From positions 90,997,353 through 91,061,352 of the forward strand of contig NC_057718.1 in NCBI RefSeq assembly GCF_004010195.1: a stretch of DNA of 64,000 nucleotides. The letters are read 5' to 3'. The translations under genes and the position numbers were made by a program. Source of the DNA: Chiloscyllium plagiosum. Taxonomy: Eukaryota. Shown here piece after piece: positions 1 through 64,000 of this stretch. The stretch's first letter is position 1, and every line of letters begins with the position of its first letter. The notes beneath the pieces were generated by a model. The model was given only the letters and a program-made list of their open reading frames with translations. It did not search any database and was not told the DNA's origin.

Positions 1-1533
1 TCCTGCTCCTCCGAAGCCGTCTGATCGGCTGTGTTTTTCTAGTGCCACACTCTTCCACGCTGATCTCCAACATCTGCAGTCCTCACTTTCTCCCAACTCC
101 TATACTCAATGTACTGACCAATGACAGCACGTGTACTAGATGCCTTCCTCACTATCCTGCCTACCTGCAACTCCACTTTCAAAGAACTGTGAGCTTTCAG
201 GAGGAAATGATTGAAGAGCCAGTATTAAACTCTTAGTCAATGCCACCAGGTGAGAGAATCTGTTTCTCTTCCTGTAGGATCTGGTGTAATTCAGAAATAT
301 ATTGAACTTTGACAATTGCGTCAGATTTAATTGTAGGGAGTATAAGTCATAGTATACAAAACTCACACATTACTTGTGTTGTACACTGGATGGCGCTAAT
401 TTTAGATCACTTCCACAGCACTGAAATTAATACTTTAGGAGTCTACATCTACAGTACTTATGAACTTGCACTGGCTTGCAGTCTTCAAATGGAAAGAATA
501 GTTTTCCTTTCCGTGTGAATAAAGGGACTGGAACGAAGAATATTTAGTCAATGTGAAAAGTGATCTTTTACTGGCAAGAGTTGTATTGAATTATAATGCC
601 ATAAAGAGCCTTGACCTAGCAAATGTACTTCCTGTTTGCTGCCCTATCTCTGTCTTGTTCATTTTTATTTACAAATTCTCAAATCAAAAGAGAATGTGTT
701 GAGATTTTATCTCATTTTTATCTCTGCCAAAAGTTGATTTTTTTCTTACTTAATGCCTTGGTGCCATTTACAAATATATTCTAATGTGTAAATGCACTGA
801 GCTGGTTTAAATCTAAAATAAGTCCAACAAGTTTTAAATATTTCTAAGATACTTCTTCTTTGTGAGAATTTCATTGAAATCTGGTATTCTGCCTTGAAAT
901 AAACAAGCTCGGTGCAAATGCTGGGGAATGTTGGTTACCGTGGTAACTGAGTCATTCGGGATGCATTGTTTAGTTTTAGATTGCTGGTTTTCAAGAGTGT
1001 CATTTTTGTTAAAAATGAACAGTTCCAACAAAAACAAGTATTTCTGTCAAAGTTGATAACTTTTCATGCTTTTTTAGGGCTCTCAATCTGAAAGAAATCG
1101 GTCCAATTTGCTGTGTTTTGTTTGGCCCAGTCCATTCTATAATTTAAGAAGTCTTGAATTGAAGTTTTATAAATTCCTAACCCTACTCATTTCTTTCCTA
1201 GCTGCCAATCAGGAGGGATCTTGGCTGGGAAAGTTCAGTCACTACCCAAGCAGATAGCAGGCCTTAGCTGCTATAATTATATTCCATTGCCTTGCTTGAT
1301 GAAATGTTATTTATCCATAAGCCCTACAGTTTAAAGTGGAGGAGTTAACTGATAGTGTTACATCTGGATATCTGCCTCATCTCTCCTTCATTAGGTCAGA
1401 GAGGACAGTGAAGATTTTTTCTGCTTATGTTTAACTTTAACCTCCTTTGATCTAGCAGATAATTCATCATACTCCACAAAGAACCATAGATATCTCTCTC
1501 TCGGGTAAATAATCATTATTTACATGCAGCGCA

Positions 1534-1835
1534 GGGGTTAGTTAGCTCAGTTGGTTGGATAGCTGGTTTGTGATGCAGTGTGGTGCCAACAGAATAGGTT
1601 CAATTCCTGTACAGCTGAGGTTATCATGAAGGACTCTCCTTCTCAACCTCTCACCTTACCTGAGGCACAGTGTCCCTCAGGTTAAACCACCACTAGTAGC
1701 CTCTCTCTCTCTCTCTCTCTCTTACACTCTCTCACTCTTTTGCTCCCTCTCTCTCGCTCACACTCACGCTCTCTGTCTCTCGCTCTCTCTCTCTCTCTCA
1801 TGGGACAGAAAGCCTATTGCCATGTCTTACTAGAC
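1534..1835 (+). mobile_element. tRNA-derived SINE with an internal (CT)n microsatellite
   Basis: A box tagctcagttgg, B box ggttcaattcc; CT-rich tract 1701-1799. Confidence 0.65.
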
Positions 1836-2260
1836 CACGTTACCTCTGCCATGTTGTGTGTGTTTGTGCCTGTGAGTTGTTTGATTTGGATGGGGGTGGG
1901 AGTTGATGGTGGTTTGAGGGGAGAGTATGAGAGAGAGAAAGGAATGCTCAATCAAAACTGCTGCCCCTGAAAACGACAGAGTTAAGACTACATTAAGGGA
2001 TAGCATCATCTATTAAAGAAACCGTAATCCTGAGAAAATAGTAACAAAATAATTTAATGTTGATTGATTGTAGTCAGAGAGGTCACGAGACAGAGCTTGA
2101 GTGAAATAAGTTATTTGGCTAAGGATTGGAAGATTAATTTCTACATGAGAAAGTGCAGAGCAGTGTGCATTGGTAAAGGAATATTGAACATGGCTACAAA
2201 ACAAAAGCTATGTGGAGAATCCAGTGTTAGGATACACACTCGAGTCCTAGAATGGCACTG

Positions 2261-2619
2261 AGAGTCATACATCATGGAAACAGACTCTCCAGACCACCCA
2301 GTCCATATCGACCATGTTCCCAGGGTAAACTAGTCCCACCTGCCTCTGCTTGGCCAAATCCCTCTGAACCTTTCCTGTTCATGTATGTATCCAAATGTCT
2401 TTTAAACATTGTAACTGTACCTGCATCCATCACTTCCTTTGGAAGTTCATTTCACACACGAACCATTCTCTGAGTAAAAAAAGAAGTTGCCCCTCACGTC
2501 CTTTTTAAAGCTTCCTCCTCTCATCTTAAAAATATGCCCTGTAGTCTTGAAATTCCGAACCCTAGGGAAAAGACACCTGCCATTCACCTTATCGATACCT
2601 CTCATGGTTTTATAAACCT
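2261..2619 (-). mobile_element. CR1 3' end
   Basis: Reverse complement of the CR1 3'UTR seen at 5100-5468. Confidence 0.85.
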
Positions 2620-3112
2620 GAACTGTTGTGAAGGATTATGGGAAATGGCAGGATAGTAGAGTTGAGATCAAGACCAGGTTATCCAGGATTTTATTGATGT
2701 GGGGTGGGGAGGGAGTGGGTGGGGGAGGAGGAGGAGAGAGGAGACTGGCTCGAGAGTTTGTACAATACACTCCAGCTCCTATTTCTTTCTATTCTCATGT
2801 TTTGTCTCACCTGATGAATCAGTCTCTCCTTGTGCCTCAATGTCTGCCTTTTATTGGTAATTACATGATGTTTGGATGTAGCAGACCTGGTCGAAAATAA
2901 GAGCTGTGCAGAGATGACAGAGGATGTCGTTTCAACTATACTAGTAATGGTGATGAGAAGGGTCTTGTGGTACAATGATAGTGTCCCTACTTTTTGACAG
3001 AAGATCAGGGTTCAAGTCCTACCTGTCCTGTCAGTGTGTCATAACCTATTAAAGGCTCCGTATTAGCGAACCAATCTCTGGGCTGAAAGGTCCAGGTTCA
3101 AGTTTAACCTCG

Positions 3113-3411
3113 ACCATAAAACATAGAAGCTGAAATTAGGCCATTCAGCCTAGCAAGTCTACTGCACCATTCAATCATGGCTGATACGTTTCTCAAACCT
3201 ATTCTCCCACTTTCTCCCTCTAACCCTTGATACTTAAGAACCTATCCATCTCAGTCTTAAATATCCTCAATGACCTGGCCTCCACAGCCTTCTGTGACAA
3301 TGAATTCCATAGATTCACCACTCTCTGGCTGAAGACATTTCTCCTTACCTCCCTTCTAAAAGGTCTTCCCTTTACTCTAAGGGTGTGCCCTCAGGTTTTA
3401 GTCTCTCCTAC
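3113..3411 (-). mobile_element. CR1 3' end (second subfamily)
   Basis: ggccattcagcc..attcaatcatggctgat..ctggcctccacagccttctg matches the 27540-27800 type. Confidence 0.8.
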
Positions 3412-4212
3412 CTATATGTAATAATCTGCCTAAATCATTTGATTAAAAACACTTACACGAGAAATGTGGGACATGGTAAAATAGAGAACAATTCCCAGCA
3501 GAACACTGGTTTATTTCCCGAGGTTTAAGCCTGGAAAAGACTAATGAAGAAGACGTGAACAATACACAATGCTACTTTAAAGGTCACTTTTCTGAATGCT
3601 GTGTTTTGGTTTTAGGTTAAAAAATTAATGAAGCTGTCCACAAACTATTATGTTCCTCTGCCCATGCAATAAAACTACACATTGGATATCAGAAAACTTG
3701 GATTTTTTACCTGCTAAATAAACTTCAGATCAGAAATAAATACCAACTCCTGTTTGATTAGTTTCACAACATAGAGGAACATTGTCACTGTTGAAATGAA
3801 ATGCCACGCTAGGAAAGTGGTATGTGGATTACGGCACAAGAGCAGAATGTGGAAATGTGTGATTCATACTTTATCAGTTTTAACACACAAACTGGATTAA
3901 ATCCGGGGTTCAATGTTAGGTATGATCATAAAAATACAAAGCTTGTACATGATGCATTTTATTGGTAAATTGCTTCACACATAAACTTCAGTGTTTAATT
4001 TTAGAAAATTTGTCATGTAAAGAAACATTTCCATCCACTACCGGTAAAAGTGAATTTGATGTAAATATATTTAAGTCTAACTTGACTGTGTTGAAAATTA
4101 AGACTATCCACTTGCCTGCCTCTGTCCTTCACCAATGCAGCCCGACCGGGACAATCCGCACTGGTGTGCCGAGCTTTCCAGCCTTATCCCATGGTGCAAC
4201 CATTTCTCCCAT

Positions 4213-5468
4213 CTTTGTGCGTGGGAAATCATGTTTCACGAACTTGATTGAGTTTTTTGAAGAAGTAACAAAGAGGATTGATGAGGGCAGAGCAATAGAT
4301 GTGATCTATATGGACTTCAGTAAGGCGCTCGACAAGGTTCCCCATGGGAGACTGGTGAGCAAGGTTAGATCTCATGGAATACAGGGAGAATTAACTATTT
4401 GGATACAAAACTGGCTCAAAGGTAGAAGACAGAGGGTGGTGGTGGAGGGTTGTTTTTCAGACTGGAGGCCTGTGACCAGTGGAGTGCCACAAGGATCGGT
4501 GCTGGGTCCACTACCTTTTCTCATTTATATAAATGATTTGGATGTGAGCATAAAAGGTATAGTTAGTAAGTTTGCAGATGACACCAAAATTGGAGGTGTA
4601 GTGGCCAGCAAAGAAGGTTACCTCAGATTACAACAGGATCTTGATCAGATGGGCCAATGGGCTGAGAAGTGGCAGATGAAGTTTAATTCAGATAAATGTG
4701 AGGTGCTGCATTTTTGGAAAGCAAATCTTAGCAGGTCCTTGGGAATTTTGCTGAACAAAGAGACCTTGGAGTGCCGGTTCATAGCTCCTTGAAAGTGGAG
4801 TTGCAGGTAGATAAGATAGTGAAGAAGGTGTTTGGTATGCTTTCCTTTATTGGTCAGAGTATTGAGTACAGGAGTTGGGAGATCATGTTGCGGCTGTATA
4901 GGACATTGGTTCGGACAATGTTAGAATATTGCATGCAATTCTGGTCTCCTTCCTATTGGAAAGATGTTGTAAAACTTGAAAGGGTTCAGAAAAGATTTAT
5001 AAGGATGTTGTCAGGCTTGGAGGATTTGAGCTATAGGGAGAAGCTGAACAGGCTGGGGCTGTTTTCCCTGGAGTGTCGGAGGCTGAGGGGTGACTTTATA
5101 GAGGTTTACAAAATTATGAGGGACATGGATAGGATAAATAGACAAAGTGTTTTCCCTGGGACAGGAGAGTCCAGAACTAGAGGGCATAGGTTTAGGGTGA
5201 GAGGGGAAAGATATAAAAGGGACCTAAGGGACAACTTTTTCACACAGGGTGGTATGTGTATGGAATGAGTTGCCAGAGGAAGTGGTGGAGGCTGGTACAA
5301 TTGCAATATTTAAAAGGCATTTGGATGGGTATATGAATAGAAAGGGATTGAAGGGATATGGGCTGGGTGCAGGCAGGTGGGACTAGATTGGGTTGGGATA
5401 TCTGGTCGGCATGGACGGGTTGGACTGAGGAGTCTGTTTCCATGCTGTGACATCTCTGTGACTCTATC
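4213..5468 (+). mobile_element. CR1/HER1 LINE, 5'-truncated (RT + 3'UTR)
   Basis: GKSCFTNLIEFFE, YMDFSKA.DKVPH, SGVPQGSVLGP, SKFADDTK; frameshifted. Confidence 0.95.
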
Positions 5469-6365
5469 TTGCTTTCACCTCAACCTTTATCATACTTATC
5501 ACTTCCATTTGGCTGATGACCCAGAGAACGTACTATGGCATGTTGGGAAATGGAATCCAATTAGTCTGACAGATTGTAGACTGGCATTTGAAAATTAACC
5601 ATGTTTGCGACTTATCATTAGCTGGTTCACCGGTGCCCTTCAGAGAGTAACCTACCACCCCTCCCTAATCTGGCTTACATGACTTCAACCCCACATTACC
5701 TTGAAACTTTGGTGCCATATTATATAATTGACTTTAGGAATGGACAAGGCATGATGCAATATCAGTATCACCTACACCCTAACATGAGGTCTCCACTATT
5801 CTGATCTTGCAATCCTACCCTGAACCTCGAGCTCCTGAAATTGCTTGACACTTTGATGGTCTGCTGACGGACTGTTGCAAATTTGTTTTTGGACCTATGT
5901 CACCTGCAGAGAAAATCTTAGAGAAACCTGTTGGCCTGTTGCAGTGGCTTAGCGGGGTGTTAGTAATTCCATGATACAAGCTAAGAGTACAAATTTGGCC
6001 TGTTCTCCTCCACCTGCACTTTCGAATCTAGATATCTGATTATTCAGCTCATTATTGTTTGTAGAGCACATCAAGTTCAGTAAATAGTTAACCATGTAAC
6101 TGAGATACCATTGGAGCACTTTTTTCCATTTATGTGGACATAAGCAAGTAATTTGAACCAAACATACTCTAAAACATGCAATTGTGCTAACTCGTACGTT
6201 CATCAATATCTCCAATAATATACAATGTATGTTAGAACATATTCTGTCACTCACCATGAACAGCGCTTTGGAGATCTGTTATGTATTTCACATCCTTGAT
6301 GTACTGCTGCTTGTGATTAATAACAATGCAGCAAGCTCCACTGTCGTTGTCTTTTTTTCTCTCAG

Positions 6366-6407
6366 GTGCAAATGCTTTTCAACAAGTTCACATCCCCTCA
6401 ATTCAAG
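6366..6407 (+). other. Candidate small exon
   Basis: Acceptor ctttttttctctcag|G and donor AAG|gtatgt bracket 42 nt of non-repeat sequence. Confidence 0.3.
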
Positions 6408-8624
6408 GTATGTTTGGTTTTGTGAGCAGTGAGCCAGCTGTATAAATAGTTCAGGAAATGGTCAGCTATTGTTCATCTCCTTCCTTGTGGTGAATCAATC
6501 ATTCAATGATGCACAGTGAGTCATGAGCTGCTAGAGGTTAACTGTCCCACTCAGCTCCGTGACGTTCACTTACTACTGTTCCACAAATTCTCTACTGTCT
6601 TTTTTCAGAAAGTGCATCTTTTTAAAAAAATTCCGCCAGCCTATTTATATTTCTGATCTTCCTTTGAAATGTTAGAGTGTCGTATAAAGGATGTAATAGA
6701 AAACAGTTGGAACTACATAGTATAACCAATTGGATCGGCATGGCTTCATGAAGGAGAAATCATCCCTGATACATTTATTAGAATTCTTTGAGGCCATAAC
6801 AAGCAGGATAGATAAGGAGGAACCAGTGGATGAAATGTATTTGGATTTCCAAATGGTGTTCGATAAGGTTTAAGGCGATTCAATATTAGAAAGGCCAATG
6901 TTATTGAGGATTAAAATGGATTGAGGACTGGCTCACTCATCGAAGATTCTCAGCAGAATGTTAATAGGGACCTGAGTGATGTGGTCAGTGGTGAGATTTG
7001 TGGCATAATCAGGTGAGAAATCCAATGAGGCCTGTCTCAATGCCCAGAGCACCTCACTGCATCTATTATGCATAGGCTAAAATATAAGCACTACTGGAGT
7101 TGGGCGGTAGTGTGGGGGGAAAATAAAATAACAAGGGGATTTAGAATTTCCTCAGTTCAGGGAACTGACTCTGAGCTAGCTGGCCAAAGAAAAAATATGC
7201 ATTTGCTGAGCAGTGAAGCAAGTTTCTTGCTAAGCAGTGGCGAGTTGCAAATTAAGGAGATTATTGCTGGTTGCATTCTTTATTAAGGCAGTTCATTAAT
7301 ATTCAGCTTCTCATTTTTCCAAATGCACTGACCTATCTAGGTGTCAAGGATTCTCAACGTGGAAGTCAGAGCGAGTACCTGGTGAGCTCCACTTGCTGCT
7401 CGTTCCAAAGAACCTCCATGTTGGATACCATGATGTGAAGGTGCCGGTGTTGGACTGGTGCAGACAAAGTTAAAAATCACACAACACCAGGTTATAGTCC
7501 AACAGGTTTATTTGGAAGGACGAGTTTTCAGAGCACTGCTCCTTCAACCATCTGGATACCTCCGCTCGCTGCTTGCTCCAAAGGATCTCCATGGTGGAGA
7601 TCAAGCAGCAACATCCTAGGCATTCAGCCTCCTTGGACACTGGCATCCAACACGTGTCAGCCTCTCTGAACCAATGTGGCACATTCCTGTTGTGATTATA
7701 GTATGCTTCCGCACATCAGTACTGCACCTCTGGTCGCACCGGCAACTCTTATTGCAATACTGCAGCAAGGATACCGTGTGCTCAGGGACACACACACACA
7801 CACACACACACACCATGACTGGACCAGAGCTTCATCTGCAGGCTATTGGCTCACTGCTGCAGCACTCACTCACCCTGAGTCCACCTTGAATCTCTCAACA
7901 TTCCTGCCTTCCCTCTTGTGTACTTTGCTCCCTCAGCCAGAGATACCAGTCTCCTATTACTTCTGTCTTTCCCTGCTGTTTAGCAGAGACACAAAGTTAG
8001 GAAGTTCATCATGGTTGTCAGCGTCCAGTCAAGGGAGCTGGCCTTCTCTCAGGGGTCCTGGCACAGTAAGTCAAAAGCAACCTATTGGGCATGGGCACTC
8101 AGGTGCCCAAAGCAGTGGAAGTCCACATAAAGGAAGAGAATCTGAATGTCATGAAACCCTCCAATGGTCAAGACTCTCTCTTCCCTAGTCTTTCTTTCAA
8201 TTGTAGGCTGCTTTGCTACTGGATTGAAAGAGATGCAGGTACTAAGGGAGATGAAAGTGGGACAGATGCTGATCTTGATGTCGGTGAGAAGGTGCCCAAG
8301 CAAGTGAGTAGGCAACACAGGGGGCATTCAGGATACTGGTGTCAAGGGTTTCGGAATAGTTGATGGCAAGTGAGTAAAGATGTCACAAGCAATACTGGGA
8401 GTGGTACAGCATTAATATTTTGTAGGGCAACTGTTAACATTCAGATTTCTCAAAGGAAGAGAAAATTTAAAGGAACTTTGCATTTAGTGTAAAATTTATA
8501 ATTAGGACCATCCTCTCTTGCAGGGTATTTTGGATCTAAATTACACAACAAGGGAGAGAAATAGAGTCACATAAAACAACAAAAACATGTTACTGTAGAG
8601 TTGCTGTTACAAATCAATAAATGT

Positions 8625-9666
8625 GTAGTAGTGGAAGGGAGCTTCTCAAAATGGAGACCTGTGACCAGTGATGTTCCACAGGGATCCACGCGGGACCACT
8701 GTTGTTTGTGATATACATAAATGATTTGGACGAAGGTGTAGGTTGCCACATTAGTAAGTTTGCAGATAACACTAAGATTGGTGGAGTAGCAGATAGTGAA
8801 GGGGACTGCCAGAGAATACAGCAGAATGGTGAGTTAGGCAGAGAAATGGCAGATGGAGTTCAATCCAACAAATGCGAGGTGATGCATTTTGGAAGATGCA
8901 ATTCAAGAGCGAACTATACAGTAAATGGAAAAGTCCTGGGGAAAACTGATGTACAGAGAGATCTGGGTGTTCAGGTCCATTGTTCCCTGAAGTTGGCAAT
9001 GCAGCTCAGTAGAGTGGTCAAGAAGGCGTATGGCATGCTTTCCTTCATCGGATGGGGAAAGAGTTGGCAAGTCATGTTAGAGTTGTATAAAACTTTGGTT
9101 CGGCCACATTTGGAATACTGCGTACAGTTCTGGTCGCTACATTACCAAAAAGATGTGGATGCTTTGGAGAGGGTGCAGAGGAGGTTCACCAGGTTGTTGC
9201 CTGGTATGGAGGGTGCTAGCTATGAGGAGACATTGAGAAGTTTAGCATTATTTTCATTGGAAAGGAGAGGTAGAGGGGGGATCTGATTGAGGCCTACAAA
9301 ATCATGAGGTATAGACAGGGTGGATAGCAAGAAACTTTTTTTTTCCTCAGAGTGGAGGACTCGATTACTAGGGGTCACAAATTTAAAGTGAGAGGGGAAA
9401 GGTTTAGGGGAGATATGCATGGAAAGTTCTTCACGCGGAGGGTGGTGGGTGCCTAGAATGTGTTGCCAGCAGAACTGGTAGGGGCAGGAACAATAGCGTC
9501 ATTTAAGATGTATCTAGACAGATACATGAATTGGTGGGGAGCAAAAAGATACAGATCCTTAGAAAATAGGCGGCAGGTTTAGTTAGAGGATATGGATCGG
9601 CACAGGCTTGGAGGGCTGAAGGGCCTGTTCCTGTGCTGTAATGTTCTTTGTTCTTTCTTTGTTCTG
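8625..9666 (+). mobile_element. CR1 LINE, 5'-truncated
   Basis: YINDL..SKFADNTK..LVRPHLEYCVQFWS; (gttctt)-type tail. Confidence 0.95.
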
Positions 9667-12600
9667 TGTGACATGAATGGAAAGATGGAGCTCAGTTAAA
9701 GTCATTAAAAAGGAAGTAACCATGATAGCAACATCAACTCAAATAATCAAGAAACACAACAGCCTTTTAAACCTCTGAGACATCAAAGATGAAGTTGAAA
9801 GGCAACAGAGAACCACACCCAGTCTCTCTTCATTCAATTACAGAATAATGGAGTGTTGTCGTCATCTTTGCAGAGGTCCTTGGAAAAGGTCGACACATCT
9901 GTCTTGCATAATAGTTACTGTATCTGCTCATTTTGTGTAAAAGATGGTTGGTTTTAATTGAAAGACATTAATTGTAGAGAATTACAGTCTTTGGACCACC
10001 ATGTCTGCACCAGTCATCAAACACCCAATCATTCTAATCATATTTTCCTGCACTTGACCTATAACCTTTTATGCTGTGACATTTCAAGTGTTCATCTCGC
10101 TAGTTCTTAAATATCTTGAGGGTTCCCACCTCTGCCCTTCTTTCAGACAGTAAATTCCAGATACTCACCACTCTCTGGGTGAAAGAAGTTCTTCCTTAAA
10201 TTGCCTCTAAAATGCCTGCCCCTTTACCTTAAATCTACTTATCAATCCCTCTACTAAGGGGAAACCTCTCTTTCTATTTGTCCTATTAAAGCTCCTCATA
10301 ACTTTGGATACCTTGATTGGATTATTCACATTTTTAACTACCTCTCTAGGTAATCAGCTTCTGTACATTTTATGCACTACTGTATTTGAAGTCCAGATCA
10401 ATTATCTGCAGTTGGTTATTAACTTCTCCTTTCAATCTGAGTTGAGGACAGTACGTAATGGACTGAGTTTTAGGCAAATGCAGTTTCCCTTCTATAAAAC
10501 AGTGAAGGTGACTTTGTTGTAAGGAGTGCGCTGGGTCTTTATTGGAAGCTTTTAAAAGTGATCTAAGAAAAGACTTCTCATGTTTTGTAGGCAGAAGTGA
10601 GTACTACAGATTAGAATCAAGATTAGAGTGGAAAAGCATAGCAGGACAGGCAGCATCCGAGGAGCAAGAAAATCGACATTTCGGACAAAAGCCCTTCATC
10701 AGGAATCATATTTTGTCCCAAGCCATTAACTAACTCCTGAACAGGCCGAATGAAGAGGCTGTGTGGCTCCTCTCGCGACCACTCCAGTTTTTGTGAAAGA
10801 CTGTCCAAAGCCCTGGAAAAATTGTACAGCGGAAGCTGAGAGAAAGTGTGGAAAAGATTCACAGTTGCCAGTATTAAAAGGAACCAACAATTGGCAAAGC
10901 TTCAGCAGGCTGGGATCTTTTCTGTTGAAAAGGAGCAAGACAAACCTGAAAGAGGAAAGTAAAATTCTACAATGGATTTGTTAGGGTGGGTGTGAAGGAC
11001 CTGACTTCAGTTGTATTTCGAGTGAGTTTATTAGTTGCTAAACATGAGAGAAAGTAATGATGCAACATATCCACACAGGTTAGAAATGAGGTGTGATTCC
11101 AAAAAAATGGGGTAAAAACCGAGTCAGTCTCTGGGTTATTCTTGAAGAGTAGATAAAAGAACGTTGCTGGTTAAACAGTTGGTGTTGAGATCCTTGGCTT
11201 TGCAGTTACTTGAAATGCTTTTGTCCTATTTTCATTTGATTGGCTAGCTGCCTTCTAGGACTCAGAGCAAGATAGTTCTTTGACTGCAATGCAGGGGTAA
11301 CCAGTTTGTCCTCTGTAACTTTCACAAAACTAGACTTGCTATGCATGAGTACTTCAACCTAATGCCACACATGAGCCCCTTAGCTCACTAGCGTGCCTTC
11401 TTCCACTAGGGAACGTAGACAAAATTGAACTAGCTTTTAATCCATGTTCTAGTGTACTCGCGAAAGAGGAGGACATAAAATGTCTCTCACTCAGACTGCT
11501 GTCTTTTTTTCTCTCATCATGTCCCCAGTCTGAGATAACACCCAGAAATTACTGTTTACTTTTTAGTACTTTTCTCCCTTTAAGCCCATGCCTTTGAAGA
11601 TTTCTTAGCACCTCATCAGGTGTGACATTCCAGGATGTGACTGTCCTGATAGTCACTGAATTTACATCCACAGTCACCTTGGCCATGCGTCCTTTCAAAA
11701 AACATGTTGGCATTAAAATATTCAATATGTCCAAAGGTGATCTGGGGTTATGATTCATGATGATGAGAATTGATATGATAGACATTGTTGAAGGACCTGA
11801 ATATTAGGCCTTACTCTTTCAAAGCCCCAGGCTGTTCTGCCCAGTACCCCACATGACATCATTGTAGGAGCTGCTGAAGGCACTCCTCAATATTAACCCT
11901 TTCAGACCTTGTACAACAGAAGACACTAGAAAAGGGAACAGGCAAGGCCATGGTGGGATTTGCAAATACAGATGAGAATTTTAAGGCGTTGCTTAGCTGA
12001 GAGTGAATGTAGGTCTAGGAGCACAGGATTCTGTGTAACTGGGACTTGGTGTGAGTTGTGAGCAGAATTTTGAAAGATCACTAGTTTATATAGGGTATGG
12101 AACATTCCTGGAGTGCACGGTAATAGTCAAACTCCTAGGTAACAATGGCATGAATAAGGGTTTCGGTAGCAGATGAGCTAAGATGGGCAATGTTTCTGAG
12201 GTTGAAGTAGGCTTCTGTGAATATTTACGTGGAGGAATTTCCTTACCCTGAATACGGGAAGGAATACTCAGTGCTCAAAAGATTGACTTGAGATTCCCTT
12301 GCACACAAATGCCCAGATGTTCAAAAACCAGCTTAAGGCCAGCCTATATGTTATCTCCCAGCGTAGTAAAAGTGAAGGGAAGGAATGTTCAAAGTTGATG
12401 TACTACACTTTTAAGTTTTGGGCTTTGTTTGTTACCCTTTTTATGATAATTCTGTACTATCTGAAAAGTTACTACAGCATTCATGATCTTACTACTCACT
12501 TATCTCAGACAGCTGTAATTAATAGACAAATTAGTTAAAGCAAAAAGCACCAAGATCTCGAAGGAGAGAGATCCAGAACTGTCTGCTTCTCCTTGCACAC

Positions 12601-12772
12601 ACGTGCTTTTTAATCCTACACATTTGAGATGGGTAGTATTTATTCAATAGCAAGTAACATCTCAATCAAAGAAATGTGGAACTATTAAGACATCAAGTAA
12701 TTTGTTATTCGGATAACTTGGGGGCATATCCTTTCATGAATTACAAAGGTATTCAAATTACCCACTTTAATA

Positions 12773-12948
12773 CAGAGGAACCTTGATTATCCAAAGGACA
12801 TGGGCAGGCAGTATTTCGTTCGAATAATCGAATTCCGGATAATCGAATGCCGGATAACATAGTTTAGCCGAGCATCAGGACCTTGCGATCTTACCGGATA
12901 ATCCAATATTTGGATAATCAAATGCTGGACAATCGAGGGGCCTCTCTA
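12773..12948. mobile_element. MITE, same family as 52843
   Basis: TA|cagaggaaccttgattatcc TIR, multiple ggataa motifs, degenerate right TIR. Confidence 0.8.
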
Positions 12949-13749
12949 CAATATTGAAGAGTGTGTAATCTGAGTGTTTTTGATGACTTGGACTTTTTTT
13001 GTGGTTCTCAATTATTGCTTTTCCAGGCATGGCTTTAACATTTGACGAAAGGAATATTAAAGAGAGACGTCCTGTATAAATGAATATTTTTGTTGTCAGC
13101 TTTCTCTTCTCCTTTGTTTGAAAATGTCAGTTCTTTCAGTATGTTATGATTCTATGGATGTTAGGTGCCAGCTTGTACCTTTAACGAAAATGATAATTAT
13201 TCATTCATAGTAACCTATGACAATGAATACTGTAGGTGGTTTATTTGGAAACATCACAAGGGAAGTGCCACGTGATGCCCAAGCTTTCATTGCCAGCAGG
13301 GAATGCTGGATAGTAGTTGGGAATCAGAACCCTGCTCACTATTTGTTCAGAAGTTTGATTTGAATAAGATTTGGTACTGCAAGGAGATACAAGTATCCTG
13401 AGGAGTAGGTTGAACTTGCTGGAACTATGGTTACGATGATGTAAAGCAATTTTAAGTTGTATCTTTTGATCCCCTCTAATGGCTTGTCACGTCTTCTGAA
13501 ATATCTTGTGACATTTTACCATGCAAAAGACAAATGCAAATTGGTGTTCTCGTTATAGAGTTAGTCAGAACCATTGTTGATTAAACTAGTATTACCTGTT
13601 TTAATTCCTTCGATTACTGTAAACCTCATTAAATCCTAAAATTAATTGGCATGCTACTCATTGTGTTCGTTAAGTGCCACACCAATGAATGAAAGTTGGA
13701 GGAACCATTCACATAATTAATAGCTTTAGTATCATCAGTATTGTTTATA

Positions 13750-14415
13750 CAGGGAAACCTCAATTATCCGAACGAGCTGGGCGGGCATTATTTGGTCCGG
13801 ATAATTGATTATTTGGTTAATCGATTAAATGCCTTTCCTCTGGGGCTCGGAGCTTTTAAAAGTCTGCTCCCTGTTCAGGAGAATAGCAGCAGCGTGCGAG
13901 ACACCCACCAAACCCGTGCCCCGCCTCCCAGCACAAAGCGCGCGAGCCCCCGCCTGCACCAGAACCCCATCCAACACCGCCCCCCCCGACCCCTCAACAC
14001 CGCTCCCCCGCCTGCTCCCCCATCCCCGTCCAGCACTGTCCCCACCCCCTCTCCTGCCTGTACACAAACAACAAGATTGCTGCTGCTGCCTTTGTGTGGT
14101 AAGTGTCCAAATACACACACACACCTTATTTACTACAACTTTTTGACAGGTTCCACCTATGTCCTGTACAGGAAAATGTTGGAGAGATTATCTAGGGACA
14201 GGGTTTTAGGGTACACCCCTCTGTAGAACTCCAGGGAAAGTGTGAGAAGAGAGAGGGAGGGCAGGTGGTCAGTTATTTGGAGACGGTGCCTGTTTAATCA
14301 CTGTAAACAAAAGACGCGATCACTGTTGAAAACACATCTTTGATGTAATGTTTCTGTTTGGACCTCTGGATCTTCGGATAATCTGATTTTCAAATAATTG
14401 GTATTTGGATAATCT
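13750..14415. mobile_element. Non-autonomous DNA transposon, same family; right end cut by a SINE
   Basis: TA|cagggaaacctcaattatccgaa left TIR; ggataat repeats at the right end; GC-rich internal segment. Confidence 0.75.
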
Positions 14416-15062
14416 GGCGACACGGTTACTCAGTGGTTAGCACTGCTACCTCACAGTACCAGGGACCTGAGTTTGATTCCAGCTTCAGGTCACTATCTGC
14501 ATGGAGTATGCATATTCTCCCCCTGTCGGCATCTGTTTCTTCCAGGTGCTCTAGTTCCCTCCCACAGTCCGAAGATGTGCAGGTTAGGTGGATTGGCCAT
14601 GCTATGTTGCCCATAGTGTCCAGGGATATGCAGGCTAGTGGCATAGTCTTAGGAAATGCAGGGTTACAGGGATAGGGTTTGGGTAAGATTTCTTCGGAGG
14701 GTGGTGTAGTGATTAGAACCAGGTAGATCTTGTTGACTACAAGATCCTTGATTAGGTTTGTTAACCTGGGCCAATCAGGATCCCCTGGATGACCAATATT
14801 AACAGGGGATGGGTGCTGGGGAAAAGTAAGCACTACTGCTGTCAGGAGGTAGTGTGGGGTGATGTAATGAAAAGAAAAACAAGTGTAAACCAAAAAAAAT
14901 TAACAGGGGATTTAGAATCCCCTCAATTCAGGGGACTGACTCTAAGCGGCTGGCCACAGCCAGTGTACAGTGCATAATTTAATAAAGAGAGACTTGGTGA
15001 CAGGACTGTGGCCACTGTGCAGTTGTTTCAGTCAGTGTAGACTCAATGGGCTGAATGGCCTC
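14416..15062 (+). mobile_element. HE1-type tRNA SINE (split by LTR 14705-15030)
   Basis: ggcgacacggttactcagtggttagcactgct head; gtgcaggttaggtggattggccatgct body. Confidence 0.85.
14705..15030 (+). mobile_element. Solo LTR inserted in an HE1-type SINE
   Basis: TGTAGTG..TTTCA ends, AATAAA; similar to the 43847/44333/59602 LTRs; the SINE tail resumes at 15031. Confidence 0.75.
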
Positions 15063-15069
15063 TTTGTGA

Positions 15070-15533
15070 GCCGGTATGGTGGCTTAGTGATTAGCACTGC
15101 TATCTCACAGCACTAGGCACCCTGGTTCGATTCCAGCCTCTAGCGACTACGTGCAGTCTCCCCATGCCTGCATAGGTTTCCTCTGGGTGCACTGGCTTCC
15201 TCTCTCAGTCCAAAGGTATGCAGGTTAAATGGATTGGCCATGCTAAATTGCCCACAGTCTCCAGGGATGTCCAGACTAGGTGGATTAACCATGGGAAATG
15301 AAGGGCTACAAGGATAGGGTGGGGGTTGGGTCTGGATGGGAGGCTATTTGGAGGGGAAAGTGAGGACTGCAGACGCTGGAGATCAGAGTCGAAAAGTGTG
15401 TTGCTGGAAAAGCACAGCAGGTCAGGCAGCATCCGAGGAGCAGGAGAGTCAATGTTTCTGGCATAAGCTGTTAGAGAAGCAGTGTGGACTCGATAAGCTG
15501 AATGGCCAGTTTGCAAACTGTAGGGATTCTATG
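15070..15533 (+). mobile_element. HE1-type SINE interrupted by a Penelope-like fragment (~15355-15468)
   Basis: A/B boxes (tggcttagtga; ggttcgattcc) and CR1-type tail ctgtagggattctatga. Confidence 0.8.
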
Positions 15534-16039
15534 ATAAACTGAAGCAGAGATCCAACAGGTCATTTATTGAGATGTGATATTAGAAGTTAGGGTGAGTATG
15601 ACTTTGTGTATGTAATGAATTAATATTGGAGTAGTTTGCAAGCTGAGTAAAGTATTTTAACTAGATCGCACTGGATGTATTCAAAGCCCTGATCTGGAGT
15701 GTTTTTGAATTGTGCAACACCTGCCGCACCCCCACCACACAACCTACTCTTGTATAGGGACACTGAGGCCAATCGCAGTGTCCTAACCACTGCGTTTGCA
15801 GAAATCACTTTACACAGACTCAACATCAAAGCTGCGTGTTGGTTTGCGTGACTTTTTTCTTTCAGTTTGCCATTCCCCTTTCCAATTTCATGTATAATTG
15901 CTACGCTTCTGAAGAAGTGTCAGATTGCATGGTTCATCCAACTTTCCACTCCTACGTACTGGGAAAATTATTTCCAGTTTGGATTTCCTACTGCATGAAA
16001 GAGTTGGGAAGAGAGAGAACTTTCAGTCTATCTAAGAAA

Positions 16040-16430
16040 TTTGCATTTTTATATTATGCTTTTCTCAACCATCAGACATCGCAGAGCATTACACAGCCAA
16101 GTAAGTACTTTCTGAATGTGGTCACTGTTACAGTATAGGAAGTGCAGCAACCAGTGAGAGCTCAACAAGTTCCTGCAAACAGTAAAGTGTGGTGTGGATT
16201 TGAGGGATAAATATTGTTCAGGACATCTGGGGTTCATTCCCTCTTTGAAGTGTTGTCTTAGCATCTCTTCCATCTCCATGAGCAGGCAGCCACTTTGAAT
16301 ATCTTACCTGAAAAGCCTATGACAGTCTGACTAGAGTGTCAGCCTTGACTATTGCGTACAAGTCTTGGAGTGGTACCTGAATCCATAACCCTCTGATACA
16401 GAGGTGAGAGAGTAATGATAAGTGGGCAAT
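16040..16430 (-). mobile_element. Deu-domain SINE, old
   Basis: Homologous to 45410-45785 (gagggataaatattg..; tggagtggtacctgaatcc B-box complement). Confidence 0.6.
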
Positions 16431-16460
16431 TTTCTCAACCACTGGTCTGCCCAGGACCAT

Positions 16461-16923
16461 ATAGAACATAGAACAGTAATGTACAGGAACAGGCCATTCG
16501 GCCCACGATGTCGTGCCAACCATGATGCAAAATTAAACTAATCCCTTCTAACCACCCCAGTCCATAACCCTCCATCGCTTGCATATTCATGTGCTTATTT
16601 AAAAGTCCCTTAAGCACCCTTATTGTATCTGCCTCCACCACCACCCCTGGCAGTGCAGTCCAGACTCCTATTACACTCTGCGTAAAAAAAGACTTGTCCT
16701 TCATGTCTTCTTTGAACTTTGCCCCCTCACCTTAAATGCATGCCCCCTATTATTAGATGTTTCAAGGCTGGGAAAAAGATTCTGACCATCAACCCAACCT
16801 GTGCATCTCATAATTTATTATAGACTTCTATTAGGTTTCCCCTCAGCCTCCACCACTGGAGAAAACAACCCGAATATTTCTAGCCACTTATTGTAGCTCA
16901 TAATTGTAATCCAGGCAGCATCC
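16461..16923 (-). mobile_element. CR1 3' end
   Basis: FFTQSVIGVWTALP on minus; (atagaac) tail. Confidence 0.85.
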
Positions 16924-17159
16924 TATATGTGGGAATGGAGGTTTCCTTCAGACAAGGTGTTTTTATCATTTTAAAAATGGATTGTCACTCAAAGGTGACT
17001 TGGGAAAATAAATGTCAAATCCGCATCCTTTTGAGAGTTATTCTAGGTCCATTTGACGTTTGTATTTGACATTCATCTCGTCTTATATTATGTCCAAAGA
17101 TAACACCAGTTAGGGTGAGGTAATGTCATTAATTTCAGTAGATTGTTGAACCTCTCTTC

Positions 17160-17920
17160 AGAGTCATAGTCATAGAGATGTACAGCATGGAAACAGACCC
17201 TTCAGTCCAACTCGACCAGATATCCCAATCCAATCTAGTCCCACTGCCAGCACCCAACCCATATCCCTCCAAAGTCTTCCTATACATATACCCATCCAAA
17301 CGTCTTTTAAATGTTGAAATTGTACCAGCCTCCATCACTTCCTATTCAATATATGCACCACCCTCTGCATGAAAACATTGCCCCTTAGGTCTCTTATATC
17401 TTTCCCCTCTCACCCTAAACCTATGCCCTCTAGTTTTGGACTACCCCATCCCAGGGAAAAGACTTTGTCTATTTATCCCATCCATGCCCCTCATGATTTT
17501 ATAAACCTCTGTAAAGGCATCCCTGAGCCTCCGATGCTTTAGAGAAAACAGCCCAGCCTGTTCAGCCTCTCTCTTTTGCATCCTTGTAAATCTTTTCTGA
17601 ACCCTTTCAAATTTCACAACATCCTTCTGATAGGAGGGAGACCAGAATTGCACACAGCATTCCAAAAGTGGCCTACCCAATGTCCTGTACATCTGCAACA
17701 TGACCTCCCAATTCCTGTACTCGATACTCTGACCAATAAAGGAAAGCATACCAAACACCACCTTCACTATTTTATCTATCTGAAACTCTACTTTCAAGAG
17801 CTATGAACCTGCACTCCAAGGTCTCTTTGATCATACCGTTAAGTGTATAAATTGCGCTAAGATTTGCTTTCCCAAAATGCAGCACCTCGCATTTATCTAA
17901 ATTAAACTGCATCTGCCACT
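17160..17920 (-). mobile_element. CR1 LINE 3' end
   Basis: ORF 17441..17797(-) RPLLECCVQFWSP. Confidence 0.9.
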
Positions 17921-18589
17921 TGAAAGCGCATTGACTCTAAAGTGAAAATTGTTCCTTTTGGGCTTTTGCATTAATTTTTTGATGTTCTGCCATGACCACT
18001 TGGTGGCTTTAAACAAGAAATGAGAATGTCTGGTTCCCAGAGGTTTACCGAGTTTCCAAGAGCCAGCCATTTGGTACCGCTGTGAGAATAAAAGGCCAAA
18101 TGTTTCTTTTGCTTTTTACATCTCGGTTTCTTTCCTGTACTGAACCAAGAGCCATTATTGAAATTCTGAACCTGTTCGACCATTGGGATGAAGCTTAGGT
18201 TCCATCATCTTCTCTGTGGCTCAGTAGTCTGCACCAACATTCCTCTGATCCCACCATGACTATTGTAAAAGCAGGTGTAAAAGTAGGAGTAAAAGTAAAT
18301 CAGATGGACGACTTGAACCTGCTCACCTGCTTTGTGGCAATTACAGCCTAGAGCACTGGGTCACCTTGACAATTTTGTCAAATAGGATAGTAAGCATGGT
18401 TAAATATATATGTCTGGAAGGGACTGGATAAGCATGTTGTGGAACCTATTTCTGTAGTGCTAGAATTCTCAAGTGAGCTATTAACCAGTAGCCTGGAAAT
18501 AAATAACACTTGGATCCCAAACAGAAGTGCATTGGCAAAGGAAAGTTGTTTGATAGGGGACCCAACTTTCCTTTTAAATTACCTCATTA

Positions 18590-18786
18590 CGAGTGATTCC
18601 TGCAGAAGTAATTTTCGTCCTATTGGCTGACCCAGCTGAGAGGCTTGCTGTGAGAACCTGGACAGCAGCCCACAGGAAAAAGGACGCCCTTTACTCTGTT
18701 TCTGCAACAGTCTCTGCATGGTGCAGAATGCTGTTTGTGTTGCACTTCTTGTATCATGTTTAAAACATTATCCAGGGCTTCTTTAG
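18590..18786 (+). promoter_or_regulatory. Candidate promoter/first exon
   Basis: Unique sequence with a reverse CCAAT (attgg, ~18622) and GGAA motifs, ending at a consensus donor TAG|gtaagt (18787). Start is not defined. Confidence 0.3.
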
Positions 18787-19432
18787 GTAAGTGTGTTTAG
18801 ACCGTTGGCTCTGCTAATCAGTCCACTGTTAGTATTTTGTTTCGCTGTTATTCATAAGAGGTTGATTTACATTAACTCTGATCAACGGAAGGCTGACTAA
18901 ACATTCAAAGCAGTTTATTAATTGCATATGCAAGGTTTCCTCCTTTTTTCGCCAGGCTTTACCAGAAATGTTGCAGTAACTTTTTAAAAATTCTTTCATA
19001 TTTACGATAATGGTCAGTAATGAAATACTTTATATATTATTATACAAATTAATTTTGAGTTTGGCTTGATCATGATGTGGTACTGCAAGTAGACACAAGT
19101 ATCCGAAGGATTACATTGAACTTGCTGGAACTATGATTGTAATAATGTAAACCAAAGTAAGTTGTGGCTGTTGAACCCCTTTTAACGGTTTGTCATATGT
19201 CTTGTAATGTTTTATGATATAAAAGTCACTAAATGGAAGTTAGTATTTTCACTGTAGAGTTATTCCTAGAGTCTGATGATACTTAAGCTGGTATTACCTG
19301 TTCTAATTCCTCTGATTATTATAAACCTTGTAATGTCTGAACTTAACTGGCACATTCACATTGTTTTCGAAAGTGCCACACCAATGGTTGTAGGGTGGAG
19401 TAACCATTGATGTAATTAACGGCTTCAGTATC

Positions 19433-19568
19433 GAGGTAAAAACAATGACTGCAGATACTGGAAACCAAAGTTTAGATTAGAGTGGTGCTGGAAAAGCACA
19501 GCAGTTCAGGCAGCATCCGAGGAGCAGTAAAATCGACATTTCGGGCAAAAGCCCTTCATCAGGAATAC
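19433..19568 (-). mobile_element. Penelope-like terminal-repeat fragment with 10-bp TSD
   Basis: TSD cttcagtatc at 19423-19432 and 19569-19578; homologous to 50352-50478. Confidence 0.85.
19531..19566 (-). ncRNA. Minimal type I hammerhead ribozyme motif
   Basis: AUUC-CUGAUGA-A-GGGC UUUU GCCC-GAAA-UGUC-GAUU. Confidence 0.6.
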
Positions 19569-20036
19569 CTTCAGTATCATCAATACTTATTGTACTGTAT
19601 GGATTGAGGCTGAGATTCAACTGGGAATTTATTGAGATATAGAGTTAAAGGTTAGAGTGAATGCAACATTACGTAAGGAATAAGTTATTTTAGTATTGGA
19701 GTACTTTGCAAGCTTAGTAAAGCACTAATTGAATAAGATTTTGCTAGATATATTCAAAGTGCTGATTGGGACTACTTTTTAAGTTTTGTCCAGCATTTTA
19801 GTGTCACCCAGGATAATGGGTACCCAAAGGTAAAATGCTATCTGCATTTTGAATTTGACTGTCTGTTCTCATATGGCAAACAATGAACTACAATTTAATT
19901 TCTCCACATTTAATATCTTATGAAAAATGTCAAAATGAGTTATAGTGAATGCTTTGACTATTAGCTAATCTGTCTTGAGGATTTCTTTTTAATTTTTGTT
20001 CATTTCTAATCATTTTCTTATTTTTTAAAATCTTAG

Positions 20037-20092
20037 TGACACCGTGACTCCTAATGGTGTAGCTGTCCACAGTGGATGAAACGTAAATACGG
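20037..20092 (+). other. Candidate non-coding 5'UTR exon of the RIN2-like gene
   Basis: Long T-rich tract plus tcttag| acceptor and GG|gtaagt donor flank 56 nt of unique sequence. No transcript evidence. Confidence 0.45.
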
Positions 20093-20789
20093 GTAAGTGC
20101 AATTTTCTGCTGGTTTACATCTTATTGAAGTCCTACAACACGAACACACAAGCTGCTGCACATTCAGAGCCCCTCAATGTTAAAATAACAACTTCCTAAT
20201 TGTTGAATAAATGCAGAGAAAGATGAAAGCAAGCTCATGTAGAGCATAAACACCAGCAGAGACCTATTAGATAAAATGGCCTGTTTCAATGCTGTAAATA
20301 AAATGTAAAAAAAGATTGAGCTGTTAACTTGCATTAGAACTGGACTAGCTCAGAAGTTATGTGACACCAGGTTATAGTCCAAAAGGTTTAATTGAAATCG
20401 CAAGCTTTCAGAGCACTGCTCCCTCATCAGATGACCTGACAAGCTTTCGGAGCGTTGCTCCCTCATGATTTAAAATGAATCCTTTGGGCTATAACCTGGT
20501 GTCATGTGACTTCTGACTTTGTCCATTGGCACCATTGGACTGGAATAGCACAAATGTTGATCAGGTGTGAGAAACACACAGACCTATGTAGTGCATCTGC
20601 ACTGGCCAATGAATACAGCACCTGCAGGTAAATCAGCTTTATTATGTAGTCATTTGCATTAAAGCATTATTAGTTTATGATATGATATTGCTGCTTCAGC
20701 ACTTAGTGATATAAGCGTAGATTTGACAGTGTTAAAGGAGGCACTTGACGGTTAATTTAAGAATATGAGAAGATCCTTTTTAAACAACT

Positions 20790-21025
20790 AGAAGAAAGTG
20801 AGGATTGCAGATGCTGGAGATCAGGGTCAAAAAGTATGGCGCTGGAAAAGCACAGTCGGTCAGGCATCATCTGAGGAGCAGGAGAGTTGATGTTTCGGGC
20901 ATAAGCCCTTCATCAGGAATGTGGGCTTATTACTGATGAAGGGCCTCTGCCCAAAATGTTGATCCTCCTGCTCCTCGGATGCTTCCTGACCTGCTGTGCT
21001 TTTCCAGCACCACACTTTTCTTGAC
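20790..21025. mobile_element. Inverted pair of Penelope-like terminal repeats
   Basis: Two arms in opposite orientation around ~20925; imperfect direct repeat (cc-Tn-aaacaa) on both flanks. Confidence 0.8.
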
Positions 21026-22098
21026 CCTTTTTAAAACAAGTTAATGCCTTCATTAAAGCGGTGATCAGAAAGTTGTGGCATGAGCAAATTAAGTATTTTG
21101 GTGTTTGGTGTACCAAGTAATTTCTAAGCTATAGATCTTGGTGTGAGAACCCTTGCAGGAGACTAGTTGAAACATTATTTTTCTCGGTAGAACGAATGTG
21201 GTGCAGAGAACTGGTTGCTTTTCGTTATAGGTTAATACACAGCTTGCATAATTCTTCTCAGTTTAGTGCATGGCTTTTGAAAAACATGGGTGTAGTTGCA
21301 AATAGCAAAAGTTAACCATCATGTCTGGCTCAATATCCAGCTGTTTTTACTGTCAGCTGGAAACATTGCCATATTTCGTAATAAGTGAATTTGGTTCATA
21401 CATTCTGTGTGATACTGCCACTGTTTTGTTTTGTGTTCTTCAAATCAAAAATGCTGTAGGCCTGGTACGTGAGTCTGCAAAATCCGTGACACATTTAAAC
21501 CATTCCAAGTGTTATGGGTGTGCACTTAAATTGAGCTATTGGATGTGAGTTGAAAATTACATCTTCTCAAGTTTGTCTCCTTTTATTCCCATGCCAGTTT
21601 CTTAGTTATAAACAAATAACTCAATCTCTCGACTTTAATACCAGATAGGTATGACCAAAAAGATATAAGATATGTATAAATTACTATCCTAGAAATTTGT
21701 CATGGTTCCTTTTGGCATCTTATACAAAACTTTAGCTTTATGAATGTTAGGGCAAACCGCAACGAGGCAAGGCTTCTGGTACGTGTAAAAATAGAGAGTG
21801 GATGATAAAGATGCAAAAAAACTATTGCCAACTTTCTCAGGGAATAGTATACTGTTTCAATGTCACAATGTGTTTTTTTTTAATTGAGCACAGGATTAAC
21901 TTTCTCAATAAGGAATAAAGTTATTGAATGCTTGTTATTTTGAATGTTTGCTGCTACATTTGTATCAGATGCAACGGTGAATGTGACTCTATTTGTAACA
22001 ACTGATTTCATTAGTAAAAAGGAAGTAAATGAATATCTAGTTCAATATTATTTTCCTCCATGGTAGCAACAAGCTGAAGAAGTTTGCTTTGGTCAATT

Positions 22099-22876
22099 AT
22101 AGAGTCATACAGCGCGGAAACAGACACTTCAATTCAACCAGTCCCCACCAACCAGAATTGCAAACTAAAGTAGACCCACCTGCCAGTCATATCCCTCCAA
22201 ACCTTTCCTATTCATGAACTTATCGAAATACCTTTTCAACTTTGCAACTGTACCTGCACCCACCACTTTCTCTGGCAGTTCATTCCACTCACGAATCACT
22301 TTATAAAGAAAAAATGGTCCTTTATGACATTTTAAAATCCTTCTTCTTTCACCTTAAAAATATGCCCCCTAGTTTTGAGCTCCCCCACCCTAGGGGAAAG
22401 ACCCTTGTCATTCACCCTACCTATGCTCCTCATGATTTTATAAACCATAATAAGGTCATGCCTTAACCTCCTCCATTCCAGTGAAAAAAGTCCCAGTCTT
22501 TCCAGTCTATTTTTATATCTCAAATTCTATTCTTGGCAACATCCTGGTAAATCTTTTCTGAATCCAGTGATATCCTTCCTATAACAGTGCAACTAGAACT
22601 GGACACAGTATTCCATAACAGGCCTCATCAATATCCAGTACAACCTCAGCATGATGTTCCAACTCTTTTATTCAAAGATCCGAGAAATAAAGGCAATGCT
22701 TTCTTAACCATGCTGCCTTCAAAGAACTATGTACCTGAACCCCTAGGTGTCTCTGTGCTACAACATTACCTAATTCTGAGTCCTGTCCTTGTTTGTATTC
22801 TCAAAATGCAATGCCTCTCATTTATCTAAAACTCGATCTGCCACTCCTCAGCCCATTGACCCAATTGATCAAGATC
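22099..22876 (-). mobile_element. CR1 LINE 3' end
   Basis: RLERLGLFSLEWRRLRHDLIMVYKIM on minus. Confidence 0.85.
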
Positions 22877-23065
22877 TAATTTAATGGTCTTGTGATTCTG
22901 GTTGTTTTGGAGGTTGGGAGGGTTGCGTGGGAGTCCGTGTCATTGCAGCAGTGGGCAGTTCTGTGGATTGCCTAGCCTCATCTTATGAAACCATATGAAA
23001 ATACATATTTTCATGAGTTTAGCTTGCTTTGTCTATTATAAAGCAATGCCGAAGTCAGTTTCAAG

Positions 23066-23477
23066 TTGTTTTCCCTTGAGCGTCGGAGGCTGAAGAGGTA
23101 TCTATAAACTTTATAGAGGTTTACAAAATTGAGGGGTATGGATAGGATAAATAGACAAAGTCTTTTCCCTAGGGTGGGGAGTCCAGAACACGAGGGCATA
23201 GGTTTAGGTGAGAAGGGAAAGATATGAAAGAGACCTAAGGAGCAACTTCGTCATGCAGAGTGTGGTACGTGTATGGAATGAGCTGCCAGAGGAAGTGGTG
23301 GAGGCTGGTACAATTGCAACATTTAAGAGCATTTGGATGGGTATATGAATAAGAAGGGTTTGGAGGGATATGGGCCGGATGCTGACAGATGGGACTAGAT
23401 TAGGTTGGGATATCTGGTCGACATGGACAGGTTGGACCGAAGGGTCTGTTTCCATGCTGTACATCTCTATGACTCTA
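23066..23477 (+). mobile_element. CR1 LINE 3' end
   Basis: Same 3' sequence as 37238-37590. Confidence 0.9.
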
Positions 23478-24628
23478 ATCTCCGACAACCTTCTTCACTG
23501 TCCACTATACCACCAATATTGGTGTCATCCGCAAATTTATTAATCATGCCTCGTTTATTCTCACCCAAATCACTTATATAACGGACATGGAAAAGTGGAC
23601 ACAGCACCAATCCCTGTGGAACACCACTGGTCAGTCTGAAACACAACCCTCCACCACCACCCTCTGTCTCCTACCATAAAGCCAATTTTGTGTCTAATTG
23701 GCAAGTTCACCCTGAATCCCGTGTGATCTACTTTTACTAATTACTCTCCCATGTGGAACCTTGTCAAAGGCTTTTCTAAAGTCAAAGTAAACAACATCAA
23801 CTGCACTGCCCTCATCAATCTTTTTGTTTACTTCATTAAAAAAATTCAAGTATGTGAGACACTATTTTATTTGCACAGAACTATGCTGACTATCTTTAAT
23901 CAATCCTTGCCTCTCCAAATGCATATAAAATCATCTCCAACAATCTACCCACCACCAATGTCAGACTCACAGGTCTATAGTTTCCAGGCTTCTTACAGCC
24001 TTACTTAAACCATGGCACAACATTAGCCACCCTCCACTCCTCTGGTACTTCACCTGGGTTTATAAATGATGCAAATATTTCTGCTAGGGTGCAGAAATTT
24101 CCTCCCTAACTTCCCAAAACAACTCATCCATGCCGACCAGTTTTACTAAACTAGTCCCATTTGCCTGCATTTGGATTCTAAGCCTTTCCTATCCATGTAC
24201 CTGTCCAAATGTCTTTTAACTGTTGGAATTATACCCGCCTCTACCACTTCCTCTGGCAGCTCATTTCACATGTGCACCATTCATGTGAAAAGGTTGCCCC
24301 TCTGATCCCTTTTAAATGTTTTCCCCACTCACTGTAAATCCATGGTAGTTTTAGACCACCCTATCCTGGGATAAAGGCCTTGGCTATTCACGTTATCTGT
24401 GCCCCTTGTGATTTTATAAATCTCTATAAGGTCACCCCACAACCATCTCCGCTCCAGGGAAAAAAGGTCAAAGCCTATCCAGCCTCTCCTTAAAACTCAA
24501 ACCTTCCAGTCTCAATAACGTTCTTGTAAATCATTTTTGCACCCTTTCCAGTTTAATAACATACTTCCTGTAGTAGGGTGACCAGAATTGTATGCAGTAC
24601 CCCAAAGGTGGCCTTATCAACAGCTTGT
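23478..24628 (-). mobile_element. Decayed CR1 fragments (RT core and 3' end)
   Basis: ttggtgtcatccgcaaattt is KFADDT on minus; a second 3'-end piece runs from ~24121. Confidence 0.8.
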
Positions 24629-26139
24629 ATTACAGTGGCTATTTACTAGGTAGCAAGGTAGTTTAATAGATTGTTTTACCTAATTTCCTAGATGCAAGGA
24701 GAACGAAGAGAAAGAAATGGATAAAGAGCCATTATATTGATATTTCCTACCTGTGTGACATGAATGAATGTCATGGAGCCACTGGCCCAGCACTCCATTT
24801 AAGTTGTTCTGAAGTGGCCTTAGTAGGAATGATTTCAGTGTGGCATCAGATGTCATTGTAAGAGTCTGAATGATGTGCTCAACAGGATAAAGTTCCTAAA
24901 TTACTTCCTACCGGACAAAACAGGAACCTTCGAACCTGATTCTGAAGATGAAACTGAAAAAGGTATTACAAAAAAACAATAGGAAATGCAAGCTGCGGCA
25001 GACCACATGAAGATCGAACAAAGCTGATCATCTGCCTGCCTTAATTGCTTCACTTCCGTTGATTCCCTAAAGATCAAAATAAAAGTGTCCATCTCTAAAG
25101 GTACTCAATAATGGAGCATCATAATTTCTAAAATAGGGAGTTCCACAACATTTTGAGTAAAGAAATTTCTCCTCGTACTTGGCCTAAATGATTAAGATTG
25201 TCTCCTGATGTTTTATATTTCCCAATCAGGGCGAGCAACCTCCACTCAGTGTCAACTTTGTCAGATCTCCTTACAATCTGGTTTATTTAACTGAGCTTAC
25301 TTCTCATTGCTCTTCACCCGAAGGTCCAGGAGTTAGGTACGAAAAGCTCATTCAAATTTTAAGATCTTCAAACTTCTTAAAAGAATTAATGACGTCCTGT
25401 TACGTTCCTGGAAATATTAAGCAATATCAATCTTTTAGTTAAATTAGAATCGAAACAAAGATGAGCATTGATAATTCGATGTGTCTTAAAGTTAATGAAC
25501 TTGAGACTGAAGAGAAGCTTGGGACAAATTCCAGTAATGGTTACATTGTCAGTCTCTAGATCAGGCTGCCTTTCATATTGTAAAAACAACTATGTAGCAG
25601 CAATCTAAAATGTGCTTATTTCCCTTGATTTGAGAAATACTTTTATAGCTTTGCTAACCTATTACTCCAAAGAGTTGAGAATGAGTGAAAATTGGCTTTC
25701 TACGCACCATGATTAATTGTATCCTTTTTGTTGGGATTTTGATTTATTGTTAGAACTTCCAGCTGTCTACCCTAACACAGTCTGGAAGTGCTCTTGGGCG
25801 CTGTTTTAGAGTGTTTTCCTGTAACTTTGAGAAGACTTCTTGTACAGCTAGTACTTAATAGTGCTTTCCAAAGGATTGAGCCTCTCAGACACTGCTAATA
25901 TCTCAGTTCATTTGCAAATCTCCTGTAATATTTCACGCTGAAACAGGATGATCCTGACTGATGGTATACCATAGCAGTTTCCAGCAAGGGGATAGATGAC
26001 TATCCAGCAAGGCGTTTGTTCTTGGGAAATTGTCAAATATTGCTGCTAAGAATGTCAATTTTAGGAGTTCTAGACATTTACTGAAAACACACCATTATGA
26101 AGCTGAACCTGGCTTGCAGCTGATCAGAGACCACTTTAA

Positions 26140-27803
26140 TACCTTAGCAGGGATGACCGTGAAGGAACAATGGCAGATATTTCTGTGTATAATGCAGAAG
26201 TTGCAGGATCAGTTCATTCCTAAAAGGAAGAAAGATCCCAGGAGGAGGCATGGGCAGCCGTGGCTGACGAGGGAAGTTAAGAAACATATAAAGTTAAAAG
26301 AGAAAAAGTATAACATAGCAAAGATAAGTGGGAAAACTGAGGACTGGGAAGCTTTTAAAGAGCAACAGAGGATTACTAAGAAGGAAATACGCAGAGGAAA
26401 AATGAGGTACAAAGGTAAANNNNNNNNNNNNNNNNNNNNNNNNNNNNNNNNNNNNNNNNNNNNNNNNNNNNNNNNNNNNNNNNNNNNNNNNNNNNNNNNN
26501 NNNNNNNNNNNNNNNNNNNNNNNNNNNNNNNNNNNNNNNNNNNNNNNNNNNNNNNNNNNNNNNNNNNNNNNNNNNNNNNNNNNNNNNNNNNNNNNNNNNN
26601 NNNNNNNNNNNNNNNNNNNNNNNNNNNNNNNNNNNNNNNNNNNNNNNNNNNNNNNNNNNNNNNNNNNNNNNNNNNNNNNNNNNNNNNNNNNNNNNNNNNN
26701 NNNNNNNNNNNNNNNNNNNNNNNNNNNNNNNNNNNNNNNNNNNNNNNNNNNNNNNNNNNNNNNNNNNNNNNNNNNNNNNNNNNNNNNNNNNNNNNNNNNN
26801 NNNNNNNNNNNNNNNNNNNNNNNNNNNNNNNNNNNNNNNNNNNNNNNTATTAGTAATAGCATTAGCAAATTTGCTGATGATACTAAGCTGGGTGGCAGGG
26901 TGAAATGTGATGAGGATGTTAGGAGGTTACAGGGTGACCTGGTCAAGTTAGGTGAGTGGGCAGATGCATGGCAGATGCAATTTAATGTGGATAAGTGTAT
27001 GGTTATCCACTTTGGTGGCAAGAACAGGAAGGCAGATTACCACCTAAGTGGAATCAATTTAGGTAAAGGGGCAGTACAGAGAGATCTGGGGGTTCTTGTA
27101 CACCACTCAATGAAGGTAAGCATGCAGGTACAGCAGGTAGTGAAGAAGGCTAATAGCTTGCTGGCCTTCATAACAAGAGGAATTGAGTATAGAAGCAAAG
27201 AGGTGCTTCTGCAGTTGTACAGGGCCCTGGTGAGACCACACCTGGAGTATTGTGTGCTGTTCTGGTCTCCAAATTTGAGGAAAGACATTCTGGCTATTGA
27301 GGGAGTGCATGCGTAGGTTCACGAGGTCAATTCCTGGAATGGCGGGGCTACCTTACGCTGAAAGACTGGAGCGACTGGGCTTGTATACCCTTGAGTTTAG
27401 ACGCTGAGAGGGGATCTGATTGAGACGTATAAGATTATGAAAGGATTGGACATTCTGGCAGTAGGAAGCATATTTCCACTGATGGGTGAGTGCTGAACCA
27501 GAGGACACAGCTTAAAAATAAGGGGTAGGCCATTTAGGACAGAGATGAGGAGAAGCTTCTTCACCCAGAGAGTGGTGGCTGTGTGGAATGCTCTGCCTCA
27601 GAGGGCAGTGGAGGCCCAGTGTCTGGATTCATTTAAGAAAGAGTTGGATAGAGCTCTCAAAGATAGTGGAATCAAGGGTTATGGAGATAAGGCAGGAACA
27701 GGATACTGATTAGGAATGATCAGCCATGATCATGTTGAATGGCGGTGCAGACTCGAAGGGCTGAATGGCCTACTCCTGCACCTATTGTCTAGTGTCTATT
27801 GTC
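26140..27803 (+). mobile_element. CR1 LINE spanning an assembly gap (N 26420-26847)
   Basis: PWLTREVK linker before the gap; SKFADDTK..LVRPHLEYC after it; (ctattgt)n tail. Confidence 0.95.
26420..26847. other. Assembly gap (N run)
   Basis: Run of N. Confidence 1.
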
Positions 27804-28057
27804 TAATAATGGGTGCCATTCCAGCCTATTGCACAAACGTTTCATGAAATGTAATGGAATTTAGTATTTCCTAACAGAAAAGGAGTATGTAATATGAAAT
27901 ATGAGATTGAAATAAAAATTCAAATAATGAATATGGCAGTCTGATCATGAATGAAAGAGAAAACATTAGGGAAAAAAGCAGAACTAATTTGCTGAAAACT
28001 TTTATAAATTAAGTCAGCACTCCAGAGGCAAATGTAGAATTAAGCCATTTTCTAAGT

Positions 28058-28260
28058 TTAAAAATCTCACAACACCAGGTAATGGTCCAACAGGTTTATT
28101 TGGAAGCACTAAATTTTGGAGCGCTGCGCCACCTGATGAAGCAGCAATGCTCTGAAAGCTAGTGCTTCCAAGTAAGCCTGTTGGACTATTACATGGACGT
28201 TGTGTGATTTTTAACTTTGTACGTCCCAGTCCAACTCCAGCACTTCCAAATCATGACTAC
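28058..28260. mobile_element. Inverted pair of a second Penelope-like terminal-repeat family
   Basis: aaaatctcacaacaccagg..tggaagcact followed by its reverse complement; hammerhead core at 28130-28164. Related copies at ~7430-7550, 20350-20525 and 62915-62985. Confidence 0.7.
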
Positions 28261-28268
28261 CATTTTTT

Positions 28269-28560
28269 GATTAGATTAGATTACTTACAGTGTGGAAACA
28301 GGCCCTTCGGCCCAACAAGTCCACACCGACCCGCAACCCATTCCCCTACACCTAACACTACAGGCAATTTAGCATGGCCAATTCACCTGACCTGCACACT
28401 TTTTGGATTGTGGGAGGAAACCGGAGCACCCGGAGAAAACCCACGCAGACACGGGGAGAATATGCAAACTCCACACAGTCAGTCACCTGAGGCGGGAATT
28501 GAACCCGGGTCTCTGGCACTGTGAGGCAGCAGTGCTAACCACTGTGCCACCGTGCCGCCC
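28269..28560 (-). mobile_element. HE1-type SINE
   Basis: Reverse complement begins gggcggcacggtggcacagtggttagcactgct; (ctaat)n tail. Confidence 0.9.
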
Positions 28561-29344
28561 TATATATAATTTTCTAAGTTTGTGATTTTGTTTCTCTAAA
28601 ACCTTTATTGTTTACGTGCAGTACATAAAGCAACAGAGTGATATTGGTGATCTTTACTTTGTAATGAAACAGTTGTAATTGAAACATGACAAATTCTCTA
28701 CTTAATATTTCACAAAAAGGCATGGGTTCGTGTGAAGCTCATAATTTGCTTTGAGCTTGCCGGCAATACTTGGATCAGGTGGAGATAATTGATCTCTCTT
28801 TATAAGTGCAACTCACCTGGCAACTTTTTTTATGATTCACCTATATAATCTGCTTCCCTGCTTATTAATTAGCAAATGTTTTGTTCAGCATGTAACCTTT
28901 TTGAGCAAACAATGGGTTCCCAGAAATGACTGTGAGCAGTGTCTTACGCCAACAATACTTGTCAGGGCTTAGTGATGATTTGTTGATTTGCAGTTCCAGG
29001 AAATAACTGTTGTGTACTTTGCACGTATTTACCATCAATCTTTGTATTGTTGCATATTTCTGCACCAGTTGTACCTTTTATTTTTGCGTAGATGGTTTCT
29101 TATAACAGTATTCGTCCCTCTGAAGAAACGTCATGGCAATTGCATGCTGAGACGCGAAGCAATAGCTGAGCTTTGAATTGTTATCTGTGTGGTAAAGTAC
29201 TAGACACTTAGACAGGACAAGGTCAGAGCTGTGTTTGAGCTTGAAAGCACAAGTGAGAAACCTTTACAGCTAAAATGGCTACCTTCAATGTAAACTGTGC
29301 ACTAATTCGCAGTTAATCCTAGTGCAACGGGTATGGATATTTAA

Positions 29345-29582
29345 GCAAAAATCAAAAGAACTGCGGGTGCAGTAAATCAGAAACAGAACAGAAATTGCTG
29401 GAAAAGCTCAGCAGATCTGGCAGCATCACTGGAGAGAAATCAGAGTCAACGTTTCAAGTCGAGTGACCCTTCCTGTTAACTCTGATTTCTCTTCACAGAT
29501 GCTGCCAGCTCTCCTGAGCTTTTCCAGGAATTTCTGTTTTTGGTTCTGATTTACAGCATCTGCAGTTCTTTCGGGTTTTTAT
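29345..29582. mobile_element. Inverted pair of Penelope-like terminal repeats (older family)
   Basis: aaagaactgc..gaaattgctggaaaagctcag..gaaatcagagt mirrored on the other side; related pieces at 30022-30260, 40650-40760 and 62340-62470. Confidence 0.65.
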
Positions 29583-29619
29583 TCAAGAACAGCCTAAGTC
29601 CGATAAATTGTTGCAGACT

Positions 29620-29943
29620 GGGGGAAGTGGTGGTGTAGTGGTAATATCACTGGATTAGTAACCCAGTAGCTCACACTAATGTCCCGGGGACATGGCAGAT
29701 GGTAAAAATTGAATCCAATAAAAAAATTTCCCTTTAAAACTCTAATGATAACCGCCAAACCATTATCAATTGTTGTAAAACCCAACTTGTTCCTGAATGT
29801 CTTGTTTCGAGGATAATCTGAGCTACATGCGAGTTTCAACCCAAAGCAATGCGGTTTGATTCTTAATTGCCCTCTGAACGATTAGGGATTGGTAATAAAT
29901 GGTGGCATAGTCAGCAACACTCACATCCCATGAATAATTAAAC
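29620..29943 (+). mobile_element. tRNA-headed SINE sharing 5' body and 3' tail with the 53838 LINE
   Basis: Head ggggaagtggtggtgtagtggtaatatcactgga; body ...cttaattgccctctgaa; tail ...ataaatggtggc..cacatcccatgaat. Confidence 0.75.
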
Positions 29944-31863
29944 AACGGCGTACTGTGGAAGTCAAAGGATAATTCAAGGTGCTTTCAGTGTTGGTAAGGC
30001 AAAAGTTAAAATTGTGAAACAGGCAAAAACAGAAATTGCTGGAGAAACTCAGCAGGTCTAGCAGCATCTTGGTAGATAAAACAGAGTTAGCATGTCGAGT
30101 TCACTGACCCTTCCCCTGGTTTTTGTTTGTTTCAGATCTCCAGCATCCGCAGTTTAGTTTTATTTTAGCGTTCAATTCAGTGCTACATCTCTACCAGATA
30201 TGCCATTCTGAGGAAGGCTCATTGGACTCGCAATGTTCACACTGTTTTCTTTCCACAGGTAATGCACAGTATCCTTAGCTCTCTGTTTTATAGTTAAAAT
30301 TGGGGTTTGTAATTGGTTTAGCTGTCTGAAATAGAATGTGTTTAATTTACAATGCCGACGTTTAAAATCCTTCAGCAAAGAAAAAAATTAATGTATCCTT
30401 AAATTTGCTTAAGTGAAAGGTCAATTGTTCATTCTGAAGGTATTTACTTAGACATAATTATTCTTTGCTGATCCAGATTGGTTGGACACACCTTGTTTCT
30501 TTATCCTTCCTGGTTAGATTAGAAGCATTTTGTTTGATCCATTGTTATAAACTTTGTCAGAGTCCTGCATAACGACGGCCATTTCTTTGCAGAGATCAAG
30601 CCAAAGAAAATGCAAGTTTTTTAGGGTGGAACCAGGCAAGTGAGCAACATGATTAAGCTTCATAAGAACCAGTAAGATTGGTCTGCTGAAGACTGGCATT
30701 TTGATGTGAATTAAGGCTTTTAATTGCAATCCAAAACTGTTTAGATTGGAATGTACAGAGTGTGTCATGCCTTTTTTAAAAGTGTGCCGATTTAGTCCAG
30801 CCCTTTGATGGGTATTTGTTCTGGGTGTCTTAATGGGCACAAGCCCAGTTTTTCAATGTCCTGGCCAGCCATTTGGTTCCATTTCCTGTTGACATGCAGT
30901 GAAATGTTGAAATTAGGAAAACCATCGCCCATTTGTATCCGGATGTTCCTGTGGGAAACTCAAATTCTTGTCATGTGTTTCTCTGAAAATCGCCGAGCAT
31001 AAAGTTGGTGAGATTCTTACACCAGCTAGATTGGCAATAACTTGATCTGAGCACAAGCATTTTGAACTTCAATAAACCAATATTGGAAACATGCCCAGCT
31101 ATGACCCGTTTCCATGTTTTGAATAGTCCAATGGGTCATTCAGAAAGTAACCTGCTGTAAATATGCAAGCTACATTGAATCCTACAAGGACTTGTCTGTT
31201 TAATTTCACTTATATAATTTATTTTAGGATTTTGAATTTCTGAGGTGTATTGCAGCCACACAGTTTTCAATATGAGTCACTTTTTCTGATGCATTTGGAT
31301 GTCTTATGGCTGTTGCTTAAATCCCTCCTCTCCTGAAGGGCTCTGATCATCCTGATTCCAAGTGGGATTTGAAGAGGGAACACAGAGGAGCTATGCCATG
31401 GGTCTCAGTAGACTTTTCAACCAAAAGGAAGTATCGCCACTAATTCTGATCTAGGGTCTGCATGTGACATGTACAGAGAAATACCATATCCAGCATGAGC
31501 TGTGTTTGAGATTGCAAATCCGAGACCGGATTAGAACTGCCGCGGGCAGAAGGTGAAAGCTGGGTTTCCACAGGTTTCAAGCTGGGTCCATGATCCACAT
31601 CCTGAACAAGCCCTGGCTGGATCCACAGTGGATCCCCGAGCTTTTGGAGAAGGTAGCTGTCCCCCTACCCCGTGTCCCCCCAGAAGGGCCATGTATACCA
31701 GACAGAACCGCAGCCTGAACCTGCCCACAGGGAGGCAGTTTTCAAGATGCTATCAGTTCTAGTGCACACACCGATTACGTAGACCTAGGAATCTTGGATG
31801 TAAAAAGCAGCTTTGAAGCAAATTTATTGATACAGTGAAAAGAATCTTCCACTCCCAAGAATT

Positions 31864-32212
31864 GGAGATGGTGGTCGTACTGGTAATGCCACTGGACCAG
31901 TAATTCAGAACCCCTGGCTAGCAATCTGTAACATGGGTTCAAATCCCACTGTGGCAGGTGGTGAAATTTTACTTCAATAAAAATCTGGAATAAAGTGCTA
32001 GCCTAATGACGATCATGTAGCCACTGTTGATCTTTGTAAAAACCCAACTGCTTCACTGATGTCCTTTAGGGAATGAAATCCACAATCCTTACCTGGTCTA
32101 CACATGATGCTGGAATCGTAACAATGTGGTTAATTCATTGTTGATATCTGAACAGTTATGGATGGAAAATAAATGGTGACCTAAACAATGATCCCACATC
32201 TCCATGAACAAA
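31864..32212 (+). mobile_element. Same SINE family as 29620
   Basis: B box ggttcaaatcc; body aatctggaa..cactgatgtcctttagggaa..ccttacctggtct; tail ..cccacatctccatgaa. Confidence 0.75.
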
Positions 32213-35200
32213 CATTGGCAGGTGAACGGAAAGGGAAATAATGGGGTGACGTTAACACACAGCACAGGGACTCCATTGACATGCACTTAGAACACCCACT
32301 TGCATTACGAACCTTGAAACATGCTTAAGGCATGTGCCATGGCTGCCCTACAAAATGCCCAAGAGTGCGGGCGGTGTACGTTCAGTGTAAAATGAGTACC
32401 TGGTGCTCAAGAAATTGGAGCCTTAAATGTACACTTAATACCTAACACAGGCACAGTAAGGTCTAATTTCTAAGTCTTTGTCTCCATTTGGTTTGGTGTA
32501 TCAGGTAGCATGACTACCCTAACTGCTCACTTAATGAGAAAAAACGAGTTGGACGGAGTTCAGCAAAGGCATCCAAGTTTTAGCTCCATTGCAGAGTTCT
32601 AAGAAGGAAAATCTGTGTTTCATACATAATTGTTACTTTGTTTGGTTGACTGTTGGCATATGGGGCGATAAAACGGCAGGAATGTTGCTGGTGGTTGTTC
32701 CACAGGATTGCTTGCCTGTTTGGTCTGCTCTTGATATAGCCCCTTATTTCTTCTCTCCAACTCTTGGCAAGAACTACGTGTACTTTAAATAACTTCATTG
32801 GGCAATTTATTTTGTTCCAAATCTGAACTTGCCTAAAATTAGGTTTAAAGGACAGATGTCAAACTTATTTCCTAGCACAGACCAAGTTTCAAACTTCTTG
32901 GGAAACTTTGTAAGTTTAAAAATTCCAAATTATTTCTATCACTGATGGAATTACTAGCGGAATGTAAAATTCCTACTGAGCCATACAGCTGTGATATATC
33001 TGTTTATATATTCCAGTATCAATTACCGTCATTATTACTAAAGATCTCTGACCTAAATGTTTTGCAAATTAAATGTTTTTCCTACCATGTGTATGATGTA
33101 AACAAAGGTCTTTTGCCAAAATTCTATGGAGTAATTAGTTAACCCCAAGGGATGTAATGTTTATCATCTTTGCCTCATGGTTCTAGTGTCATTATTTAGT
33201 TAGTACATTATCTTGCAAAATCATTGTTCAGTATTGAAAAGACATGGTCACAGCATAAGTATATAATCATACCATTTTGCAATGGATGAGGAAGGCCATT
33301 TATTCCAATTTAGATCATCCATCATGAATTTATCGAGACATAAAGCCTGTTAGGTATGTTCAATGCTGACATGGACAGATTTCTAATGAGGAAGAGAATC
33401 AAAGATTACAGGATTAGACGGGAAATTGCAGTTGAGAATTATCAGATCAGCCATGATCTCATTTAATGGTGGAGTGATCTCACTGGGCCACATGGTCTAT
33501 TTCTGTACCTATATCTTATGGCGGTATACCTGAAGATTCAACCTATTACCCTTTGTTCTACTCCCACTAATTATTTTAAAGGGGTATTCCAGAATAACAT
33601 ATCCCATGACGTTTACTGTATCTCACACCTCTCTGAAGCCACCATAAGAACGAAGCAGCAGAAGACGACTATTCGATCCATTGAGTCTACTCCACCAGTC
33701 AGCGAGATCACTTCCCAGGCATCACATTTCCCAGTGTGAAAGCCCACATTTCTCCAGTGTTTTGTCATAGCCTGACACCCGTAATCAACTTGTTGCATGT
33801 GCTGCCGAAACAACATTCAGGAAAGCCAGTTGCTGTATACCAAGTGAGTGACCAAATGTTAAAAACTGTCACACCTTTCTGCAGTGCTGAGATTTCTGCG
33901 CGCATCAGCAGGGTAGCTGCTTCAGCCAAGTTCTCAGGACAGTCAGTTTCTGCACTGACAGCAAATCAACGAGGCCAAAACAGCCCACTGAGCCAGTGAT
34001 TCCTTTTTGTAGGAGCTGCGTGATTATGTACAGAAAAAACATAAAAGAATTGCCATATGTCTGTAAGCACTGATTTTTATCTTTGTATCTGCAAAGATTG
34101 ATAGAATATACTAATTGGGGGTATATTTGTTTAAACGCCCATGATTGGCAACTCAAGTTTTGTAAAATTCCATACGTATTTAGCTTGTTTTTTTTTGTAA
34201 TCCTGAGTCCTTAAATACAGTCCTGTCACTTCATATAAAAATAACTGATTGTGTGAGATGCTGGATGACAGTTTGAGCTTAATGAATGTAGGAACAATAC
34301 TTGGAAAGAGTACTTGGAATGATACTTTGCAGAGATATGTCAGTATTAGCTATCTAAATCAGTGGCAAATGCACTGTCTGATTCCTCTTCTGACTTTGTG
34401 GCAAATGTTTCCAGTCTGCATGTTAGTGCAAGCTGCAGATATGCAGAGGAGCGACATAGTTATTAATGTAATGACAGCCATTGTCTGACGCTTCTGCAGT
34501 AGCAGAAATGGATCATGAAATTGTTTTGGAGAGGCTATGTGATGCATAATACATCAAAGTGAGATACTCTTGGAGCTTATCTGGAACAGATACTGGGCAT
34601 GGTGATATAAAATGTAGTGCTATAGAATTGGAGGCTTTTCTGAAGTTGGTATATGTCATATACTGGCATTGATGCCATTCTTTTCAGTTTTCTTGAATTA
34701 ACTACACAGAAAAGATCATGTCTGTAGGTGTGTTTCATTAAGCAAATTCGCACTGCAATTCTAGAAGGCACTCTGCAGCTACTGGGCGGAGTCAATGTGG
34801 ATGTTTCCTTGCAAAGATCTTCCCTCTGGCAAACAACAGGGATTTTTCTGAAGTGACAGTGATCAGGTTTATCTCCCTTCTTAATGTAGATGTGATCACA
34901 ATATCCGCAACACCTCCCACTGACACTCCTTTTCCTGGGTGAGGGATATGAAGTTGTGCAGCTGTGTCAGGAGTGTATCTTTGCCATTTTTCAGATTCCA
35001 GCAGGGATTCCACCTGCTCCAGAGATCTTGTTTATTTTTTTGAATAACTGTCAAATGGCTTTTTCAACTTTGCAGACTTGGAGGCTTAATTGTGAAACTG
35101 ATCTGGGTAATAGAGTTGAGGGATATCAAGTTGAAGTCAGAGTCCTAGATAAGAAATTCACAAGTGTGTTGTCTCCGATGAGTACTGACTGCTTTGATGA

Positions 35201-36096
35201 GGTCCCTGCCCCAGCTCAACTGTTCCCCAGGGACAGCAGAAATGACTTTGATATGTCCTCAAAGCATCCTTGAAGTGATCATATATCTTTGTCAGCTTGA
35301 GAGAGTCCCTGATTCGTGATTGACCAAAATGGAGAATGTTAATTCAGGAAGGCACTAAGCACACCAGATCACGATCATCCAGAGGTGAATTCGAGGCAAT
35401 GAAAAGGGGTCACAAATCTCCAAGTTCCTTTATCTTCCTGCTCCTTCAAACAGGACCTATGCTATGCGTAGCCGCATCTGAAGATAATGCATTGGACTTC
35501 TGAGCCATCTCTGAACCCATCAAATCAGAGTGGAAGCAAGATGCCCTTGGTATCAAGGGACTGATAAATTATTGCACACATTTCAGAAATGCACTATAGC
35601 TTTAAGAAAGCTAGATGGCATCATAATATGCTGTAGTTTAAGGGGTCTTTATTCATTCAGTTAGCAATTAGTCAGTCAACTGTGTGTATAATTTAATATT
35701 AATTTAAGCAAGTTCATAACCAAAGTTAGATGTATAAGTCTGAGGTGTCATGCCAGTGAACATTGTTAGGTATTAATAAACTTTCAGATATCTATATCAA
35801 TATAAACCCAACTCTTTTTACTATATGTTGCATAGGATACCATATAGAAAAACCAAATCACGTCAGTGGTCAGTTGTAAATGAAAAATGCTCTTGGACAG
35901 CATACTGGGAACTGCAGAGAGCATTTCAAACTTTCTCTTTTCCGGATGGTGAATGGACTTCTCTTTGATATGTGGAAATGCCCTTGTTATTTCAAAGTAC
36001 AGTTATATTTTCTCACCTCTGAAAGCAGGACTCTTGTAAATTGCAAACATTTAAAGACATCAATGGGACAGAAATGAGGAGGGATTTCTTCTCTCA

Positions 36097-36618
36097 TAGA
36101 GTCATAGAGATGTAAAGCACAGAAACAGACCCTTCGGTCCAACCTGTCCATGCCAACCCAATCAGATATCCCAACCCAATCTAGTCCCACCTGCCAGCAC
36201 CTGGCCCATATCCCTCCAAACCCTTCCTATTCATATACCCATCCAAATGCCTTTTAAATGTTGCAATTGTATCAGCTTCCACCACTTCCTCTGGCAGTTC
36301 ATTCCATACACGTACCACCCTCTGTGTGAAAAAGTTGCCCCTTAGGTCTGTCTTATATCTTTCCTCTTTCACCCTAAAACTATGCCCTCTAGTTGTGAAT
36401 CTATCAAATTCTTTACTGCAGAAGTGTAGAGGGGCTGGGTCATTTATGTTATTCAAAGCTGAGATCAACAAGTGTTTAATCAGAAGGGAATCAAAGATTG
36501 TGGTGAAAAGGCAGGAAAGTGGAGTTTGCATTTATCAGATCAGCCATAATCTCATTGAATGGTGGAGCAGATTCAATGAGCTGAATGGCCGACACTTGAT
36601 CCTACATATTAAGGGCTT
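36097..36618. mobile_element. Two abutting CR1 3' ends in opposite orientation (36097-36392 minus; 36393-36618 plus)
   Basis: The chimeric ORF 36181..36531 joins the two pieces. Confidence 0.8.
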
Positions 36619-36986
36619 ATGGTTAACTGAAACTATCTCTGACTCACTTTTTTTAAAAAAAAAGGTGCATGTGGATGCTAGTGGTCTGTCTATTCTTCAA
36701 TTTGTGGCAAATTAAGGTTTAGCGACTTGTAGCTTCCAGTGCAGTTTTGTTTTCTCAAGATGTTACTTTATTGAAACAACATCCTCCATTAGAAACTTTT
36801 GGTCATGGCTTCCCTTACAAATAAGTTGCTTGGTTTTCAAAGCTGGGAAATGGGTTGTAAAGTTCAATTTGCAGCTGAACAGTTTGTAGTTTGTTAGAAC
36901 AGCTAGCAACTTAAAGACATCTTTCTTTGCTTTTGCACCATCATGATTCTGTGCTAGAGCAGAAAAAAGGAGGGGGATATGTTACT

Positions 36987-37590
36987 TGAGTATTGAGTAC
37001 AGGAGTTGGGAGGTCATGTTGCGGTTGTACAGGACATTGGTTAGGCCACTGTTGGAATATTGCGTGCAATTCTGGTCTCCTTCCTATCGGAAAGATGTTG
37101 TGAAACTTGAAAGGATTCAGAAAAGATTTACAAGGATGTTGTCAGGGTTGGAGGATTTGAGCTATAGGGAGAGGCTGAACAGGCTGAGGCTGTGAGGCTG
37201 AGGCTTTATATATAGGCTTATAGAGGCTTACAAAATTATGAGGGGCATGGATAGGGTAAATAGGCAAAGTCTTTTCCCTGGGGTCGGGGAGTGCAGAACT
37301 AGAGGGCATAGGTTTAGGGTGAGAGGGGAAAGATATAAAAGAGACCTAAGGGGCAGCTTTTTCACACAGGGCGTGGTACGGGTATGGAATGACCTGCCAG
37401 AGGAAGTAGTAGAGGCTGGTACAATTGCAACATTTAAGAGGCATTTGGATGGGTATATGAATAGGAAGGGTTTGGAGGGATATGGGCCGGATGCTGGCAG
37501 ATGGGACTAGATTGGGTTGGGATATCTGGTTGGCATGGACGGGTTGGACCGAAGGGTCTGTTTCCATGCTGTACATCTCTATGACTCTAC
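36987..37590 (+). mobile_element. CR1 LINE 3' end
   Basis: LVRPLLEYCVQFWSP; RTRGH..FFTQ.VV..WN; tail ctctatgactcta. Confidence 0.95.
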
Positions 37591-38031
37591 TGGAAAGAAA
37601 AGAGAATTAACAAGCTTGTATTCCAAATCAAAAATTAAACGCTAGCAGCTGCATGTCTCTCTTGACCTCAAATTACCTTCAGTCCCATAATGTGCACATG
37701 GAGAACTTAAGTTACAGCACAATTGTGTCTTTTTAATGAGTTTTATACTGCTTCTATTTGTTGAAAGTGAAGACGATATTTGAAGGTAAAGTATTTCTGA
37801 ACTCCGGTGTTGCGTGATCAACTCTGTTTTGGGATCACTTTGCCGATATGGAATTAATAAGAAGGTGTTGTTGCTGTCATAGATGTTGGCAAAATATCGG
37901 TTCCTAGTGGGTTTCTTTTTTTTTGTATGTGAGCATCAGAATTTCCTTTCACATGGAATAACCATTAAATGTTTTTTTGGTTTTAGGTCTGTCTGGCTGA
38001 ACTCTGAAGCCATCCCAGATATCTACTGAGA

Positions 38032-38073
38032 ATGTCAGGCCCAGTTGAGCTGCAACGAGGGAGTTTTTTTAAG
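38032..38073 (+). CDS. RIN2: RIN2-like, first coding exon (exon 37987-38073; MSGPVELQRGSFFK)
   Basis: Polypyrimidine tract plus ttttag acceptor ending at 37986, ATG at 38032, donor AAG|gtattg at 38074 (phase 0). RGSFFK matches the RIN2 N-terminus as I recall it (..DKRGSFFK|LIDT..). Confidence 0.85.
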
Positions 38074-38659
38074 GTATTGCAATTTTGAGGGAGCAACTTT
38101 TCATAAAGGCAATGTTTTTAAAAGTATCCTTTTTTTATTTAGTTGCTTTAAGCTCATTCTCTTTCTTTACCGCACCCCTTGTCTCCACTCTGAACCCTCC
38201 CCTTTTTATTTGGATGGGTGAACTCAGACACTTCACTTCTACAGTATTTTTTAGTCCTTTGCCAGGAAACATGCTTGAGAGATGAGGAAATGATCCCGCC
38301 CTGGGTATGTTTCCTTTTTCCTATGGACAGCTCGGTCGAGGCAGTCAAAAACTCCGATGTAAAAGTTGCTGGGATAAGAAAAATTTGAACAATTAACAAG
38401 CAGCCTTCTGTTATAGCTATCTCGATGTCTTGTTTCAAGTAACCTGCTGTTAATGACAGTGACTTGGCATACAAATATGAGCTGATCTGGTAAGCCAGCA
38501 TGAATTTGTAAAAGGTCAGCAACCATAAAGCTAGTGTGATTTTTTTTTGAGGAAGAAACCAATTTAGCACAGAAGGATGTTAATCGTGCAAACTGACAGA
38601 ATATATTTTATAAGGCTCTTATACGTGGCTTAACCAAAATGAGAACTTGCAGCTTTGCA

Positions 38660-39560
38660 GTCGCCTATTGACATGGATAAGGAATTGGTTCTTCCTCAAA
38701 TTAGCAGGATGTGCCTAGTAACTAGGGATTGTTGTGAGCTCCATGGCTTTTCACAGCATTTAGAATTGACTTGGATGAAGAAACCGACACGGGCAGCACA
38801 GCAAATAGCACGGATGAGATTATGAAGTTGGAAATGCACAGCGATTGATTAAGTTCAGTGAGAGACACTGTGACAGATAGACTCTGTTGTGGGGGAAACC
38901 CCTGAGGAAGAGAGAGCAGATCATTTTGTAAATTGTGAGAAGCTAGGACTGCGAATGAGTTGAAGCACTTTGGGACCCCGAAGTACAGAAATTACTGCAG
39001 TTAGTGGAGTGTTCTTGAAATAAAAAGGCCAATGGAAGATTTGGCTCTTATCTCAAGAAGCCTGCAATCCAAAGGGATTGAAGATACTTTACAGTTGTAC
39101 AGATCTATGATTAGCCCCCATAATATTGCATTTATTTCTGGACACTGTGCCACGGGCAGGATATCTTGGCCTTAGAGGTGGTGTAACGCATATTCATCAG
39201 AATGATGAATGGTTAACTTATAAGGGCAGCTTACATGACTGGGTTATATCCTTTTCAGTATAGAAGATTTAAGGGATGTTTCAGATGATTAAAGGGGTGG
39301 AATCAAAGATGGGGAGAAGCTATTTCCTGTGGTGGGAAAGTCCAGAATAAAGGGCATAAAGTTAAAATTAGAGCTTGGTCACTCAGCGTTGATGTCGGAA
39401 AGCACTTCTGTTCACAAAGGATAGCAGAAATCTGGAATTCTCTGTGGCCGTATCCCCTTAAAAGAGATGGCTCCTGACTGGGTCACTTGGAAAAACTGGC
39501 AGATTTCTGTTAGATAATGAATTAAGGATTGTGGTTGGATGGAGTTAAGATACAGGTCAA
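38660..39560 (+). mobile_element. Highly decayed CR1-like LINE
   Basis: Recognisable 3' ORF2 remnants (ccagaataaagggcataaagttaaaattagag; cacttctgttcacaaagg..tggaattctct). Confidence 0.6.
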
Positions 39561-40219
39561 TCTTGCCTTGTCAAATTTAACTTTGAATGAGGTGAAAGGG
39601 ATAGAACTTCAATGTTGTTCTACTGCATTTCAGGTGAGTTTATCATTCTGAGAGTTAAAGTGCTGGACATGTAGCATCTCCGGATTTGCTAAGGGAAGTC
39701 AGACATTTCATTGACGCACATACTGCAGTACATCCTGAGGTCATGTATGATGCCATATATAAGACGTTCTGGTAAAGAAGCTTGAGATCCTGGTGTGGGC
39801 TGTCGCTGATTTTTGTTTAAAAAGCAGCACATAGTGCAAATTGTATTTGGTAAATCTGTTCTGTTGTATAGAACATAAACAAAGATAATAGAGTGCTGAT
39901 GCAGCAAAAGAGCACATTTTCAGTATCTAAATTCTGTGGAATGTCATTCTGTGGTTACTGAAGTTTAGTGTTTTAGGAAGTCTGTGGGAAGTCTAGCCGA
40001 TGCAAATTGGAACATCTGTCTTTATCTCCTTACAGTGGAACAACATGTTGCTACTTTAATGATTGTAGGAGTACTGTTTATAGTCTGGGCAGTGTCACAG
40101 AAGCCAGGCTTGCTGAGTAGTTTTTTTCTATTTACAGGAGACTCGAGGTTTAAAAATAATGACCTGTATTTGACATATCTCTGTTTTTTTTTAAGTAAAG
40201 TTATTTCATAGTGTCAGAG

Positions 40220-41040
40220 AGAGTCAGAGTTTTTGCAACACAGAAGGAAGCCCTTTGGCCCATCATGTCTGTACTAGTCATCAAACATCCATCTATTCTA
40301 ATCCCCATTTTCCTGAATGTGGCCCAGACCCTGGTGTGCTGTGACATTTCAAGTGTTACTGTATACAGTATAGTTCTTCAATGTGTTGAGGTTTTTAAGC
40401 CTCCCCTGCCGTTTTTGTAGGTAGAGAGTTCCAGATACCCATAACCATCTGGAAAAACAATCCTTTCTCAAAATTCCTCTGAACCCCTGCTCCTTGCCTT
40501 GAAACTGTATACCTGGTTGTTGAGCCCTCTATTAGAGGGATAGATTTTCCCTTTCTATCCTGTCGATGCCCTTCAGAACTTTGTTACACTTACAACAGCT
40601 TCCCCTGTCATACTACTCTGCTCTAAGGGCAACGACCTCAGCCTATCCCATTCTGAAGAAATCATACTGGACTCGCACCAGTAGCTCTGTTTCTCTCTCT
40701 CTCTCTCTCTCTCTCCAAAGTTGTTGTCAGAACGACTGAGTTTCTCCAGCATTCTCTATATTTGAGCCAGCCTATTTAGTCTCTTTTCATAGTTGAATCA
40801 CTCCAGGCAAGTCAACACCCTGGTGAATCTCCTCTGCACCCTCCCTTGTCCAGTCACTACCTTTCCTATAGTCTAACCACAGAACTGCAGACAGTACTCC
40901 AGGTGTGGGCTAACTAACACTATATGCAGCTCCATCACAACCTCCTTACTGTTGTATTCAGTGCCTTGCCTAATCAAGCGAAGTATCCCAATCGCCTCCT
41001 TAACCATCTCAGCTACCTGTCCTGCAGCCATCAAGGATCT
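40220..41040 (-). mobile_element. Decayed CR1 3' part with a nested Penelope-like/CT piece
   Basis: cagaactgcagacagtactccaggtgtgg is PHLEYCLQF on minus. Confidence 0.75.
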
Positions 41041-43846
41041 GTCCCCATAGGTTTATATGGAATTGTGATCTTTTCAACATGAAACCTTGCTCATAAAATT
41101 TCCCAAGTGATTATGAATCTCAGAAGGAAAAGGGCAGATTTATCATTTGCTGTTCTTATGTGATTCAGACCGAATAAAGTAATTTTACTCTCATCCAGTC
41201 CTGTGTGTTTTAATTTAATGTTGATAGAGTTTGTATTAAAAATACTTTTTGTTAATCATTCAGTGCAAGAGGTTACTGGTGGTTATCTGATTCGCTCCCC
41301 AAGTATCTTTCCGAGTTCTGTCACACCAAGAGGTTGGAAGTCTCTGAATAGTAGCAGGGTGACATTTCACTGGGACATTGGGATTCACCTGTTTCAGAGG
41401 CATTCAGTGCTGGATGGAACTAGTAAACACTGTCCTTTCCTCTGCCCACAAATATTTGTGTGTTTTGATCAGAAACTTGCTCTCACCTGGCATCTGATTC
41501 CTGTATGGTACCCTCTAAGGGAGTCATTCCCGCAACTGTTGCTCCCGCTCTGCCTGGCTCCACGTCTTCCTCCCATTCCTTGCGAAGGCCAAAGGTGGAC
41601 AGACCCCCTGACCGGTCACCCATGACCAAGGTCACCATTTCTCCTGGTGTCTTCTATAATGTGTCTTGTAAGATGATGCCCTCAGAGAATTTTCAGAATA
41701 TCTGTTCATGGAATGTTGTCAAAATGTTCCAAAATATCTCCCAACACCTTTTAAGAATTCACTTCAAACCTCCTGGCCAACAGTGAAAGCTGAATCCTTG
41801 CTCAGGGTCGCAAACATCGTATTTTAAACTGTCACTTGCTTAGCTCTGAGCCAGTAGTGCTTGTACCAACTTTGCAGAGTTGAAAGTGTGGCACTAGAAA
41901 CGCACAGCAGGTCAGGCAGCATCCAAGGAGCAGGAGAGTTGATGTTTCAGGCATAAACTCACCTCTGCAGAGTGTTATTGAAGTGCTACCAATTTAAGTA
42001 CCATGTATCATCTTTAATAATCAGCAGCAGGCAATTTACCTATAAATCAGATGCTTACACAACTTTCCAGCAACTGTTCCTAGAAAACAGTTCAGTTCCT
42101 TCGCTAAGATAGTTTCTTCTGTTATAGACATTGTTATATAAAAGGTAAAAACAATGACTGCAGATGCTGGAAACCAGAGTCTAGATTAGAATGGTGCTGG
42201 AAAAGCACAGCAGTTCAGGCAGCATCCGAAGATCAGGAACCACATCTTGTCTACAGCAAAAACATTTTCATGCTGGAAGTAACTGGAAAAATCCAAGTGC
42301 TGTGTTTAATCTTGAAAACAGAAAGCGGGAAGTATAAATTAGATTGGAATTGTGCGCGAAAAGTAAAATAAATATTGGGGAGAAAAGAAACAGATGAGGT
42401 TAAGAGAACCAGTTAAAGAAAATATAAAATCTTTTTTCAAAAAAAGCTGAACTTTTTTTTAATATACGTATCACAAATTAAATTATGAAAAATGTGATTT
42501 GTGAACCTTCAGTATTGCATGAATTGCTTACCTGCAATATTCATTGACTGGTGGCTTTGGTTCAGAGTTGAATTTTGTTCCATAATGCACATGCGAAACA
42601 CACTAAGATGTTTTTTCTCACCATTAAAGGTGCTAATTAATGACAAGCTGTTGCTTTTAAAACAAAAATTAATCTCTGCTGATTGTACCAACTCTGCCGT
42701 CTTTAGAGTGGATTTTGTGGACAAAGATTCCATTTTTCACATTGCATGGATGTCAATGTATGTCTTATCAGCAAGAATTATTACACTAAGAGAATTATTA
42801 TACTCTAGAGGTGTGGAGTTTGCCAGACATTACAGATTTGTGTGTTTAACTGTGCAGGTGCCAATGCTGGAACTTGCAATCTGATTTACTGCTCAAAACA
42901 GTAAGGAGTATTCGCCATTATTCCCACTACCTATCAATTATTTTGATTTTTTTTGTGTACCATTAACAATTATAAAAAAGCAAAACAAATTGCTTTTATG
43001 TGATACCTTATCAACGGAAATGTTGCAAATGCGATTTAATTGGATACAAATACATTGGGGTACGAAGGCAAATAAGAACTATTATTCTGTGCTAGAAACT
43101 GTTCTGAAAAGGCTTTTAGGTGTCTGGAGCAACCTCATTATGATGCTCCAGGATGGCTATCAAGAGCACAGTGTGGTTGGAGGGAGAAAGATGGTGAGTG
43201 GCTTTGTTGGTTGATGTCTAACCATGTGAATGTTAGAGAGGCAAACATACAGAGAAGCGCGTGGAGTAGACTGACTAGCAATACCTGGTAGATTTTACGA
43301 GATAGATATTCAGTAATGTAACTGTGAGCTTAGAAGCAGTTTTCTCCTGAATTGAATCCCGTATTTAGTCTTTATGGCCCAGGTCTTGCAAGCAGTGACG
43401 GGCATAATCAGATTACTAGTCTGCTCCTATTTCATTTCCCCACGAGTGCTGATGTCTATGTTCATAGCCAGGAATTTCAATCCTGGTTCCTTGAGGCAGG
43501 AAGATTGTACCTGAACCCAAATATTTCTCTTATAGTGCAGGATAACAAGGTGATGTCGAACCATGTCGTCTTTTTGATAGTCAGTGCACCGTGTTGTGAC
43601 ATTAAACTGTGCAGCTACTGCGAAAGGATAAGTTAGTAAGCTACTTGTAGGGCCAGGGTACCAGGGAAATGTTGTTCTGGTTGGGATGGGGAAGATGGAG
43701 TGGTTGTCAGGGTCCAAGGGATATAAAGGTTCAGGGGAAGTCTACTTGGGAGAGAGGGTCTGTTGAGTCCATAGGGTTAGTTTAATACATATTAATCCAG
43801 GAGTTGGACTAAGTTTTTAATTGTCTAAGGTTTCCTGGGGAACTAT

Positions 43847-44562
43847 GGAAATAACTTCACAGAGGTGTGAATCCCATCACGAAGTCACTCTTTATTTACA
43901 TGTGCCCAGTACATTGGCTCTGACAAATTAGCTCAGAGTTGGTCACTTGAGTGAGGAGACTCTCTAAATGTCCTGTTTATATCTTTCAGCCAGGGCTCCC
44001 TGATTGGCCCAGGTTAACAGCCCCAGTCAAGGATCTCATAGTCAATAAGATCCATCTGGCCCTTGTTCCAATGGCTACATCTCAAACCTTGTCCTCTTCC
44101 TCCCACTAACCTCCCCCCCCACCCCCCAATATCCCTGGATGTAGGCCTGCTCTTTCTCTGCTAGCCTATCCTGTGACATTTTCACCCCAGGCCTGGTTCT
44201 TCCAGCTCTGCCACAGTCACGGGCAGCATGTACTGGACCATACCATCTGCCCAGAGCATCCAGGGAGATTTCCCTCCTCTTGTTTAGGTGGTGTCGGTGT
44301 TGAGGCAGCATCCATCCCACTCATGTCGCCTCTGAAATAATTACACAGCGGCCAGTATCCTGTCACTAAGTCACCCTTTATTTACATGTGCCTAGTACAC
44401 GTGCTCTGACCAGCCAGTTTCGAGTCCTTCCCGAGAATGAGGAGATTGTCTTGAATCTCCTGTTTATGTCTGTCAGCCAGGGTTCCCTGATTGGGTTAAC
44501 CTGGGCCAATCAAAGATCTCCTAGTCAATGAGATCCACCTGGCCCTCATTCTAGTCACTACA
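43847..44562 (-). mobile_element. Miniature LTR element (TRIM-like): LTR - ~250 bp internal - LTR
   Basis: Direct repeats 43847-44079 and 44333-44562 (TG..CA-type ends, AATAAA on minus); PBS-like gaggcgac after the 5' LTR and a purine-rich tract before the 3' LTR. Confidence 0.7.
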
Positions 44563-45409
44563 CCATAAACCGAAGAGAAACCCTCCAAATTCTGCACCTT
44601 TTAAAGAATTATTTCAGAGGGTTGCTGACACAGGGGACTTGGCCATTGAAATCTTCAATTTCCAATGCCATTTCTATAAACTCTGCTCGATCTTGACTTC
44701 TACATGGTCCTAATATGCAAGTCCAGTCAACACTGCTCCAAAGTCTATCTGGCCATCGGAATATCTGGGTCTGCGTGTAATAAAAAAATGCTATAAAGAA
44801 GTCCAAGCCTCGAGATTATTCTTGACTTTTCTTCTCAACAAGTTTCTTTTGAATCCCATCCCATGATTGTGGGCATAGAACCACAGAACAAAAGGGAACT
44901 ATCCCACAAACAACAGTGCGGTCCATTTATAAAATAATTTCCATGTGTGAATACAGAAACGATTCAAGTCTTTAGGCCATCACAAAAATGTTGTTTCTCG
45001 TGAAAAGCAGCTTTGAATCAATGCTAAAGTTGAAATATAAGTTTGGAGTTCAGGACCTGACTTGATACTAAAGCAAAGTGGAACATTCTTTTTTTACAGA
45101 AAGCACCATTACTGCAGTCATAGTATAGGTGGAGCTTATCTTTAGTCTGCACGTGGTCAATGCGTGTAAACTCCTTGTGAGCTGGTGACAACCAAAATTG
45201 CTGTGAAACAACAATCAATAAAGCAATCAAATGCTGAACATTGTAGTCAAGCTGTAAGCATGGGTCAAAAAACTTATGTTAAACAGTATTGTGTACTGAT
45301 TTAGAATGCACCTTGCAGTTTGTATCCCATGTTCATCAAAGCATGAGGGAATAATCTAATCCAGCAGTCCACATAAGACTGTTTAATATTGAAGTAAGTT
45401 TTAGCAACA

Positions 45410-45785
45410 AAAAATTTTCATTTATTTAACACTTCCATGACCTCAGAGGATATCCCAAGGCACTTTAGAGACAATGCAGAGGATTTGAAGTTTAGTTGCT
45501 AGTGCAATGTTGTAGTAGACATGTGACGATGAGCAGATAGAGTTTGAAGGATAAATATAAGCCAGAACACTGGGATATCTCCACTGCTCCTCTTTGAAAT
45601 ATTGCCATTTAATCTTTACGTCTGCCTTAGAGGGCAGACTGGGTTCCTGGTTAATGTTTCATTTGAAAAGTGGCACCTCTCACATTTCTGCACTCCCTTC
45701 ATTCCACACCAAAGTATCAGCCTAGATTTTGTGCTCAGGTCCTGAAGTGAGACTTGAAGCCACAACCTGCCAACTGAGCAAGGAC
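45410..45785 (-). mobile_element. Deu-domain SINE (SacSINE1/AmnSINE-like), old
   Basis: Minus strand reads gaggtgccactttt..gtctgccctct..gacgtaaagat..atggcaatatttcaaagaggagcag..atatttatcc, resembling the Deu domain, followed by an L2-like tail. Confidence 0.7.
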
Positions 45786-45929
45786 TGACACTAGCAATGA
45801 GAATATTCTGGAGAAAACTTAGCTTCTCAACTTTGATAGAAGGTGACGTGAGGCGAACTTGCTGAAGTATATCTAAAAATAGTATGGAGTAAGGAGTCCT
45901 TACAAAATACAATAAATCCTGTGTTAAAG

Positions 45930-46700
45930 CTTTATCAGGTTGACCCTGATATTCAGGTGTGCCTGATGCTGCTCCTGGCATGCCCTTCTGCACTCTCCAT
46001 TGGATTGACACTCATCCCCTGGATTGACAGTAATGGTGCATTCGGGGATATGGTAGACCATGAAGGTACTGTTTGCGTTGAAGTCCACTTCTGCTGTCGA
46101 TGCTCCCTCAGTGTCTCATGGATACCCAGTCTTGAGTTGCTAGATCTTTTCTGAGTCTATCCCATTTCGCAAAGTGATAATGCCACACAGCATCTTGGGG
46201 TGTATCCTCAAAGAGAAGATGGGAATTCCATCTCCACTGTGTGGTCACTCCTACTGATACTGTCCTGGATAGATACTTCTGAGAGAGGTACATTGGTAAG
46301 GTGATGGGTAAGGTCAATGTTTTTCCCTCTTGATTCCCTCATCCATCACCTGCCCCGTATTCAGTCTAGCAGCTGGTCCTCACCCAAAGTGCATTCTGCC
46401 CCCTTGTCGCCTCAGTGCTACCTCCAAGTGGTGTTCAGCCTGGAGGAGTACAGGTTTGTTGTCTAAGATTTTTATTAGGGGTTGCGGAGCGATGTAGTGT
46501 ATGGGAATTACTCGCAGGTTTACTTGTTTGAGCTGATGCCATGAGACTTTATGGAGTGTGGAGTCCACATTGAGGATGCTTTCTGACGTGATACTACCGT
46601 ACTGTTGGCACCTGTGCCGGATCTGTCCAGGTTGCTTAATCCAGTTGCCTGGGTGACCGTTGTGGGTCAGATTGGTGTTAACAAGATAGCATTCTGTCCC
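45930..46700 (-). mobile_element. Older fragment of the same LINE family as 53838-57045 (EN/linker region)
   Basis: Minus-strand WHYHFAKWDRLRKDLATQDWVSMR matches the 54935-55000 region. Confidence 0.7.
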
Positions 46701-47380
46701 CATCCCGGCTGAGCTGGATTTGGGAATTGTCTCCTTACATTACCCGTTGTGGAGATCGTAGTGCTGTGAGTCAGACCTGTCTTTGGCCAGAGAACTCGAG
46801 TCAAATCCATTACTTAATGGGTAATTGTGGGTATGCCAAAACTTAAAGCCCTGCCTGTTTTTGGGTAGAGTTGGATTTGTGTTTCTAGTGGCTTAATCTA
46901 TTTTTGCCAACTGAAGAAAATTGCACCTGAAGAGTGGAAACTTTACTGTTTATACAACTGGTTCTTTTTACCAAAACCTGCAGTAATACTCATGAAATAG
47001 GAATGCCTTCAAAGGGACATACTGAATGTTTTTATTGTAGCAGGAATTGGCAGGATACTTGGTTTTTAATGTAGACACAGGTGAAGTTTGAAAGTGAGTA
47101 CAAAGTTAAGCTGTGCACTTTCTATTTGTTCTTTGATTTTTACTGCGGTCAAATATTATTCAGAAGCCGCGTCAGATGTGGGTATCTGTCATTCTACAGC
47201 TTGAAATAAGAACAGTGCATATCCCAAAGTATTTGCCTTTAATGGGAGCACTCATGGCTGCAGTAGTATAGGATAAAACATAACTTAGATACTTTGTGTT
47301 CTTAATGATTTCAAGTTCTTGCAGCCTAGTTAGCTTGTCTTTTCCACTGTCTAACACTACACTTTGTCTGCTCATCACAG

Positions 47381-47475
47381 TTAATTGACACACTTGCCTT
47401 AGAGATTGGAGAACTGAAGATGGGTCATTCAATTCCTGACTTGGATGAAGATTCTCAGTATGCCCAGTGGTTGAG
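47381..47475 (+). CDS. RIN2: RIN2-like coding exon (LIDTLALEIGELKMGHSIPDLDEDSQYAQWL-R)
   Basis: Acceptor catcacag| at 47380, donor GAG|gtaagt at 47476; phase 0 in, phase 2 out. LIDTLALEIGELK resembles RIN2 LIDTIASEIGELK. Confidence 0.9.
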
Positions 47476-48225
47476 GTAAGTTTTTTTTTGTTCCTGTAAA
47501 TCTTTTCCTTCGTGACCACATGGTTCTTTCTGCAGATGTAGGCAACTCAGCCTTTCAAGTTAGGTAGGATTGTGGGCTGCATATTCAGAGACCCTTTTTC
47601 TGCTGAGTCTCCAGATGCCTTTCTGTGCTGGCATTCCTCCTTTCAAGGGGGTTCTTACACAGTTAGAACTTCTCAGTTTGTTTTTCTTGAATAGCATCCT
47701 GTTCAAGTTGGTCAAGTTTCTCGCTCTCTGGAAAAATAAAAAAGTCATGAACTGCATGTTAAATTTTCTTTTCTATTACTAACGTTGCATGTGTCATTAT
47801 CTCTGACTGGGATCTTTATCAGGTATTTCTCAATCATAGAAGCTTTGGATTGCTTAATTGTACTGTTTTAGTGGCCAATTGACACCAATATCTTCATAAT
47901 AAAGTATGTATCATGTTGGCTCTTGTTTTTGTCTGCGTTTCTCAGCCATCTCGCTCAATTTAAGGATGGCTTATTTTTTAATAAGTCATAGGATCATTCA
48001 GTGGTATGATTGCACAGAAGAGACCATTAGGCCCTTTGTTCCCATGCTGGCTGTTTAAGGGCTGCCTTTTTCTAGTCCTGCAGGGGCGCACTTAAAGGTA
48101 GAAACTTGAAGGATTCCACAGAAGTTGACATCAGGCCACTGAGCTGATGTAGTTGTACCTCTGGGCAATCATCCCTGACAGAGGCTAACCACACAGTCTG
48201 GATAATTAAAGGCCTGTTAGTGAAC

Positions 48226-48662
48226 TGACTGGAAAAAGCGCTGATGGCAGACAGACCCTTGGACTTGCTCGGTCTCCTGCACTACCTCCACCCAGGGGGA
48301 GCTGCAGCCATGAGTGACTGCTGCTGCCGACTATGCTGGGAAGGGGGATTCACCATTTATTACATTCATTTGAAAGCTTTTTTTTTTTGGAGGTTGCATT
48401 TAGAGTCATAGAGATGTACAGCACGAAACAGACCCTTCAATCCATGACTGGAAAAAGAGCTGATGGCAGACAGACTCTTGGACTTGCTCGGTCTCCTGCA
48501 CTACCTCCACCCAGGGGGAGCTGCAGCCATGAGTGACTGCTGCTGCCGACTATGCCGGGAAGAGGGATTCACCATTTATTACATTCAATTGAAAGCTTTT
48601 TTTTTTGGAGGTTGTATTTAGAGTCATAGAGATGTACAGCACGAAACAGACCCTTCAATCCA
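48226..48662 (+). repeat. Near-identical tandem duplication, unit ~219 bp
   Basis: tgactggaaaaag..cccttcaatcca occurs at 48226-48444 and 48445-48662. Confidence 0.95.
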
Positions 48663-48908
48663 ACTCGTCCATGCCAAACAGATATCCTAACCTAATTTAG
48701 TCCCATTTGCCAGCACTTGGCTCATATCCCTCTAACCCTTCCTATTTTAAATACCCATTCCAGATGCCTTTTAAATGTAATTGTACCAGCCTCCATCACT
48801 TCCTCTGGCTTCTATGAAGCTGCCCTCCTGCTCTGCCTCTAACAGGGACAGTGCCTGGTGGTTGAGAGTTCTGATAAGGTCTGCAATCTCTTTCAGTGGA
48901 CTGCAAAC

Positions 48909-49118
48909 ACAAAATGGGTTGCTGGAAAAGCGCAGCAGGTCAGGCAGCATCCAGGGAACAGGAGAATCGACGTTTCGGGCATAAGCCCTTCTTCAGGAAT
49001 TCGGGCTTATGCCTGAAACGTCGATTCTCCTGTTCCCTGGATGCTGCCTGACCTGCTGCGCTTTTCCAGCAACACATTTTCAGCTCTGATCTCCAGCATC
49101 TGCAGACCTCACTTTCTC
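48909..49118. mobile_element. Young inverted pair of Penelope-like terminal repeats
   Basis: Near-perfect ~75 bp inverted arms; TSD ctgcaaac at 48901-48908 and 49119-49126. Confidence 0.85.
48965..49000 (-). ncRNA. Minimal type I hammerhead ribozyme motif
   Basis: AUUC-CUGAAGA-A-GGGC UUAU GCCC-GAAA-CGUC-GAUU; activity untested. Confidence 0.7.
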
Positions 49119-49569
49119 CTGCAAACCCAAAAGGCAGCCTCTTAATTGCTCATCATGGGGTAGAGCTCGCAGACAGGAATCCCAACAGGTGGAGCAGGGC
49201 TGAGACCAGAAATAGTTCTGGCACGAGCCCACAGCACACAGACAGAAGATTCTGCCTAGAGTAAGCAATCCAATTACTCTTACTCCCAGATCATAACTTG
49301 TTACATGTATTAAAACAAAACGTCAAAAGCAACAACAATGGAAGTCAGAGAGCAGCTTCATTTAAAAATGACAAATTAAGCAGTAACTTGCTGGATTCAA
49401 AATTCATCAAAGATTGTTGCTTTCAGTGATCAAAATGGACCAAAGAGCTATGGATTGAAAGTAGTGACTACAGAGGGATTTGAATTGCAAGAACTCTAGG
49501 AATGGATCAATTGTTTTATCAAAATGATATCCCATTCAGTAGGAATATGACGTAGTATAATATCGCCAT

Positions 49570-50351
49570 TGGCTCGAAGGTAGAAGGTAGTGGTGGAGGA
49601 TTGCTTTTTGGACTGGAAGCCTGTGACCAGTGATGTGCTGCAAGGATTAGTGCTGCTTCCACTGCTTTTTGTCCCTTTACATAAATGATTTGGATGTGAA
49701 CACAGGACATATATGTAAGCTTGCAGATGACACCAAAATTGGTGGTGTAGTGGATGGCAAAGAAGGTTACCTCAGAGTACACCAGGAGCTTGATCAGATG
49801 GGCTGATTGGCTGAGGAGTGGAGATGGAGTTTAATCTAGATAAATGTGGGGCACTACATTTTGGTAGGGCAAATCAGGGCGGTACTTATACACAGTTAAC
49901 AGATCCTGGGGAGTGTTGCTGAACAAAGAAATGTTGAAGTGGAAGTTCGTAGCGCCTTGAAAGTGAAGTCGCAGGTAGACAGGTTAGTGAAGAAGGCATT
50001 TGGTATGCTTGCCTTTATTGGTTAGTACATTGAGTATAGGTGTTGGCAGGTCATGTTGCACCTGTACAGGACGTTGGTTAGACCACTTTTGGAATATTGC
50101 ATTCAATTCTGGTCTCCCTGCTATAGTAAGAATGTTGTGAAACTTGGAAAGCTTCAGAAAAGAGTTTCAAGGGTGTTGCCAGGGTTGGAGGGTTTGAGCT
50201 ATAGGGAGAAGCTGAATAGACTGGGGCTATTTTCCCTGGAAAGGCAGAGGCTGAGCTGTATCTTTATAGAGATTTATAAAATCATGAGGGTCATGGACAA
50301 GGTGAATAGCCAAGGTCTTTCGCCAAGAGTAGGGGAGTCCAAAAGTAGAGG
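49570..50351 (+). mobile_element. CR1 LINE RT fragment truncated by a Penelope-like element
   Basis: KLADDTKIGG; LVRPLLEYCIQFWSP. Confidence 0.9.
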
Positions 50352-50965
50352 AGAAACTGAGGACTGCAGATGCTGAAGATCAGAGCTGAAAATGTGTTGC
50401 TGGAAAAGCGCAGCAGGTCAGGCAGCATCCAAGGAGCAGGAGAATCGATGTTTCGGGCATAAGCCCTTCTTCAGAAATGAGGAAAGTGTGTCCAGCAGGC
50501 TAAGATAAAAGGTAGGGAGGAGGGACTTGGAGAGGGGGAGGGGGGGCATTGGAAATGCGATAGGTGGAAGGAGGTCAAGGTGAGGGTGATAGGCCGGAGT
50601 GGGGTAGGGGCGGAGAGGTCAGGAAGAAGATTGCAGGTTAGGAAGGCGATGCTGAGTTCGAGGGATTTGACTGAGACAAGGTGGGGGGAGGGGAGATGAG
50701 GAAACTGGAGAAATCTGAGTTCATCCCTTGTGGTTGGAGGGTTCCCAGGCGGAAGATGAGGCGCTCTTCCTCCAACCGTCGTGTTGTGGTCTGGCGATGG
50801 AGGAGTCCAAAGACCTGCATATCCTTGGTGGAGTGGGAGGGGGAGTTGAAGTGTTGAGCCACAGGTTGGTTGGGTTGGTTGGTCCGGGTGTCCCAGAGGT
50901 GTTCTCTGAAACGTTTCGCAAGTAGGTGGCCTGTCTCCCCAATATAGAGGAGGCCACATCGGCCT
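50352..50965 (-). mobile_element. Penelope-like element 3' end: GIY-YIG endonuclease remnant plus hammerhead-bearing terminal repeat, truncating a CR1
   Basis: ORF 50638..51123(-) contains CGLLYIGETGHLLAKRFREH..PVAQHFNSPSH..RRLEEERLIFRLGTLQPQGMN (PLE GIY-YIG). Hammerhead core at 50443-50478 on the same strand. Confidence 0.9.
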
Positions 50966-51064
50966 TTTGTAATGTGATGAGAAGGTTGTGTGTTTGTCCC
51001 TTTTGGTGTGAGCACTCCCAGCACAGGCCAGCTTTGAAATATTGAAAAGTCAACAAAATATATG

Positions 51065-51456
51065 CTGTTTTTGCTGGGGATTATTTGATCGTGGGATGTG
51101 GGTGTTGCTGGCTGGATTGGCATTTATTGCTAATTCCTAATTGGCCCTTGCTCTGATTGGCTTGTTAGGGCCATTTCAGAGAGCTGTTCAGAGTCAACTA
51201 CATTACTGAGAGTCTGGAGTCAAATGTAGACCAGAAGGGAAAGGATGCCAGATTTCCTTCTCCAAAGGACATTAGTGAAGCAGATGGGTTTTTGTAACAA
51301 TTGACAATCATTACATGTTTGCCATTAAACCAGCTTTTTAATTTCAATTTTTTTAAAAATTCCAATCTCACCATCTGCCATAGTGTCCCCATAGAATTAA
51401 CCTGGGATTCTGGATTACTAGTCCAGTAACGTACCCACTATGCCTCTGGCTCCCAC
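51065..51456 (-). mobile_element. Same SINE family as 29620 (minus strand)
   Basis: Reverse complement of head, body (gatttccttc..aaaggacattagtgaa) and tail (tgggatgtgggtgttgctggc). Confidence 0.75.
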
Positions 51457-52842
51457 CGTAAAATATAAATGCAATTTTTTTTTCTTTTAACCAGTTATTT
51501 TCTGCTCTGCTTTCAGAGCAATTAAAATGCCAGACATAATTGAAATGATGCAATACAGAGGATTGCTTTATAAAAAATGCAGTTCCTTGGAAAAGATGGT
51601 AATTTTCACTTCTGCCTGATTGTACTCGAATTTTGGATGAGTGTTGAAATAAATATCTCCTAAGGTCTGTCAGCTAACATTGCTTCTTCATTTAACAAAC
51701 CCCAGAAAAAACAAGTTATTCATCTCAATGCTGTTTCTGGGACATTCCTGCCATAGTATTGCTGTTGCACTTTCAAGTCAGTGCACCTCAAAAGTAATTG
51801 AGTAATAGAAGAAACTTGCATAACAAATTCAGTCATTGAATATTTAATGCCTTGAAATAAGGCACTAAATGATTTAAATGGTAAAAGCCTTGGTGCTATA
51901 TTTCAATGGCTTTTACTTCCATGAAGTTGAAACCTTTTATCAGTTGCAACATGTGGACAGCTCACAACCAATGGAAAGCCATTGCAATGAAGCTATTAAG
52001 TTCAAGTGTTTTCCCTACTGTTAAACAGAAATGCAAACAAACAAGGAAGAACATTTTTATACCATTTGTATGAAAATATTCACCCCAGTGAATTTCACCC
52101 AAAATCTCTTTCTTGTTCAAGGGAAATTCCTAGTTACAATGAACCTGAATGCTTCACCTTCTCTTCATATGAAATCGAAATGTGTAAGTGATGCAGCCAT
52201 GTAGAGTGGCCTCTCACCACAAGGCATTACTTGGGCACATTTAACCAGTTGTTGATTTAGACCTTTTACAACATCGGTAAAAACAGTATGACTAAATAGC
52301 TTTGTATTAATTGGCACGATCAGTAATACAGGATATGCACTCATTCTAGCCTTATTGATGAAAGAAAAATTTCACTCGCCAAAGAAACAAACAACTTGTC
52401 CTGCGACGGAAGTTCATAAACCACCTGGTATTTGTTACCATCAAGCTACCACCAACTTAGAGGGTCGTGGCTGCAGCATGACATGGACTAGATTTGTATA
52501 TTGATGGATACAGGACAATTAGGAAAGACTGGTAGCAAGGCAAATGTGGAATAGTGGCTCTGTTGATTAAAATTATCACACAGAGAAGGATGGTTTAAAT
52601 TCAGGAGAGCAGGATGTAGAAACAGTTTGACTAGAGATTACAAATGATAAAGGCAAGAAGTAACTTGCAGGAGTGGTGTACATGCTGCCTAACAATAACC
52701 ATAAGGTACAGTGGAGCTTAAAGGAAGAAATGATGGGAGCTAGAGAGAAGGTTGTGGTGATTATCATGGGGGACTTTAATCACATAGACTGATTTATTTC
52801 CTTAGAACATATGTTTTAGCAACAACTAAAGAACAAGCTATA

Positions 52843-53484
52843 CAGAAGAACCTCGATTATCCGAATGAGATGGGCAGGCAGTGTTTCATTTGGATAATTG
52901 ATTATTTGGATAATCAATTTGACTTTAAATAAATGAAGCCATACTGATCTAACACTGCTCTATCAGAGAGTTTGTTTAAATCTATAATTTTGATGAGTCT
53001 GCTATTTAAACAAACTAATCTTTGCACTCTGCAAGTTAAACTGAGAAGGACTAAACCCTTACCATCACATAAATATATGAAATCCCAGCATTAAAACAAG
53101 GTCACGGACCGCTTTACAATCTCAAGAGCATTTGTCAGTTTCCAATTAACTCAATGTCGCGATAGAAAGACAGAAGCACTGCCTCGCGCATGTGTTTACT
53201 TTCTTTGCCATTTTTTCCATGAATGGCCCGGTAAAGTGACGGGAATAAAGCACTCACTTTTACAAAGAGCTGTGTAACTAACCCTTACATTAAAAATATC
53301 CAGAATTGCTGTTGCTTGAGGTGTTTGGGTTTCTTTGTCTTAGGCAGTGTTTTCACATGTTCTTCAGTACAGGTAATCCGAATCCACTTACCTCTTTGAT
53401 GCAATGTTTTTATAGGACCTTGAGACCTTATTTGGATAATCCGAAATTCTGATATTTGATATTCGGATAATCAAGGTTCCACTG
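52843..53484. mobile_element. Non-autonomous Tc1/mariner (pogo/Tigger-like) DNA transposon
   Basis: TA|cagaagaacctcgattatccgaa ... ttcggataatcaaggttccactg|TA terminal inverted repeats; repeated ggataat subterminal motifs. Confidence 0.85.
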
Positions 53485-53837
53485 TAGACATGGTCTTGAT
53501 AGGATTAATTAATGACCACATAGTGAAGACGCCCTGGGAAGCAGTGATCATCATTTGCTTGATCTCATATACAGTTTGAGTGTGAAAAGAATGGGTTTGA
53601 AACCAATATCATTAACCTAGATAAGGGTAAATATTTTGGTATGAAAGCAAAACCAGCAAAAGTAAACTGATAATTTAGAGTAAGGAACAAGGCAATAGGG
53701 ACACGGTGGTAGAGATTTAAGAGATATTTCAGACTGCATGGAATAAATGCATTTCAATGAGAGAGAACATTTCCAAGAGAACTATTGTAGTTAACAAAAA
53801 TAGTATTAAGAGAAACAATTTAATTATGTAAAGATGT

Positions 53838-56800
53838 GGGGAGGCAGTGGCCTGGTGGTATTATCACTCGACTATTAATCCAGAAACCCAGAATAATGTT
53901 CTGGGGACCGGGGTTCGAATCCTGTTATGGCAGATGGTGGAATTTGAATTCAATTTAAAAAATCTGGAATTGAGAGTCGATTGATGACCATGAAACCATT
54001 GTCAATTGTCAGAAAAACCGATCTAATTCACTAATGTCCTTATAGGAAGGAAATCTGCAATCCTTACCTGGTCTGACCTATGTGTATGTCCAGACCCACA
54101 GTAATATGGTTGCCTCTCAGCTGCCCTCTGAAATGGGCCTAGCAGACCACTCAGTTGTATCAATCGCTAGAAAGTCGCAACAAAGAAATGAATCCGTACG
54201 GACCACCTGACATCGAACTTGGATCAAGAAAAGACAATGGCAAAAACACAAAATTGCTCTGTTGACCAGGCAAAATCCTCCTTACCAACATCTGGGGGCT
54301 AGTGCAGAAATTGAGAGAGCTGTCTCACAGACTAGTCAAACAATAGCCTGACATAGTCATTCTTACAGAATCGTACCTGACAGATAACACCCCAGACATC
54401 ACCACTATCATCCCACTGATAGGACAGATCCAGCAGAGGTGGCAGCACAGTGGTATATGGTCGGGAAGGAGTTGCCCTGGGAGTCCTTGACATTGATTCC
54501 AGACCCCAGGAAGTCTCATGGCTTCAGGTTAAACATGGGTAAGGAAACCTCTTACTGGTTATCACATACTGTCCTCCTTCAGCTGATGAATCAGTACTCC
54601 TCCATGATGAATCAGTACTCCACCTTGGAGGAAGCACTGAGGGTGAAAAATGTACTCTGGGTGGGGTATTTCAATGTTCACCTCCAAGAGTGACTCAGCA
54701 ACAGCATTACTGATTGAGCTGGACGGGTCCTAAAGGAGATAACGGCTTGACTGGGTCTGCAGAAAGTGATGAAGGAACCAACAAGAGGAAAAAAACATAC
54801 TTTAACTCATCCTTCCGAATCTGCCGGCTGCAGAAGCGTCTGTCCACGACCGTATCGGTAAATGTGACCACCGCACTGTCTTTGTGGAGACTAAGTTCTG
54901 CCTTCACATTGGGAATAACCTCCATCTTGTTCAGTGGCACTATCACCGTGCTAAATGAACTAATCCAGCAGCTCAAGACTGGGCATCCATGAGGCGCTGT
55001 CAGCCATCAGTGGCAACAAAACTGTACTTCTGCACAATCTGCAACCTCATGGCCCAGCATATCCCCCATGCAACCATTACCACCCAGTCAAGGAATCAAC
55101 CCAGGTTCAATGGAGAATGCAGGAGGGCATGCCAGGAGCAGCATCAAGCATACCTAAAAATGAGGTGCCAATCTGGTGAAGTTACCAAACAGGACTACTT
55201 GCGTACCAAATGGCATAAACAGCAAGTGATAGACAGATCTAAGCAATCCCACAACTAACGGATCGGATCTAAGCTCTGCGGTCGTGAATGTTGGCAGACA
55301 ATTAAACAACTCACTGGAGGAGGAGGCTCCGCAAGTATCCCCATCCTCGATAATGGAGGAGCCCAGGACATCAGTGTAAAAGATAAGGCTGATGCATTCG
55401 CAACAATCTTCAGTCAGAAGTGTCGTGTAGATGATCTGTCTCGGGCTCTTCCAGTGGTATTACAGATACCAGTCTCCATTCAATTCAATTCACTCCAAGT
55501 GATATCAAGAAACGGCTGGAGGCACTGGATACTGCAAAGGTAATGAGCCTTGATAACATTCCAGCAATATTACTGAAACCTTGTGCTCCAGAACTTATTG
55601 CTCCCCTCGCCAAGCTCTTCCAGTACAGTTACAACATTGGCATCTATCCAGCAATGTGGAAAATTGCCCAGGTATGTCCTGTACACACAAAGCAGGACAA
55701 ATCCAACCTAGCCACTAAGCACCCAATCAGTCAACTCCCGACCATCAGTAAAGTGATGGAAGGTGTCATCAACAGTGTTATCGAGCAGCACCTGCTCAGT
55801 GACACCCAGTTTGGATTTTGCCAGGGTCACTCAGCTCCTGACCTCATTACAGCCTTGGTTCAAACATTGACAAAACAGCTGAATTCCATGTGAGGGGAGA
55901 GTGACAGCCCTTGACATCAAGGCCACATTTGACTGAGTGTGGCATCAAGGAGCCCTGGCAAAACTGGATTCAATGGGTATCAGGGGGAAACACTCCACTG
56001 GTTAGAGTCATACCTGGCACAAAGGAAGATGGTTGTGGAGGGTCAGTCTTCTCAGCTCCAGGACATCTCTGCAGGAGTCCCTCAGAGTAGTGTCCTAGGC
56101 CCAACAATCTTCAGCTGTTTCATTAATGACCTTCCCTCTGTCATAAAGTCAGAAGTGGGGACGTTTGCCAATGATTGCACAATGTTCAGCATCACTCGCG
56201 ACTCCTCAGATACTGAAGCAGTCCGTGCTCAAATGCAACAAAATCTGGACAATATCTAGACGTGGGCTGACAAGTGGCAAGTAACATTTGCACCACACAA
56301 ATGCCAGACAATGACCATCACCAATGAGAGGCACTGTAACCACCACCCCTAGACATTCAATGGTGTTACCATCACTGAATCCCCCACTATCAACATCCTT
56401 GGTGTTGCCATTGACCAGAAACTCAACTGGACTCACCACAAAAATACAGCAGCTACAATAGCAGGTCAGAGACTAGGGATACTGCACCGAGTAACTCACT
56501 TCCTTATACCCCAAAGCCTGTCCGCCATCTACAAGGCACAAGTCAGGAATGTGGTGGAAAACTCCCCACTTGCCTGGATGGGTGCAGCTCCAACAGCACT
56601 CAAGAAGCTTGACAACATCCAGGACAAAGCAGCCCACTTGATTGGCACCACATCCATAAACATTCAGTCCTTTCACCCCTGGTACTCAGTGGCAGCAGTG
56701 TATACATCTACAAGATGCACTGCAGAAATTCACCAAAGATCCTTAGACAGCACTTTCCAAACCCACGACCACTTCCACCTCGAAGGACAAGAGCAGCAGG

Positions 56801-57045
56801 TACTTGGGAACACCACGACCTGCAAGTTCCCCTCCAAGCCACTCACCATCCTGATGTTGGAAGTATTCCGCCGTTCCTTCACAGTCGTTGGGTCAAAATC
56901 CTGGAATTCCCTCCCTACCAGCATTGTGGGTCAACCCACAGCAAGTGGGCTGCAGCGATTCCAGAAGGCAGCTCACCACCACCTTCTCAAGGGGCAATTA
57001 TAAATGGCCAGCCAGTAATGCCCAAGTCTCACAAATGAATAGAAA
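53838..57045 (+). mobile_element. Near full-length, decayed single-ORF non-LTR retrotransposon (APE endonuclease + RT, CR1/L2 group) with a tRNA-derived 5' head
   Basis: A box TGGCCTGGTGG at 53848 and B box GGTTCGAATCC at 53912. EN motifs from ~54278 (TNIWGL..PDIVILTESYL; VGYFNVH). RT motifs QFGFCQGHS, ALDIKATFD, SAGVPQSSVLGP..FINDL, FANDC. Several stops and frameshifts. Confidence 0.85.
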
Positions 57046-58373
57046 ATGTCATTAAAATTGAACAGTATTTGAAAATCAGCAAAGAATGACTTATAAAAAG
57101 GAGAAAAATTAGAGTACAAGTGAAAGTTATAAAGACAGACAAGAAAAGTTCCTACTCATACTTAGAGAATTAACAAAGTAAGCATTGATCACGTAGAAAA
57201 TGTGTCTGGGCAATTCGTAATGGAGGTAGCAGATGAATAAACTCATATTTTGCATCATTCTTAACTACAGTGGATACAAATTACATCTCAGAAAGAGAAA
57301 GTAAGGTGGAACTCAAGAAAATTACAATCACCAGGGAAACGGTACTTGGGAATTTATTAGGCCTCCAGGTCTTTCACATTCAAACCTAGTCTTGATAGTT
57401 ATGGGTTTAATTTCTTTTTGTTATTTTTGTTTAAAGAACAGCAGCTAGGAGTATAAGTTCTAATTGATTTTTTTCCTGTCTTTAGTTCAGGGACACACGA
57501 ACTCAATTATGGATCTTCGTCACCATCCTGTATAGACACCAGTTAATTGACAGCAATGGGAATTTGTTGCTCCTTCATTGTATATGGCAGGCTGCATGCT
57601 AACTTAACTCGGAATAGTTCTCAATTCTCCTGCTGATCAAGATGTTCAGTATGTTTTCCTTATGTGCTGCATACAGACCTGCATCAGGAACCTGTGATCT
57701 GGTAGATTAGAAAATCTAATTGCATTTTAAAAGTAATGTGCAAGAAACAGCAGTCAGCAGATTCCTTGTCCCTCAAAACTGTGGTACCTGGTTATTTCTA
57801 ATTTTCAGTCCTTTGGCTGCTTATGAACAGAATACTCACCAGGAATTCATTTAAATAAAATTGAATATTCAACCTTGATCCAAAACGTTGACTTGCTGGC
57901 AATCCTGTGGGTCAAGATTTAATACACTAATCTCTTCCCTCATTTTCCCATAGTCTAAAAATATGCTGAACATTTATGAGTAGATTATTAATAATTATGA
58001 TATTTAAAAATTATTCACCCTTAACTCCCACCATGTCCTAGAGTTTAGCCTTGGTTTCACTGGATCCAAAATTGCATTGTGTTAAATCAAGTATAGGTTT
58101 CACTACTACCAAGTACAATGTATGAGGGTTATTTTGAACATAAATATTTATGAAATTCACTGGGGATATTGGCTTTTATGCCAATCTGTAAGGTTATGGA
58201 GAAACAACTCTTCTTCTGTTTCAGGCTGTCTCATCCTCCACCATGTACAATCAGGTTGTGTGGCTGCATCCTCTGAAGGTGGTCTGCTGATGGAAGATAT
58301 TTATAAAATGATGGTGAAGATAAAGTGCTCTACTTGCCTAAAGGTTACTCATTATTTGCATCTTGTTGAGCAG

Positions 58374-58566
58374 AGCACATGGGGATATGGATTATGACTA
58401 TCAGAAAGAAGAAGCTGCTAAGTGCTGGATGAGGGATTCTGGCTATGAAAGCTTCTTATGTAACCTCAGCATCTTCGATCGGCTTCTACACACCCATCCA
58501 GTCTGGCTACATCTCAGTCTGAGTGATGAGGATGCTCTGCGTATTCTGCAGCCCGAGGATGCTGGG
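58374..58566 (+). CDS. RIN2: RIN2-like coding exon leading into the SH2 domain (AHGDMDYDYQKEEAAKCWMRDSGYESFLCNLSIFDRLLHTHPVWLHLSLSDEDALRILQPEDAG)
   Basis: Acceptor gagcag| at 58373 is phase-2 compatible with the previous exon; donor GGG|gtaagt at 58567. RDSGY..LSI.DRLLHTHP.WL.LSLS is the RIN2-family motif. The gene continues beyond the window. Paralogue assignment (RIN2 versus another RIN) is by recall. Confidence 0.9.
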
Positions 58567-58652
58567 GTAAGTTGTTAACCTGACTCTTTTTTTCAACAAT
58601 AGGTTACATATCTATTACAATTGTGAAACGACATGCATTATCCTACACCTGA

Positions 58653-59441
58653 TTGAAGATGACAAATGCTGGAGATCACAGAGGGTAAGATCCATGGAGA
58701 GGGAACAGGCCAGCTTTTCCAGTATAGGTGACTCTTCATCAGAGCTAAAGTAAAGTTTAAGGAGTGGGGAACAGCATTTATGCTATAGTTGGGGGGGGGG
58801 GAAGGCGCTGGGTGTTGGGTGCCGGTGGAGAAAAGATGTTGATAGTGCGGCTTAAGTGATCGGATGGTGAGAATGGCAGAATATTGAGGTGTCTCCTGCC
58901 AGTTCTGAAAGGACAGTCAGTTGAATGGGGAGGAGGGGAGAAAGGAAATGATAACAAGCTGAAAGAAAGGGCAACATGTTCACAGTTTAAAGGTGTTGAA
59001 CTCCATATTATATCCACAAGGCTGTAAAGTGCCTAGTCCGAAGATGGGATGTTGTTCCTCCAGTTTGTGCTGAGATTATGAACACTTCTTCCCTTACTTT
59101 CAGCTTGTTATTATGTCCTCCCCTCCCCCCATCCCACTTACTATCCTTTGAAGTCCGGCAGGAGACACACCATTGTTCAGCCATTCTCACATTCTGATCA
59201 CTTAAACTGAACTATCAATATCCTTTCTCCACCAGCACCCTACACCCACTGCGCCCAACACCCCCACACCATAGTATAAATGCTGTCCCCTCCACACTTT
59301 ACTTCAGCTCTGATGAAACGTCATCTAGGCTCGAAATGTTAGCTTCCTCACTCTCCATAGATGCTGTCTGACCCACTATGACCTCCTCCAGCATTTGTTG
59401 TCTTCAGTACAGATTCCAATATCTGCAGTAATTTGTTCCTA
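58653..59441 (+). mobile_element. Penelope-like insertion with inverted 5' copy of its terminal repeat
   Basis: ~230 bp diverged inverted arms (58655-58885 versus 59170-59408); TSD ctacacctga at 58643-58652 and 59442-59451; hammerhead-like cores in both arms. Confidence 0.8.
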
Positions 59442-59601
59442 CTACACCTGAATGTTTGTTTAGTTCAAAGATTTCCTCGGGGGGAAAAGTACTGCTGCTC
59501 AAATATCCAACTTCCAATCGAAAATATGTGTCACCAGTATGCTACTTTTCAAACAGAATTCAATTTAAATTTAGTTAAAAAAAATTAAGGATCTTTGAAG
59601 T

Positions 59602-59975
59602 TGTAATGATTGTAATGTGGTAAAAACAATGACTGCAGATGCTGGAAACCAGATTCTGGATCAGAGGTGCTGGGCTTTTGCCCGAAACGTCGATTTTGCC
59701 TGTCCTCGGATTTTGCCTGTCCTCGGATTTTGCCTGTCCTCCTATGATTGTAATGTGGTCAACTCGGAGATCTCGTAGAATATGAGTTCCCTGATTGGGG
59801 CTGTTAATCGGGTTCAATCAGGGGGCCCTGGCTGACAGATTAAGAACAGGAGTGTCAGATATCCTGTTCATTCTGAGAGCTGGCTCAGAGGGAGCTGGAT
59901 CAGTGTCAAGAACACTCCATGTGTAAATAAAGGGCAAGTAGGTGATGTGATACTGACCTCTGTGGAGTTATTTCA
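59602..59975 (+). mobile_element. Solo LTR with a nested Penelope-like fragment
   Basis: TGT..TTTCA ends, AATAAA, perfect 5-bp TSD GAAGT (59597-59601 / 59976-59980). Insert 59622-59743 has a 16-bp TSD atgattgtaatgtggt. Confidence 0.85.
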
Positions 59976-61787
59976 GAAGTGTGACTGACCTTCAACTTTG
60001 AGTTTAGTTGGGAACATAGTGTTAAAATAAGATGCTGAGAATTGATTTGTGTGCTTAATCTCTGTAAGCTTAACCTTTGTCTTGTAGCTGTGGTAGTGAA
60101 TAGAAATTCATTTTAAGTCAAAAAAAATCAACATTCAACAAGACCCAATCTCTTATATATCCGATAAGCATTCTCTTTAGTCTAATGCAGGTTGGCATTC
60201 CCAGTGGCCACCTTTTCCTCATGTTTTGTTCATCTATTCGAAATTGGCCACCTTCTCCCTAGAAGCCAATAAAAATATTACTGTTCTTTCCCAGTGGTGC
60301 CCAACTGTAAACTCCATTGGCTCCCACAGTCTCCACCCTGTAATCTCCCTTTCCCCTCATATTCCCATAGCTGTACAACTTTGTGATTACCGCTCCAATC
60401 ACTGGTTTCTGCCTATGCACTGTGCTAATACATTCCTGGTCAGAACTGTTGTGGACATCCCTTTGGCAAATATAATTGCAGTACTGTATCCCTGATAGTG
60501 TCCTGTCTTTCTGACTTTAGTGCATCTACATCCTATTGTTGTTGTGAGCTGGCTCAGGCCATAGGTTCATGGCAGAGGTGGTGGAATGAAGATAGACTCT
60601 CTTTCAGTTCTATCTTTTCATCCTTTAAACTATTCAAAATGGGACAGGATTGTGGCGACAGGGGAAGTTTTTCACTGTATTTTACTGTATTATTCACTGT
60701 AAAATACAAGTGACAATTAGTCATCATTCATTCTGTCCTTGGCAGCTTTTATGAACTCTCCATCCTTCAAATAATTCCATTGTAATCCTTGTCCTTATTG
60801 ACACGTTCACATTTCTTCTTAAATTTTGACCGTCTGTATTCCCTGGTCCACCTGCAGTTGCTGTCTTGTATTGTCTTCCTGAAGACCCTCTCCTCCTCTC
60901 TGCTTTGGAAAGCATCTGAAGAGTACCTCTCATAACCATAGCCTTTAACCTATTTCTACTGAGGTCACTGTACACTTTTACATTTGTATAGTGCCTTGTG
61001 TTTTTTTAAACCATGTTAAATATGTTAGTTGACTTTGTTGCAGTTTTGAGATGAGGTGCGAGCATAGCAGGGGAATGAGGATCAGGAGATGAGCCACCTC
61101 GCTTCGTAAAATTATTTTTTATAAATTGCTGAATCACTTTTCAGATAAATACTCGAGAGTGCTGTTACATGTTTAGCTCATAGAAATTACCTTTGGTATT
61201 TCCTTGCAAAATCTGGCCGTGGAATATCAAATCTCTTTGTTCAAATGTTGCAGAAATGTGTCATCAAGTTCTTGTGGTTAATCTGAAATTTCACATCTGT
61301 AATTAAAAGAAAGAAAGAGTTGTGTCTGCTTTTTCATTGTGGCAAATTGGTATTTAACTATGGTGTAATATATGCAAGTCACTTGTTCTTGGACTTCTTT
61401 ATGAAGTTACTTTTTAAGAAGTAAGGTTTTTTCCAAACTTTCTTTTGTTAATTTAAAATGTATTCACTTTAACTGCTTGAAACTTGGTGTCAACAAAACA
61501 AAGAGGGGACAGTGATATAACCATAATGAAGAGCATCAATAAAATCATAGCAGATGATAACCACAGGAGTTTAAGTCAACGACTAAAGATAGTACGAAGT
61601 AATAAAGGATGACAACAGATAAATAGGTGATGATGATCTGGAAAGAAATTGAAGGAAATGAATGTAGGATATTCTTCCCTCTGAAAGGTGGCAAAAATCA
61701 ATACAATTGGAAGCCGTCCAATCTAATTGTTTTCTTCAAGAAATATGACTGGAGAGTGATAAATCCGGTCTATTCTTTAGATTANNN

Positions 61788-61918
61788 CGGAGGAAACCCA
61801 CGCAGACACGGGGAGAATGTGCAAACTCCACACAGAGAGTCACCTGGGGTCGGAATTGAACCTGGGTCTCTGGCGCTGTGAGGCAGCAGTACTAACCGCT
61901 GTGCCACCGTGCCACCCA
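61788..61918 (-). mobile_element. HE1-type SINE 5' part, abutting an NN gap
   Basis: Reverse complement of the head of the 61979 copy. Confidence 0.85.
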
Positions 61919-61978
61919 CGGTAAACAGGTAAAGCAGGGTGTGCAACCTGTTTATATTAATCATTCAGTGAAAGACAT

Positions 61979-62286
61979 GGGCGGCACGGTGGCACAGTGG
62001 TTAGCACTGCTGCCTCACAGCGCCAGAGACCCAGGTTCAATTCCCACCTTAGGTGACTCTCTGTGTGGAGTTTGCACATTCTCCCCGTGTCTGCGTGGCT
62101 TTCCTCCAGGTGCTCCGGTTTCCTCCCACAGTCCAAAAATGTGCAGGTTAGGTGAATTGGCCATGGCCCGTAGTGTTAGGTGAAGGGATAAATGTAGGGG
62201 AATGGGTCTGGGTGTGTTGCCCTTCGGCAGGTCGGTGTGGACTTGGGCCGAAGGGTCTGTTTCCACACTGTAAGTAATCTAATCTA
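61979..62286 (+). mobile_element. HE1-type SINE
   Basis: gggcggcacggtggcacagtggttagcactgctgcctcacagcgcc head; taatctaatcta tail. Confidence 0.9.
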
Positions 62287-64000
62287 AAAAGAATGTGAGT
62301 ACAAAGTTCATAAATCAAGGAAGTTTAGAACTTGGGAAAAAAAAACACAGTTCTGGAGATGCTGGAGACCTGAAATAAAAATAAAGTGTTTTAGAAACCG
62401 AGTCATCTGGCAGTGTCAGTGAAATGAGAAACAAAGTCAACATTTCATTTCAAAACGTCACTTCTTCAAAATTAAAGGGGGGCTATGAAAGGTGTTTTTT
62501 AATTATGTTGACAAAGGGGGAGGAAGAGCAAATGGAACAGCTAGCAAGGGGTGCCAGAGTAAAAGGGAAAAGGAGTACTAATGGTAGTTGAGGAGAAATC
62601 TAGATGCAGAATAGATGTTAATAGCAGAAAATAGGTCCCTGTTGAGAAAAAACATGACACTTGAGTTGGGGGTAACCAAAATCGAGGACTTTGTTTATGG
62701 TCTGAAGTTGTTTGAATGCAATGTTGAGTCATGAAGGCTATAAAGTACCTAATTGCATGCTTTTCCTCCTGCTTTCATTGGGTTTCACTGGAGCCATTCA
62801 GCAAACCTCAAACAGAAATGTTAGCACGAGAGCAAGATGGTGTATTGGAATGGAAAGCGACTGTAAGATCAGGGTCATTCTTACAGGCAGGGGGGTGCCT
62901 GAGGAAGTAGCAGGGGCTCCAAAAGTTTGTGCTTTCAAATAAACTTGTTGGACTATAACCCAATGTTGTGTGATTTTTGACATTGTTCCACTAAGTGATC
63001 ACCCACTCTGCATTCTATCTTGCCACTGAAGAAGAGACCGCATTGTGAGCAGCAGGTGCACTAGACTAAATTGAAGGGTGTACAAGAAAATTGATGTTTC
63101 ACCTGGAAGGTGTGTTTGTGGCCTTGGAAATGGAGGACAGAGGAACTTTGAGTTCAAGAAGAGTTTCGGAACTGGTAGAAGTTAGAGAAATAAGGAAGGG
63201 AAAAACCATTAAGAAATTTGAAGAAGAGAATAAGAATTTTCAATGGCAGGGGGATGGAAGACCATGGGTCAATATAGCTTGTTGCGGACATGAATGAGAG
63301 ACTTTGTTTTGGAAAACTTACGGGCAGCACATACAATTTTTTAAATTGGAAACATTATACTTCATAGTCTTGCCATTTCTAAATTCTTTATCAAATGGAT
63401 CCAATTACAACACTTAACACTATTAATAGTTAACCTGGAGCTTTCCACCAAACTGAATATGTCAACATGATGGACTGCCATCATCTTGTTACTTGTGTTT
63501 TTCTGCTCATGTTTGTTGGTAAACATCAACTGGATCCAAACACCCCATACAATGCATGGCAACATCAGGTCATAAGTCATTATCGCTCAGCTAACTTGGA
63601 GTGCATATAACATGGGATCATTATTCTAGGAGTCAAGTAAAAGGTGAGAAGACTCTAAGTGGCAGAACTTGGATAGCAATATAAATATTGTCACATCTTT
63701 TGATTTATGGAATCATGAAATTTTAAAGCATTAATGGGCCCAATTTAGTTCACTACGTGGTGCATTTGTTCCCTTGAGTGACGAATCCACTCTGCCATTC
63801 CTTCACAAGCCTTTGTCCAGTCAGCCTTATCTAATCCTTCCTCAAACTTCATTTTTAAAGTGATTATTGTTTCTAGCAGGCTTTAAATATCCCGAGTATG
63901 GTCTACTTAAAACTATTTATATTTGTTCATTTGATGCTGATCTTAGTTGTTGCCTTCCAAGTACTACGTCACCAACCACTAAGTTTTTTTCCTTAATGTT

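Follow-up and report, generated by a model that had tools for sequence, protein, structure and literature searches.

Background

The closest described relatives of the repeats analyzed here are the minimal hammerhead ribozymes (min-HHRs) of metazoan Penelope-like retrotransposons (PLEs). As described by Cervera and De la Pena in 2014 (PMC4209133), min-HHRs have a type I core, an extra nucleotide after A9, G10.1-C11.1, palindromic positions 15.2-16.2, and no loop III; they lie in the pseudo-LTR and are mostly solo copies, with opposite-strand pairs close together. The motifs in our window (the whole 64-kb stretch of shark DNA that we analyzed) share these features. They differ in their host, as the accessible text of that study reports none from sharks; in helix II, which has 4-5 bp here versus 7-8 in Schistosoma; and in helix I of one family (family A), which has only 2 bp plus a mismatch. 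Minimal hammerheads have shown low activity in published work (PMC4209133).

Two groups of PLEs are informative about the elements themselves. First, EN+ PLEs of the Neptune clade have a C-terminal GIY-YIG endonuclease, a Cys-rich linker, and an ATG in the terminal repeat, and their insertions combine a 5'-truncated inverted arm, a tail on one side, and a target duplication (PMC8557442, PMC3846280). The shark repeats share these features (the linker is seen in the closest proteins), but the window contains ends only, and the reverse transcriptase (RT) and linker are known from homologues. Second, PAc, the Poseidon element of Anolis, resembles our repeats in having two 3' ends separated by about 40 nt, copies that span an uncut hammerhead, and AT-rich flanks (PMC11167929). 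It belongs to another clade, and the accessible text does not mention 5' ends accumulating at helix I. In the PLE studied there, the element's own protein makes nicks in the two target strands and extends both, priming occurs inside the tail, uncleaved RNA is used, and the protein assists the ribozyme, whose cleavage with protein help was demonstrated (PMC11167929).

Non-LTR retrozymes are short noncoding hammerhead units that derive, like our repeats, from PLE terminal repeats (bioRxiv 10.64898/2026.07.22.740005). Retrozymes form head-to-tail arrays, whereas copies in the window are solo or head-to-head, with no tandem dimers. In the accessible part of the same study, 1 of 9 Xenopus dimers cleaved.

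Hammerhead cores and helices

An earlier note on this DNA listed eight hammerhead motifs, and all eight are present at their coordinates and strands, with the exact core (CUGANGA...GAAA-NN-UH) in type I order and no core mismatches. The core by itself is little proof, because a loose core pattern matches 22 places in the window, 9 inside these repeat families and 13 outside them. A strict descriptor, which requires the exact core, at least three pairs in stem II, and at least two pairs in stem I, identified 4 loci, as compared to 0.2 on average (maximum 1) in 60 dinucleotide shuffles. These loci (10671, 19531, 48965, and 50443) all belong to one family and account for 4 of the 8 listed sites. 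An Rfam search of the window gave no match to a hammerhead family at E ≤ 10 (the best matches were microRNA families below threshold), and a descriptor that demands a loop III had no match in the window.

The helices are less regular than had been described. Stem II is paired except at 59306 (first two pairs A-C and C-U) and 28130 (one C-C), and stem I is paired except at 20885 (C-A) and 20399 (A-C). Stem I of the GGGC family amounts to two pairs, a pyrimidine mismatch, and one A-U. Helix III is reduced to a palindrome (A15.1-N-N-U16.1), as in min-HHRs, which is Watson-Crick in three of the eight motifs (48965, 28130, and 20399), has a wobble in three, and is broken in two. The best-preserved hammerhead, at 48965, has all core bases and a Watson-Crick palindrome. 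Across 69 distinct rows, positions 15.2-16.2 are paired in 60, only slightly more than in shuffles (mean 55.8), as this column is nearly invariant. The pair is C-G in families A, C, and D and G-C in family B; at 50449, the family's majority base in reads restores C-G.

Overall, 17 PLE-derived pieces occupy about 3.8 kb of the window. The earlier note, which counted at least three families, missed a fourth, degenerate family (D; 29347-29579 and 30030-30105) and further copies at 20933 (+), 58716 (-), 62898 (+), 7546 (-), 15468 (-), 41956 (-), 49003 (+), and 59672 (+).

Endonuclease ends and element identity

In families A and C, the hammerhead lies about 230-250 nt behind the end of a GIY-YIG endonuclease, on the same strand. 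The longest family A copy (50349..50961, minus) contains the C-terminal part of the endonuclease (~50961-50698), a pyrimidine-rich 3' UTR, the hammerhead (helix I starts at 50478, C3 is 50474, and the predicted cut is between 50447 and 50446), and a long tail. What had been called a GIY-YIG ORF is just this C-terminal part, fused to unrelated flanking sequence. Its Pfam match is weak (E = 0.037), but it is 82% identical to a shark protein with RT, GIY-YIG, and a Cys-rich linker. The window contains no telomerase-like RT and no full-length element; RT is present in the closest homologues (P0001 and P0002). A Zn-finger-like Cys motif lies between RT and endonuclease in all 7 of the closest homologues listed (partly deleted in P0001), and the window copies are truncated downstream of this motif.

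Judging from sequence, relatives of the family A and C endonuclease ends have Neptune-type architecture, and we class families A, C, and D as apparently Neptune-type and B as a separate family. No ORF is attached to any of the 6 arms of family B (CAC/GUG), which is not similar to the tails of A, C, or D or to related endonuclease loci; its motif and insertion anatomy suggest a PLE origin. Exact family A DNA patterns matched no stretches in viral contigs or in metagenome contigs, a profile search of viral contigs with the endonuclease gave no confirmed locus, and the tail peptide motif was in 0 of 155 proteins examined. None of the indexed runs was listed as containing a matching RNA.

Covariation across related loci

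A hammerhead core lies just downstream in 68 of 91 loci with related endonucleases if no pairing is required, and in 63 of these 68 it is 74-159 nt behind the endonuclease. If pairing is required, 28 of the 91 loci have a core on the sense strand and none on the antisense strand. We tested helices I and II for covariation, as the earlier note had proposed, using 66 distinct rows drawn from 10 window arms and 58 of the 68 core-bearing loci (78 in the all-row set). Across related elements, helix cells were paired in 85.6% of cases versus 72.0% when shuffled, with 93 double-sided changes versus 34, and the covariation score was 0.438 versus at most 0.110 for slid partners. The covariation comes mostly from related non-shark elements that share ancestry, so these counts overstate the number of independent events. 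The commonest motif in these loci resembles, by eye, the Acropora Neptune motif in the accessible part of the 2014 supplement. We found no direct upstream pseudo-LTR with a hammerhead in the related loci.

Insertion anatomy and copy ends

Seven insertions in the window are head-to-head, 4 of them with a target duplication above chance (6 of all 16 insertions), and the combination of an inverted 5'-truncated arm, an optional one-sided tail of 30-40 nt, and a target duplication is that of published PLE insertions. At 48911..49120 (family A; 14-bp duplication with 1 mismatch), the minus arm (49000-48911) starts at helix I, contains the best-preserved hammerhead, and has the short 3' end, and the plus arm (49003-49120) begins with G10.1, in stem II, and carries the long tail. 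The family A insertion at 20790..21020 (13-bp duplication) bears two decayed hammerheads, one per strand (20885-20920, minus, with the long tail; 20929-20964, plus, with the short end). At 59619..59743, the family A plus arm starts from G10.1 (19-bp duplication with 1 mismatch). The family C insertion (58654..59440; 13-bp duplication) joins a minus arm with the endonuclease C terminus (59075-~58990) and a decayed hammerhead (58742-58712) to a plus arm that begins at 59091 and has another decayed hammerhead (59306-59344). In family B, 28058..28255 has a plus arm from helix I (hammerhead 28130-28164, long tail) and a short-ended minus arm that begins with the 5' strand of stem II, and 20341..20540 is a complex head-to-head insertion with a hammerhead at 20399-20433 (minus). 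The last, 29347..29579, belongs to family D; its tail is related to that of A and its core is cut at G8, as is that of the solo copy at 30030..30105 (minus).

The other family A pieces are minus-strand solo copies at 19434..19568 (helix I start, long tail, exact 10-bp duplication, inside another repeat) and 10600..10706 (5' end at helix I), minus-strand copies truncated in stem II (15351..15468) or loop II (41875..41956), and tails at 42143..42239 (minus) and 1..93 (plus, cut by the window start). The other family B pieces are 7429..7546 (minus), truncated inside the core, with a 22-bp duplication (3 mismatches), and 62897..62990 (plus), which starts at helix I and lies within an old PLE endonuclease remnant (63147-62751, minus).

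The 3' ends of family A cluster at 50349-51 and 50389-94, about 40 nt apart. We considered whether cleavage defines the 5' ends, and rejected this: leaving the long copy aside, the 5' end could be mapped in 11 family A arms, and it is at the cut site in none. Because copies span the cleavage site, the template was uncut. One single-cell poly(A) run showed no pile-up of RNA ends, but this type of library is unsuited to cleavage ends. Instead, 5' ends across the genome accumulate at the base that opens helix I (50478): 511+531 contigs end there in DNA run X1 and 65+78 in X15, with random, AT-rich flanks. In the window, the 5' end lies no more than 4 nt from 50478 in 5 of 12 family A arms and coincides with the beginning of helix I in 3 of 6 family B arms; other 5' ends fall in stem II, the tail, or the endonuclease. 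A splice acceptor does not explain the family A boundary: the sequence has no AG at 50478 (the closest candidate lies 21 nt further upstream), and none of the 15 joints listed, out of 116, lies there. Searches of the open literature listed no report of shark min-HHRs or of 5' ends at helix I.

Origin of the repeats

We consider it very probable that these repeats are dead 3'-end fragments of endonuclease-bearing PLEs. The identification as ribozyme-bearing PLE termini, first proposed in the earlier note, is supported by the attachment of families A and C to PLE endonuclease ends, by covariation, and by the published anatomy of PLE insertions. In each master element, the pseudo-LTR contains a minimal type I hammerhead, preceded by the end of the endonuclease and followed by a short tail. 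The copies extend across the cleavage site, stop at either of two 3' positions, and often lie head-to-head in one target duplication. A cycle of the type described in the accessible text of PMC11167929 probably made the copies: most cDNAs would have terminated at the hammerhead or inside it, and pairs of them would have been joined, often at the self-complementary stem II. The ribozyme would work, if at all, in full-length or tandem master RNA, as a dimer or a protein-assisted motif, and the dispersed copies are predicted to decay neutrally and not to cleave. Counting against the dimer, the predicted double-hammerhead fold of the best copy (-9.3 kcal/mol) is far from its lowest-energy dimer (-21.9 kcal/mol).

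Alternatively, the short units, each with a hammerhead and a tail in about 130 nt, could form a distinct nonautonomous family, SINE-like or retrozyme, that is transcribed from tandem arrays, self-cleaves, and is mobilized by PLE proteins. We think this unlikely. The fixed 5' boundary at 50478 would fit, as would the strong excess of hammerhead-plus-tail over endonuclease sequence and a head-to-tail joint (50474->50349) in 19 contigs elsewhere in the genome, although these are a minority. Also, retrozymes have been reported as PLE derivatives, among other hosts in one chondrichthyan (accessible part of bioRxiv 10.64898/2026.07.22.740005). However, the units end away from the cleavage site, unlike self-cleaved monomers, and 5' ends vary as described above; the window has no tandem unit, and we found no tRNA gene or tRNA-derived head.

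It is much less likely still that the dispersed copies include ribozymes that are active or have been co-opted by the host, as the intact core and palindrome at 48965 and the presence of family RNA on both strands in one poly(A) run might suggest. The hammerhead decays as fast as its tail (CpG mismatches, 25% vs 20%; non-CpG mismatches, 6.6% vs 5.6%), so the copies look dead rather than selected. In computed folds, long hairpins bury the ribozyme: paired copies in context have a stem II formation probability of 0. Since the copy at 48965-49000 is buried in a hairpin of -180 kcal/mol in its real context, cleavage of an isolated construct would reveal little about the locus. Furthermore, 93% of aligned RNA reads continue into unrelated sequence, as read-through would, and Pfam searches identified no host exon in 136 of 258 frames (at least 62 amino acids), although short exons could escape.

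Finally, although the window has loose cores outside the families, no Rfam match, and a very weak helix I in family A, chance likeness or a vestige with no catalytic role is highly improbable given the fixed position behind the endonuclease, the strand asymmetry, the compensatory changes in related elements, and a PLE hammerhead that cleaves with protein help (accessible text of PMC11167929).

A candidate transcription start at helix I

Within the reading of these repeats as PLE fragments, the first base of helix I is a candidate for the element's capped transcription start, a suggestion we make tentatively and think less likely to be right than wrong. Because the PLE RT primes in the tail, 90-130 nt downstream, it could prime on the 5' terminal-repeat copy and run off at the cap. 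The 5' ends at 50478 and at helix I of family B point this way, and stalling on the hammerhead fold would be expected at its 3' side, not at its 5'-most base. The TC|ATT context at the boundary matches the initiator consensus. On the other hand, the start of Drosophila Penelope lies about 120 nt before its hammerhead, and of the 10 inverted arms in related loci outside sharks, just 3 stop no more than 10 nt from C3. The same boundary could result from a short master copy or from microhomology to endonuclease cut sites of the ATT type.

Implications

These motifs are the known end-signature of PLEs, in short and mostly decayed end-pieces. They extend the 2014 min-HHR class to a shark genome, where the stubs are very abundant, with 130,371 contigs of one DNA run aligning to a single copy, and easily mislabeled as SINEs, MITEs, or microRNA hairpins; the less ordinary feature is that many pieces start exactly at the motif's first base. 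The question for the field is the role of the PLE hammerhead, and the many shark copies chart, to the base, the points around the ribozyme at which reverse transcription begins and halts. If helix I is the capped start, then cap run-off would mass-produce "SINE-like" stubs, which would account for most animal minimal hammerheads being solo. The ribozyme would then sit at the 5' end of the mRNA, and protein-assisted cleavage would drop the capped first 32 nt. These lie just upstream of a conserved ATG, and the hammerhead would act as a switch for decapping or translation, not as a device for cutting multimers.

Hammerhead motifs and repeat families

A pattern scan of the window found all eight hammerhead motifs listed in the earlier note. 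A loose core pattern has 22 matches within the window, so the pattern by itself is no evidence. A strict descriptor identified 4 loci (versus 0.2 in 60 shuffles), all of them among the eight and all from family A, whose stem II is GGGC/GCCC. In the other four, helix I or II is broken. An Rfam search of the window gave no hammerhead match.

Comparing the window to itself added further copies, for 17 pieces derived from Penelope-like elements (PLEs). These fall into four families, A to D, where at least three had been proposed. The tails of A, C, and D are related (A-D, E = 2e-10; A-C, E = 0.003), and family B is unrelated to them. After the ATG, the differences between A and D look synonymous at two codons, by eye.

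Much of the window consists of non-LTR retrotransposon fragments, which we take to be CR1-like (3953-5448, 8570-9500, 17140-17800, 26000-27700, 36100-37570, 49500-50350, and 55435-57040); some have reverse transcriptase matches. There is also an assembly gap (431 N, near 26420-26850) and a 162-nt direct repeat at 48226-48606 (97% identity, copies 219 nt apart).

Penelope-like origin

At its 5' end, the longest family A copy (50349-50961, minus strand) starts within a GIY-YIG endonuclease. The best-matching protein comes from Chiloscyllium punctatum (82% identity) and has a reverse transcriptase, a Cys-rich linker, and GIY-YIG; this match makes a bamboo-shark relative the probable source of the window. 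PMC8557442 describes such a linker as characteristic of the Neptune and Nematis clades. A tblastn search placed the C-terminus of another endonuclease about 250 nt upstream of the hammerhead of family C at 58742, and detected an old, stop-containing remnant of a PLE endonuclease (62751-63147, minus strand) that a family B stub interrupts. Thus, the proposal that these repeats are PLE termini stands for A and C, which are linked to endonuclease; for family B, no attached ORF was found in the window.

In family C, a pyrimidine tract and YAG end within the 5' strand of helix I (59299-59309, plus; 58753-58743, minus), which is also where the intron of Drosophila Penelope is described to end. Family A has a comparable acceptor-like site near 50500.

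Minimal hammerheads of the same motif class, including solo copies and opposite-strand pairs, are described for PLEs in PMC4209133, with hosts that include fishes, coelacanth, frog, and reptiles. Retrozymes are reported in one chondrichthyan in a 2026 preprint (bioRxiv 10.64898/2026.07.22.740005). Our literature searches found no shark-specific description of PLE hammerheads.

Related loci and covariation

An endonuclease profile search retrieved 79 metagenome loci and 12 loci from genome bins. When core boxes are the sole criterion, 68 of the 91 have a hammerhead motif, 74-159 nt behind the endonuclease in 63 cases; if pairing is required, there are 28 motifs in sense versus 0 in antisense among the 91 loci. 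By eye, the commonest motif reads like the Neptune hammerhead of Acropora digitifera in the supplement of PMC4209133.

We aligned 58 of the 68 loci with 10 window arms, leaving out eight near-duplicates (L004, L022, L048, L052, L068, L081, L083, and L088) and two atypical loci (L023 and L082). The covariation check suggested in the earlier note came out in favor of the helices: 85.6% of cells are paired, versus 72.0% in shuffles and at most 41% with slid partners, and 8 of 10 helix pairs have double-sided changes, which are not independent events because the rows are related to one another. The full set of 78 rows includes 69 distinct ones; among these, helix I position 1 is paired in 62 and position 3 in 57 (about 32 expected), and position 4 in only 31.

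Fourteen of the 68 loci have the core variant CCGANGA (C for U at position 4) with intact helices, about 107 nt behind the endonuclease (L015, L021, L038, L042, L048, L052, L068, L080, L081, L083, L084, L088, L090, and L091). This variant appears to be fixed in a subfamily, and standard descriptors do not pick it up. L038 also has two opposite-strand hammerheads, near 6730 (plus) and 6230 (minus), which are retrozyme-like: unlike the PLE-linked hammerhead, they have a longer palindromic helix III and a 6-bp helix I. L080-L091, whose contigs were assigned to bacterial genome bins (10 of the 12 to a single bin), carry animal-type PLE endonucleases and hammerheads; they are probably host DNA in those bins.

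Insertion anatomy

The window contains seven head-to-head pairs. We tested 16 insertions for target duplications, with the cutoff at a score that 2 of 150 random pairs attained. Six insertions had one, among them four of the seven head-to-head pairs, and each of these four pairs is therefore a single event. The pairs at 20790, 28058, 48911, and 58654 have a long tail on one arm and an earlier stop on the other, and genome-wide, 3' ends (loose contig ends) fall in the same two clusters, 50349-51 and 50389-94. Such anatomy is a published PLE signature (PMC8557442, PMC3846280) and matches the anole element, for which PMC11167929 shows priming at two internal sites and nicking of both strands. The tails of A and D (50433-50362 and 29347-29450, both minus) contain complementary GAUGCUG and CAGCAUC segments that, judging from the sequence, could pair into a long stem close to both priming sites.

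The tails of A, C, and D contain a frame opened by ATG, with early stops in some copies; rotifer PLE terminal repeats are likewise described as containing the first ORF codons. The start of an inverted arm often coincides with the base of stem II, as at 49003, at 59672, and in the minus arm at 28130. This position suggests that stem II, being self-complementary, guides the strand switch.

Activity of the copies and state of the template

The dispersed copies are probably not active. Mismatches occur at similar rates in the hammerhead and the tail, both at CpG positions (15/60 versus 8/40) and at other sites (17/256 versus 22/395). With 150 nt of upstream context, the predicted probability of stem II is 0 in five of the eight motifs, which belong to paired copies (20399, 20885, 28130, 48965, and 59306); the predicted fold of 48890-49140 reaches -180 kcal/mol (z = -21). 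In solo family A copies, stem II is predicted to form and helix I hardly does. In the 4 copies tried, the best dimer is predicted to be 13-21 kcal/mol more stable than the double-hammerhead fold, which is weak evidence because nearest-neighbor models ignore the tertiary contacts of the core. Family RNA in a poly(A) single-cell run (X21) comes from both strands, and 93% of it continues into unrelated sequence; no site was seen in X21 where many molecules begin or end, and this library could hardly reveal one.

A 5' end could be mapped for 12 arms of family A. Five begin no more than 4 nt from the first base of helix I, three of these exactly on it; four begin in stem II, two in the tail, and one in the endonuclease, and no arm begins at the cleavage site. 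Among the best 18 of 1,244 loose-end entries, the best-supported 5'-side ends are at 50478 (511 + 531 contigs in DNA run X1, which is saturated, and 65 + 78 in DNA run X15), beyond which these contigs turn to low-agreement AT-rich sequence. RNA read depth drops from 630 to 207 over 50475-50484, due in part to 135 similar reads that stop at 50482 and are probably from one locus. A bold reading is that the helix I boundary might be a capped start site, with the ribozyme as a decapping switch; this is possible, though less likely than not. Two observations speak against it: transcription of Drosophila Penelope starts upstream of its hammerhead, and the trend is weak in the related loci from outside sharks, where 3 of 10 inverted arms end within 10 nt of C3. 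Over the cut site (50431 to 50449), RNA read depth decreases only from 2,098 to 1,675. Given this small decrease and the absence of 5' ends from the cleavage site, the template of the copies is uncut, as is also reported in vitro (PMC11167929).

Follow-up and report, generated by a model that had tools for sequence, protein, structure and literature searches.

Diverged direct copies beside a putative RIN2 5′ exon probably derive from an ancient local duplication of intronic DNA

Results

Copies A and B and their surroundings

As shown in Table 1, the window (the whole 64,000-nucleotide stretch of Chiloscyllium plagiosum DNA analysed here) carries two diverged copies, A and B, of a unit with a core of about 570 bp. 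They lie in direct orientation, at the positions that the initial annotation had assigned to them. Copies A (13352-13745 plus 15535-15712) and B (19058-19432 plus 19579-19790) share 76% identity over 546 aligned bases (K2P 0.29). By BLAST, 13352-13733 matched 19058-19432 at 72.4% over 391 columns (E 4e-50), and 15540-15709 matched 19605-19782 at 69.7% over 178 columns (E 9e-17). With the recognised inserts removed, the start-to-start distance is about 2.7 kb. Neither BLAST nor nhmmer revealed a third copy within the 64-kb window. The A/B differences are evenly spread, with no ultraconserved core longer than 20 bp, and gap lengths are multiples of 3 in 4 of 13 cases, the LINE controls likewise having no excess of such gaps. 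GC content of the copies is 31-36%, that of most neighbouring unique DNA 38-42% and that of two control stretches likewise 34-35%. An Rfam search of 12000-21000 at E <= 1 gave one match, outside the copies.

Both copies contain repeat insertions, in agreement with the earlier claim that each was later split by transposable elements. The insert in A opens with a MITE-like end after the TA at 13746 (the same end occurs at 12767 and 52839), followed by SINE-like and other repeat copies; the names MITE and SINE for these inserts are our presumption. About 8 bases of copy A are apparently missing at the junction. The insert in B is bounded by a perfect 10-bp target-site duplication (TSD; 19423-19432 and 19569-19578) and has a depth of about 10^6-10^7, compared with 5-38 for its flanks. 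The old repeat in the A-B spacer is presumably SacSINE1/DeuSINE-like. A further, more decayed LINE tail lies at about 16490-16920.

Table 1. Features in and around copies A and B (positions in the window)
Position	Strand	Feature	Evidence
13352..13745		Copy A, left part (3′ part when read on minus)	72% to 19058-19432, E 4e-50
13746..15534		Nested repeat insertions inside copy A	Self-BLAST, junction sequences
15535..15712		Copy A, right part	70% to 19605-19782, E 9e-17
16199..16390		Decayed old repeat	72% over 189 columns to 45543-45767, 0/1000 shuffles
17168..17935	-	LINE 3′ piece in A-B spacer	Many copies in window; ORF2-like frame 17441-17800
19058..19432		Copy B, left part	BLAST match to A; near single-copy depth, two DNA runs
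19433..19568		136-bp high-copy SINE-like insert in copy B	10-bp target-site duplication; depth
19569..19790		Copy B, right part, starting with second TSD copy	Match to A; TSD; single-copy depth
19904..19977		Probable third colinear piece of duplicated unit	55/72 columns match 16290-16367
20037..20092	+	56-nt internal exon of host transcript, putatively RIN2 5′ region	AG ... GTAAGT; outside duplication

Depth was measured for copy B only, in two DNA runs from two organisms and at 80% likeness, so that copies less than 80% alike fall below the threshold. Copy B had a depth of 4.7-9.6 (flank 4.7-6.6) in run X1 and 12.8-38 (flank 12-16) in run X10. At this likeness it is thus near single-copy, and A/B is not a young high-copy repeat; a match to a known high-copy non-coding repeat, which the initial annotation had named as grounds against its own reading, did not emerge for copy B. 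Between organism A and organism B, copy B differed at 9 of 405 sites and the neighbouring contigs at 23 of 1030 (Fisher p 1.0), and copy B is under no present-day constraint. No RNA record containing copy B was listed. Run X21, of which 2% was read, had no cover of copy B and no useful cover of the neighbouring exon; in run X15 the contig depth over this exon was about 63, with next to none alongside. Run X15 also has a contig of depth 3 in the region 18950-19470, which may be host pre-mRNA (+) or an antisense transcript (-).

Most of the sequence flanking A and B could not be aligned, and the score for the left flanks (26) was matched or exceeded by 77% of shuffles. On the right, the piece at 19904..19977 matched 16290-16367 better than all but 0-3 of 1000 shuffles and was the best hit among 1141 window tiles. 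It has no match to the copy of the repeat family at 45.5 kb, is nearer to A's repeat copy than to that one, and its K2P of 0.28 compares with 0.28-0.34 for the core. This match cannot tell the models apart, its score being reached by 62% of simulated 200-bp pieces of 59% identity, and it is oddly lopsided, with 12 B-specific and 1 A-specific sites. That 72 bases match colinearly within a decayed old repeat suggests that the duplicated unit was host intronic DNA.

Codon pattern on the minus strand

The initial annotation proposed that the copies are relics of paralogous coding sequences, and all peptide pairs that it quoted are present in the minus-strand translations. In the block LYNENTNLH/LYSENTNFH, 8 of the 9 differences indeed fall at codon position 3; a run of this kind arises somewhere in 65 of 5000 column shuffles. 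The asserted predominance of third-position differences was not confirmed in the other quoted blocks, their counts at positions 1/2/3 being 2/3/2 (RFTV...), 5/2/6 (DTKA...) and 8/4/6 (FKNT...). When each block was free to take its own frame, 57 of 118 differences fell at position 3, compared with 52 in shuffles (p 0.03-0.07 across the four alignment settings). A lack of significant periodicity, named beforehand as evidence against coding, is nearly what was observed (p 0.06), and the codon phase of A/B differences was within chance. From RFTV... to LYNEN..., across a net 3-base gap, A and B keep one frame in phase. For the 3′ block the best frame is ...NHSSSKFN..., which does not continue the DKPLEG frame and had been overlooked.

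A signal came from the BLOSUM score of changed codons. Whichever of three nulls and three stop penalties was used, the best minus frame gave z 2.3-3.1 (p 0.000-0.016), compared with z -0.03 to 1.1 on the plus strand. The signal persisted after dropping the 35-bp LYNEN block (z 2.36, p 0.017) and when the frame had to be continuous (p 0.043 or 0.007); the minus-strand z of 2.88 was reached in 3 of 150 neutral simulations. Of five statistics, this score was the sole one to be significant at each of the four alignment settings. It places A/B in the range of four LINE ORF2 controls (z 1.1-9.0), and none of the six non-coding controls came as high (at most 2.0).

The proposed dN:dS check gave 0.32, which is not below the shuffled value (0.34 +/- 0.06; 42% of 300 shuffles were as low). 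Synonymous-codon and stop-depletion tests were null (p 0.13-0.40). A codon model of selection followed by decay, compared with neutral DNA, yielded lnBF -3.7 or -2.0, with three LINE ORF2 pairs at +7.8, +3.5 and +23.0 and three SINE pairs at -3.9 to +0.8; the observed values were nonetheless higher than those of 55/60 and 58/60 shuffles. Genetic code tables 2, 4 and 6 brought no clear gain (z 2.4 for table 4 vs. 1.9-2.2 for table 1).

Shared stop codons and homology searches

In the frame of the initial annotation, and overlooked there, TAA occupies identical codons of both copies at 13563/19262 and 13518/19214, and a third common TAA lies at 15566/19631. Along a hand-picked 144-codon minus path, the three stops of A are all TAA and all common to B, rather than private to one copy. 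The chance of such sharing under independent loss is roughly 8e-4, a value to be read alongside the shared stops (2 and 4) that two of the four LINE controls show when frames are chosen blind to stops. Shared in-frame TAA codons are at odds with two genes that stayed intact until after their divergence.

The description "no recognisable family" agrees with our searches, in which protein queries of 36-170 residues, partly in doubtful frames and run without a positive control, found no relatives in protein, structure or virus libraries and matched no gene, virus or transposon family there; for transposon ORFs the comparison covered the window itself and Pfam. The best E value in PHROGs (13 readings) was 0.014; NCBIfam (8 readings) gave no match, and three profiles against PDB sequences gave 0.21, 0.3 and none. 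Word-indexed searches among longer proteins retained 0/344, 0/861 and 0/8 candidates at E <= 10, and two natural stop-free frames had no usable match in the ESM Atlas. Scans of IMG/VR confirmed 0/18, 0/34 and 0/84 candidates, and viral-protein similarity, by which an endogenous viral element (EVE) is recognised, was found in none of the IMG/VR, PHROGs and Pfam searches, all of which detect close relatives only. The AlphaFold2 model (pLDDT 39.7) was uninformative on fold. The ends of A/B showed no end-to-end inverted arms (TIRs) of the kind expected of a DNA transposon or MITE, and depth was also low for such an element.

Several candidates were rejected. For 24 six-frame readings, Pfam gave one weak match, DUF249 (E 0.029), at 14.5 bits vs. 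a cut-off of 27.4 and partly on a SINE tail. HMMER, run on 1.84 billion representatives with a profile of 100 positions, the last third of it probably misframed, gave P0001 (E 3.4e-4) as its only hit; P0001 is a tandem-repeat translation, a singleton, that tblastn did not match to the copies. Metagenome and genome scans passed 2/158 and 1/47 candidates, which were 16-25-residue pattern matches without colinear support, and three phage records found by blastn had chance matches of 30-33 bases. No literature on this locus was found; the EVE catalogues that supplement PMC11089739 and PMC11521997 lie outside this scope and could bear on it.

Taken together, what stands of the claimed coding past on the minus strand is the conservative changes, while dN/dS, the likelihood model, the shared TAA codons and the absence of a family match speak against it.

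Discussion

Origin of the copies

In our judgement A and B probably, though far from certainly, represent host intronic DNA that underwent an ancient proximal duplication and is now neutral. We infer that a single event, in direct orientation and about 2.7 kb off, duplicated at least 570 bp, or perhaps 1.2 kb that ran into an old repeat already in decay. The event was likely repair-type template copying or a tandem duplication later eroded by indels. Both copies would have drifted mostly neutrally to K2P 0.29, and repeat insertions cut them; at the synonymous rate of whale and zebra sharks, this divergence would place the event about 130-240 My ago. The source was perhaps non-coding, or else a coding relic that was already dead, and the latter would explain the stops common to A and B. 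The codon-like pattern would be mostly chance combined with the free choice of frame in short blocks, by which shuffled DNA yields a convincing-looking dN/dS of about 0.35. The mostly unalignable flanks are a point against neutral duplication, because they would be expected if selection had kept only the core.

These flanks, together with the conservative changes on the minus strand, the frame kept in phase in both copies and the low copy number, would instead suit a host gene with a single exon, or a domesticated ORF, that lay antisense within the RIN2 5′ introns, was duplicated locally and was for a while under purifying selection. Both genes would then have died through frameshifts, stops and repeat insertions, leaving a conserved core and eroded flanks. 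We consider this rather unlikely: it has to accommodate three in-frame TAA codons common to both copies, or else shared frameshifts, as well as the null dN/dS, the negative lnBF and the lack of a relative in any library searched. The wider proposal, in which A and B are what is left of two paralogous coding sequences that diverged under selection and have been dead for more than 100 My, from a family absent from the searched libraries, is to us similarly doubtful. Such sequences, nested antisense among the RIN2 5′ introns, could have been a shark gene since lost or the ORF of an unknown virus or transposon; in the boldest and hardly credible form of this proposal, the source read TAA as an amino acid. 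If a coding reading were true, slow shark evolution would have kept the fossil of a protein family unmatched in the searched libraries, recoverable by comparing the locus across sharks and rays.

It is unlikely that A and B are fragments of an old transposon, retroelement or virus, rare today, that inserted independently from two diverged lineages, with protein-like divergence acquired during activity. Such insertions would account for a signal of the size seen in diverged LINE ORF2 pairs and for the low GC of the copies (which two control stretches share), and EVEs are on record in cartilaginous fish, as noted below. It is improbable that a rare element inserted twice, 2.7 kb apart, on the same strand and with the same extent; the near single-copy depth of B at 80% likeness, the absence of terminal inverted repeats, the colinear flank piece, the shared stops and the lack of an IMG/VR match also weigh against it. 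A duplicated non-coding element that was once constrained, such as an enhancer of the host gene, and has since lost its function is very unlikely: its position among the host's 5′ exons and a core alignable where flanks are not would fit, but copy B lacks present constraint, repeats cut both copies, the differences are even with no ultraconserved core longer than 20 bp, and Rfam has no match within them. Foreign DNA with two tandem paralogs, in which TAA is read as an amino acid (a code of ciliate or diplomonad type, table 6), is hardly credible given its very low prior, a flank piece that points to host DNA, a path-test z of just 1.2-1.55 (under that of table 1) and an lnBF (-0.01 to +0.70) no better than neutral and reached by 6/60 shuffles, even though this lnBF is the highest of three codes tried, the DNA is AT-rich, TAA accounts for each of the three shared stops and a single CAG/TAG pair would become silent.

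Comparison with known systems

Cartilaginous fish are reported to carry EVEs of paramyxovirus-like, benyvirus-like and hepadnavirus kinds (PMC11089739, PMC11521997). A/B resembles such non-retroviral EVEs, as described there, in being low-copy, AT-rich, decayed and intronless; it differs in that those are defined by viral-protein similarity, and none was found for A/B. With duplicated pseudogene pairs it shares a same-strand local arrangement, stops, frameshifts and conservative changes on one strand. It differs from them in having no parent gene or family found, stops common to both copies, a dN/dS not under the shuffled null and no demonstrated start, splice or poly(A) anatomy.

The preferred reading, an old duplication of intronic DNA, would make A/B one more local duplication of small consequence. 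Pace et al. (2009; PMC2671141) describe proximal repair-mediated duplications (RDs) and "doublets" in several vertebrates, lying within 5 kb and up to 619 bp long. A/B resembles them in consisting of two linked, non-adjacent low-copy copies (copy B being low-copy at 80% likeness) with an original spacing below 5 kb: the core of about 570 bp (546 columns) at about 2.7 kb lies within the ranges given there (50-619 bp, within about 5 kb). A/B is far older (76% identity), its ends are decayed, and at such an age breakpoints, donor/acceptor polarity and an empty site are not visible. If the third piece belongs to the duplication, the unit in A, at about 1.2 kb, would surpass the proximal RD maximum given there and would rather resemble an eroded tandem duplication.

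The two copies and their interruptions

A and B, two direct copies split by repeats, are a real, old and low-copy local duplication. As the initial annotation described, both copies are present, with an identity of 72.4% across 391 columns in the left part (13352-13733 vs. 19058-19432) and 69.7% across 178 columns in the right part (15540-15709 vs. 19605-19782) in alignments within the window. They differ at 131 of 546 gap-free columns (K2P 0.295), and no third copy was found in the window by BLAST or nhmmer. B is broken at 19432 by a 136-bp SINE-like insert flanked by a perfect 10-bp target-site duplication, and A at 13745, no more than ~15 bases from the corresponding site, by unrelated 1.8 kb nested repeats that start with a MITE-like end following TA. 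This near-coincidence may be chance. The MITE, SINE and LINE labels are presumptive, being based on window self-matches and ORF translations rather than a repeat library. A single proximal duplication would be the simplest account of A and B, and we somewhat favor a neutral one.

Possible coding signature

A and B had been read as minus-strand relics of paralogous coding sequences with mainly third-position differences. This was borne out for the 35-bp LYNENTNLH/LYSENTNFH block, where position 3 holds 8 of 9 differences (such runs occur in 65/5000 shuffles), but three of the five quoted blocks gave no clear excess; the DKPL block was too short for the codon-position tally and was left out. We scored conservative changes as BLOSUM62 summed over changed codons, using the best frame in each of 10 blocks. 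Results showed a minus-strand score of 137 vs. ~71 in shuffles (p 0.000-0.008 across four alignment settings), and nothing on the plus strand in the same test and settings. The score was still significant when either copy was held constant and stops went unpenalized (p 0.000-0.016), as well as after dropping the 35-bp block (p 0.017). The left part carried a strong signal (z 2.72), the right part a weak one (z 1.27). Neutral simulations run through the same pipeline matched it on either strand in 3 of 150 cases. Control pairs gave z 1.1-9.0 (four LINE ORF2) and z ≤2.0 (six non-coding); under enforced frame continuity A/B reached 1.9-2.2.

Of five statistics, this score alone was significant under all four alignment settings. 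In shuffles, p values were 0.13-0.20 for synonymous codons (column shuffles), 0.27-0.40 for stop depletion, 0.69-0.71 for shared stops and 0.03-0.07 for the third-position count. The proposed dN:dS check gave no selection signal: hand-picked frames gave a ratio of 0.37 and rule-chosen ones 0.32, the latter not clearly below the 0.34 ± 0.06 of 300 shuffles under the same rule. A 144-codon path holds 3 stops in A and 6 in B; all three in A are TAA and coincide with TAA codons of B (rough P 8e-4), avoidable only via frameshifts common to both copies. Their weight is reduced because 2 of 4 LINE controls also share stops (stop-blind frame choice). In a likelihood model of selection then decay against neutral DNA (mean over 24 parameter sets), lnBF was -3.7 for A/B, or -2.0 with shared frameshifts permitted, compared with +3.5, +7.8 and +23 for three LINE pairs and -3.9 to +0.8 for three SINE pairs; the A/B values were still matched by few shuffles (5/60 and 2/60). 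The conservative minus-strand changes speak for coding relics, while dN/dS, synonymous codons and lnBF speak against them. Coding divergence is suggestive but unproven, with a weak real excess possible, and a dead local gene pair appears doubtful. A stop-free frame entering copy A from the spacer is one of 83 window frames of at least 90 codons and had no match in the ESM Atlas.

Extent, copy number and present constraint

The left flanks of A and B do not align. In the right flanks, 55 of 72 columns match between 16290-16367 and 19904-19977, a score equaled in 0-3/1000 shuffles under four settings; the two pieces, first picked out of ~170 region comparisons, are mutual best or near-best matches among ~1140 window tiles. 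The piece of A sits in a decayed, putatively SacSINE1-like repeat that has one relative in the window, at 45543-45767 (identity 72%, 189 columns). The piece of B does not match this relative (285-658/1000 shuffles as high), which suggests that the duplicated unit was host DNA containing an already decayed repeat. The three-way pattern is lopsided (A=B 15, A=family 12, B=family 1), and the flank score is compatible with a neutral unit and with a selected core having faster flanks alike. A 14-base direct repeat (13/14) joins the right part of B to its flank piece and overlaps some B-specific changes there.

The colinear flank piece argues against two independent insertions. Searches of the libraries tried gave no homologs of A/B; as they used short queries, some of them in doubtful reading frames, with no positive control, the blank result is weak evidence. 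Read depth was taken from 4 of 24 listed runs over 18700-20199 (around B) at 80% likeness. B was covered at a depth near that of its left flank, 4.7-9.6 in run X1 (left flank 4.7-6.6) and 12.8-38 in run X10 (left flank 12-16), except for an AT-rich left-flank bin at 18950-18999 (39 and 87, respectively); the insert reached 10^6-10^7. B is thus low-copy with respect to relatives at least 80% alike. A small excess at 19050-19150 would fit allelic contigs or copy A itself, 81% alike there. We consider an origin of A and B as two mobile-element or viral fragments improbable.

The left part of B differs from organism B, a source of run contigs, at 9/405 sites, compared with 23/1030 in two neighboring contigs (Fisher p 1.0), hence there is no sign of constraint on B today; a former regulatory element is very unlikely. 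TAA-recoded foreign DNA, which the shared TAA stops might recall, is scarcely credible, as codon tables 4 and 6 raise lnBF to about zero only.

Genomic context

Two putative plus-strand exons were located by RIN-family motifs, and the gene name RIN2, used here as in the initial annotation, is presumptive; a PDB search with such an exon gave nothing better than Csk (E 0.79). Given these and a spliced 56-nt candidate 5′ exon, A and B most likely lie in 5′ introns of this gene. Run X15, presumably RNA, is from organism C. Its contigs over the left part of B and immediately to its left may stem from pre-mRNA, from DNA or from a weak antisense transcript; depth is zero at 18700-18949 and 19600-19949.

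Features in and around the duplicated copies (window positions)
Feature	Position	Strand	Basis or remark
Possible exon	13026-13075	+	good acceptor (pyrimidine tract, CAG), then ATG; no clear donor seen; candidate only
Stop-free frame, 99 codons	15620-15919	-	FKNTPDQG frame
X15 contigs	18950-19464		depth 3-6
14-base direct repeat	19651-19664, 19939-19952		
Candidate 5′ exon of host gene, 56 nt	20037-20092	+	AG...GT; X15 contig depth ~63, next to none beside it
Imperfect palindrome formed by a short repeat and its inverted copy	20341-20525		self-BLAST
Assembly gap, 431 N, within LINE	26419-26849		
Presumed RIN-family exons	near 38035-38073, 58400-58567	+	RIN-family motifs
Frame like GIY-YIG endonuclease of Penelope-like element (presumed label)	50638-51123	-	ORF translation

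Age and mechanism

If neutral, the duplication would be ~130-240 My old, with the K2P distance scaled by the dS of 0.061-0.111 after ~50 My given for whale vs. zebra shark in PMC13100897; a low mutation rate in sharks is likewise reported in PMC10587355. Whale shark SacSINE1 copies are ~75% identical to their consensus according to PMC5499810, which would suit an old repeat such as the one presumed at A's right flank. For human and other vertebrates, Pace et al. (PMC2671141) describe repair-mediated duplications of up to 619 bp, mostly <5 kb apart. Although breakpoint hallmarks are no longer visible in A and B, their core (~570 bp) and their spacing of ~2.7 kb before the recognized inserts fit this type.

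Follow-up and report, generated by a model that had tools for sequence, protein, structure and literature searches.

The window analyzed here, a 64,000-nt stretch of Chiloscyllium plagiosum DNA, contains a full-length, decayed copy of what appears to be an elasmobranch Zenon LINE, about 3.2 kb long, in which an A box, a B box, a body, a linker, an APE endonuclease, a reverse transcriptase (RT), and a short tail follow one another (Table 1). Head, body, and linker together span 53838-54271. The coding part is interrupted by many stops and frameshifts, its C-terminal region stops near 57003, and a deletion near 56993 and a short duplication at 54591-54624 within the endonuclease region are private to this copy. 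Intact relatives are 948 to 1,003 amino acids long, and full-length relatives align over 54438-56991; the endonuclease fragments taken alone gave no Pfam match, and a protein homolog of the endonuclease N-terminus was found for 0 of 11 candidates. Like Zenon elements, the copy has a single APE-RT frame with no room for an ORF1. Its decayed 3′ end carries a short A-rich stretch (57034-57045) and no microsatellite. The initial annotation had reported an A box at 53848 and a perfect B box at 53912, a body running into an APE frame at about 54278, then RT and a short tail, about 3.2 kb in all without an ORF1; we recovered every part of this layout.

Table 1. Features of the Zenon element and its relatives in the window.
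Feature	Position	Strand	Basis
Full-length decayed elasmobranch Zenon LINE copy	53838..57045	+	First 400 nt resemble published consensuses (by eye); depth steps at borders
tRNA-like head	53838..53925	+	A box 53848-53858 and B box 53912-53922, 64 nt apart; no ARAGORN or Rfam call
5′ body common to local SINEs, not a Deu domain	53926..54154	+	Sequence comparison; published Deu rows differ
LINE-only linker with AUG at 54188	54155..54271	+	Multicopy in public runs X1, X12, X17, X21
APE endonuclease region with stops and frameshifts	54272..54890	+	Motifs; tblastn with PF14529-bearing relatives
RT domain	55702..56406	+	PF00078, E 3.5e-16, in stop-read-through frame
Reading-frame end, short 3′ UTR, and A-rich end, common to SINEs	56987..57045	+	Tail comparison; loose ends in mapped contigs
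Possible 4-nt target-site duplication	53834..53837, again 57046-57049	+	Too short for significance alone
Another internal fragment from this LINE family, older	45917..46565	-	72% to 54963-55194; tblastn
SINE, short form: 5′ part to ~54131 plus tail	29620..29945	+	Sequence comparison
SINE, short form	31864..32212	+	Sequence comparison
SINE, long form: 5′ part to ~54154 plus tail	51076..51455	-	Sequence comparison

Against the consensus motifs of the two boxes, the A box has one mismatch and the B box none, and a pair this good arose in 7 of 5,000 shuffles of the element. Among 29 other LINE loci, only 2 had an A and B pair upstream, both with mismatches and judged to be chance. Neither ARAGORN nor Rfam called a tRNA in the head, and ARAGORN at relaxed thresholds returned noise everywhere; as neither the head (z -0.36) nor the body (z -0.08) folds better than shuffled sequence, we make no claim of a structure or an IRES. 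The head is thus putatively tRNA-derived, as read from the boxes and their spacing, and we take the 64-nt spacing and the arm between the boxes to be reminiscent of tRNA-Ser. No match to head or body (best E 0.3), and no copy of the shark family, occurred in 80 metagenome loci. We also considered whether head and body represent SacSINE1/Deu with an L2 partner and rejected this, since the published Deu rows in the PMC7245038 supplement are, by eye, unlike the body at 53926-54154, in which no Deu domain was recognized.

Other repeats share the window. A separate SINE at ~45550-45800 (minus strand) has a body resembling the published Deu rows by eye and is probably SacSINE1-like; repeats at 9989-10224, 40253-40495, and 43848-44088 appear related to it on BLAST pairs and visual comparison alone. 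Long self-complementary elements at 58654-59406, 61789-62107, 48911-49080, and 29347-29579 are possibly MITEs or head-to-head repeat pairs, and 48226-48662 is a tandem duplication of 219 nt with 97% identity.

A 4-nt repeat marks both borders of the element and extends to 7 nt with one mismatch. What is left of a very old LINE coding sequence, oriented as the element is, lies on either side (53522-53837 and 57046-57371); its matches to LINE proteins are weak (E 0.005 to 0.04) and their spacing fits one interrupted frame, which suggests that a single older LINE frame was interrupted by the Zenon insertion. The one-frame spacing and the 4-nt repeat agree with the earlier proposal of an old CR1 host reading contiguously across the block, though the weakness of the flank matches tempers it. 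A separate target-site duplication around the SINE-like part alone, which would have set that part apart from the LINE, was looked for and not found.

Membership in the elasmobranch Zenon family

Sequence comparison identifies the family as one that has been catalogued before, the elasmobranch Zenon LINE of the CR1 group described in PMC13343379. That survey reports Zenon, a clade of the CR1 group, from coelacanth, hagfish, and five species of elasmobranchs; every Zenon that it covers is without ORF1 and terminates in poly-A. With a motif taken from the window we retrieved seven rows of its Supplementary Table 2, which are all seven of its elasmobranch Zenon consensuses (CarCar_, HypSab_, RhiTyp_, and ScyCan_Zenon-1 and SquAca_Zenon-1/2/3; 2,886 to 3,314 characters). 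Over their first 400 nt, compared by eye, all seven consensuses, from five species, open with the same head, body, and linker as the window copy, RhiTyp_Zenon-1 being the closest; the A box is intact in all seven and the B box in six, and both are kept in Squalus while the sequence between them diverges. Head and body are present in none of the three hagfish and coelacanth consensuses over the same length. The elasmobranch Zenons are likewise 2.9 to 3.3 kb long with a single APE-RT frame and no ORF1, the window copy differing in its decay, and near-full-length copies number from hundreds to thousands in each genome (Table S3, PMC13343379), with a few intact frames reported. These consensuses were built outwards from an RT seed under manual inspection, so that the head was approached from the coding part of the element. 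The word "tRNA" has 0 occurrences in the main text and readable supplement of PMC13343379, which there remark on neither the head nor Pol III.

Read depth and protein relatives point to the same family. We mapped four public runs to the window at 80% likeness, at which depths are not copy numbers: depth steps from ~26 to 39 outside to thousands inside at both borders of the element and runs from thousands to hundreds of thousands over it. The linker bin reached 3,836, 4,992, and 123 in three organisms against 8 to 39 in the adjacent 5′ flank bins, a difference at 54193 is common to 73 and 60 contigs, and that position is covered by 12 raw reads with as many starts; the same insertion is apparently present in organism B. 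The named close protein matches all come from sharks and rays (Heptranchias, Mobula, Rhincodon, Cetorhinus), and viral contigs and prokaryote genomes yielded no relative. Three shark gene models (P0002, anoctamin-7-like; P0004, aldo-keto reductase; P0190, 3′-5′ exoribonuclease) contain pieces of Zenon LINE protein, likely as annotation artefacts or exonised copies. The initial annotation had proposed that head and LINE body form one unit and that full-length copies without the head would speak for a chance pairing. The unit is real at the family level, given the seven consensuses and the linker that is multicopy in three organisms; over the first 400 nt, the head is missing from the three hagfish and coelacanth consensuses and from none of the seven elasmobranch ones.

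The placement of the RT in a clade, also called for at the outset, came from a tree of 50 rows (31 proteins including that of the window, 18 of the 80 metagenome loci, and one CR1 from the window) that contains no labelled Zenon RT. There the element and whale shark P0009 fall together in a clade of 26 rows (98/96) that excludes the window CR1. This clade includes metagenome locus L001, which has a single frame, a poly-A end, and a T-rich leader without A or B boxes. A leader motif at L001:385-430 recurs by eye in the coelacanth LatCha_Zenon-1 (PMC13343379); it may be the ordinary Zenon promoter, or a ribozyme, replaced in the shark lineage. Other Zenons (lepidopteran, hagfish, coelacanth CR1-5_LCh, L001) likewise lack ORF1 and have an A-rich end, and they are tied to the same RT clade indirectly, through the grouping of L001 with our element and its motif shared with LatCha_Zenon-1; they differ in having T-rich leaders and, in the parts compared, no A/B-box head. 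Because L001 lies within the clade and lacks the head, we infer that Zenon lost ORF1 long ago and that the lineage of sharks and rays acquired the head afterwards. The absence of ORF1 is therefore ordinary for Zenon and no part of the novelty, and, as it predates the head, Pol III use does not account for it.

Local SINEs and the direction of origin

Three SINEs in the window match 53838-54154 at 67 to 71% identity. Their 5′ parts end at ~54131 in two and at ~54154 in one, each joined directly to a tail like the last 60 nt of the element, and they contain nothing foreign to the long element except small indels. Compared with 56987-57045, the tail scores were reached by 0 of 500, 2%, and 8% of shuffles. 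The initial description of these SINEs as the same head and 5′ body joined to a similar tail is thus borne out for the 5′ part; for the tail it is clear in one SINE and weak in two. Both boxes are kept in the SINE at 31864, and the B box is deleted in the other two. These SINEs consist of LINE 5′ and 3′ ends only, as SIDEs of the Persaeus type do, but carry the head, whereas such SIDEs have no Pol III promoter. The long element in turn has internal A and B boxes at its 5′ end, as in SINE2, but encodes EN-RT over 3.2 kb, so that only the three short copies are short and non-coding as SINE2 elements are.

We consider it a little better than an even chance that the LINE is the source of these three SINEs. 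The SINEs comprise only its two ends, with two different breakpoints, which favors the LINE as parent, and lepidopteran Zenon repeatedly gives deletion products of its 5′ and 3′ ends (PMC6740152). One of these, the SIDE Persaeus, combines the Zenon 5′ end with the frame end and 3′ UTR much like our SINEs; it differs in having no tRNA homology and no Pol III promoter (PMC6740152). Acquisition by the LINE of a 5′ module from a SINE accounts for the relation equally well. Template switching is the accepted route for adding SINE heads and counts for capture, as does the lack of both head and body in other Zenons and the existence elsewhere of tRNA-headed SINEs with Zenon tails (PMC11481361, PMC6685494). 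A 5-nt block present in two local SINEs and the Squalus consensus is missing from the window LINE copy; the third SINE lacks it too, as do the Carcharodon and Scyliorhinus consensuses (PMC13343379). This pattern, in three decayed copies only, hints that the 5′ ends of SINE and LINE may have evolved together.

The window element may resemble the salmonid SlmI SINE and RSg-1 LINE. Bipartite LINE-derived SINEs (RTE, Vingi; PMC5786205) and Zenon-tailed SINEs (PMC11481361, PMC6685494) also combine a tRNA head with a LINE-derived body and/or tail, the head sitting on the SINE only, whereas here the coding LINE has it. SacSINE1/DeuSINEs (SacSINE1: PMC5499810) and HE1 are further tRNA-headed shark SINEs with LINE-derived tails; their partners are L2/CR1-type and HER1 LINEs, and the published Deu rows are by eye unlike the body of the element. 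The open-access literature, as searched, describes neither a Zenon with a tRNA head nor an autonomous LINE driven by Pol III, and gave no name for the local SINE, for which Repbase, Dfam, or SINEBase may have one. The element thus represents a known family with an unusual promoter module, apparently unremarked.

T-run depletion and a proposed Pol III model

Pol III terminates at four Ts (PMC2666806), and a check for such internal terminators had been proposed for this element. Its sense strand has one T4 run in 3,207 nt, against 6.2 in base shuffles (P 0.006) and 3.9 in dinucleotide shuffles (P 0.063). TTT occurs 14 times against 36 expected (observed/expected 0.39); with protein and codon usage fixed, the counts are 12 against 23.1 for TTT (P 0.0015) and 1 against 4.2 for T4 (P 0.046), and AAA is at expectation. 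The strand is accordingly T4-poor, with the depletion of T4 itself borderline under the stricter shuffles and its statistics drawn from one copy. The TTT ratio lies below those of the coding regions of all 29 other LINEs (minimum 0.61, median 1.07; 3 to 34 T4 runs each), which are those of the 80 metagenome loci with at least 2.3 kb matched, and six other LINE pieces in the window have 23 T4 runs in 5,278 nt. Of the 15 control loci in the tree, only L001 falls in the clade of the element, and it is T-rich, with 25 T4 runs in its coding region. By eye, the leaders of the seven elasmobranch consensuses contain no T4 in 400 nt, while all three from hagfish and coelacanth do (PMC13343379). The lone T4, at 55816, is absent from the same site in a Heptranchias copy, as judged from an out-of-frame translation, and looks copy-specific. 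Two observations run the other way: the second fragment of the family shows no depletion (TTT observed/expected 1.00, 750 nt), and an unrelated LINE fragment at 26849-27784 also lacks sense T4 in 936 nt. The T-run shortage is, indirectly, the pattern that selection for Pol III read-through would be expected to leave.

In our reading of the sequence it is therefore likely that Pol III transcribes the full coding RNA, and we think it more probable than not that the window holds a decayed shark/ray Zenon LINE whose head, present in the whole family, makes Pol III transcribe the whole ~3.3-kb RNA. Counting against Pol III, the family tail holds AATAAA, which is compatible with Pol II as well. Oligo-dT single-cell raw reads are found on the element (2,186, of which 14 at ≥99%) and are sense-biased; priming on the A-rich tail explains that bias, and the reads show no start site. 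Translation is the weak point, for Pol III RNAs have no m7G cap and are as a rule untranslated, even if in the L1 system Pol III-made RNAs retrotranspose with ORF2 alone (PMC2666806); some LINEs function from ribozyme-cleaved 5′ ends (PMC5786205). The AUG at 54188 is kept, by eye, in six of seven elasmobranch consensuses (PMC13343379), but in the window copy about 7 extra bases are needed to bring it into the endonuclease frame. In HypSab_Zenon-1, the only consensus readable from this AUG to the endonuclease, the AUG is by eye shifted by one base relative to the endonuclease, whose own frame contains no AUG as far upstream as the preceding stop; frameshifting, initiation at a non-AUG codon, or an error in the consensus could possibly explain the mismatch. 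The fuller claim of an autonomous coding retrotransposon, with a Pol III-made 3.3-kb messenger translated without a cap, kept since the shark-ray split, and repeatedly spawning SINEs by internal deletion, we advance tentatively, at slightly less than an even chance.

Three other readings were weighed against this one. A one-off chimera, or a chance juxtaposition of a SINE and a 5′-truncated LINE at this locus, has practically no probability left: the same junction in seven of seven genome-wide consensuses (PMC13343379) refutes it, the linker is multicopy, and the element has neither an internal duplication nor a SINE tail remnant in its linker (all three tails within shuffle range, lowest P 0.048). 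Nothing now speaks for it beyond the lack of a non-self contig bridging head and endonuclease among the 24 listed of 385,374 pieces, and contigs are short. An unlikely reading, though one with more behind it, makes the head a captured SINE module serving as 5′ leader, with an internal Pol II promoter in the body and the T-poor coding strand a compositional quirk. LINEs are normally Pol II-driven (PMC5786205), base composition varies widely between LINE clades (PMC7140322), and the AATAAA and the borderline T4 statistics fit; yet the A and B boxes stay intact in Squalus while the sequence between them diverges, and TTT depletion persists with composition and codon usage fixed and AAA at expectation.

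We also doubt a division of labor in which Pol III makes the full-length template RNA, and capped read-through transcripts that Pol II makes from copies within host transcription units supply the protein, which acts in trans on any tailed RNA. This would explain the intact boxes and the T-run depletion without cap-independent translation, and the high depth over the SINE-shared part shows efficient trans mobilization; long-term conservation of the EN-RT frame across sharks and rays would nonetheless be easier if protein and template were the same RNA.

Under Pol III transcription of the whole element, the head would have been gained once, before the shark-ray split, replacing the ordinary Zenon leader. 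Because the promoter lies within the transcript, every full-length copy would keep it. Selection against Pol III terminators would strip T runs from the coding strand, and Pol III would read on until it met a T run in the flanking DNA, just as with SINEs. Recognition of the short 3′ tail by the EN-RT protein would then lead to insertion of the RNA through target-primed reverse transcription, which is established for LINEs, and internal deletion would yield ready-made Pol III SINEs, as the three local copies look.

In the textbook split, LINEs are Pol II-made and coding and SINEs are Pol III-made and non-coding. SINEs cannot encode protein, and Pol II and Pol III signals may conflict (PMC5786205). 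The family is abundant, and a few intact frames are reported (PMC13343379), which puts a cell-culture assay within reach. The existence of a successful LINE family in which the tRNA-type head is fixed and the coding strand is poor in terminators challenges the LINE/SINE split, and in one small element it makes testable both the natural translation of a long Pol III transcript and the one-step birth of a SINE from its partner LINE.
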